The notes: a model not told the origin generated them from the sequence alone. A stretch of DNA of 39,355 nt from Atribacterota bacterium (GCA_038203565.1 JBBRDV010000007.1:1-39355), one strand, 5' to 3'; shown: positions 1-39,355, counted from the stretch's first letter. Translations and numbers: made by a program.

Positions 1-1
1 T

Positions 2-331
2 CATAATCCACGAAATTTAGAAAATTTTACAAAACAAGATTCCATAACTTTAAATATTCAGAGGGCATGTGAAGCGGCAATTGATTTAGGGATACATGTT
101 ATTGCAGAAAGGAATTTGGGAATTCCGCAGGCAAGTAGAGAAACATTTGATATTTTACAAAGTAATAAGATTATTGATTCAGAAATGTCCGAACGGCTTA
201 AGGCGATGACTGGCTTTAGAAATATTGCTTTACATGATTATCAGAAATTAAATTTGAAAATAGTACAGGCGATAATAGAGAATCATCTGGAAGATTTGAT
301 GCGTTTTTCAGAAATCATTTTAAAACTGTAA
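2..331 (+). CDS. HepT-like (DUF86/HEPN) ribonuclease toxin, 5'-truncated by window edge
   Basis: Frame is open from base 2 (HNPRNLENFTKQDSITLNIQRACEAAIDLGIH...) and contains the HEPN RX4HXY motif RNIALHDY. Confidence 0.85.
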   Translation, partial: HNPRNLENFTKQDSITLNIQRACEAAIDLGIHVIAERNLGIPQASRETFDILQSNKIIDSEMSERLKAMTGFRNIALHDYQKLNLKIVQAIIENHLEDLMRFSEIILKL

Positions 332-399
332 AAAAGGGTATAAATATATGTAGAGTTTAAGGATTATTGGTTTTTTAAGGCAAAAAATAGCGCGGTGTC

Positions 400-435
400 A
401 AAACGCAGAAAACGTTGGAGTTTCTGCGTTTTTTT
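400..435 (+). terminator. Rho-independent terminator after HepT gene
   Basis: Stem AAAACGCAGAAA / TTTCTGCGTTTT with 9-nt loop, running into a T tract. Confidence 0.7.
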
Positions 436-440
436 GTTAT

Positions 441-481
441 AAAAGTTAACCAAAGGTGCCAGGCACCTTTGGTTAACTTTT
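441..481. repeat. 41-bp palindromic REP-like element, copy 1 (centre A)
   Basis: AAAAGTTAACCAAAGGTGCC-A-GGCACCTTTGGTTAACTTTT, perfect 20-bp arms. Confidence 0.97.
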
Positions 482-510
482 TGGCAAGTTTGATTTGAAA
501 GAGGGGAGTT

Positions 511-521
511 TGTGGTATAAT
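511..521 (+). promoter_or_regulatory. Extended -10 sigma70-type promoter for psuK-psuG
   Basis: TGTGG-TATAAT at 511-521; TTGAAA at 495-500 gives only a 15-nt spacer. Confidence 0.55.
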
Positions 522-559
522 GAAAAAAATATTATCGGTTTTAGAGCAGGTTTTTTAAA

Positions 560-1643
560 ATGGTAATAACCAGAACAAGAGAGGAAGTTTTAAGTTCTCC
601 GAGATTGAGTGATAGCCGAGGGAGATTTGACGGAGTAGTGGTGATAGGTGGAGCAAATATTGATTTGAGAGGTAGACCTGCTGGGGAGGTGCTGGAAAGA
701 CATACCTCCAACCCGGGTAAGATAAATGTTGGTTCAGGAGGAGTAGGAAGGAATATTGCCCATAATCTGGCATTGCTTAATGTGCCGGTTACTTTATTGA
801 GTGCGGTAGGAGATGATGGAGAAGGAATAAGAATTTTGGAGGAGCGGGAAGGCCGGAGTTAATATGGAGCAGATGATCATATCTGGAGAGCATCCAACCG
901 GAATTTATCTGGCTATATTAGACGAGAAAGGCGAGATGGAGGTAGCGGTCTCGGATATGCAGATACTAGAGGAGATTACGGTGGAGTATCTGAGGTCAAA
1001 GGCTTATTTGATTAGAGAGAGCAAGATAGTGGTGATGGATACTAATATCCCTGAGCAGAGTATCGAATATGTGGTGGACTTGTGCAATAAGGTTAAGGTG
1101 CCTATTTTAGTGGAGCCGGTTTCGGTAGAGAAGGCAAGGAAGTTAAGAAAGGTACTGGATGGAAGCGGAAAATGGAATATTGATTATATAACTCCGAGTG
1201 AGGATGAGTTGGAATCAATCTTAGAGGTGGAGATGAGTGACCATCAGGATATGGGCTTAGTGAGGGCAGCAGAGGAATTGAAACGCAGAGGAGTTAAGAA
1301 GGTAATTGTCACTTTAGGAAAAAGAGGAATATATGTCTATTATGGAGGTGGTGGTGGTTCAAATGAGAGAGGACAGGATGAACCGAGTAAGTTTATGGCG
1401 CCCTATAAAGGAAAGGTAGTGGATGTAACTGGGGCTGGAGATGCGCTGGTGGCTGGTTTAGTTTACGGGATTTATAAAGGGTATCTTTTGAAGGTGGCCG
1501 CGAAATTTGGCTTGAGGGCTGCGGCTCTAACTATTTCAACAAAAGAAACCGTAAGAAGAGATTTAAGAGAAGGGTTATTGAGAAGCAGGATAGAAGAGGA
1601 GAAAGAAGAAGGAGAAGCAGGAAAGAGAGGAAGGTTATTATAA
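560..1643 (+). pseudogene. psuK: PfkB-family pseudouridine kinase, frameshifted near 845
   Basis: ORF 560-862 carries N-terminal PfkB motifs (IGGANID, GGVGRNIA, SAVGDD). ORF 864-1643 carries DVTGAGDA. The frames join as RILEE/GKAGVNMEQ. Adjacent to psuG. Confidence 0.8.
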
Positions 1644-1650
1644 ATTAATT

Positions 1651-2589
1651 ATGAGTATAAGTGCGAGTACAAGTGTGAATGGAGAAAGATTTTTTGATTT
1701 TAAAGATGAAGTAAGAGAGGCTTTAGAAGAAGGTAAGCCGGTGGTGGCTTTAGAATCAACTTTAATATCTCATGGATTTCCTTATCCGGAAAATTTAGAG
1801 GTGGCAGAGGAAATGGAAGAGATTATACGAGGATATGGAGTTATACCTGCTACCATTGCTATAATTGAGGGGAAGATAAAGATAGGATTGACAAGAGGCG
1901 AATTGGAATTTATGGCAACTTCTAAAGATATTTTAAAAGCCAGTAGGCGAGATTTAACAGTGATAGTAGCAAAAGGTTTAAATGGGGCTACTACGGTAGC
2001 GGCAACTATGATAATAGCAGAGAGGGTTGGAATAAAAGTCTTTGCCACCGGCGGCATAGGGGGAGTACATCGGGGAGCAGAAAAAACTTTTGATATATCG
2101 GCGGATTTGCAGGAATTAGCACGAACACCGGTAGTTGTAGTGTGCAGCGGGGCAAAGGCGATACTTAATTTGCCTTTAACTAAGGAATATCTGGAGACTA
2201 TGGGTGTACCGGTGATCGGATTTGGGAGTGAAGAGCTGCCTGCTTTTTATTGTCGGGAAAGCGGATTAAAGGTTGATTATGTGGTAAATGATGAGGTGGA
2301 GGCGGCGAAGATAATAAGAGCTATGGAGGATTTAAAATTAGGAGGGGGAATGATAATTGCTAATCCTGTTCCTGAGGAATACGCCATTTCAATGGAGTAT
2401 ATGAATGAAAAGATAGAAGAGGCTGTTAGGGCGGCAGAGAAGGAATGGGTCAAAAGAAAGAAGCTAACTCCTTATTTATTGAACAAGATAAAAGAATTAA
2501 CCGGTGGTAAAAGCCTGAAAGCTAATATTGCGCTGGTAAAAAATAATGCTCGGGTAGCCGCAAAAATCGCTTGTGAACTGATAAAATGA
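1651..2589 (+). CDS. psuG: Pseudouridine-5'-phosphate glycosidase
   Basis: Motifs PVVALEST, GATTVAAT, FATGGIGGVHRG, DISADL, SLKANIALV. Confidence 0.93.
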   Translation: MSISASTSVNGERFFDFKDEVREALEEGKPVVALESTLISHGFPYPENLEVAEEMEEIIRGYGVIPATIAIIEGKIKIGLTRGELEFMATSKDILKASRRDLTVIVAKGLNGATTVAATMIIAERVGIKVFATGGIGGVHRGAEKTFDISADLQELARTPVVVVCSGAKAILNLPLTKEYLETMGVPVIGFGSEELPAFYCRESGLKVDYVVNDEVEAAKIIRAMEDLKLGGGMIIANPVPEEYAISMEYMNEKIEEAVRAAEKEWVKRKKLTPYLLNKIKELTGGKSLKANIALVKNNARVAAKIACELIK

Positions 2590-2590
2590 A

Positions 2591-2631
2591 AAAAGTTAAC
2601 CAAAGGTGCCTGGCACCTTTGGTTAACTTTT
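2591..2631. repeat. 41-bp palindromic REP-like element, copy 2 (centre T)
   Basis: Consensus copy immediately after the psuG TGA stop. Confidence 0.97.
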
Positions 2632-2732
2632 TTAAAAGAAAAGTGCCAGGATCTGAAATTTAAGTAGAAATGTATATTTAGTATAAAGCATATATTAATA
2701 TATAATAAAATAGAGGAATTTGGAGGATTTAT

Positions 2733-3866
2733 ATGGAAATAGTTATTGTCGGTGCAGGTCCAGCAGGATGCTATACGGCCCAATTGTTGAAGAAATATGG
2801 TTTTAAAACCAGGATAATTGAAGAGCATCGAGAAGTGGGAAAGCCAGTTAGGTGTGCCGGGCTTGTAGGAAGACAAGTTTTTGAAAATACCCTGCTTCCT
2901 CTATCTGAAAGCTCTATTATTAATCAAATTAATGGAGCCTTAGTTTGCTATAGAGATGATAATTTTCAAATCAAGAGAGAAGGTGTAGCTTATGTAATTG
3001 ATCGTGAGAAGTTTGATAAAAATTTAAGCCAAGGCTTGGAGGTAGAATACGGAAAGAAGTTAATAGAGATAAATAAGGAAGGGTCTGGTTATATACTTAA
3101 GACTGATCTTGGGGATATTTACGCCGATTTAGTGGTTGGAGCTGACGGAGCAAATTCCCGGGTGAGAAAATATATAAATTTCGTGGATAATGATTATGCA
3201 AATGATAAAAAAAGAGGTTATATAAAATGCTATTTAGGAGTTCAATATAGAATAAAAGTAGAAGAGAATTTGCTTTGTAGTAAAATCACTCAGGTGCATT
3301 TCCGAGAAGGTATTCCTTTTTTTATTTGGGTTATCCCTGAGGGTAATAATGTTTTCCGTGTGGGAGTTGTTTCGGAAAATGCTCGTGAAGATTTAATAGG
3401 ATTTTTACGAGATTTCAAAATTAAAGGAAAAATTATCGGAAAATTAGCCGGAATGATTCCTGTAGGGTTAAGTAGAAACTATTATAAGAATATTGCCTTG
3501 GTGGGAGATGCGGCTGTTCAAGTAAAGCCTTTAACCGGCGGCGGGATATATTATGGATTAAAATCGGCAGAGCTTTTAGCAGAATGCATTAGAGATAATA
3601 GGCTGGATGAATACGATAGACGGTTGAAGAAGAAATATGGGAGAGAAATTAAATTTGGGTTAAAAGCTCGAAAATTATATGAAGAGATAAACGAAAAAGA
3701 ATTAAAGAACATATTTATGCTGTTTAAGAAAAATGCTGGAATTATTGAGAGAGCCGCTAATTTTGAAAACCATTCTGCGATTTTTATAGAAATTTTAAAA
3801 AGTCCTAAAATATTTAGAGATGCCAGACAGATTTTAAGCCGAAATATTAGGAAATTATTGTTTTAA
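2733..3866 (+). CDS. Geranylgeranyl reductase-family FAD-dependent oxidoreductase
   Basis: GAGPAG Rossmann motif, VGKPVRCAG, IDREKFD, GADGANS, WVIP, VGDAA-QVKPLTGGGIYYG; RBS GGAGG. Confidence 0.88.
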   Translation: MEIVIVGAGPAGCYTAQLLKKYGFKTRIIEEHREVGKPVRCAGLVGRQVFENTLLPLSESSIINQINGALVCYRDDNFQIKREGVAYVIDREKFDKNLSQGLEVEYGKKLIEINKEGSGYILKTDLGDIYADLVVGADGANSRVRKYINFVDNDYANDKKRGYIKCYLGVQYRIKVEENLLCSKITQVHFREGIPFFIWVIPEGNNVFRVGVVSENAREDLIGFLRDFKIKGKIIGKLAGMIPVGLSRNYYKNIALVGDAAVQVKPLTGGGIYYGLKSAELLAECIRDNRLDEYDRRLKKKYGREIKFGLKARKLYEEINEKELKNIFMLFKKNAGIIERAANFENHSAIFIEILKSPKIFRDARQILSRNIRKLLF

Positions 3867-3882
3867 AATAGGAGGAACTAAA

Positions 3883-4950
3883 TTGAAATCAATTATTCTT
3901 TGTGCCGGGAAAGGCACTCGCCTTAGGCCGCTAACTCATACGAGCGCCAAACATTTAATTCCCATTGCTAATAAACCGGTATTATTTTATGCAATAGATG
4001 CAATTAAGGATTGTGGAATAAAAGATATTGGCATAATCATTGGAGAGACCGGAGAGGACATAAAGAGTGAGCTTCAAGAAGGTAGTAAGTGGGGAGTGAA
4101 CATTTCTTACATCGAACAGAAGGAAGCCCTGGGTTTAGCGCATGCTGTATCAGTGGCGCGGGATTTTTTGGGAGAAGATAAATTTTTAATGTATTTAGGG
4201 GATAACCTGCTGAAGAACGGGGTAGAAAATTATGCCAATAAATTTATTGAAGGAAATTATAATGCCTTTATGTTGTTGACTGAAGTGGATAATCCCAGAC
4301 AATTTGGCGTTGCTGAGCTGGAAGGAGGGAGAGTTGTACGGGTAGTGGAAAAACCTAAAGAGCCGGTCAGTAATTTAGCTTTAATAGGAGTCTATTTTTT
4401 TGATAAAAATGTTTATCAGGCTATCAAAAATATAAAACCTTCAGGTCGGGGAGAATTAGAGATTACCGATGCGATTCAATGGATGATTGATAAGGGTTAT
4501 AAAGTGGGAGCTGAAGTAATTAAGGGTTGGTGGAAAGATACAGGTAAGCCGGATGATATTTTAGAAGCCAATCGCTTGATTTTAGAGGATATTGAGAGGG
4601 ATGTTAGTGGGGCGAAAGTGGATGAGAAGTCTGAGATTTTAGGAAGGGTAAAAATCGGAAAAGGGTCAGAGATTATAAATTCTAATATAGTAGGTCCGGT
4701 AATAATAGGAGAAGGGGTCAGAGTGGTCGATTCTTATGTGGGTCCCTTTACTTCCCTTTCAGATAGAGTGGAAATAAGAAAGAGTGAAATTGAATGCAGT
4801 GTAGTTTTAGAAGAGAGTAAACTGGAATTTATAAAGGGACGAATGCAAAGGTGCCTTATCGGAAGAGGCGTGGAAATTTATCATTCTAAAGACCTCCCCC
4901 GAATATACGAATTTATCTTAGGCGACCACAGCAAAATCGGCTTATTATAG
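3883..4950 (+). CDS. rfbA: Glucose-1-phosphate thymidylyltransferase, long form (TTG start)
   Basis: ILCAGKGTRLRPLT, KHLIPIANKP, GLAHAV, YLGDN, RGELEITD, WKDTG, plus C-terminal left-handed beta-helix repeats. Confidence 0.88.
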   Translation: MKSIILCAGKGTRLRPLTHTSAKHLIPIANKPVLFYAIDAIKDCGIKDIGIIIGETGEDIKSELQEGSKWGVNISYIEQKEALGLAHAVSVARDFLGEDKFLMYLGDNLLKNGVENYANKFIEGNYNAFMLLTEVDNPRQFGVAELEGGRVVRVVEKPKEPVSNLALIGVYFFDKNVYQAIKNIKPSGRGELEITDAIQWMIDKGYKVGAEVIKGWWKDTGKPDDILEANRLILEDIERDVSGAKVDEKSEILGRVKIGKGSEIINSNIVGPVIIGEGVRVVDSYVGPFTSLSDRVEIRKSEIECSVVLEESKLEFIKGRMQRCLIGRGVEIYHSKDLPRIYEFILGDHSKIGLL

Positions 4951-4964
4951 AGATAATAGAGATA

Positions 4965-5005
4965 AAAAGTTAACCAAAGGTGCCTGGCACCTTTGGTTAA
5001 CTTTT
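4965..5005. repeat. 41-bp palindromic REP-like element, copy 3 (centre T)
   Basis: Consensus copy between convergent genes; overlaps the minus-strand TAA stop at 5005-5007. Confidence 0.97.
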
Positions 5006-8000
5006 TAGAAGGAAGTGCCTAAAGTGATGTAGATATCATATCCTTTGGGATCGGTCAGGGCTTTGGCTGCCCCTAATCTTAGGGTAAAGGGAGCGTCGTA
5101 TTGGTAATTAAAATCTGCTTTTAGTTCTACTCCAATACTTGATTTGAAATTCTGCCAGATAGAATTAATTTCATCTTCTTCATTGGTTATATTTAGGCTG
5201 GCGCTTTCCCAGGCATTTCCAATATCGATAAAGAAGGCACCGGAAAGTCTTTCTAAAAAGATGGAGAGGGGTCCAAGTTTAGAGCCGTGCTCGATGTTGG
5301 CCAGGGGGAAGCGATATTCCAAGCTGGCTAAGATAAGATTGTTCCCTTCGAGGGCGGCAGGTTTATAACCCCGTAGAGAGAAGGTATTTACCTCAGTATC
5401 ACTAAGATTATCCGCGGAATAATTACCTCCCAATTTAAATTTCTCTCCATCTAAATCTGATTCTAATATGCTTGAAGAGCTGGTGCCGGCTACCAAGCGA
5501 AGTGCTAGAACCTGATGTGAGGAGGGGATCGGCAGTGGAATAAATTTTCTACCATCAAAGATTAATTTATCAAAAGTATAATCACCACCTAAGGTTTTAT
5601 CGGCATGTTCATAGGTCAAAGAGAAGGAGGTACCTATTTCGGGGCTGATAGAGAATCCATATTTTTCCGCATCAGAATAGGAGTAGCCTAATTTTAGACT
5701 GGTGATTTTTTGCGGGTTGGCATTTAAGAGAGATGACGCATTGAATGTGGCAGAAGAGAACTTTTCATATTGATACCCGAGAGAAAAGATCTGCCTGTAA
5801 GGACGAGAATTTGTGGTGGAAGCAGTCTGTCCTTTAAATGGGAAATAAATATTTATGCCGGTTTCCCCTTCTTCCCACCAGGAGATCGGGGAGTTTAAAA
5901 CAGCATTTCCAGACAGATAAAGATTAATAATAGGAAGGTAGCTATAATTATAATAATTGAAGTTGTAAGATAGGCTATTATTGAATATCCCATAAGTTAC
6001 GCTTAAGGGCAGGGAATAAAATCCCAGTACATCTTCCAATTTAGTTGAAAAGCCAATTCCCAGATCGCTTTCAGTAAGCCGGGCAGCGGGAATCCAGTAG
6101 GTGGGCGGCCAGAAGGAGGTTAAAGGATGGTAAGGTTGGATCGGGTAATTATTTTTAGAATTAGAATTAGAATTAGAATTAGAAGAGGTATTTAGGTTTT
6201 TATTGAATTGTTGTTCTGCCATAATTGGGGGTTCCATATATTCTATTTTTATTTCTTTCCACTGGTTGTGGTTTGAGTTCGGGTCCATCCCTTTCATGAG
6301 GTGCAGCTCGTATCCGGTGGCGTGATAGGAAATAAAGGCTAGCCGGGTACCATCGGGAGAGATGGCGGGCTGAAATGCCCCACCCAGGACATTGGTAACC
6401 TGATAGAGTTTTTTATCGAGGAACGAAAAGGCAAAAATATTATAAATACCGGTACGGTCTGAGGTGAAGAAGAGATATTGGCCATCGGGAGACCAACAAG
6501 GGCTAAGGTCAGTAGATTTGTCTTGAAAGATGGGCTGAAGAGTAAAATTACCGATATTACTGGGGTTAAGATTATTAGTGCTAAGATTGTCGGGATCAAG
6601 ATTTAAGATATGTATATCCTGATAACCCTGGCGCCAAGCAGAAAAGGCTATCTTGTCCCCTTTGGGAGACCAGGATGGTTGGTATAATTGGGTTCCATCT
6701 CGAAAGTCTGTTAGATAGACCATGTCTTCTTTGGTAATTAGCTTATAGGTGGGCTGGGCTTCATGAATCGATGAGTTTGGGGAATGTAAATTAATTAGAG
6801 CTAAATTATTTGTTCCTGATTGATTAATTACTGCCACGATTTGAGGATTTTCCGGGTCAGGTGACCAGCTGGGATCGCGAGCCCGCAGCCCTTCGGAAAG
6901 GCGGGTCTCTTTTTCTGTTTTTAAGTCGAATAAATAAAGGTCATAAAAATTATAAAATTGTTCATAGTCGTCTAATTTAGCATAAATTATTTTAGAACCG
7001 TCCGCAGAGAGACTAAAAGAAGAATCTCGGCCATAAGTTCTTCTAATTAAAAGTTCGTTTTTAGTAGAACGGGGAGTTGAGGGAAGAGAAGGGCTAAAAG
7101 GGTCGATAATTTGAATAAAGGGATAGGAATGAGGTGTAGAAACTCTGAATGCTATTTTATCTCCTTCGGGGGTGGAAAGCCAGTGGGGATAATCGACCCA
7201 ATAATGGTATTCAGTTAATTGCTGAGAAGGAGTAAGATTTTTTTGAGAGAGAATTTTTTGCGCCTGGAGTTGATATTTTTCTTTTAAATTTTCTTTCCAG
7301 CTTTGATATAGTTTCTCCAGGTTTAGGCCTGTCGCCCTTTTTACGGCATAGTTAAATCCTAAATAGGGATATTCACAGAATATTTCACTCATGGCAATAA
7401 TTTTATCTTCCCCGTATTTTTGAGCTATAAAATGGACAAGGGATTGGCCATAGATATAGGGTGCAGTGCCGTCAGGCCAGGAAGTAAGATAATAACCGTT
7501 TATCTGATCTAAAGTGTTAAACTGGTCTTCCAGAGCCGCCATGCGAAGATACATATCATAACGAGCATCTACCCCCCGGCCTCCGGCGGTAAATTTAGTT
7601 TCATTGTAAACTGCTAGTCCTTCGGTTGACCAGATGGGTTGGAGGGCATTGGGAGTGAGTATCTGACCAAATAGGGCGTGCAGGGCAGTGGTGAGCCCAG
7701 AGGTCATCTCGAAATGAGCCAGGTGGGTGTATTCGTGAGTGATTACCATTTTAAGCCAACTTTTAAATTTCATATCAAAGGATTTAGCTGTGGGGGCAGT
7801 TAGGGAAAGGCGAATCACACGATGAGGAAAAGAAGAGGCAAAACCCAGGGCGTAATCAGAAAAATCTTCCATAATTATGGCTACCTTTTGCAGGTGGTGA
7901 TGCTTGTTGGGCGAGCCAAGCTGAGCATTAACCTGATGGTAGGTTTCCTCAGCAATATCAGCTACTTCTTTAGCTAATTGTTCATTATTGTAACTGAAAT

Positions 8001-8184
8001 TTTCGTCATTTTGTTCATTGTTTTGTAATTTAGAAAAATAGACTGAAAAATGAGGGCTTTCCAAGACTTGCCAATTCAAGACGGGGTCATAGCGAGCAGC
8101 TTCCACACTCATAACTAATGGCGAGTATATTACTAAAACTATCATAATAATCATATAAATAAAAAAAGTTATTTTTTTTTGCAC
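5005..8184 (-). CDS. Omp85/BamA-TamA-family outer membrane protein with N-terminal HExxH peptidase-like domain and PD40/TolB-like beta-propeller
   Basis: Signal peptide from GTG at 8184; HEYTH...EGLA; repeated PSWSPD-type motifs; barrel motifs LRGY, EYRFPL, FIDIGNAW; C-terminal F. The ORF-track start at 8229 lies inside a repeat. Confidence 0.8.
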   Translation of the reverse strand: MQKKITFFIYMIIMIVLVIYSPLVMSVEAARYDPVLNWQVLESPHFSVYFSKLQNNEQNDENFSYNNEQLAKEVADIAEETYHQVNAQLGSPNKHHHLQKVAIIMEDFSDYALGFASSFPHRVIRLSLTAPTAKSFDMKFKSWLKMVITHEYTHLAHFEMTSGLTTALHALFGQILTPNALQPIWSTEGLAVYNETKFTAGGRGVDARYDMYLRMAALEDQFNTLDQINGYYLTSWPDGTAPYIYGQSLVHFIAQKYGEDKIIAMSEIFCEYPYLGFNYAVKRATGLNLEKLYQSWKENLKEKYQLQAQKILSQKNLTPSQQLTEYHYWVDYPHWLSTPEGDKIAFRVSTPHSYPFIQIIDPFSPSLPSTPRSTKNELLIRRTYGRDSSFSLSADGSKIIYAKLDDYEQFYNFYDLYLFDLKTEKETRLSEGLRARDPSWSPDPENPQIVAVINQSGTNNLALINLHSPNSSIHEAQPTYKLITKEDMVYLTDFRDGTQLYQPSWSPKGDKIAFSAWRQGYQDIHILNLDPDNLSTNNLNPSNIGNFTLQPIFQDKSTDLSPCWSPDGQYLFFTSDRTGIYNIFAFSFLDKKLYQVTNVLGGAFQPAISPDGTRLAFISYHATGYELHLMKGMDPNSNHNQWKEIKIEYMEPPIMAEQQFNKNLNTSSNSNSNSNSKNNYPIQPYHPLTSFWPPTYWIPAARLTESDLGIGFSTKLEDVLGFYSLPLSVTYGIFNNSLSYNFNYYNYSYLPIINLYLSGNAVLNSPISWWEEGETGINIYFPFKGQTASTTNSRPYRQIFSLGYQYEKFSSATFNASSLLNANPQKITSLKLGYSYSDAEKYGFSISPEIGTSFSLTYEHADKTLGGDYTFDKLIFDGRKFIPLPIPSSHQVLALRLVAGTSSSSILESDLDGEKFKLGGNYSADNLSDTEVNTFSLRGYKPAALEGNNLILASLEYRFPLANIEHGSKLGPLSIFLERLSGAFFIDIGNAWESASLNITNEEDEINSIWQNFKSSIGVELKADFNYQYDAPFTLRLGAAKALTDPKGYDIYITLGTSF
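6155..6184. repeat. (TTAGAA)5 microsatellite encoding a Ser-Asn linker
   Basis: Five exact hexamers within the Omp85-like gene, between propeller and barrel. Confidence 0.9.
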
Positions 8185-8203
8185 GTTCTCATACTTCTTC
8201 CCA

Positions 8204-8244
8204 AAAAGTTTCCCAAAGGTGCCTGGCACCTTCGGGAAACTTTT
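8204..8244. repeat. REP-like element, copy 4 (variant with compensatory arm changes)
   Basis: AAAAGTTTCCCAAAGGTGCC-T-GGCACCTTCGGGAAACTTTT; abuts the transposase stop codon. Confidence 0.93.
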
Positions 8245-9120
8245 TTACAAAAATAGGTTCATTTTAATATGATTTAGCCAAAGCTGGTATATACGATCAG
8301 AGATTAAATTTCTATCCACCTTTTTGCATATTTTTAGTACGCTTGGACTGGTCATATGTAGAGAATTTGCTACATCTTTTACTCTGTAACCTTCTTTTAT
8401 TAATAAATATACCAGTAAATCTTTTAATCGTTTATTGGTTTCTGTGTCTCCAATTTGTTCTTTTGTTTTCCTTAATATATTTTCTATATTTCTGGGTGAT
8501 TTATTTTGTATTTGATTTGAGGTTATTTTAGTGACATTTTGGAGGATTTTTTCTGGGTCATCTTTCTGAATATTTTCTTTTACGAAATTTATAAAATTAT
8601 CTGGATTAGTTTGACAAAGTTTGAATAATTCTTGAATGTTCAACCAAGGGGGAACGCTTTTGTTTTGATTTTGGGTTGGGAGAAAATATTGAAAACTACT
8701 CCAGGGGTATTCTTCAGGAGAATCCACTAATCCAGCCTCTACAGGATTTAGGTTAATATAAGAAGCCACACTATATAGATAAAGAAAATTTAGGACAAGA
8801 TGGCTTTTGTATCGGTCCTGGAAGAGGTGACCTTTTCTAATGTGTCTTATGTTGAACCAGTGGGCATAAGAGGAATTTAAAAACTGCATGGCTTGAGAGA
8901 GATTTGCTTCTTCTGTCTTTAAAAGAAGGTGAAAATGAGTATCCATTAGTGCATAGGAAAATAGGTGAACTTTGTGAAAGTTAACCATTTTTTGTAGAAG
9001 TTGTAGAAATTTATTTCTATCTACATTATCAGTAAATATATCAATTCCTTCCACGCCCTTACCAATTATATGATAAATAGAATTTTTGTCTTCTATCTCT
9101 GTTCTATTTTTTCTTGCCAT
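8245..9120 (-). CDS. tnpA: REP-associated tyrosine transposase-like HUH endonuclease (Y1_Tnp) with C-terminal HTH-like domain
   Basis: YHIIGKG..IF.D..D, YALMDTHFHLL (HUH), GHLFQDRY, YINLNPVEAG (catalytic Tyr), YPWSS; C-terminal GYRVKDVANSLHMTSPSV. ATG 9120 preferred over 9171 because a promoter lies between them. Confidence 0.9.
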   Translation of the reverse strand: MARKNRTEIEDKNSIYHIIGKGVEGIDIFTDNVDRNKFLQLLQKMVNFHKVHLFSYALMDTHFHLLLKTEEANLSQAMQFLNSSYAHWFNIRHIRKGHLFQDRYKSHLVLNFLYLYSVASYINLNPVEAGLVDSPEEYPWSSFQYFLPTQNQNKSVPPWLNIQELFKLCQTNPDNFINFVKENIQKDDPEKILQNVTKITSNQIQNKSPRNIENILRKTKEQIGDTETNKRLKDLLVYLLIKEGYRVKDVANSLHMTSPSVLKICKKVDRNLISDRIYQLWLNHIKMNLFL

Positions 9121-9129
9121 AATGTGATT

Positions 9130-9158
9130 ATTATATCTTTTATAAATAAATAGTTCAA
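9130..9158 (-). promoter_or_regulatory. Sigma70-type promoter of the transposase
   Basis: Minus strand TTGAAC-17 nt-TATAAT, 9 nt upstream of ATG 9120. Confidence 0.75.
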
Positions 9159-9182
9159 GGGATCTTGGCATAAAAGCTGCTT

Positions 9183-9223
9183 AAAAGTTAACCAAAGGTG
9201 CCAGGCACCTTTGGTTAACTTTT
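9183..9223. repeat. 41-bp palindromic REP-like element, copy 5 (centre A)
   Basis: Consensus copy upstream of the transposase, between divergent promoters. Confidence 0.97.
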
Positions 9224-9238
9224 TTAAATAAAATTTTG

Positions 9239-9268
9239 TTGAAGTTTTAGAAAGAAATAGTATATAAT
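9239..9268 (+). promoter_or_regulatory. Putative sigma70 promoter for amidohydrolase
   Basis: TTGAAG-18 nt-TATAAT. Confidence 0.5.
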
Positions 9269-9315
9269 TGGTTCTAGTTGCATATTTCGGATATTCCAAA
9301 GGAAAGTTGGAGAGA

Positions 9316-10452
9316 ATGGCACAAAAACAGGTGAATATAAAGACCAAAACCGCAACAAGGGTAAAAAAAATAAAGAAAAGTGATTTGTGGTTTTATATTA
9401 TAATTATCATATTATTGGCGACAATATTTTTATGGTATATCAGGCAGATGGGGTATTTACCTTTATGGATAGATAACCAGCCTTCGACTCTTATTGCTGA
9501 AATAGACCCAGCAACCAGAGAGAGAAGGGCGGCTTTTAAAATTATAAATGCCCATGAACATGTTCAGTCCTTCAGTAATATTCCTCTTGTCCTTAAGATG
9601 ATGGAAGATTGTCAGATGGAAAAAATGATTCTACTGGGAACTTCTAAATACAGTTTTTACTTAAATCCTAAGTATGGATTTAGTGAATATGATAAGAATA
9701 ATGAAGAAATAATAAATATTAGCAAAAAATACCCCGATAAATTTATTGCATTATGCACGATTGATCCCCGTGATGAAGATAAGCTGGAGAAATTAAAGAA
9801 ATTTATCGCTGATGGAGCCAAAGGCTTGAAATTGTATAACGGTCATGCCTATTTCTATGATAATTTTTTTCATCTCCCCTTAGACGATTCTGGGATGATA
9901 GAGGTATATCAATACTGTGAAGAGCAGGAGATACCTATGCTTTATCATATAAATAGTGGTCGTTTTTTAGAGCAAATGGAAAGAATTTTACAAGCCTTCC
10001 CTGATTTAGTGGTTATAGCCCCTCATTTTATCTTGACTTCCAGTAATCTTTCACTCTTAAGTAGACTCCTTGATACTTATTCCAATTTATACACTGATAT
10101 AAGTTTTGGTCATCCTGATTTTCAAGTCGCTGGGTTTAAAAGAATTTCTTATAATGCGGTGGCTTTTCGGGAATTTATGCAGAAATATCGTGACCGTATA
10201 AGCTTCGGAACAGATATAGTGATTACCTCTTACCGGGCGAAAAGTAGGAGCTATATTGATGATGTTACATTAAGTTATTTCGATATGTTAGAAAAAGAGG
10301 AATTTACTTTGCCGGATTCGATTTATAAGATGATGGGCAAAAAAGCCCGAGAGCAAAATGACCCCAACACTGTATATAAAGGGCTTAATCTCGATGATGA
10401 GACTTTAAGAATGATTTACCATGATAATGCAGAAAGGATTTTCGGAAAATGA
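9316..10452 (+). CDS. Membrane-anchored amidohydrolase-family (amidohydro_2) protein
   Basis: N-terminal TM helix; INAHEH, GAKGLKLY, LYH, IAPH, NLYTDIS, ISFGTD; ATG 9316 follows GGAGAG. Confidence 0.8.
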   Translation: MAQKQVNIKTKTATRVKKIKKSDLWFYIIIIILLATIFLWYIRQMGYLPLWIDNQPSTLIAEIDPATRERRAAFKIINAHEHVQSFSNIPLVLKMMEDCQMEKMILLGTSKYSFYLNPKYGFSEYDKNNEEIINISKKYPDKFIALCTIDPRDEDKLEKLKKFIADGAKGLKLYNGHAYFYDNFFHLPLDDSGMIEVYQYCEEQEIPMLYHINSGRFLEQMERILQAFPDLVVIAPHFILTSSNLSLLSRLLDTYSNLYTDISFGHPDFQVAGFKRISYNAVAFREFMQKYRDRISFGTDIVITSYRAKSRSYIDDVTLSYFDMLEKEEFTLPDSIYKMMGKKAREQNDPNTVYKGLNLDDETLRMIYHDNAERIFGK

Positions 10453-10610
10453 AATGAATAAAATAAAAAGATGAAATAAGTCAGAGCCAGAGGTATTCCA
10501 TTTTCATATTATTATTTATTAGTAAAATACCAATTAAATGATACTAAAAGCAAGTCTTAACTACCTTGTAACGAATCGAAAAATATTCGAAGAAAGGAAC
10601 GTATTAAGAG

Positions 10611-12935
10611 ATGAAGAAATTTTTTGTATTATTATTTGGATTAATTATTTTAATATTAATAGTGGGATGCCAAAATCTGGAAAATATTCTTCCTTCTCCA
10701 AATAAAGCCCCAGTTATAATTTCTGAACCTATCATTACTGCTAAAAAAGATCAGCTATATTCATATCAAATAGAAGCTAGCGATCCTGATGGAGATAACT
10801 TGAATTATTTTCTTATTATCAAACCAGAGGGAATGAGTATTCATACTGAAAAAAATGGTTTAATTACCTGGATACCAACTAATAGTCAAGTAGGAATTCA
10901 TCAAGTAATCGTAGAAGTTTCCGATGGAAAATATAAGGTCCAACAAAACTTTGAAATTAAAGTTTTCAACCTGAATAATCCTCCTCAAATATTTTCTTAT
11001 TTCCCTGCTAATCTTAATTCTGAAATCAATGAGGGAAATTCAGTTAAATTCGAAATCCAAGCCCACGATATTGATTTGAACACATCTTTAAGTTATCAAT
11101 GGCTGTTAAACGGAAAGAAAATATCAAGCTCTACCGTTTCAGGAAATAATTCAAAAAGCAGCTGGATTTATTCTTCCGGTTATGGAGATTACAGTCAGAA
11201 AATAGTAAAGGTAATAGTAAGTGACGGAGAATTAGAAGACTATATGCAATGGAACATAACAATAAAAGACATAACCCCTCCTACCCAACCCACCTTAAAT
11301 TCCATAACTTCACCAACCAACATCTCGCCTCAAATTTTATCTGGTACTAAAGATGTTGACTCTTCTATTTTAATTAACGGTGCAGAAATTATTTCTATTA
11401 ATTCGTCTGTAAATTGGTCATACTCTTATAATCTTTCTGAAGGAACCAATAATATCTCGATTACTTCCCGGGATGTAACGGGAAATGAAAGTGCGTCAAT
11501 TACTACTACTGTTATATTAGATACTAGTGCACCAGGAGCACCTACTTTAGATGCTGTAGTTTCTCTGACGAATATTACACCTCAGGTTCTCTCCGGTAGT
11601 AAAGAGGCCAATTCTTCAATTTGGATCAATGGAACAGAGGTTATATCGATAAATTCTGATATTGCCTGGTCATATACCTTTGATTTGTTTGAAGGAAATA
11701 ATAAAATCTCAATAATCTCTCATGATGTCTCTGGTAATGAAAGTGCCGCAGTAACTACTGACATAGTTTTGGATACAATTGCACCGGAGGCACCTACTTT
11801 GAATGCTATAACTTCACCAACCAACATTTCCACTCAAACTTTATCTGGTACTAAGGATACTAATACTTCTATCTGGCTAAATGGGGTAGAGGTAGTTCCT
11901 CTTGATTCATCAACAACTGATTGGTCATACCCTTATAATCTTACTGAAGGAACCAACAATATATCAATTACTTCCTGCGATGCTGCCGGAAATGAAAGCC
12001 CCGCAGTACTCACAATAATAGAATATGACCCCAATATTTATGTAGATGCTGGAAATACCACCGGAACAGAAGACGGAACGAAAACTCATCCCTTTAATAC
12101 TATAACTGAAGGGCTAATTGCAGTTGCCTCTGCAAAATCAGTTATGGTGGCCGTAGGGGCTTATAATGAAAAGCTGATAATAAATAAAAGTATTACCCTT
12201 CAGGGGGCAAGTCGGGATAATACTTTTATAACCGGGAGTGGCTTAACTGGAAATTTAATTACTATTGAAGCTGATTATGTAACTATAACTGGTTTTACTA
12301 TTCATGGAGCAAGTAGTGCTGCAAAAGGGATATATTTTGATAATTGCTCCTTTATAAACATAAATAATAACATAATACAAAACAATATTAGTTATGGTAT
12401 AAATTATAGAAATTCTAGCCCTACCATTGAAAATAATATTATTAAGAACAATAATTATAGTGGGATAGATATTGCTGCAGGAGGGGGAGGAATAGTAAGA
12501 AATAATTCTCTAATTTTTAATCAGCATGGAATACGCACCTATGGAGATTCTTGCCCTGAGATTAATGGTAATAATATCAGCAATAACAATACTGGAATTT
12601 TTTGTCGAGAAAGTGCCACTCCAATTATTTCTTATAATACTATTAGCAATAATACTGGTTATGGAATTCTTATTGATAATGCATTCGGTAATTCAGTTAA
12701 TCCAGATACCGGTGGTGGAGCTGGGCAAAGTGATGGTCAGAATAAAATAACAGGAAACAGTATTCATGGGGTTAGCAACAAAACGACTCATAACATTTAT
12801 GCGAAATATAACTGGTGGGGGGCATCTACTGGCCCAAAATATCCAGGAAACAATTCAAGTAGTGGTGATTGGGTTTATTGGAGTGAAACAGGTGGCGATA
12901 TTATCTTCACTCCTCATTTAACTACCGGACTCTAA
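10611..12935 (+). CDS. Surface lipoprotein with Ig-like repeats and right-handed parallel beta-helix domain
   Basis: Lipobox LIVGC; ASDPDGD cadherin/Ig-like domain; three 84-aa Ig-like repeats; IYVDAG..GTEDGT..HPFNTI followed by Asn-rich beta-helix repeats; NWWG. Confidence 0.8.
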   Translation: MKKFFVLLFGLIILILIVGCQNLENILPSPNKAPVIISEPIITAKKDQLYSYQIEASDPDGDNLNYFLIIKPEGMSIHTEKNGLITWIPTNSQVGIHQVIVEVSDGKYKVQQNFEIKVFNLNNPPQIFSYFPANLNSEINEGNSVKFEIQAHDIDLNTSLSYQWLLNGKKISSSTVSGNNSKSSWIYSSGYGDYSQKIVKVIVSDGELEDYMQWNITIKDITPPTQPTLNSITSPTNISPQILSGTKDVDSSILINGAEIISINSSVNWSYSYNLSEGTNNISITSRDVTGNESASITTTVILDTSAPGAPTLDAVVSLTNITPQVLSGSKEANSSIWINGTEVISINSDIAWSYTFDLFEGNNKISIISHDVSGNESAAVTTDIVLDTIAPEAPTLNAITSPTNISTQTLSGTKDTNTSIWLNGVEVVPLDSSTTDWSYPYNLTEGTNNISITSCDAAGNESPAVLTIIEYDPNIYVDAGNTTGTEDGTKTHPFNTITEGLIAVASAKSVMVAVGAYNEKLIINKSITLQGASRDNTFITGSGLTGNLITIEADYVTITGFTIHGASSAAKGIYFDNCSFININNNIIQNNISYGINYRNSSPTIENNIIKNNNYSGIDIAAGGGGIVRNNSLIFNQHGIRTYGDSCPEINGNNISNNNTGIFCRESATPIISYNTISNNTGYGILIDNAFGNSVNPDTGGGAGQSDGQNKITGNSIHGVSNKTTHNIYAKYNWWGASTGPKYPGNNSSSGDWVYWSETGGDIIFTPHLTTGL
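11268..12026 (+). repeat. Three tandem 252-bp intragenic repeats (Ig-like domains)
   Basis: Units start at 11268, 11520 and 11772 (D..PP/AP..PTL...SG.K...NG...WSY...L.EG.N.ISI.S.D..GNES). Confidence 0.85.
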
Positions 12936-12945
12936 TCTTATAAAT

Positions 12946-12986
12946 AAAAGTTAACCAAAGGTGCCTGGCACCTTTGGTTAACTTTT
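12946..12986. repeat. 41-bp palindromic REP-like element, copy 6 (centre T)
   Basis: Consensus copy 10 nt after the lipoprotein stop. Confidence 0.97.
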
Positions 12987-13011
12987 AATGCAAAATTTGT
13001 TATTTTTGTAC

Positions 13012-13040
13012 TTGCTTGAATTAAGGTTGTGTGGTATGTT
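13012..13040 (+). promoter_or_regulatory. Putative sigma70 promoter for pgi/pmi operon
   Basis: TTGCTT-17 nt-TATGTT with TG extension. Confidence 0.45.
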
Positions 13041-13083
13041 ATAAAATATAGAATGATAGGCATAAATTTGGGAGGAATGAGCT

Positions 13084-14220
13084 ATGAGAGAGACAAAAAA
13101 AAACAAAAAGGGTAATATAGATATATTAGATGGAGATTTTTCTAAACTGGATAAGGCTAACATGATAGAGCTTTTAGAAGAATTTCCGCAGAAGATGAGA
13201 GATGCCTTGCTTTTAGGAGAGGAATTTATTATTCCTACCAACCTTTTACCCAATCATGCCACTACCACCACAGCCACTGCCAATGTCCCTGCCCAGAATT
13301 TTAAAAATATTGTGGTATTGGGAATGGGTGGTTCAGCCATTGGCGGGGACCTATTATCTGATTATTTAGCCGATGAATTATCAATTCCTATAGTAGTCAT
13401 TCGCGGCTATGATATACCCAAATTTGTAGATAAAAATTCTTTAGTTTTTACCATCAGTTATTCGGGAAATACTGAAGAAACTATCTCTACCTTGAAGAAA
13501 TGCTTGGAAGCCAAAGCCAGAATCATTGCTTTAACTTCAGGGGGTAAATTAGCGGTCCTTTCCCAAGAGAATAACTTTCCTGTGATTAAAGTACCAGGAG
13601 GAATCCAGCCTCGAGCCGCCATTTCTTATCTGTTCTTTCCTATATTAAAAGCTTTAGAAAGGCTTGGTTTGATAAAGGAAAGAAGCAGCGAGATAGAAGA
13701 AACAATCAGCATTTTACAAGACCTTTCTAGGGAATATTGTGCTAAATCTGCCAGTAAAAACAATTTAGCCAAGAAGGTAGCCTTGAGTCTGTATCAGCAT
13801 CTGCCCCTGATTTACGGTTCTGAAGGATTGTTAGAGGCAGTGGCAATGCGTTGGAAGACTCAGATAAACGAAAATAGTAAATGGCCCTGTTTTTGGAATA
13901 TATTTCCTGAACTCGACCATAACGAAATAGTGGGCTATGAAATAGAAAATAACATAAACCGACAGGTCAAAATTATTTATCTTCAAGACAAAGAAGGGCT
14001 TTTGAGAGTGGAGCAGAGACGGAAAATTACTCGCAAGATTATCCAAGGCAAAGTAGCCGAGTTTATGGTTTGCCCTACCAAAGGTAAAGGAAAAATGTCA
14101 CGCATGTTTTCACTAATTTTCTTAGGTGACCTGGCAAGCTATTATTTAGCAATATTAAATCAGGTTGACCCTTCACCAGTAGCCTGTATAGAAGATCTAA
14201 AGAAAGAATTAGCCAAGTAA
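13084..14220 (+). CDS. Bifunctional phosphoglucose/phosphomannose isomerase (SIS family)
   Basis: GMGGSAIGGD, SYSGNTEET, TSGGKL, QPRAA, RWKTQINENSK, PELDHNEIVG. Confidence 0.92.
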   Translation: MRETKKNKKGNIDILDGDFSKLDKANMIELLEEFPQKMRDALLLGEEFIIPTNLLPNHATTTTATANVPAQNFKNIVVLGMGGSAIGGDLLSDYLADELSIPIVVIRGYDIPKFVDKNSLVFTISYSGNTEETISTLKKCLEAKARIIALTSGGKLAVLSQENNFPVIKVPGGIQPRAAISYLFFPILKALERLGLIKERSSEIEETISILQDLSREYCAKSASKNNLAKKVALSLYQHLPLIYGSEGLLEAVAMRWKTQINENSKWPCFWNIFPELDHNEIVGYEIENNINRQVKIIYLQDKEGLLRVEQRRKITRKIIQGKVAEFMVCPTKGKGKMSRMFSLIFLGDLASYYLAILNQVDPSPVACIEDLKKELAK

Positions 14221-14233
14221 ATTAATTATTTGC

Positions 14234-14306
14234 GAATTAATGAATTAATTAAATTGATCAATTGGCCAGGTAGAGGATAAGTCAATTGGCGAATTGATGA
14301 ATTAAT
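14234..14306. repeat. Degenerate 8-nt-period AATT array
   Basis: Units GAATTAAT, AAATTGAT, CAATTGGC, GAATTGAT etc. in two blocks. Confidence 0.65.
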
Positions 14307-14324
14307 AAACAGGAGAACATTTAT

Positions 14325-15248
14325 TTGAAATACATTGAAGTTGGAGTTATTGCCTTTATAGTCTCGCATATTTTAACTCCCTATATGGCGCGTGTAGGGA
14401 AAAAACAAAATATGATGGACATGCCCGGTCATCGTAAAATACACGAGGAAGCTATCCCCAATTTGGGCGGGATAGTTATTTTTTTTGGATTTTTACTGAG
14501 TCTGCTCTTTGTGGTGCAGATAGAAGGACAGATTAAAGCCCTCTTGATAGGCGGGGTAATCATATTGTTATTAGGGGTGGTAGATGACATAGTAGATCTT
14601 TCTCCCAAGTATAAATTCATTATTCAAATGGTTCCTGCCTTAATAGTAATTCTATATAACAGTGATTTAATAAATAGTTTTATAGTTAATCAATTAAAAA
14701 TTTTTGATCTGTTAGGTTATCTTCTTTATCCTATTTTAATCTTCTGGATAGTGGGAGTAACTAATTCCATTAATTTGATAGACGGTTTAGACGGGCTGGC
14801 TTGTGGAATTTCCCTTATGGCCTTAGTAACTTTTCTTATTTTAGGCTTAAGGCAAAATTTAGAGGCTCTCAGTCTTATATCTATTGCCCTGGCGGGGAGC
14901 ATGTTAGCTTTTTTGAGATTTAATTTTTACCCGGCTAAAATCTTTCTGGGAGATTCCGGCAGTACCTTTGCCGGTTTCATGTTAGCCTCTATAGGGACTT
15001 TGTGGGTATTAAACAGTGGGAATGCTTTTTTTATTTTAATTCCTATTATTATTCTGGCTCTACCTATTGTTGATACCCTGTTTGCTATCTGCAGGAGATA
15101 CCGGGGGCATTATCCTATATTCCAGGCCGATAAAGGGCATCTCCACCATCGACTTTTAACTAGGGGGATAGCACATAAGAATGTGGTGTTTATCTTATGG
15201 GGAATAAGCGCCATCTGTAGCGTAATTGCCCTTGTTTTAGCATTCTAA
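14325..15248 (+). CDS. Undecaprenyl-phosphate GlcNAc-1-phosphate transferase (WecA/TagO, MraY family; TTG start)
   Basis: RKIH...PNLGG, GVVDD, NSINLIDGLDGLA, FLGDSGS, DKGHLHHRL. Confidence 0.92.
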   Translation: MKYIEVGVIAFIVSHILTPYMARVGKKQNMMDMPGHRKIHEEAIPNLGGIVIFFGFLLSLLFVVQIEGQIKALLIGGVIILLLGVVDDIVDLSPKYKFIIQMVPALIVILYNSDLINSFIVNQLKIFDLLGYLLYPILIFWIVGVTNSINLIDGLDGLACGISLMALVTFLILGLRQNLEALSLISIALAGSMLAFLRFNFYPAKIFLGDSGSTFAGFMLASIGTLWVLNSGNAFFILIPIIILALPIVDTLFAICRRYRGHYPIFQADKGHLHHRLLTRGIAHKNVVFILWGISAICSVIALVLAF

Positions 15249-15252
15249 TGTA

Positions 15253-15293
15253 AAAAGTTAACCAAAAGTGCCTGGCACTTTTGGTTAACTTTT
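15253..15293. repeat. REP-like element, copy 7 (perfect palindrome with compensatory G>A / C>T)
   Basis: AAAAGTTAACCAAAAGTGCC-T-GGCACTTTTGGTTAACTTTT. Confidence 0.96.
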
Positions 15294-15315
15294 TGTAGTA
15301 GAAAGGAAAAGAAAC

Positions 15316-16389
15316 ATGAAATTAGAAAAGAGAAAGGGACAAGTAAGTGAAAATAAAAAGACCACCGTTTTAGTTACCGGCGGGGCGGGCTTTATCGGTT
15401 CACACATTGTGGATTTACTCATCAAAAATAATTATAAAGTTGTAATAGTTGATGATTTATCTTCTGGCCGAGAGGAGAATATCAACAAAAATGCCCGATT
15501 TTATAAATTAAACATCACCAACCAAAAAGGGTTAGCTGAAGTGTTTAAGAAGGAAAAACCTGATTATGTATGCCATGAAGCCGCCCAGATTAGTGTTTCT
15601 TTTTCTGTAAGAGACCCTTTATTTGATGCTCAAACCAATATCCTTGGTTCCTTGAATTTATTACAATACTGTGTTAATTACCAGGTTAGGGGAATAGTTT
15701 TTGCCTCCAGCGGTGGGACTATTTATGGAGAACCAGAGCATTTCCCCATCAGTGAGGATTACCCTTTTAAGCCTCAATCGCCTTATGGAATTAGTAAGGC
15801 TGCTATCGAGTATTATCTTGATTTTTATCAGAAAAATTACCATATCCCATATGTAGCACTAAGATATGGAAATGTCTATGGACCCCGACAGGACCCTTAT
15901 GGTGAAGCCGGTGTTATTGCTATATTTATAGAAAAGATGCTAAAAGGAGAAATTCCTACTATAAATGGTGACGGAGAATATATCAGAGATTATATTTATG
16001 TAGAAGATGTGGCCCAAGCTAATTTACTTGCCCTTCAAAATATGGTAAAATTATCTGAGGTTGTTCGGGAAATAGAAAAAGCTAAAGAAAAAGAAAAAGA
16101 AACCGAAACTAAAAATAAAACTAAACCTGAACCTGAACCTGAAATTGAACTTAATGGCTTCAATCTGGGAACCGAAAGAGGAATTTCGGTAAATGAAATA
16201 TTTTGTCTTTTAAAGGAGATTATAAAATTCCCTCATCCGGCGCATTATGGGCCTCCCAGAGTAGGGGATTTAAGGAAAAATATTCTGGATTGCCACTTGA
16301 TTAAAGATGTTTTAGGGTGGCAGCCACAGTTTGACTTTTCAGCTGGTTTAGAAAAGACAGTTCGCTGGTTTAAAGAGAATATTCACTAA
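15316..16389 (+). CDS. NAD-dependent epimerase/dehydratase (UDP-glucose 4-epimerase-like)
   Basis: TGGAGFIGSH, SSGGTIYG, YGISK, RYGNVYGPRQ; carries a charged low-complexity insertion. Confidence 0.9.
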   Translation: MKLEKRKGQVSENKKTTVLVTGGAGFIGSHIVDLLIKNNYKVVIVDDLSSGREENINKNARFYKLNITNQKGLAEVFKKEKPDYVCHEAAQISVSFSVRDPLFDAQTNILGSLNLLQYCVNYQVRGIVFASSGGTIYGEPEHFPISEDYPFKPQSPYGISKAAIEYYLDFYQKNYHIPYVALRYGNVYGPRQDPYGEAGVIAIFIEKMLKGEIPTINGDGEYIRDYIYVEDVAQANLLALQNMVKLSEVVREIEKAKEKEKETETKNKTKPEPEPEIELNGFNLGTERGISVNEIFCLLKEIIKFPHPAHYGPPRVGDLRKNILDCHLIKDVLGWQPQFDFSAGLEKTVRWFKENIH

Positions 16390-16571
16390 TTATTTTAATT
16401 TTAGAAATTTATCCTAAAAAGAAGGAATTTAGGATGTTTTTGTCGTATTAGTATAATTGGATTACCCAGAAAAAAGGTTAAAAACAGCAAAAACCGAAAG
16501 ATAAGTCAAAAATAAGGATAAAAAAGTAATAAATGAAATAATAATGAAATAATAGAGGAAAATAAATTTAT

Positions 16572-18254
16572 ATGCTTGAAACCGGAATAGTCTTTAAAAT
16601 TGCAGGTATCGTTATATGTAGTGTGCTGATGGTCATCTTAGGGAAGGTAGACAGAAAGAGAGAGATTCCCACAGGGGTTAAATTAATATTTCAAGTTTTA
16701 ATTTCTTTAATTATAATTTATTCTGGAGTTAAAATAGAATTTTTGCGAGCTCCTTCCTCTTCATCGGGAGGGTATCTTTATCTTAGCTATTTGTCTATCC
16801 CCCTAACCATAATCTGGCTGATAAGCATTACTAACTCTATCGGTCAGGCAGATAAACTGGGAGACATCACTCCCTATATTGTCTTTATCGCTTCCCTCAC
16901 TTTTTTAGTGGTCTCTCTGGTCCAGAGACAGGGATTAATTTTAGCAGAATCACTATCTTTGATTATGGCGGCGACTTCATTTATTTTTATTAAATATGTC
17001 CCCCGAAGTAAATTTTCTTCCTATTATATGTCTTTTGGATTTATATTAGCAGTGATTGCTATTGTGGGTGTATCCAAAAGTACAGCAGCTTTAACTTTAT
17101 TGATTCCACTTTTAATTTTAGGTGTACCGATTATAGACAGCTCTTATTCTATTGTAGCTAATTATGCCCGTCAGGAAAGCTCAATCCCGGGTATAGGAGG
17201 AAAATTACCATTATTTTCAGAGAGCGGGAGCGGAAGCAAGTTATGCCAGAAACTCCAATCTTATGGATTTTCGGCTCAAGGAGCGAATTTAACTATTATC
17301 AGGGTCTCACTCTACTTAAGCATATCAGCTTTTATTATTTCTATATACCAGAATTTTTATCTACTGTTAACCCTGACTGCTTTTGGCTGGGTGGTTTTTG
17401 AATTGCTGAAGAATAAGGTTCAGTCAGAGGAATTAATTATCGGAAGAGATATTCTAAATAGCCGCATAAAACTCTTTCAAGTGGGAATTGACCAGGTGGA
17501 TAATCAAAAAACTATTCAAAAAATAGAGGAATTTATTATATCTAAAAAACCTCATCAGATTGTTACTCCGGATACTTTGGCTGTATTGCGAGCAAGAAAA
17601 GACCCTGAGTATCACGCCATATTAAAATCTGCAGATTTGGTTACCCCTGATGGGGCAGGTATTTTATGGGCTGCCACAACTCTAAATTATCCTTTACCTG
17701 AAAGGGTAACCGGTATAGACATAATACATAACATATGCCGATTGGCTGCCAAGAAGGGGTATTCTTTATATTTATTAGGCTCTTATCCTGAGGTGGCTAG
17801 TGAGACTGCCTTAAATTTAACCAAGAAATATCCGGGAATAAAGATAGCTGGAACCCATCACGGTTATTTTAGTTGTGAAGATTCTCAAAATTGTGAAGAT
17901 GTTAAAAATGGTAATAGCGTTAGGGATAAAAAAGAAGAAGAGATTATTGACGAGATAAAAGAAAATAAACCGGATATATTGCTGGTGGGTATGGGTGTGC
18001 CCAAACAAGAAAAGTGGATTAATAAAAATTTAGAGAAATTAGATGTACCAGTATGTATAGGAGTAGGCGGAAGTTTCGACGTCCTTTCCGGCAGAATACC
18101 GCGAGCACCATTATGGATGCAAAGACACGGAATGGAATGGATTTATAGATCAATTAAGCAGCCAAACAGGGCTTTCCGAGTTTTAGCCCTTTTTTATTTT
18201 ATCTGGTTGGTAATTGTAGGGAAAATAGTTTATTCTCTAAAAGAAGTAGAATAA
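16572..18254 (+). CDS. Fusion of a degenerate MraY/TagO-like membrane domain and a WecB/TagA/CpsF glycosyltransferase
   Basis: N-half is multi-TM with WLISITNSI and LGVPIID; C-half has ADLVTPDGAG, ERVTGID, HHGYF, VGMGVPKQE, GVGGSFD, RAP.WMQ..GMEW.YR. Confidence 0.85.
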   Translation: MLETGIVFKIAGIVICSVLMVILGKVDRKREIPTGVKLIFQVLISLIIIYSGVKIEFLRAPSSSSGGYLYLSYLSIPLTIIWLISITNSIGQADKLGDITPYIVFIASLTFLVVSLVQRQGLILAESLSLIMAATSFIFIKYVPRSKFSSYYMSFGFILAVIAIVGVSKSTAALTLLIPLLILGVPIIDSSYSIVANYARQESSIPGIGGKLPLFSESGSGSKLCQKLQSYGFSAQGANLTIIRVSLYLSISAFIISIYQNFYLLLTLTAFGWVVFELLKNKVQSEELIIGRDILNSRIKLFQVGIDQVDNQKTIQKIEEFIISKKPHQIVTPDTLAVLRARKDPEYHAILKSADLVTPDGAGILWAATTLNYPLPERVTGIDIIHNICRLAAKKGYSLYLLGSYPEVASETALNLTKKYPGIKIAGTHHGYFSCEDSQNCEDVKNGNSVRDKKEEEIIDEIKENKPDILLVGMGVPKQEKWINKNLEKLDVPVCIGVGGSFDVLSGRIPRAPLWMQRHGMEWIYRSIKQPNRAFRVLALFYFIWLVIVGKIVYSLKEVE

Positions 18255-18554
18255 TAATCGATAATAGATAATACTTAATAAGTGAATGATAATTAATTGA
18301 GATAACCCAAAAATAATAGAAACATAGAATAGTAATTAATTTAGTATCTTAGTATAGATGCATTATCTTAATGGCTCTTGATGGCTATAGATATATAGAA
18401 TTATAATATTACCGATCTTTCTATTTGCTTATTTCTAAAGCCTTAAATGTTAAGATAGTTAAATTCCCCTCAATAGATCGAAAGACAAGTATCACCCTTT
18501 ATTTTATATCAATATCCGTTTTTCTAATTAATCAATTAAATAAGGAGATAGCTG

Positions 18555-19043
18555 ATGAAAATTTTGCTTAAAGGTGCAATAATTGTAGTTGCCTTAGTCA
18601 TTCAACTTACCCTTATTAATTCGGTTACCATTTTGGGATTGAAACCTGATTTGATAATGGTGGTAGTAGTAGTTTTTTCCTTGATGAAGGGAGAAAAAGA
18701 AGGGTCTATCTCTGGATTTGTTTCCGGCCTTTTGCAGGATATCTTTTCTACCAGCCTCTTAGGAATAAATGCTTTGGCAAAGACGGTGATAGGTTTTACC
18801 TGTGGAATTTTAAAAGAAAAAATATTTCATGAACATATATTATTTCTTATTCCGGTAATAACTTTTATTGCATCATTTTTACAAAGTATTTTAATTTTTT
18901 TGCTATTACGAGCTTTTGGAATCGAATATGGACTGGCCTGGAGCTTAAAACAGATAGCCCTTCCTGAGGCTTTATATAGTAGCCTGCTATCACCTCTTAT
19001 TTTTTTAGCAATAAATAAACTTTTTCAGATGATTAAAGAATAA
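18555..19043 (+). CDS. mreD: Rod shape-determining protein MreD
   Basis: Hydrophobic 162 aa, KPDL...GF.SGLLQD..S...GINAL; precedes PBP2. Confidence 0.9.
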   Translation: MKILLKGAIIVVALVIQLTLINSVTILGLKPDLIMVVVVVFSLMKGEKEGSISGFVSGLLQDIFSTSLLGINALAKTVIGFTCGILKEKIFHEHILFLIPVITFIASFLQSILIFLLLRAFGIEYGLAWSLKQIALPEALYSSLLSPLIFLAINKLFQMIKE

Positions 19044-19049
19044 AAATAA

Positions 19050-19090
19050 AAAAGTTAACCAAAGGTGCCTGGCACTTTTGGTTAACTTTT
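19050..19090. repeat. REP-like element, copy 8 (one G.T mismatch)
   Basis: AAAAGTTAACCAAAGGTGCC-T-GGCACTTTTGGTTAACTTTT between mreD and mrdA. Confidence 0.96.
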
Positions 19091-19113
19091 GCCATTAAAA
19101 TTGAGGAGTAATT

Positions 19114-20877
19114 ATGAGGGAATCTTCTACAGTTCCAGAAGATGTGAAACAACGGCTAAATTGGTTATTGATATTTATGGTCATCTGTTTTCTAATATTA
19201 GTTATCAGTTTATGGTATTTGCAGATGATTAAAGGAGAGGAATTTAAGGAAAGGGCGGTAGGGAATTGCATCCGTACTCTGGTAGAAGATGCCCCTCGGG
19301 GCAGGATTTATGATCGCCAGGAAGAATTATTGGTTACTAATCGTCCGGCAGTAGTAGTATCTATAATTCCGGCAGAGGTTGATGATTTAGAAAAACTGAG
19401 TGAAAGACTAAGTAAAATTATAGGTATTTCTCCGGAAGAAATTTCGCAGATAGTAAAAAATTACCGGGAAAATCCTTTTAAACCGGTAAAAATTTTGGAT
19501 GATTGTAACACAAATAAGACAGTGGAGATCGAGGAGAGAAAAGATGAATTAAAGGGAGTGGTATTAGAGGTTAAACCTCGGAGAGATTATCTTTACCATG
19601 ATTTTGCAGCTCATAGCTTAGGTTATGTGGGAGAAATAGATAAAGAAGAATTGCAGCGATTTGGCAATCCAAAATATCAGGGAGGAGACATCATAGGAAA
19701 AGCCGGGCTGGAGAAGTATTATGATGCTATTTTGAGAGGAGAAAAAGGAGGGAAGGAAGTCGAAGTTGATGCCTTGGGTCAGGAGATAGCTACTTTATTG
19801 TATCAGAAACCGGTTCCGGGCAAAGATTTGATATTAACTATTGATAGAGATTTACAGCTTTGCGGAGAAAATTTACTCTTTGATAAAAAAGGTTCTATTG
19901 TGGTAAGTGATCCTAACAGTGGGGAAATATTAGCTCTGGTTAATAGACCTTCTTTTAACCCCAACTTATTCGCTAATGGAATTTCCAGTTCTGATTGGCA
20001 AAGGCTTTCTTTTGATACCGATTACCCTTTGACTAACCGAAGTGTTCAGGGTCTTTATTCTCCTGGTTCGATATTTAAAGTAGTTACAGCGGCAGCTGCT
20101 CTGGAAGAAGGAGTTACTAATAGAAAAAGAAAGATTTATTGCTCGGGTACTTTTGAATTAGCTGGCCGGGTCTTCAACTGCTCGAAGGAGACCGGACACG
20201 GAAGTTTAAGTATTGTAGATGCAATTACTCATTCCTGTAATATCTATTTTTACACTTTAGGAAAAGACCTGGGGATTGAAAGATTTAATAAATATATGCA
20301 GAAATATGGATTGGGAGAAAAAACGGGTATTGATCTGCCCGCAGAAGCTATAGGGACAATTCCTTCTGCTCAATGGAAGGAGAGAGAAATTAAAGAGATT
20401 TGGTTTCCCGGTGATACTATAAATCTTTCTATCGGTCAGGGTTATCTTTTGTTAACACCTTTACTGGTGCATAGTCTTATTACTACTATCGCTGCAGAAG
20501 GAGAAGTTTACAAGTTGCATTTAGTAAAAAAGATAATTTCCGCCGATGGCAACACAGTAGAAGAAATTAAGCCGGAAATTCATAAAAAAGTAAACTTTTC
20601 TTCAGATACATTTAAAATTATTAAAGAGGGATTAAGACAGACCATATTAAAAGGAACGGGTTGGAGAGCAAATATTCAAGAATTAGCAGTAGCCGGGAAG
20701 ACCGGGACAGCTCAAAATCCTCAGGGGGAGACCCATGCCTGGTTTATCGGGTTCGCACCTTATGAGAATCCGGAAGTTTGCATTACCGTTTTTATAGAAA
20801 ATGGAGGAGAAGGGGGAGTAGCAGCTGCTCCCATAGCCCGAGCTATGCTGGAAAAATATTTTAATATTAAAAATTAA
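19114..20877 (+). CDS. mrdA: Penicillin-binding protein 2
   Basis: APRGRIYDR, PGSIFK (SxxK), SCN (SxN), KTGTAQ. Confidence 0.95.
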   Translation: MRESSTVPEDVKQRLNWLLIFMVICFLILVISLWYLQMIKGEEFKERAVGNCIRTLVEDAPRGRIYDRQEELLVTNRPAVVVSIIPAEVDDLEKLSERLSKIIGISPEEISQIVKNYRENPFKPVKILDDCNTNKTVEIEERKDELKGVVLEVKPRRDYLYHDFAAHSLGYVGEIDKEELQRFGNPKYQGGDIIGKAGLEKYYDAILRGEKGGKEVEVDALGQEIATLLYQKPVPGKDLILTIDRDLQLCGENLLFDKKGSIVVSDPNSGEILALVNRPSFNPNLFANGISSSDWQRLSFDTDYPLTNRSVQGLYSPGSIFKVVTAAAALEEGVTNRKRKIYCSGTFELAGRVFNCSKETGHGSLSIVDAITHSCNIYFYTLGKDLGIERFNKYMQKYGLGEKTGIDLPAEAIGTIPSAQWKEREIKEIWFPGDTINLSIGQGYLLLTPLLVHSLITTIAAEGEVYKLHLVKKIISADGNTVEEIKPEIHKKVNFSSDTFKIIKEGLRQTILKGTGWRANIQELAVAGKTGTAQNPQGETHAWFIGFAPYENPEVCITVFIENGGEGGVAAAPIARAMLEKYFNIKN

Positions 20878-20917
20878 AAAGTTAACCAAAGGTGCCTGGC
20901 ACCTTTGGTTAACTTTT
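20877..20917. repeat. 41-bp palindromic REP-like element, copy 9 (centre T)
   Basis: Consensus copy overlapping the mrdA TAA stop. Confidence 0.97.
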
Positions 20918-20946
20918 GTATCAGGAACTGATTTGGAGGATAGAAT

Positions 20947-22056
20947 TTGAAAGAAAAATTAGATAGATTAACTGAAAATATAGATTTTGCTCTTCTTTTT
21001 GCGGTAGTGTTTCTCTGTTTTTATGGACTTTTAGTATTATTCAGTTCAACACGTTTGGCAGCAACAGGGGAAAGCGACCCTTATTTTTTTGTAAAGCGAC
21101 AATCATTATGGGCATTGTTAGGATTTATATTTTTAACTATAATAATTTTTATCGATTACCATAACCTGGAAAGATATTCTAAAGTGATCTATTTTGGGGC
21201 TATTGTTTTACTGATAATGGTGATAATTTCTGGTAGATCAACTTATGGAGCGAGGCGTTGGCTGGCTATAGGACCTTTTGATTTTCAGCCCTCGGAGTTT
21301 GCTAAAATCGCCTTAATAATGTTTTTAGCGGATTTTTTATCTAAAAATAAACTAAAATTTGATAATTTTCTCTATTATTTACTTCCTTTTATTTATACCG
21401 GGATTTTAATTATATTGGTATTTATGCAACCGGATTTGGGAACTTCGCTAGTATATTTAGCTATTCTTATTATCATGTTGTTTGTGGCGGGAATTAAGAT
21501 AAAATATTTAGTTTTCACTATTTTAGCGGGATTATCTTCTGTTCCAGTTTTGTGGATTTTTCTAAGAGATTATCAGAAGAATAGATTCATTTTATTTTTA
21601 AATCCTAACCTAGATCCTTTGGGGGGCGGCTATAATGTTATCCAGTCGAGGATTGCCATCGGTTCAGGAGGGTTTTTAGGGAATGGCATCTTTAGCGGAC
21701 TACAAAGCCAGTTAAATTTTCTACCTGCCCAGCACACTGATTTTATATTTTCTGTAGTAGGAGAAGAGTTAGGTTTTGTCGGAACCATCTTGTTATTAGG
21801 ATTATATGCCATTATTTTATGGCGGGGAATAAAGATTGCTTTAGAGGCCAGAGATTTATTGGGAAGTTTACTTGCTACTGGTGTCGTGTCGTTTTTATTT
21901 TTTCATATTGTAGTAAATATTGGGATGGCTATGGGGATGCTGCCAGCTACCGGACTTCCACTGCCTTTTTTAAGTTATGGTGGAAGCTTTATGATATCTA
22001 ACTTAATAGTGATAGGGATATTGCTAAATGTGGAATTACATAAGGTAAAGTGGTAA
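20947..22056 (+). CDS. rodA: Rod shape-determining protein RodA (SEDS; TTG start)
   Basis: GARRW, FQPSEFAK, QPDLGT, IAIGSGG, HTDFIFSV.GEE.G, TGLPLPFLSYGGS. Confidence 0.96.
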   Translation: MKEKLDRLTENIDFALLFAVVFLCFYGLLVLFSSTRLAATGESDPYFFVKRQSLWALLGFIFLTIIIFIDYHNLERYSKVIYFGAIVLLIMVIISGRSTYGARRWLAIGPFDFQPSEFAKIALIMFLADFLSKNKLKFDNFLYYLLPFIYTGILIILVFMQPDLGTSLVYLAILIIMLFVAGIKIKYLVFTILAGLSSVPVLWIFLRDYQKNRFILFLNPNLDPLGGGYNVIQSRIAIGSGGFLGNGIFSGLQSQLNFLPAQHTDFIFSVVGEELGFVGTILLLGLYAIILWRGIKIALEARDLLGSLLATGVVSFLFFHIVVNIGMAMGMLPATGLPLPFLSYGGSFMISNLIVIGILLNVELHKVKW

Positions 22057-22058
22057 AA

Positions 22059-22090
22059 CAATTGGCCAATTCACCAATTAGCTAATTAAG
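22059..22090. repeat. Four 8-nt AATT units
   Basis: CAATTGGC CAATTCAC CAATTAGC TAATTAAG. Confidence 0.7.
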
Positions 22091-22101
22091 GAGAAAAATA
22101 A

Positions 22102-23913
22102 TTGAATATTAAAAAAATATTATTTGAAGAGTTATTGGATAAGGTAGAAAAACCGGGGAGGTATACCGGCAAAGAATTTAATGAAATAGTAAAAGAAGAG
22201 GATATATCCACAGTTAAAGTAGCATTGGTCTTTCCTGATTTATACGAGATTGGGATGAGTTATTTAGGATTTAAAATTTTGTATGAGATTATTAATAAGA
22301 GAAACGATGTTCTGGCTGAGCGAGTTTTTTCACCTGCGGTGGATATGGAAAAACTGCTGAGAGAAAGACAGATACCCGTTTTTTCTTTAGAGACCTATAG
22401 ACCTTTAAATTCTTTTGATATCGTTGGATTTACTATCCAACATGAATTATGTTATTCCAATATCCTAAATCTTCTAGAACTTGGACATATACCTTTAAGG
22501 TCGGAAGAGAGAAAAGAAGATGACCCCCTGATTATTGCCGGTGGACCAGGGGCTTTTAATCCGGAACCGTTATCCCGTTTTATCGATTTATTTGTAATCG
22601 GAGAAGGGGAAGAGATTATTGGTGAAATTATAGGAGTTTATGGAAAATGGAAAGATAAGAAACGGAGCCGAATAAAACTTTTAGAAGAATTAGCCCGGAT
22701 AGAAGGTATTTATGTTCCGTCTTTCTATGAAATAACTTATTTTAAAGACGGAAGGGTTAGATCGGTTACTCCTAAAAAAGAAACCTATTATTCAGTAATC
22801 AAAAAACAGATTATTTCTGACTTTGAGAAAGTAGCATATCCTCTTTTTCCCATTGTTCCCAATATCGATGTAGTCCACGATAGGATTACCCTGGAAATTT
22901 TTCGGGGGTGTACCCGGGGATGCCGCTTCTGTCAGGCAGGGATGATTTACCGCCCGGTAAGGGAAAAATCAGTCAATACTTTAATTGGATTGACTGATGA
23001 AATTCTTGCACATACCGGATACGAGGAGGTATCCTTGTTCTCTTTAAGTTCGAGCGATTATAGTGAAATAAAGAGCTTGATTACTAAATTGGTAGATCGA
23101 TTTGAAAAAAAAGGCGTGGGGGTTTCTCTGCCTTCTTTAAGGATAGATTCTTTTTCCGTCGCTTTAGCCCAGCAGATTCAAAGAGTAAGGAAGACCGGAC
23201 TTACTCTTGCCCCGGAGGTAGGAACTCAAAGGTTAAGGGATGTGATAAACAAAAATGTTCTGGAAGAGGACTTGTATTCTTCAATAAAAGCAGCTTTTGA
23301 GGGAGGGTGGAGGAAGATAAAACTTTATTTTATGGTCGGTTTACCCACCGAGACCGAAGAAGATGTGGAAGGGATAATAAGGCTAGTTAGTAAAGTTGAC
23401 CACATGGGAAGAGAAATAACCGGAAGGAAGATAAATATAAATATTAGCGTATCTGCTTTTGTACCTAAAGCCCATACTCCTTTCCAATGGGAAGCCCAGG
23501 AGGAGAGGGAGATATTGTCTGAAAAAGTAAGATATTTGAAGAATAGATTAAATTGGAGGAACATTTCTTTCAGTTATCCGGATATTGACCATAGCTATCT
23601 GGAAGCAGTATTTGCCCGAGGGGATAGAAGGTTAGGTGAAGTATTAGAAAAAGCTCACTATTTGGGATGTAAATTTGATGCCTGGAGAGAACAGTTTAAT
23701 TTTGAAGCCTGGCAGCAGGCCTTTAATGATTGCGGACTTAATATGGAATTCTATGCTAACAGAGCGAGAGAGAAAGATGAGGTTCTACCCTGGGACCATA
23801 TCTCATGTGGAGTTAAAAAGGAATATCTGCTTGAGGAGAAGGAGAAGGCTTTAAGAGGAGAAACAACTCCCGATTGTCGTTTTGAGGATTGTACAGGGTG
23901 TGGAGTGTGTTAA
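22102..23913 (+). CDS. TIGR03960-family B12-binding radical SAM protein (TTG start)
   Basis: FPDLYEIGMS, CTRGCRFC (CxxxCxxC), SLPSLR, LYFMVGLPTE, terminal C-x4-C-x2-CGVC. Confidence 0.9.
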   Translation: MNIKKILFEELLDKVEKPGRYTGKEFNEIVKEEDISTVKVALVFPDLYEIGMSYLGFKILYEIINKRNDVLAERVFSPAVDMEKLLRERQIPVFSLETYRPLNSFDIVGFTIQHELCYSNILNLLELGHIPLRSEERKEDDPLIIAGGPGAFNPEPLSRFIDLFVIGEGEEIIGEIIGVYGKWKDKKRSRIKLLEELARIEGIYVPSFYEITYFKDGRVRSVTPKKETYYSVIKKQIISDFEKVAYPLFPIVPNIDVVHDRITLEIFRGCTRGCRFCQAGMIYRPVREKSVNTLIGLTDEILAHTGYEEVSLFSLSSSDYSEIKSLITKLVDRFEKKGVGVSLPSLRIDSFSVALAQQIQRVRKTGLTLAPEVGTQRLRDVINKNVLEEDLYSSIKAAFEGGWRKIKLYFMVGLPTETEEDVEGIIRLVSKVDHMGREITGRKININISVSAFVPKAHTPFQWEAQEEREILSEKVRYLKNRLNWRNISFSYPDIDHSYLEAVFARGDRRLGEVLEKAHYLGCKFDAWREQFNFEAWQQAFNDCGLNMEFYANRAREKDEVLPWDHISCGVKKEYLLEEKEKALRGETTPDCRFEDCTGCGVC

Positions 23914-23948
23914 TCAATTGGCTAATTAGCCAATTGATTAACACACTC
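23903..23948. repeat. Perfect 46-bp palindrome with no loop, overlapping the gene end
   Basis: GAGTGTGTTAATCAATTGGCTAA|TTAGCCAATTGATTAACACACTC. Confidence 0.95.
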
Positions 23949-24021
23949 AGTATAACCAAATAACTAAAGAAGAGATGCAAATTTATACACGATAAATGTA
24001 AATAAAAGGAGAGTTTTTTAT

Positions 24022-24741
24022 TTGGAACAATTAGTTAGAGTAAAATATTGTAAAGACGGACCGATTAAATATATTTCCCATTTAAACCTGGCCCAGGTTT
24101 TTACCCGTACTCTAAGAAGAGCCGATATCCCTGCGGTTATATCTAACGGTTTTAATCCTCGGTTTAGAATATCTTTCGGTCCCCCTTTACCTCTGGGTAT
24201 CAGCAGCACCTCTGAATATTTAGATATCAGGCTAAAGGAGGAGATAAAAGTCGAGGAGTTAACAGAAAGATTAAATCTGGTTTTGCCTCAAGGATTGAAG
24301 ATATTACAGGCCAAAACAATCCCTTCCTCTGCAGATTCTTTAGTAAAAATAATCGATAGAGCCTCTTACGTTATCACCCTAAAGATAAAGGAAAAGCTAT
24401 TAGATTCTGCAGCTAAAAATCAAGAAGATGAATTAAGAAAGCTGAAGCAAGAGATAGAAAAAAATAATAAAAGATTTTTAAATTTGGACGAAATTAACGT
24501 AGAAAAACAAACTAAAAATGGGGTCAAAATGTTTGATATAAAGCCTTCGATTTTAGATATAAAAGTGCATAATTTTAAAAGCCCAATTTTAAAGCTTTGT
24601 TTGGAAATAAGGATAGGGCAGCAGGGAAATTTAAATCCCCGATATGTTGCAAAGGCCTGGATTTCCAATTTTGTAAATAACTTTGATATCATCCAGATAT
24701 GCCGTGATGGTTTATATGCAAAAGGTGAAGAGGTTATTTAA
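24022..24741 (+). CDS. TIGR03936-family radical SAM-linked protein (DUF2344; TTG start)
   Basis: K.G..KYISHL, R.LRRA.IP...S.GFNP...ISFGPPLPLG..S..EY.D. Confidence 0.9.
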   Translation: MEQLVRVKYCKDGPIKYISHLNLAQVFTRTLRRADIPAVISNGFNPRFRISFGPPLPLGISSTSEYLDIRLKEEIKVEELTERLNLVLPQGLKILQAKTIPSSADSLVKIIDRASYVITLKIKEKLLDSAAKNQEDELRKLKQEIEKNNKRFLNLDEINVEKQTKNGVKMFDIKPSILDIKVHNFKSPILKLCLEIRIGQQGNLNPRYVAKAWISNFVNNFDIIQICRDGLYAKGEEVI

Positions 24742-24870
24742 ATATCAAACAAAAATATAAATAAAAAATATTTTTACTAAATTTTTAAAATACTGTTTTA
24801 AATATTAAATTTAAATTTTGTTGCCTTTACTAATGAGATTATTTAGAGTAAAATATATGAAGATAAATTT

Positions 24871-24903
24871 AGTATCGAGTATCGAGTATCGAGTATCGAG
24901 TAT
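24871..24903. repeat. (AGTATCG)4 heptamer tandem repeat plus partial unit
   Basis: Four exact units at 24871-24898, then AGTAT. Confidence 0.92.
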
Positions 24904-25067
24904 TACGTTAAGAAAGAAGAAACTAGAAATCAGAAGCCTAAAATAGTATATAATAGTATATAGTTAGCTTAGAACGTATAGAAATACAGTGATAAAGTCA
25001 CAGTGTTCGCAATGGCATAAACATAATAAACTGAAAACTTGTATTTAATGCTAACGACTAACGACTA

Positions 25068-25115
25068 GATTGACTGAAAGACCGGGTGACCGGCGGACTG
25101 GTAGACTGATTGACC
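25068..25115. repeat. Six degenerate octamers GnnnGACy
   Basis: GATTGACT GAAAGACC GGGTGACC GGCGGACT GGTAGACT GATTGACC. Confidence 0.8.
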
Positions 25116-25141
25116 ATTTAAACTAAAAACAGGAGTTTTTA

Positions 25142-26665
25142 ATGAATAAAAGAGTAATTATTGATATGGGTCTAACCGAAGAGAGGGTAGCCGTAATCGA
25201 AGCTGGCCGATTGGTAGAAATCCACATCGAGAGAATTGAAGATGATAAGATTGTAGGTTATATATATAAAGGTAAAGTAACTAATGTTTTGCCTGGGATA
25301 GAGGCAGCATTTGTAGATATTGGAATTGAGAAAAACGCTTTTTTGCATATCGATAAAGCTACAGATGATCAGGATAAAGATGAAGAGACGTTTACTGAAA
25401 CTGATTCTGATTCTGCTTCCAAAACTGCTTTGGATAAAATTAAAGTTAACCAGGAGATAATGGTGCAAGTAGTAAAAGAGGCTATATTCCCTAAAGGAGC
25501 ACGGGTAACAACTAATATTAGTCTTCCGGGTAGATATTTAGTTCTAATGCCCAATAGCACAAATGTTGGCATTTCACACCGGATTGAAGAAGAAAAGGAA
25601 AGAGAAAGATTAAAAAAAATTGTTCAACAAATAAAACCCAAGAATATAGGATTGATTATTCGAACTGCCGCCTGGGGGAAAGAGTTGGAGGATTTTTTAA
25701 CCGATCTGGATTTTTTGACTAAATTATGGAATAAGATTAAAAACAGAGGAAGGAAAGACAAAGCTCCCATGTTGTTACATGAAGACCTGACTCTTACTTA
25801 TCGGATTATCCGAGATCTGCTCACCGAAGAAGTAGAAGAAATTTTAATAAATTCTAATAATGAATATAAAAATATGCTGCAGTTTTTAAAGACTCTATCT
25901 TTATTAGAATTAGAACCCAGAGTATCTCTCTATAATGGAGAAAAACCCATATTTGAGGAATATAATATTGAAAAAGAAATCAACAAAGGTTTACAAAAAA
26001 AGATATGGCTTAAATGCGGAGGGTATTTGGTTTTTGACCAGGCGGAGGCCTTAACGGTAATCGATGTAAACACCGGCAAATTTGTTGGTAAAAAAGATAT
26101 GAGGAAAACCATCTTAAAGACCAATTTGCAGGCGGCTGAGGAGATAGGACTTCAGTTAAGGTTGCGGGATATTGGAGGGATTATCATAATCGATTTTATT
26201 GACATGGATAATCAAGAAGATATCGAAAAGGTAGTAAAGAAATTAGAGGAAAGTTTAAAAAAAGATAAAACCAAAACTAATATTATCCAGAATACTGAAT
26301 TGGGTCTGGTTGAACTTACCCGAAAGAGATCCAGGAGAGATTTAGAAAACATGCTAAGAACTACTTGTCCTTACTGTTCCGGAACGGGCCGGGTTTTGTC
26401 TGCCGAAACCGTAGGCAACATGGTTCTACGCAAGTTAGAAGAGCTGTGTAATACTTCAAGAGCAGAAGCTGTCCTATTGGGAGTGCATCCTAAAGTAGAG
26501 GAAAATCTATCCGGGGCAAAGATGCTATTGATTAAGCAATTAGAGAAAAAAGCAGGAAAAACTATTTTTATCATATCTTCAAAAAATATTCACCTAGAGA
26601 GGATAGATGTAGTAGCTGTCGGCAGGCTAAAAGAGATTAAGAAAATTAAGCAGATGTTTAAGTAG
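25142..26665 (+). CDS. rng: Rne/Rng family ribonuclease (RNase G-like)
   Basis: IYKGKV.NVLPG..AAFVDIG, KGARVT, IDVNTG, LRDIGGIIIIDFIDM, CPYCSGTG. Confidence 0.93.
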   Translation: MNKRVIIDMGLTEERVAVIEAGRLVEIHIERIEDDKIVGYIYKGKVTNVLPGIEAAFVDIGIEKNAFLHIDKATDDQDKDEETFTETDSDSASKTALDKIKVNQEIMVQVVKEAIFPKGARVTTNISLPGRYLVLMPNSTNVGISHRIEEEKERERLKKIVQQIKPKNIGLIIRTAAWGKELEDFLTDLDFLTKLWNKIKNRGRKDKAPMLLHEDLTLTYRIIRDLLTEEVEEILINSNNEYKNMLQFLKTLSLLELEPRVSLYNGEKPIFEEYNIEKEINKGLQKKIWLKCGGYLVFDQAEALTVIDVNTGKFVGKKDMRKTILKTNLQAAEEIGLQLRLRDIGGIIIIDFIDMDNQEDIEKVVKKLEESLKKDKTKTNIIQNTELGLVELTRKRSRRDLENMLRTTCPYCSGTGRVLSAETVGNMVLRKLEELCNTSRAEAVLLGVHPKVEENLSGAKMLLIKQLEKKAGKTIFIISSKNIHLERIDVVAVGRLKEIKKIKQMFK

Positions 26666-26684
26666 TAAGCAAATACGAATAAAT

Positions 26685-26713
26685 TTGACAACCATATAAA
26701 TATATGCTAAATT
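26685..26713 (+). promoter_or_regulatory. Sigma70 promoter of rplU-rpmA
   Basis: TTGACA-17 nt-TAAATT with TG extension. Confidence 0.75.
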
Positions 26714-26719
26714 TTATAA

Positions 26720-26810
26720 GCATCGGTTTCATATCCGCACAGGTTGGGTCTAAAAGTGGTCGGTTTATCAGATTACTACCTAATTATGGCGAGTTTATAA
26801 GGCAAGGAGG
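26720..26810 (+). ncRNA. Putative L21 ribosomal protein leader RNA
   Basis: 5' UTR of rplU containing CCGCAC...GGCGAGT, as recalled for Firmicutes L21 leaders; not verified by covariance model. Confidence 0.5.
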
Positions 26811-26820
26811 ATTGCTAAAA

Positions 26821-27132
26821 ATGCAAGCTGTTATCGCAACTGGAGGGAAACAGTATCTAGTAAAAGAAGGGGATATAATCAGGGTTGAAAAGTTAGATCA
26901 GGAAAAGGGAAAGAAAGTAGAATTTGACCAGATACTAATGGTTGACAAAGATGGTGAACATATTATTGGCCGACCTCTGGTAGAAAAAGCTAAGGTTGTT
27001 GGGAAAGTTTTAAACCAGGATAAAGCTAAAAAGATTTTAGTTTTTAAATATAAATCCAAAAAAAGATATCGTAAAAAGACTGGACACAGACAGCCTTATA
27101 CTGAAATTTTAATTGAAAATATAGAAATATAA
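26821..27132 (+). CDS. rplU: 50S ribosomal protein L21
   Basis: [15 protein letters not shown]...GHRQPYT; RBS GGAGG at 26806-26810 supports start 26821. Confidence 0.97.
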
Positions 27133-27217
27133 AAGATTAGTATAAAGTATCAGGATAATTAAGCATTTATAACATAATTTAATCGGAAGCAGATTTAAGA
27201 GGGTGAGGTGAGAATTT

Positions 27218-27478
27218 ATGGCACATAAAAAGGGTCAGGGATCAATTAAAAACGGTAGGGATAGTAATGCTAAACGTTTAGGCGTAAAACGATCTGACGG
27301 TCAATTTGTAACAGCAGGTAGTATCTTAATAAGACAGAGGGGAACTAAAATTCTTCCCGGAGAAAATGTGGGAAGAGGGAATGATGATACCCTGTTTGCT
27401 TTAACTGAAGGATTTGTAACTTTTGAAAGAAAGGGAAAAGATAGAAAGCAAGTTTGTGTTTATGCTGAGAGATCTTAA
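27218..27478 (+). CDS. rpmA: 50S ribosomal protein L27
   Basis: [22 protein letters not shown]...RQRGT. Confidence 0.98.
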
Positions 27479-27503
27479 AATAAGAAAACAATTTTATTAA
27501 ACT

Positions 27504-27538
27504 AACCCTGAGTTTTATTGTAAAACCCAGGGTTTTTT
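27504..27538 (+). terminator. Rho-independent terminator after rpmA
   Basis: AACCCTGAGTTTTA-TTG-TAAAACCCAGGGTT followed by Ts. Confidence 0.75.
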
Positions 27539-27561
27539 AGTATCATTAGGTAAAACAATAA

Positions 27562-27598
27562 AAAATGAAAAAAAGTGTCTGGCACAAATTTTCATTTT
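27562..27598. repeat. Divergent REP-like hairpin with GTGTC-T-GGCAC core
   Basis: AAAATGAAAA-AAA-GTGTC-T-GGCAC-AAA-TTTTCATTTT; same centre geometry as the 41-bp family. Confidence 0.65.
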
Positions 27599-27612
27599 AG
27601 CGGGAGAAGAGC

Positions 27613-28896
27613 ATGTTTGTGGATAGAGTGAAAATAAAAGTGAGAGCAGGAAGAGGGGGAAATGGAGCCGTAAGCTTCAGAAGAGAAAAGTATATCCCTA
27701 AAGGTGGTCCTAACGGGGGAGACGGAGGAAAAGGCGGAGATACAATTATTGAAGCAGATGATAAGATTGGCACCTTAATAGACCTTTATAATCACCCTCA
27801 TCAAAATGCAAAAAACGGAGAAAACGGACAGGGAAGTAACAAGAAAGGGAAAAACGGAGAAGATTTATTAATAAAAGTTCCTTTGGGAACCTTAGTAGAG
27901 GATATGGACATCTCCGCCATTTTAAGCGATCTAATAGAGAACGGGCAAAGAATTATTGTAGCTCAAGGTGGACAGGGTGGACAGGGAAATTTTCGCTTTA
28001 AAAGTTCTATTAGAAGGAGCCCCAGATTTGCTCAAAAAGGAGAACCGGGAGAAGAAAAGAAATTATATTTAAGTCTAAAAATAATTGCCGATGTAGGATT
28101 GGTTGGCTATCCTAATGCCGGAAAATCTACTCTACTTTCTCGAATCTCAGCAGCTAAACCCAAGATTGCCGATTATCCCTTTACCACTATTATCCCTAAT
28201 TTAGGAGTAGTTAGTGTAGATGAAACAAAAAGTTTTATGGCAGCGGATATTCCCGGTCTAATCGAAGGCGCCCATCAAGGGACTGGTTTGGGAGATGAGT
28301 TTTTAAAACACATTGAAAGAACTAAAATAATCTTGCATATTATCGACGGTTCTCTAATAAAAAAAGAGGATCCATTATATAGTTTTAGGGCTATAAACAA
28401 AGAATTAAATAGTTTTAGTGAAAAACTGACAAAAAAAACCCAGCTTATAGCTATAAACAAATGTGACCTTCTTTCTGTTAAAGAAAATATGAATTACTTT
28501 AAAGATGCTTTCCATAAAGAAGGTTATCAAATATTTCCCATTTCTGCTTTAACCGGAGAAGGATTAAATAAACTAATCTATAGTCTTTCTTCTTTGTTGG
28601 ATGAATTAAAATTAAAAGAAAAAGAGACGATTACTGAGGTTTTACCTAAAAAAGGAACAGTGTATAAATTTGCCCCCCGGTTTATAATTAATAAAAAGGG
28701 AGACCTTTATGAAGTTACCGGGGCAGAGATTGAACGGATAGTAGCGATGACCAATTTTAATAATGAGGAAGCAATAGATTATTTCCAGAAAATTATAAAA
28801 AAAATGGGTTTAGAAAAGGATTTAATTAAAAAAGGAATTAAAGAGGGAGATCAGGTAAAAATCAAGGAAATCATTTTTACTTTTTCCAATAAATAA
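27613..28896 (+). CDS. obgE: GTPase ObgE/CgtA with C-terminal DUF1967 domain
   Basis: MFVD...G.GG.G..SFRREK, GYPNAGKST, DIPG, NKCD. Confidence 0.97.
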   Translation: MFVDRVKIKVRAGRGGNGAVSFRREKYIPKGGPNGGDGGKGGDTIIEADDKIGTLIDLYNHPHQNAKNGENGQGSNKKGKNGEDLLIKVPLGTLVEDMDISAILSDLIENGQRIIVAQGGQGGQGNFRFKSSIRRSPRFAQKGEPGEEKKLYLSLKIIADVGLVGYPNAGKSTLLSRISAAKPKIADYPFTTIIPNLGVVSVDETKSFMAADIPGLIEGAHQGTGLGDEFLKHIERTKIILHIIDGSLIKKEDPLYSFRAINKELNSFSEKLTKKTQLIAINKCDLLSVKENMNYFKDAFHKEGYQIFPISALTGEGLNKLIYSLSSLLDELKLKEKETITEVLPKKGTVYKFAPRFIINKKGDLYEVTGAEIERIVAMTNFNNEEAIDYFQKIIKKMGLEKDLIKKGIKEGDQVKIKEIIFTFSNK

Positions 28897-28930
28897 GGTA
28901 TAATTTTAGTAATTAGCGTATTAGGATAAT

Positions 28931-28965
28931 TAGTATATAGTATTTAGTATATGGTATTTAGTGAA
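28931..28965. repeat. Heptamer array TAGTAT(A/T)
   Basis: TAGTATA TAGTATT TAGTATA TGGTATT TAGTGAA. Confidence 0.8.
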
Positions 28966-29071
28966 AAAAAGAAAAATAAAGAGAAAGAAACAAGAAGATA
29001 GAATAAATTCGTATCTCGTAAATCATATCTAACGACTAAATGAATTGGTTAATTAAAGCAAAGGTGAATAA

Positions 29072-32000
29072 ATGGCTAAAATAATTAATTGTCTTTTAAA
29101 AGAAAAATTTTCATTGAAACTTTTTTACACCATTATTATTTTTATAATAATGATAAGTTTTTTTTGTAATATTCAGATTGTTCAAGCCTCCGACAGGAAG
29201 ATAAGCGTTTTATATTTTAATAATCGTACCGGGCAGTCAAGCTGGGATTGGTTAAGTAAAGGTTTGACCGACATGCTGATAAGTGATCTTTCTCAGATTG
29301 ATATTTTCATCTGTACTTCTCGTCAAGAGATAGAGGATTTGTACTATAAATATGATTTGTTACCCATTTCAGCCGAGATAGATAAATCTCTATTAATCCA
29401 GTTTAGTAAGAATCTAAATGCTGAGGTTATATTTTTTGGCGATTTCTATCTTTCTTCTCCCTCTAGTTTGAATTTGAGTCTTAAAAAGTACGATAACTCC
29501 ACCGGAGAAATTACCGCTTTTCGAGATTTTATAGTGGGAAACACAGATATTTTTAACTTAAAAGATCAACTAGTTTTATATATCTTAAAAGAGTTAAATG
29601 TTGAATTATCAATTCAAGATAAAGATAGATTAACAAAAACTCCCACTACTTCGCTTAAAGCTCTGAGTAATTATTACAAATGTGTTGATTCAATGGATAA
29701 AGCCATTATTGAATATAAAGGTGTTGATTATCCCAGTAAAAAGTTATGGGCTCTTGCCATAGAATACGGAGAAGGGGCAGTGGCCGCAGACCCTAAGTAT
29801 GCTGAAGCTTATTATCTTTTAGCGGAGATTTATAACAAAACCCATTGGACTATTAAGGAAGCAAACAGTTTAAATAGTTTTATTCAACTGGTAGAAGGTA
29901 ATCATTTGGAAAGTAAAGATATTTATAAAAAAGCTTCCCAGGCTTATTTTCGATTAGGATATGCCTTTTATTCTAAAGGCGAGCATGAGCAGGCGCTCGA
30001 ATATTTTATTTCTTCTACAGAATATGATCCTGATTTATTAGAGGCCCATCTCTATTTGGTTCAAATTTATTATGATATGGGTGAGATAGGCCTTTCTCTT
30101 GATGAATCTAAAGAAGTTTTAAGGATAGATCCCCAGAACAAAGGCAAAGATATTTCCTGGATTATTAAAAAGAACGAACAGTCCGAAAAATACGGCCGGA
30201 AAGCTTATGAAAACTACGAAAAAGGCTATCTATCTTATAAAAATGGTAATTTTAAAGAGGCGGTAAGTTACTTTGAATCATCTATTTTAGCAAATTCTGA
30301 TTTTAAGGAACCTCATTACTATTTAGCCTTAAGTTATTACAAGATAGGGGATCTGGATAATTCTATTTCTCAATGGGAAGAAGTTATCAGGATTGATTCT
30401 TTCGACAATACAGCCCAACATTATTTAAATAATTGCCTGGAAGAGAAAAAATACGGGAGAGAGACTTTAAAGCATTTTAACACCGGCTATGATTATTATT
30501 TGAAAGGTGAATATGATAAAGCCCTCGAAGAATTTACCAGATCTTTAGATTATAATCCTGAATTTGAAAAAGCCCGTCAATTTCTTTCCCGCTCATATTA
30601 TCAGCTTAATCTGATGGACGAATACCGCGAAGAAAGAAAAAAGACGACCGAATTACGAGCCAGTAGTGAGGAAGAAAAAGCTGTAGAATATTATAAATTA
30701 GGCTATGAATTTTATTCTTTAAAGGAGTACACCGTGGCTGTTGAAGAAATAAAAAAAGCCCTGGATATAAAGAGTGATTATCCCCATGCCCGTTACCTGT
30801 TGGCTGAGTGTTATTTCCAGCAGAAGGAATATAAGTTGGCTCAGGTAGAGTATGAGAGAGTAGTCACCGATTCGGAGATAAACGAGTATACCGATGATGC
30901 CCTCTGGGGCAGCGGGTGGTGTTATTATCTGTTAGAAGAATATGAAGAAGCAGCCAAGAGGTTTTTGAAATTATTAAATGATTTTCCCGATAGCGATTTA
31001 GCCTTACAAGCCAGACATAAGTTGGGTAAATCTTATTTTCAGGGGAATAATTATGCGGATACAATCAAAGTTTACCGGGAATTTTTAGAGAAATATTCCG
31101 CATATAAAGGGAAAGAGACAGAAGAAGTTTATTACTTGTTGGGTCAAGCTTATTTTAGCTCTGGGAAATATCAAGAAGCAGAAGAAGCATTTAATAATTT
31201 ATTATTTCTCTTTCCGGGATTTGAATTGGCTTCCGAAGTGAAATATTATAATAGTTTGAGTTTATTTAAAGAAAAGAAATATGAGGAAGCGATAGTACAA
31301 TTAAAGGACGTAATCTCAAAAACAGATATAGAAGATAATAGGAAAAAAGAGGCTCAATATTTACTGGCTCGGTGCTGGCTTAATTTACAAGAATACAGTA
31401 AAGCTATTGAAAATCTAGAAGCCTTAAAGCAGTTCGAAATGGAAGATTCTTTATTGGAAAATGTCAGTTTTGATTTAGGTTTGGCTTATTCCCGGCAGGG
31501 TGATAAGGAAGAGGCAATTTTAAAATTTCAAGAATTTATAGAGAAATATCCGCAAAGTGAGCTTATTAAGTCAGCCCATTTCGAATTGGGTAAGAATTTG
31601 TATGATTTAAAAAAATATCAATTAGCTTTATCAGAATTAATGGAAACATCCACCGATGAAGCACTCTATTTAAGAGGGAAGGCCTCTAAAGAATTAGGGG
31701 ATCAAGAAGCAGAAATTGCAGCATTTGAAGAATTAAGAGAAAAATACCCCCAGAGTAATTTTTCTCAGGAGGCCTATTTTAGATTAGGCAATTATTATTA
31801 TAATCAGAAGAGAGATAAAGAGGCAATTGAGGAATTTAATAAAATTATTCAATTTTTCCCTCAATCTCCTTTACTCTCGGAAAGCTATTACTGGATGGGG
31901 TGGAGTTATTTTAAATTAACTGATTATGAGAAGGCGAGCGAATATTTTAACCAAGTGGAAGAAGATGGAGAAAATTTAGATTTGGGGCAAAGAGCAAAGT

Positions 32001-32695
32001 TTATGGCGGCAGAATCATGGTATAATCTTAAAGATTACCAGAAGGCCAGAGAAGCATACGAAAAATTTATCGAAATGTATCCTAAGGGGGATTTATCAGC
32101 TAATGCCCAATTTGCTATCGCCTGGACTTATCTGGAGAATAAAGATTACCAATCGTCCATAGAGGAATTTAAAAAACTTATAAGTATTTATCCTGATAGT
32201 AAATTCACTGAAGAAGCGCAGTTTAGAGTTGGCAAGAACTATTATCTTTTAGGAGATAAGAATGTGGCTAAGGCAGAACTGGGAAAGTTTATAAATTCTT
32301 ACAGTAATAGTAGTTTCAGGGCAGAAGCTATGTATTTATTAAGCCAGATCTATTTACAGGAAGAGGACTGGATGGAAAGTATTATCAATTTAGATAGGCT
32401 GGTAAGAGAATATTCTGATAGTCCATATCTGTCAGAGGCTTTGTATGGACTGTGTCTTTCTTATTTTAAAAAAGATGAATATGAAAAGGCCATTAAGGAG
32501 GGAGAAAAATATTTAGAAGCTTATTCCAATCTAGATTATGGTGATGATATTCTGTATATCAAGGCAATTTGCTGGGAAAAGTTAGAAAATCAGGAAAAAG
32601 CTATTTCTGATTACCAGAATTTGATCTCTAAATATCCTCAAAGTCCATATGGTGTAAAAGCCCAGGAAAGATTAGAAGCATTAGAGAGGGAATAA
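29072..32695 (+). CDS. Large exported TPR protein (N-terminal TolB_N/CsgG-like domain; many CpoB/BamD-like TPR units)
   Basis: Signal/TM helix; ISVLYFNN....WDWLSKGLTDMLISDLSQ; repeated A.Y.LG..Y and (F/Y)P.S motifs. Confidence 0.85.
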   Translation: MAKIINCLLKEKFSLKLFYTIIIFIIMISFFCNIQIVQASDRKISVLYFNNRTGQSSWDWLSKGLTDMLISDLSQIDIFICTSRQEIEDLYYKYDLLPISAEIDKSLLIQFSKNLNAEVIFFGDFYLSSPSSLNLSLKKYDNSTGEITAFRDFIVGNTDIFNLKDQLVLYILKELNVELSIQDKDRLTKTPTTSLKALSNYYKCVDSMDKAIIEYKGVDYPSKKLWALAIEYGEGAVAADPKYAEAYYLLAEIYNKTHWTIKEANSLNSFIQLVEGNHLESKDIYKKASQAYFRLGYAFYSKGEHEQALEYFISSTEYDPDLLEAHLYLVQIYYDMGEIGLSLDESKEVLRIDPQNKGKDISWIIKKNEQSEKYGRKAYENYEKGYLSYKNGNFKEAVSYFESSILANSDFKEPHYYLALSYYKIGDLDNSISQWEEVIRIDSFDNTAQHYLNNCLEEKKYGRETLKHFNTGYDYYLKGEYDKALEEFTRSLDYNPEFEKARQFLSRSYYQLNLMDEYREERKKTTELRASSEEEKAVEYYKLGYEFYSLKEYTVAVEEIKKALDIKSDYPHARYLLAECYFQQKEYKLAQVEYERVVTDSEINEYTDDALWGSGWCYYLLEEYEEAAKRFLKLLNDFPDSDLALQARHKLGKSYFQGNNYADTIKVYREFLEKYSAYKGKETEEVYYLLGQAYFSSGKYQEAEEAFNNLLFLFPGFELASEVKYYNSLSLFKEKKYEEAIVQLKDVISKTDIEDNRKKEAQYLLARCWLNLQEYSKAIENLEALKQFEMEDSLLENVSFDLGLAYSRQGDKEEAILKFQEFIEKYPQSELIKSAHFELGKNLYDLKKYQLALSELMETSTDEALYLRGKASKELGDQEAEIAAFEELREKYPQSNFSQEAYFRLGNYYYNQKRDKEAIEEFNKIIQFFPQSPLLSESYYWMGWSYFKLTDYEKASEYFNQVEEDGENLDLGQRAKFMAAESWYNLKDYQKAREAYEKFIEMYPKGDLSANAQFAIAWTYLENKDYQSSIEEFKKLISIYPDSKFTEEAQFRVGKNYYLLGDKNVAKAELGKFINSYSNSSFRAEAMYLLSQIYLQEEDWMESIINLDRLVREYSDSPYLSEALYGLCLSYFKKDEYEKAIKEGEKYLEAYSNLDYGDDILYIKAICWEKLENQEKAISDYQNLISKYPQSPYGVKAQERLEALERE

Positions 32696-32697
32696 TA

Positions 32698-32898
32698 AGT
32701 ATATCGTATATCGTATTTCGTATATTGTGAGGAAAATAAGAATAAGAAAAGATTAACGGGTTATAGGTTGCAAGTTTCAAGTTTATAAAAAGCTCAAACG
32801 CGTAGGGTTGTTTTGTTATAGACTCTTCCAACGAACCGAAAACTAGTTTTTCTTTTCTAAAAACTATAAACTAAGAACTAAAAACCGTGAACGCGCTA
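32698..32898. repeat. Three short heptamer arrays in one intergenic region
   Basis: AGTATAT CGTATAT CGTATTT CGTATAT; GGGTTAT AGGTTGC AAGTTTC AAGTTTA; CTAAAAA CTATAAA CTAAGAA CTAAAAA CCGTGAA. Confidence 0.7.
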
Positions 32899-32954
32899 TC
32901 TTGTATCTTAAATTTAATTACTAAAATCACAAAAGAAGAGGGGGAAAATATTTA

Positions 32955-33635
32955 ATGTTAGAAGTTTTTGAAAAAGGTGGGTTCTTAATGTACCCCATCT
33001 TTATATGCTCGTTAATTGCAATGACTATTTTCTTTGAGAGGATGTTCTATTTAAAGAGCATTAAAACTAAAAGTAAAAAATATGTTTTACGAGTTAAAAA
33101 TTTAGTTAAAAAGGGGAGCATTGAACTGGCTATTTCTGCTTGTCGTAAAAGTCTCACTCCCATTTCAAAGATTATGTTGGCCGGTTTAATGAAATTTGGC
33201 CGGGGAAGGGATGCGATGAAAGAGGCGGTTGAAGATAGAGCCAGACAGGAAATTCCTATATTAGAGAAAAACTTGTCTACGCTTTCTACCATTGGTAATA
33301 TTACTCCATTATTGGGGCTTTTGGGAACAGTGTTTGGTATGGTTAAAGCCTTCAATGTAATAGCAATTGTGGGAGTAGGTAACCCAGTAGCACTGGCAGG
33401 AGGAATTTCTGTAGCACTGCTTACTACTGCCTTTGGATTATCGGTAGCTATACCGACTATCGTGATTTATAATTATTTATCTCACCGAGTAGATGAATTG
33501 ATAAGAGAGATGGAAGTAAATTGTATAGAGCTTATAGATCTTCTAACTTATCAGGAAACTAATAATGTTGGGGTTATTCGAGACAGTCTTAATCAGGATG
33601 GTGAAGTAGAATATGAAATTTCCTCATCTAAATAA
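32955..33635 (+). CDS. exbB: MotA/TolQ/ExbB proton channel protein
   Basis: GG.LMYPI, PLLGLLGTVFGM..AF, LAGGISVALLTTAFGL.VAIP. Confidence 0.92.
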   Translation: MLEVFEKGGFLMYPIFICSLIAMTIFFERMFYLKSIKTKSKKYVLRVKNLVKKGSIELAISACRKSLTPISKIMLAGLMKFGRGRDAMKEAVEDRARQEIPILEKNLSTLSTIGNITPLLGLLGTVFGMVKAFNVIAIVGVGNPVALAGGISVALLTTAFGLSVAIPTIVIYNYLSHRVDELIREMEVNCIELIDLLTYQETNNVGVIRDSLNQDGEVEYEISSSK

Positions 33636-34029
33636 AAAGAGCGCCACTTTTGACCTGACTCCTTTAATTGATGTAGTTTTTCTTTTATTGTTATTTTTTA
33701 TGCTGACTACTACTTTTGTAAATTTAGAAAATAGAGTGAAAATTAATTTACCAAGCGGAGATTTTGCTGCTGCCGAGTCATCGGAAAATATTATCGTAAC
33801 CATTACCGAAAATAATACAATTTATTTTAATGGAAAATTAATAGACCCGTTAAAACTTTCCGCAAGCGTGGCTGCAGGAATAAAAGAGGAACCCGAAAAA
33901 ATAGTAGTTTTAGAGGCAGATAGAAATGTACTCCATGGTAAGGTAATCAGCGTGATGGATTTGCTTAAAAAGGGAGGAGCGGAAAGAATTGCCATCGCCA
34001 CCCAACCTGTGGAGCAAGAAATAAAATAG
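33613..34029 (+). CDS. exbD: ExbD/TolR biopolymer transport protein
   Basis: LTPLIDVVFLLLLFFM with conserved TM Asp; AD....G.V..VMD..K..G. Confidence 0.92.
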   Translation: MKFPHLNKKSATFDLTPLIDVVFLLLLFFMLTTTFVNLENRVKINLPSGDFAAAESSENIIVTITENNTIYFNGKLIDPLKLSASVAAGIKEEPEKIVVLEADRNVLHGKVISVMDLLKKGGAERIAIATQPVEQEIK

Positions 34030-34095
34030 TATATAGTCGTTAGTGGTTAGTGAATAGTGAACAGCAAAGAAAAAAAGAAGACAGGCTAACGACTA
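34027..34095. repeat. Heptamer array with downstream inverted unit
   Basis: TAGTATA TAGTCGT TAGTGGT TAGTGAA TAGTGAA starting at the exbD stop; CTAACGACTA (34086-34095) is the reverse complement of TAGTCGTTAG (34034-34043). Confidence 0.8.
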
Positions 34096-34119
34096 ATTTG
34101 ATTGAGGTATAAATAATAA

Positions 34120-35610
34120 ATGTCCATAGACAGATATAGAACAAAACGCTTAAAACAGAGTAAAAAGAGTTTTTTAGGGAGGTCATTTTTAATCTCTATC
34201 ATACTTAATATTATATTATTATTTGCTTTCGGAAATATGATCGCCTTTGATTTAACCAGGCCCTTACCAGAAAAAGAGTTTACTTTGGTTAGCCTGATGG
34301 AAATTCCTGCCCCAGAACAGCCAGAATCTAAGAAACCGGAGATTACCGAGAAAAAGCCCGTTGCTCAATTGGAAGTTAAGCCAAAAGCTGCACCGGTTTC
34401 ACCCGAACCACCCAAGATAAAAGAAGAGGTAACTGAAACAAAAGTAGTAAGCAAAGAAGAATTAACGGAAGGAGCACCAAAAGTAGAAGTTAAAACCCCT
34501 GAGATTGAGGCTGAGCCTGTTTCAATGGTTCCTCCAACTCAAACCAAAGATTCTTTAGGAGAGGACATAAGTGTTTCTACTGAATATTTTAAGCAGACTA
34601 TAACCAGCAGGAAAGAAGTTAAGGGAGAGATATTCGAACCGGGCGAATCACAGCTTAAAGTTAATTTAGGTGAAAAAAAAGAAGAAAATATCGAAGCAAC
34701 TTATGGTACTGTGGTAAATCCAGGAGAAATTACTACTCTTCCGGAAGTAAAGGAAAAAGAATCTCCTTTTGGCAGCAGACCTCTTTCTATTATGGTAGAA
34801 AATTCAGAAGGAGCCAGACCGCAAAGCGGCTTGGATAAAGCTAATATTGTCTATGAAGTTTTAGCAGAAGGGGGAATTACCAGGTTTTTAGCTATTTATT
34901 ATGACCAGGAGGCAGAAGAAGTTGGGCCGATAAGAAGTGCAAGACCTTATTTTGTTAGCAAATCTTTAGAGCATCAGGCGATTTATGTCCATGTGGGTGG
35001 GAGTGATGAGGCAACTAATTTTATAAAAGAAGAGAATGTAGATGATATAAATGAGTTTGTGGATTTTCAGCCCTTTTGGAGGTCTACAGACCGAGAACCA
35101 CCTCACAATTTATACACCTCTACCACAAAGTTGAGAAAAGAAGCCAATAAATTAGGTTATATTGAGATGCTAAAAAAGCAGGAATATCAATTTGAAATTA
35201 GTAGAAATGAAAAATTAACCGGCAGAGAAACTGATTCTATAGTAATTCCTTACTACGGTAACTATACGGTTAGTTACAAATACCAACCTGAATCGATGAA
35301 ATATATGAGATTTATGAATGGTGAACCTCACATAGATGCCAAGACTAAAAAGCAATTAGCGGTAGATAATATTATAATTCAATTTGCTGATACCAAAATT
35401 ATTGACCAAGAGGGAAGGCTGGCGATAGATTTCGTTGGCAAGGGAACAGGATTATTATTTTTTAAAGGTAACTCAACAGAAATTACCTGGGAAAAGACAG
35501 ATCTAAGAGCAAGAACCCTATTTTTAGACAAAGAAGGGAATAGAATAGCTTTAACTCCGGGAAATGTTTGGATTCAAATTGTTCCTTCGGATCTAACGGT
35601 AAAATATTAA
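34120..35610 (+). CDS. TonB/TolA-like membrane anchor and Pro/Glu/Lys-rich linker fused to a DUF3048 (YerB-like) domain
   Basis: TM SFLISIILNIILLF; ~170-aa P/E/K linker; RPLSIMVENS..ARPQSGL..A.IVYE..AEGGITRF...VGPIRSARPYF, PHNLY, LTPG..WIQIVP. Confidence 0.8.
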   Translation: MSIDRYRTKRLKQSKKSFLGRSFLISIILNIILLFAFGNMIAFDLTRPLPEKEFTLVSLMEIPAPEQPESKKPEITEKKPVAQLEVKPKAAPVSPEPPKIKEEVTETKVVSKEELTEGAPKVEVKTPEIEAEPVSMVPPTQTKDSLGEDISVSTEYFKQTITSRKEVKGEIFEPGESQLKVNLGEKKEENIEATYGTVVNPGEITTLPEVKEKESPFGSRPLSIMVENSEGARPQSGLDKANIVYEVLAEGGITRFLAIYYDQEAEEVGPIRSARPYFVSKSLEHQAIYVHVGGSDEATNFIKEENVDDINEFVDFQPFWRSTDREPPHNLYTSTTKLRKEANKLGYIEMLKKQEYQFEISRNEKLTGRETDSIVIPYYGNYTVSYKYQPESMKYMRFMNGEPHIDAKTKKQLAVDNIIIQFADTKIIDQEGRLAIDFVGKGTGLLFFKGNSTEITWEKTDLRARTLFLDKEGNRIALTPGNVWIQIVPSDLTVKY

Positions 35611-35613
35611 GAG

Positions 35614-35644
35614 GTAACATTTTGTGCCAGGCACTAAATGTTAC
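35614..35644. repeat. Divergent REP-like hairpin with intact GTGCC-A-GGCAC core
   Basis: GTAACATTT-T-GTGCC-A-GGCAC-T-AAATGTTAC, 3 nt after a stop codon. Confidence 0.75.
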
Positions 35645-35665
35645 ATAATGTTATTTAGTCACTGG
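35638..35665 (-). other. dif-like Xer recombination/binding site
   Basis: Minus strand CCAGTGACTAA-ATAACA-TTATGTAACAT (11-6-11); right arm matches the E. coli XerD arm TTATGTTAAAT at 9/11; 22 nt upstream of xerD. Confidence 0.55.
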
Positions 35666-35687
35666 AATTTATGGATTTCCAAATATT

Positions 35688-36584
35688 ATGAAAAAATTAG
35701 AAGAAACTTTAGAGTGTTTTTTAGATTATCTATCTATAGAAAGAGGTTTAGCTCAAAATACTATAATTTCTTATAGGTATGATCTGATAAAGTATATTAG
35801 TTTTTTAAAAAAGAAGAGGATTTGTTCTTTTAATCAGACTAATAAAATTATTATTAGTAATTATTTTGTTTATCTAAGAGGAAAAGATTTAGAGATTAAT
35901 TCAATTTCTCGAAATTTAGTAGCAGTAAAGATGTTTTATCGTTTTTTGTTAATGGAAAGCCTTATCAAGGAAGACATCACCGGTTTGATTGAATTTCCCC
36001 GGGTTAGCAAAAAGCTTCCTCATGTTCTGAGTTTGAGAGAGATAAATCTTTTGTTAGATGAAGCAAATTTTAAAGGTAAATTAGGTTTAAGAGACCAGGC
36101 CGTATTAGAATTATTTTACGCAACAGGTCTAAGGGTGTCAGAACTGATACATTTAAAAATTAATGATATAAATATGGAAAATCATATGCTAAAATGTCTG
36201 GGGAAAGGTTCTAAAGAGAGGATAATTCCTTTTGGAGATAAAGCATGTCAGTCTTTAAATTTATATTTGGATAAAGTAAGGCCAAAATTAATTAAAAATC
36301 CGGATGAGGATACTTTATTTTTAAATAGCCGGGGAAAAAGGTTTTCTCGACAGGGGGTATTTTATCTGGTAAAACTATATACCCAAAAAGCAAGGATAGA
36401 AAAGAAGGTCACTCCACACACTTTAAGACATACTTTAGCTACCCATTTATTAGAAAATGGAGCAGATCTCAGGTCAGTCCAAGAGATGTTGGGGCACTCA
36501 GATATTTCCACTACCCAAATTTATACCCATGTAAGTAGAAAATGGGTCAGTGAGGAATATTATAGGGCATTTCCAAGAGTATAA
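35688..36584 (+). CDS. xerD: Site-specific tyrosine recombinase XerD
   Basis: ERGLAQNT..SY..DL, RD.A.LEL.YATGLRVSEL, GKGSKER, TPHTLRH..ATHLL.NGADLRSVQEMLGH.DISTTQIYTHV. Confidence 0.93.
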   Translation: MKKLEETLECFLDYLSIERGLAQNTIISYRYDLIKYISFLKKKRICSFNQTNKIIISNYFVYLRGKDLEINSISRNLVAVKMFYRFLLMESLIKEDITGLIEFPRVSKKLPHVLSLREINLLLDEANFKGKLGLRDQAVLELFYATGLRVSELIHLKINDINMENHMLKCLGKGSKERIIPFGDKACQSLNLYLDKVRPKLIKNPDEDTLFLNSRGKRFSRQGVFYLVKLYTQKARIEKKVTPHTLRHTLATHLLENGADLRSVQEMLGHSDISTTQIYTHVSRKWVSEEYYRAFPRV

Positions 36585-36586
36585 AA

Positions 36587-36706
36587 CAGTATATAGTATA
36601 TAGTGAAGAGGGAGAGCGTGGAGCGTATAGCGTTTAGCGTATAGGATATTAGTTATCCAGTTAACTAAATACTAACGACTAAATTTATAAACTAACCAAC
36701 TAACTA
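36587..36706. repeat. Heptamer arrays (forward TAG-type then reverse CTA-type)
   Basis: CAGTATA TAGTATA TAGTGAA ... GAGCGTG GAGCGTA TAGCGTT TAGCGTA ... ACTAAAT ACTAACG ACTAAAT. Confidence 0.75.
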
Positions 36707-36726
36707 AAATAGGGAGAGCAACAGAA

Positions 36727-37551
36727 ATGGAAGATTTAAAAGCAAAAGTCACAGAAAGTATAAAATTTATTAATAAAAAAAACAAGATCAAACCAAAAAT
36801 TGCTATTATATTAGGGACAGGATTAGGAAGGCTGGCAGAAGATATTGAGGAGAAAGAAATTATTCCTTATAGCGAGATTCCTAATTTTCCCGTATCTACA
36901 GTTCAAAGCCATAGCGGGAACCTGGTTTTGGGAAAGTTGGGCAATAAAGAAGTAGTGGCCATGCAGGGTAGATTTCATTATTATGAAGGTTATAGTCTAA
37001 AAGAAGTTACCTTTCCACTAAGGGTGATGAAAAAGTTAGGTGCAGATACAATTATTATTTCCAATGCAGCAGGCGGGATGAACCGTTTCTTTAAGAGGGG
37101 GGATTTAATGCTTATTATTGATCATATAAATCTATTTGGAGATAATCCTTTAATTGGCCCCAATGAAGAAGAACTAGGACCACGATTTCCAGATATGTCC
37201 GAAGCTTACAGCCAAAATCTGATCGAGTTAGCTAAAAAAGTAGCTTTAAAAGAAAAAATAAGATTACAAGAAGGAGTATACGCTGGTTTAACCGGTCCTA
37301 CTTTAGAGACTCCAGCTGAATATAGGTTTTTAATAAGTATTGGTGCAGATGCAGTAGGCATGTCCACAGTACCAGAGGTTATAGTAGCTAATCACATGGG
37401 AATGAAAGTATTGGGAATTTCCTGTATCACTGATTTAGCCATAGATGGGGTAATAGTAAAAACCAGCGTAGAGGAAATTCTAAAAGCTGCCTCGAATGCT
37501 GAACCGATTATGACTAAATTAATAAAGAAGGTAATTGAAAAAATTGATTAA
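36727..37551 (+). CDS. punA: Purine-nucleoside phosphorylase (trimeric PNP/PunA family)
   Basis: ILGTGLG, IPY.EIP.FP.STV..H.G, MQGRFHYYEGY, SNAAGG, GP..ETPAE, GADAVGMSTVPE. Confidence 0.92.
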   Translation: MEDLKAKVTESIKFINKKNKIKPKIAIILGTGLGRLAEDIEEKEIIPYSEIPNFPVSTVQSHSGNLVLGKLGNKEVVAMQGRFHYYEGYSLKEVTFPLRVMKKLGADTIIISNAAGGMNRFFKRGDLMLIIDHINLFGDNPLIGPNEEELGPRFPDMSEAYSQNLIELAKKVALKEKIRLQEGVYAGLTGPTLETPAEYRFLISIGADAVGMSTVPEVIVANHMGMKVLGISCITDLAIDGVIVKTSVEEILKAASNAEPIMTKLIKKVIEKID

Positions 37552-38002
37552 TGATGGTTTGAGAGTAGCTCTTCTATCTGCTTTGCCCATTACCGAATTA
37601 AGAGGGGCTATTCCGATAGCTCTAACAATTTATAAAATGCCGGTTTTTTCGGCTTATATATTTGCGGTATTAGGGAATATAGTTCCGGCAATTTTCTTAT
37701 TGCTATTTTTAAAGCCTTTTTCTAAATATTTACGTCAGTGGTATTATTTTGATATATTTTTTGAATGGCTTTTTAAAAGAACACGTCGGAATACCGAGGG
37801 AAAATTCGAAAAATACGGAGCCTTATTTTTATTATTTTTCGTAGCTATTCCTCTACCCGTAACAGGAGCCTGGACCGGTTCAGCTGCTGCATTTATCTTT
37901 GGCATAAGGTTTTGGTATGCCTTCCCAACAATAGTGGGAGGGGTTATGATAGCCGGGGTAATCGTTACTTTAGCCAGTTTGGGAGTGATTCGTTTTATAT
38001 AA
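37535..38002 (+). CDS. Putative small multi-drug export family membrane protein (COG2426)
   Basis: SALPITELRGAIP, GN..P, L..FVAIPLP.TGAWTG. Confidence 0.85.
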   Translation: MKKLINDGLRVALLSALPITELRGAIPIALTIYKMPVFSAYIFAVLGNIVPAIFLLLFLKPFSKYLRQWYYFDIFFEWLFKRTRRNTEGKFEKYGALFLLFFVAIPLPVTGAWTGSAAAFIFGIRFWYAFPTIVGGVMIAGVIVTLASLGVIRFI

Positions 38003-38013
38003 AAGGATGAAAG

Positions 38014-39048
38014 ATGAAAACTATCGAATGGAAAGATGGGAAAGTGTTTCTAATCGATCAGAGAAAGCTTCCTTTAAAATATGAAATAATTAATTGTTCT
38101 ACTTATCAAGAAGTAGCAGAAGCTATTAAGAAGATGAAAATAAGGGGCGCACCGGCTATTGGAGTGGCGGCTGCCTTTGGTATGACCTTAGCTGCTTATT
38201 CTTCAAAAGCAGGTACCTATGGAGAATTTATCCAAGATATGGAAAAGGCTAAAAATTGCCTGGCACTTACTCGACCTACGGCAGTTAATCTGTTTTGGGC
38301 TTTAGGAAGAATGATGAATTTGATTAATATAAAAGAAAATATTGATTTATTTAAATTAAAAGATATAATTTTACAGGAAGCTGAAAATATTGCCCGGGAA
38401 GATATTGAGATAAATAAGGCAATGGGAAGATACGGAGCTTCACTCATTAAAGATGGGGACAATATTCTTACTCACTGTAATGCCGGAGCTCTGGCTACTG
38501 TAGATCATGGTACTGCTTTGGGGGTGATTCGTACTGCCTTTAAAGAAGGAAAGAAAATACATGTCTATGTCGGTGAAACCAGGCCGGTATTACAGGGGGC
38601 AAGGCTTACTACCTGGGAATTAATGCAGGAGAAAATTCCTTTTACTCTGATCACTGATAATATGGCCGGGTTTTTGATGTCTCAAAAAAAGGTAGACTTA
38701 ATCATAGTTGGGGCAGATCGGATTGCTCGAAACGGTGATGTGGTAAATAAAATCGGAACTTATTCTTTGTCTGTTTTAGCCCGAGAAAATAAAGTCCCTT
38801 TTTATATTGCTGCTCCGATATCTACTATTGATGTATCGATAGGATCGGGGAAGGAAATCCCCATTGAAGAGAGAGACCCGAAAGAAGTTACTCAAATATT
38901 GGGTAAACAGATAGCCCCTGCAGGAGTAAAAGTATTTAATCCAGCTTTTGATCTTACGCCCCATGGCTATGTAGAGGCTATTATTACTGAAAAGGGGATT
39001 ATTAGAAAACCTTTCGAAGAAAATATTAAATTAGTCGTTAGTATTTAG
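38014..39048 (+). CDS. mtnA: S-methyl-5-thioribose-1-phosphate isomerase
   Basis: IDQRKLP, IRGAPAIG, TRPTAVNL, LTHCNAG.LAT, ETRP.LQGARLT.WEL, GADRIA.NGD..NKIGTY, NPAFD.TP. Confidence 0.95.
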   Translation: MKTIEWKDGKVFLIDQRKLPLKYEIINCSTYQEVAEAIKKMKIRGAPAIGVAAAFGMTLAAYSSKAGTYGEFIQDMEKAKNCLALTRPTAVNLFWALGRMMNLINIKENIDLFKLKDIILQEAENIAREDIEINKAMGRYGASLIKDGDNILTHCNAGALATVDHGTALGVIRTAFKEGKKIHVYVGETRPVLQGARLTTWELMQEKIPFTLITDNMAGFLMSQKKVDLIIVGADRIARNGDVVNKIGTYSLSVLARENKVPFYIAAPISTIDVSIGSGKEIPIEERDPKEVTQILGKQIAPAGVKVFNPAFDLTPHGYVEAIITEKGIIRKPFEENIKLVVSI

Positions 39049-39215
39049 TATATAGTATATAGTAAAGAAGAAAGAATAAAAAAGTTCAAATTGAAACCAG
39101 TTTACCAGTTATTTTAGCAACACGGCGTACCGTTTTGAATTAACATGAGATACAATTTTAGGTTTTGCTCTTTTGTTTTTCACTATATACTAAATACTAT
39201 ATACTATATACTATA
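39032..39215. repeat. Inverted pair of heptamer arrays enclosing ~115 nt
   Basis: TAGTCGT TAGTATT TAGTATA TAGTATA TAGTAAA (39032-39066) versus CACTATA TACTAAA TACTATA TACTATA TACTATA (39181-39215). Confidence 0.85.
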
Positions 39216-39219
39216 ATAA

Positions 39220-39355
<136 letters not shown>

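Follow-up and report, generated by a model that had tools for sequence, protein, structure and literature searches.

Do the palindromes crowded around a Y1/HUH nuclease gene in an Atribacterota genome belong with that gene, and how did they come to occupy their sites? REP/RAYT systems have been described mainly in Proteobacteria, with hundreds of GTAG-tagged copies, and how RAYTs copy, replace or maintain their hairpins is unsettled. The window analysed here (the whole stretch of 39,355 nt, GCA_038203565.1 JBBRDV010000007.1:1-39355) comes from an uncultured sediment bacterium of the phylum Atribacterota, whose genome is designated G000. A first-pass annotation of the window had proposed a distinct REP class spread by an HTH-bearing transposase. 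Our analysis indicates that the hairpins and the tnpA-like gene probably form a REPtron- or TIRtron-like system of one Atribacterota family, and that the gene is in good likelihood a single-copy, vertically inherited, RAYT-like Y1/HUH nuclease gene with its own hairpin family. As judged from genome comparisons, the stem variant has been swapped in place, genome by genome, in step with the tnpA clade.

A pattern search of the window allowing up to three mismatches returned eight palindromes (copies 1–3 and 5–9 in Table 1; six exact, one with one mismatch and one with two), and no match occurred in any of 100 dinucleotide-preserving shuffles. Copy 4 was found by a half-arm search and an inverted-repeat finder (95% complementarity); it differs at five positions, four of them compensatory (TTTCCC for TTAACC, matched by GGGAAA for GGTTAA). 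The nine 41-bp palindromes were thus all recovered where first reported, always single and outside real genes, with eight starting 0–14 nt past a stop codon. The single consensus string originally given for all nine sites describes a real family, but is exact in only six copies; likewise, the nine members are present, but two more had been overlooked, one diverged and one decayed. At both of these additional junctions (DUF3048, XerC-like and L27, Obg) G022 also has a hairpin copy, which is intact at the latter. The GTTAACC stem type accounts for eight of the nine sites. Hairpin arms start AAAAG and the stems are perfect, without GTAG or GTGG; the hairpins are therefore non-canonical, lacking a GT[AG]G foot and being perfect palindromes. 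No Rfam family reached its gathering threshold in the window. We also considered whether the central W follows gene direction, as it seemed to in G000 (T after plus-strand genes), and dropped the idea because G002 has the opposite base at 5/9 sites and the other genomes follow no rule.

Table 1. Hairpins, tnpA-like gene and associated features in the window
Feature	Position	Strand	Remarks
Hairpin copy 1	441..481		GTTAACC type, centre A; 9 nt past a separate terminator-like hairpin (400-432)
Hairpin copy 2	2591..2631		Centre T; 1 nt past stop of IndA-like gene; DNA fold -22.3 kcal/mol, z -10
Hairpin copy 3	4965..5005		Between convergent NTP-transferase and Omp85-like genes
Hairpin copy 4	8204..8244		GTTTCCC variant, one unpaired position; abuts tnpA stop codon
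tnpA-like gene, 291 aa	8245..9120	-	Y1/HUH nuclease domain; helical C-terminal tail with probable HTH
Promoter-like site TTGAAC-17-TATAAT	9130..9158	-	Between upstream hairpin and tnpA start; consensus match only
Hairpin copy 5	9183..9223		Centre A; 63 nt upstream of tnpA ATG at 9120
Hairpin copy 6	12946..12986		10 nt past beta-helix protein gene
Hairpin copy 7	15253..15293		AAAAGTGCC/GGCACTTTT compensated change; between GT4 and epimerase genes
Hairpin copy 8	19050..19090		Between mreD and PBP2 gene
Hairpin copy 9	20877..20917		Overlaps PBP2 stop codon; 29 nt before rodA
Decayed hairpin relic	27560..27600		Centre 27580; apex GTGTC-T-GGCAC, 14/22 pairs; L27, Obg junction
Diverged family member	35609..35649		GGTAACATTTTGTGCC-A-GGCACTAAATGTTAC; DUF3048, XerC-like junction

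Copies 4 and 5 stand on the two sides of the intact Y1/HUH gene, confirming that it is bracketed. Its protein, with the start set at M18 by orthologue alignment, matches Pfam Y1_Tnp at 39.2 bits (cut-off 23) and the NCBIfam model NF047646 REP_Tyr_transpos at 60 bits (E 2.4e-16, model positions 4–146), below the latter's cut-off of 80. The HUH motif (H-F-H; H79 and H81) and Y138 (within SYINLNPV) are invariant across 11 orthologues, and dN/dS values of 0.17–0.35 indicate purifying selection on tnpA. Profile searches against the PDB gave weak matches only (MntR HTH, E 0.03; 4ER8, E 0.11), and the relationship with 4ER8 emerged only from a fold search: an AF2 model of the protein (pLDDT 80.5, with a helical tail) retrieved this structure, E. 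coli TnpA-REP, as the top Foldseek match (E 6e-6, TM 0.73 on target). The window protein itself has no Pfam HTH match. An alignment of 19 homologues, comprising 16 sequences of orthologue type and three paralogues from G000, gave weak matches to HTH_29 in 11, HTH_7 in 9 and HTH_23 in 4 (best E 2.5e-5), and two of the G000 paralogues match Bac_DnaA_C at 7.6e-8. Together with the helical tail of the model, the weak orthologue matches make a C-terminal HTH probable, and the earlier description of the transposase as HTH-bearing holds to that extent. The Y1 paralogue on contig C66 is adjoined by a different hairpin family containing GGGACAC.

G000 contains 17 close copies, or 20 by a looser definition, all of them single; no REPIN doublets were found in this genome. 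More than half of the 17 close copies lie inside the 20.5-kb hairpin stretch of the window, and eight further close copies are distributed over seven other contigs. By the looser definition, 9 of the 20 members fall within 20.5 kb around tnpA (binomial 2e-13). Clustering of the same kind was seen in G002, where a single 29.8 kb contig carries 11/21, and in G022, where 7/8 share a contig. Around tnpA, hairpins occupy nearly every junction of a conserved block running from psuG through Omp85 to GT4, epimerase, mreD, PBP2 and rodA, while about half of the G000 copies are elsewhere in the genome, beside unrelated genes.

The association between gene and hairpins extends across the family. In Atribacterota MAGs, family hairpins adjoin the tnpA orthologue at 17/17 loci, on both sides in 15, whereas in the remaining two tnpA lies at the end of a contig; tnpA in G075 and G079 is likewise flanked. 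When relatives were searched for the core AAAGGTGCCNGGCACCTTT with up to two mismatches, it turned up in 27/29 members of the tnpA-holding family (f1) versus 2/56 genomes from the rest of the phylum, counts that are soft because the MAGs are incomplete and that come from related genomes, which are non-independent samples. Both outside matches are single and degenerate, and a reversed-pattern control gave single matches in three outside genomes. Other f1 genomes hold 0–21 core matches each. With rare exception there is one tnpA orthologue per genome (G023 has two divergent copies), and the order Omp85, tnpA, amidohydrolase is the same in most of 18 other genomes of genus g1 and in G020, G022 and G023.

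Hairpins flanking the orthologues share an invariant apex, GTGCC-W-GGCAC, and their lower stems covary. Over 90 distinct copies, both sides changed in 16 of 21 pairs and 92.1% of cells were paired, giving a covariation score of 0.423 versus 0.114 in shuffles, a value reached by 0/500 of them; the four apex pairs showed no variation at all, and the centre base was A in 46 copies and T in 44, never G or C. At orthologous loci, the flanking stem type goes with the protein clade. The tnpA genes of G003, G010 and G013 are 60–69% identical, compared with 78–88% for neighbouring genes. The tnpA-flanking copies are sometimes not of the genome's majority type: the left flank in G000 is GTTTCCC, as are both flanks on contig C9 of G023, where GTTAACC dominates. 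Stem types are mixed in G008, G010 and G012. In G021, tnpA is deleted save for a 36-codon remnant, yet nine core matches are present. With 17/17 loci flanked, clade and stem changing together and a family-confined core, the palindromes constitute a repeat family linked with the Y1/HUH gene.

We then compared orthologous junctions for filled and empty alleles, and found them filled in 58/58 within-genus comparisons; neither an empty site nor a clearly new insertion was seen. Hairpins also occupy these junctions in three further genera, where the stem type differs from genome to genome, such that places are kept over four genera. Contig C34 of G002 is syntenic with the window at 87–94% identity and all nine sites are filled, with GTGTCCT stems at seven and GTTTCCC at two (sites 4965 and 9183), and the centre base differs from that of the window at 5/9. 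Since the places are fixed while each genome has its own stem variant, copies have been replaced in place. Relatives also show old-plus-new tandem copies, an 11-nt remnant and hybrid arms. The flanks of hairpins in close strains differ mostly by transitions; these and the balance of A and T at the centre fit orientation flips of a conserved base. Given the low copy number, the lack of empty sites in 58 comparisons and the conservation of places over four genera, the data argue for replacement in place and not colonisation of new sites, and the idea that the transposase spread the repeats is not borne out.

Three sites scored as empty when flanks were compared automatically (G010 and G003 at 15253, G011 at 2591) turned out, once examined, to contain lineage-specific variants. 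One insertion found only in G002 (L074, compared with contig C15 of G000) is not a clean filled/empty pair, because the hairpin comes with ~100 nt of another repeated sequence. Contigs from public runs (X2, X3, X6 and X7) aligned to 2000–21000 are uninformative on excision, variants and transcript ends because they break at the palindromes, and 8–12% of sampled words of the sequence were present in RNA runs. One X7 contig has 10 extra letters after site 20877, which resemble an old right arm.

How replacement might proceed can be proposed by analogy with E. coli TnpA-REP and the TnpA proteins of IS608 and ISDra2. The protein would bind the single-stranded hairpin via its apex, the conserved Tyr would cut and rejoin DNA, and hairpins could thereby be copied beside or over existing ones, which would generate tandem copies, remnants, hybrid arms and centre-base flips. 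Plain gene conversion without the protein could also homogenise the copies. A more specific reading, to which we give tentative and limited credence, is that the Y1-HTH protein is a domesticated enzyme that overwrites hairpins, keeping ~10–20 junction hairpins uniform instead of scattering them. The current master hairpin would be copied over or beside old ones, keeping the set intact, with the maintained hairpins concentrated in the conserved cell-envelope gene block around tnpA. The variable lower stem would be recognised by the HTH tail, so that exchanging the tnpA allele at its fixed locus would re-write every site. The host, for its part, would use the hairpins as RNA 3′-end or attenuator elements within operons.

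A host role raises the alternative that the hairpins are intrinsic (bidirectional) terminators or mRNA 3′-end hairpins, kept by selection and homogenised by gene conversion, with tnpA uninvolved. G000-type copies have a 19–21 bp stem between an A-run and a T-run, fold as RNA at -25 to -30 kcal/mol and show the terminator feature of a G+C-containing stem with a trailing T/U run at a gene 3′ end; only some copies were flagged by a terminator scan, because the scan counts the T-run into the stem. The positions just past stop codons, the junctions that stay filled across genera and the persistence of core matches in G021 despite tnpA deletion also speak for such a role. However, we consider this explanation unlikely, since terminators need neither an invariant 11-nt apex nor identical stems, the T-run is missing from G003 and G010 variants at the same junctions, and within likely operons (mreD, PBP2, rodA) the hairpins lie 22–29 nt before the next start codon, with no space for a promoter. 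It is further opposed by a family that is confined to the tnpA clade, clustered at the gene, found beside it at 17/17 loci and of a type that follows the tnpA clade. In a REPtron- or TIRtron-like system, G000-type copies, which in RNA would form the stem with its A-run and U-run, are probably partial terminators or 3′-end stabilisers inside operons, as proposed for REPs.

Less probable still is that the Y1-HTH protein has become a domesticated hairpin-binding (DNA or RNA) regulator of the envelope-biogenesis cluster, with the palindromes as operators or attenuators and its nuclease chemistry no longer serving to copy DNA. The gene is single-copy, fixed between Omp85-like and amidohydrolase genes in most of the 18 other g1 genomes and in three other genera, under purifying selection and endowed with an HTH-like tail, and hairpins mark nearly every junction of the psuG-to-rodA block, all of which would suit a regulator. 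Nevertheless, the invariant HUH motif and catalytic Tyr argue for retained nuclease chemistry, the parallel change of 4+4 stem positions at about ten sites needs a copying process, and about half of the copies sit elsewhere in the genome near unrelated genes. Finally, an ordinary IS200/IS605-type insertion sequence, with the palindromes as its ends and the solo ones as left-over ends or PATE/MITE-like miniatures, is highly improbable: the Y1_Tnp domain, the additional matches of the model to IS608, ISDra2 and IS200 transposases, the bracketing hairpins and the further Y1 paralogues in G000 point that way, but there is (except in G023) one orthologue per genome at a conserved syntenic locus, no tnpB among the neighbours of the window tnpA, the same perfect palindrome left and right instead of distinct imperfect LE/RE structures, a 150-aa C-terminal extension missing from classical TnpA, and a better fold match to 4ER8.

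The system carries the REP/RAYT concept over to hairpins of another design and to an abundant phylum of the subsurface, and pairs a Y1 protein with a probable HTH, of a type described without REPs in a large survey (PMC6006769), with a clear partner hairpin. It is also tractable: with few copies, a recognisable invariant apex, a freely covarying stem and places kept over the whole family, replacement, hybrid arms, remnants and flips can be read from genome comparisons, and apex and stem variants are defined substrates for biochemistry. If the overwriting proposal is true, the system would offer a natural, low-copy setting for tracing REP overwriting site by site.

Similar to the REPtrons of Proteobacteria, including E. 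coli TnpA-REP/YafM with its REP/BIME elements, a single-copy Y1/HUH gene has copies of its own hairpin repeat on either side (PMC3479197, PMC6006769); as described for these systems, the repeats are also found downstream of genes in extragenic space, the gene is inherited vertically and repeat type follows protein clade. The best structural match is E. coli TnpA-REP itself. Unlike REPs, the Atribacterota hairpins have neither a GT[AG]G foot nor a bulge; each is a perfect palindrome of 41 bp around a single central nucleotide, and the apex is invariant. They number 17–20 compared with hundreds in REPtrons, with nine gathered in the 20.5 kb around the gene, and in G000 form no REPIN doublets. 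In contrast to RAYTs, the protein has a probable C-terminal HTH tail and scores below the NCBIfam RAYT cut-off.

TIRtrons, in which RAYT-like genes (TIRYTs) are flanked by self-complementary, moderately abundant repeats, share several features with the Atribacterota system (Di Nocera, De Gregorio and Rocco 2013, PMC3733652). As described there, the RAYT-like TIRYT proteins carry an extra HTH-type domain at the C terminus (Bac_DnaA_C, HTH_23 or HTH_28; an HTH is probable here), the flanking inverted repeats can be wholly self-complementary, and the repeat families are moderately abundant, such as that of ORF 1152 in S. maltophilia. With TIRtrons already described, the hairpins are non-canonical, as first proposed, but less new as a class. 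The common TIR motif GGGGWSAS is missing from the Atribacterota family, and the Atribacterota host differs from those of the TIRtrons in that account. TIRYTs fall mostly within TnpA-Y1 subclass 2.1 of Quentin et al. 2018 (PMC6006769), for which automatic and manual searches are reported to have given no REP-like sequences; compared with the subclass as described, in which our protein may fall, the Atribacterota hairpins are obvious and family-wide. By repeat count, the system resembles Group 1 RAYTs, whose flanking 16-mers are modestly repeated, with ~12 occurrences on average (Bertels, Gallie and Rainey 2017, PMC5581495): the tnpA-flanking 16-mer occurs 21 times in G000, counting both strands. 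The Atribacterota hairpin type is without counterpart in the Group 1 description given in that paper.

The nearest parallel for replacement in place is provided by Pseudomonas chlororaphis, where REPINs are reported to keep orthologous places while their type changes to match the predominant RAYT, and overwriting was suggested (REPORTH preprint, 10.1101/2024.10.14.618302). Atribacterota repeats similarly keep their place between the same genes while their type changes. Compared with the P. chlororaphis case as presented, the Atribacterota pattern spans a whole family of four genera with proteins 55–85% identical, and involves ~10–20 sites per genome, with tandem old and new copies, hybrid arms and centre-base flips.

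A search of the window with the palindrome pattern, allowing up to three mismatches, returned eight sites (six exact, one with one mismatch and one with two), and none of 100 dinucleotide-preserving shuffles of the window held a match. A ninth copy is genuine and diverged: its distal stem reads GTTTCCC/GGGAAAC in place of the GTTAACC/GGTTAAC found elsewhere, a compensated change accompanied by one additional unpaired position. The nine palindromes listed by the first-pass annotation are thus all real, but two members of the family had been missed. All nine lie outside real genes, most beginning 0–14 nt past a stop codon, and none of the nine is doubled. As single strands, the window hairpins are predicted to form stems of 19–21 bp with a 3-nt loop, folding at −22.3 kcal/mol as DNA (z −10) and at −25 to −30 kcal/mol as RNA. 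Their invariant centre, CCWGG (e.g. 2609–2613), is a recognition sequence of Dcm/EcoRII-type methylation and restriction.

Positions of family hairpins, Y1 transposase-like genes and neighbouring features, in the window unless a contig (C-number) is named; G000 is the genome of the window
Feature	Position	Remark
Family hairpins matching the pattern (starts)	441, 2591, 4965, 9183, 12946, 15253, 19050, 20877	
Diverged ninth hairpin	8204–8244	
tnpA	8245–9120 (−)	291 aa
Further diverged family hairpin	35609–35649	Absent from the first-pass list
Decayed family relic	centred on 27580	Absent from the first-pass list
Terminator-like hairpin	400–432	In the about 100 nt past the HepT gene (340–441); first palindrome copy starts 9 nt after
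Repeat of 340–441 in G000	C19:10772–10874	77–80% identity; also in several relatives
Split PfkB-family kinase	560–862, 864–1643	Adjacent ORFs in different frames; could be a frameshift, pseudogene or assembly error; probable pseudouridine kinase that partners the next gene
IndA/PsuG-like gene	1651–2589	
Perfect 46-bp palindrome	23903–23948	Two 23-nt arms without spacer, overlapping a radical-SAM gene stop; single occurrence in the genome, unrelated to the hairpin family
Y1 paralogue (L007), G000	C131:849–1703	Bac_DnaA_C-type C-terminal HTH; no flanking hairpins found
Y1 paralogue (L009), G000	C11 (L009:910–1737)	Bac_DnaA_C-type C-terminal HTH; no flanking hairpins found; truncated beside an IS110-like gene
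Y1 paralogue (L006), G000	C66:622–1293	223 aa
Second hairpin family, G000	C66:522–584, C51:1913–1981, C25:7330–7384, C121:1701–1753	Arms with TAGGGACACATCCCATTTT
Third small hairpin family, G000	C18:6161, C63:5797, C3:61163, C10:108, C39:12339	Core GGGCAGAC-loop-GTCTGCCC
tnpA copies in G023	C9:1–1241 (L041), C6:1940–2948 (L040)	Each hairpin-flanked

A longer tnpA ORF of 308 aa starts upstream of the start codon common to the orthologues, and a promoter-like site lies between the upstream hairpin and the tnpA start codon. The protein exceeds the Pfam Y1_Tnp cut-off (39 bits vs 23) and falls below that of NCBIfam REP_Tyr_transpos (60 bits vs 80). Across 11 orthologues, the HUH motif (H-F-H) and the catalytic tyrosine of SYI-LNPV, Y121 when numbered on the 291-aa protein, are unvarying; pairwise dN/dS is 0.17–0.35. 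The top PDB fold match of an AlphaFold2 model (mean pLDDT 80.5) was E. coli TnpA-REP with a bound REP hairpin (4ER8; TM 0.73 on target), with the transposases of ISDra2, IS200 and IS608 ranking next. The C-terminal tail (150 aa) is helical. The transposase had been called HTH-bearing, which is probable rather than proven, because the window protein itself has no Pfam HTH match and those seen in an alignment of 19 homologues, made up of 16 orthologue-type sequences plus three paralogues from G000, are weak (HTH_29 in 11, HTH_7 in 9, HTH_23 with a best E of 2.5e-5). Two G000 paralogues match Bac_DnaA_C at 7.6e-8.

The association of gene and hairpin extends well beyond the window. Sampling one genome per species, we found 17 orthologous tnpA loci at 59–91% identity, all in MAGs of Atribacterota, one of them under the bare record title 'bacterium'. 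Family hairpins adjoin tnpA in every one of them and stand on both sides in 15; in the other two, tnpA lies at a contig end. The apex GTGCC-W-GGCAC is unvarying and the lower stem is lineage-specific, the types being GTTAACC, GTTTCCC, GTGTCCT, GTTGCCA, GGGAAAC, TGTAAAAAAA, GGTAAACTTTA, ATGACAAGTTTT and CATAGAAAGG. The arms covary: among 90 distinct copies, 16 of the 21 stem pairs are altered on both sides, paired cells amount to 92.1%, and the covariation score is 0.423 compared with 0.114 in shuffles (0/500 as high) and no more than 0.153 when partners are slid. The family is also confined to one clade, since its core (up to two mismatches) occurs in 27/29 host-family genomes and in 2/56 other genomes of the phylum, where both matches are single, degenerate and at a level also attained by a control pattern. 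Of the 30 family genomes, G000 included, 21 carry a tnpA orthologue (at least 54% identity), and the nine lacking one are mostly incomplete. Members without tnpA include those in the genera of G019, G077 and G021. In G014 contigs end at the tnpA locus, and in G021 tnpA is deleted except for a 36-codon remnant, which adjoins a hairpin. The proposal of a REP-like class tied to this transposase is borne out.

In the small MAG G023, tnpA is present as two divergent copies, whose identity to that of the window is 89% for one and 61% (tblastn) or 65% (genome search) for the other. They may be positioned at the two sides of a single locus, with no amidohydrolase gene seen in between.

The hairpins occupy fixed places at which their sequences are replaced. 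Contig C34 of G002 is syntenic with the window at 87–94% nucleotide identity, and all nine window sites are filled there, the flanks aligning as far as the A-run and T-run. Its stems are GTGTCCT at seven sites and GTTTCCC at two (4965 and 9183), compared with GTTAACC at 8/9 in the window, and the centre base differs at 5/9 sites. Likewise, dispersed G000 sites on C133, C6, C53 (two), C61 and C42 are filled in G001 and/or G002, frequently by a different variant. Within the genus, all 58 junction comparisons (seven sites, covering 3, 8, 10, 10, 5, 11 and 11 genomes) revealed a family hairpin or a recognisable remnant. In G020, G022 and G023, tnpA lies at the same Omp85|amidohydrolase locus as in the window, encoding proteins 55–85% identical to the window's, and the same junctions carry hairpins, every genome with its own stem type. 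Spread by the transposase had been envisaged; what the comparisons reveal instead is that hairpins are maintained and overwritten at fixed places, and the first-pass interpretation is thus supported in part. Three apparent empty sites within the genus were rejected, all having proved filled.

Traces of replacement accompany the present copies. Decayed old copies directly adjoin intact ones at site 12946 (G002, G014 and G018) and site 15253 (G003), and tandem copies occur at site 19050 in G012. At the G002 orthologue of site 20877, an 11-nt GGGAAAC-arm remnant follows the new copy, and one contig of the public sequencing run X7 has a similar 10-nt insert. Hybrid hairpins with a left arm of one type and a right arm of another were also seen. 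The centre base among the 90 hairpins is A in 46, T in 44 and never G or C, and transitions predominate among flank substitutions between close strains; orientation flips therefore fit better than point mutation.

The tnpA orthologues form clades distinguishable by their putative recognition-helix sequence, and the flanking stem type is specific to each clade. The tnpA proteins of G003, G010 and G013 share no more than 60–69% identity with the window's, and the locus neighbours reach 78–88%; tnpA alleles have thus been swapped, or have diverged fast, at a fixed locus, the flanking hairpin type changing along with them. In the eight other genomes compared, tnpA similarity about equals that of the neighbours. 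Flank type agrees well with the type in the rest of the genome in G001, G002, G007 and G017 and is mixed in G008, G010, G012 and G004, an agreement that is suggestive only, because related genomes are non-independent samples.

Close hairpin copies in the whole G000 genome number only 17, or 20 when an apex with at most one mismatch and at least 15/22 pairs is accepted, and these are lower bounds because the assembly, in which the window makes up the entire contig C7, is fragmented (1.97 Mb in 218 contigs; 99% complete by marker genes). They cluster near tnpA, with 9/20 lying within 20.5 kb, or 1.04% of the genome (binomial 2e-13). As for the second hairpin family, one copy lies immediately upstream of the 223-aa Y1 paralogue, and the GGGACAC of this family is similar to GGGGWSAS, a motif reported in TIRYT repeats.

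By analogy with solved relatives, the tnpA protein would recognise the single-stranded hairpin through its invariant apex, and its tyrosine would cut and rejoin DNA. The protein would set copies beside or over existing hairpins, the older ones then decaying, and the HTH tail may serve either to recognise the variable lower stem or to regulate tnpA through the upstream hairpin. A host role as partial terminators or RNA 3′-end stabilisers is possible, as G000-type copies anatomically resemble bidirectional terminators. Such a role is not general, because these hairpins stand 22–29 nt upstream of the next start codon within likely operons, and other species carry variants without a T-run at the same junctions.

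REPs of the canonical kind, with their GT[AG]G foot, pair with TnpA-REP subclasses 2.2, 2.4, 2.5, 2.7 and 2.8 (Quentin et al. 2018, PMC6006769); TIRtrons are RAYT-like genes with flanking terminal inverted repeats, some wholly self-complementary and some in moderately abundant families (Di Nocera et al. 2013, PMC3733652); and the 16-mers flanking Group 1 RAYTs occur in about 12 repeats (Bertels et al. 2017, PMC5581495). The present system lacks the GT[AG]G foot, the imperfect stem and the high copy number of canonical REPs, and its protein does not attain the curated RAYT cut-off that defines REP/RAYT; we therefore keep it apart from canonical REP membership. A full-text search found no published description of a RAYT/REPIN-type system in Atribacterota, the single paper that combines a RAYT-type term with Atribacter being a subseafloor microbiology study unrelated to such systems. 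The Atribacterota hairpins and tnpA nevertheless probably work like a REP/RAYT or TIRtron system. Their most striking behaviour has a recent precedent, since REPINs in conserved extragenic spaces change in step with whichever RAYT predominates and 'may be overwritten' (REPORTH preprint, 10.1101/2024.10.14.618302).
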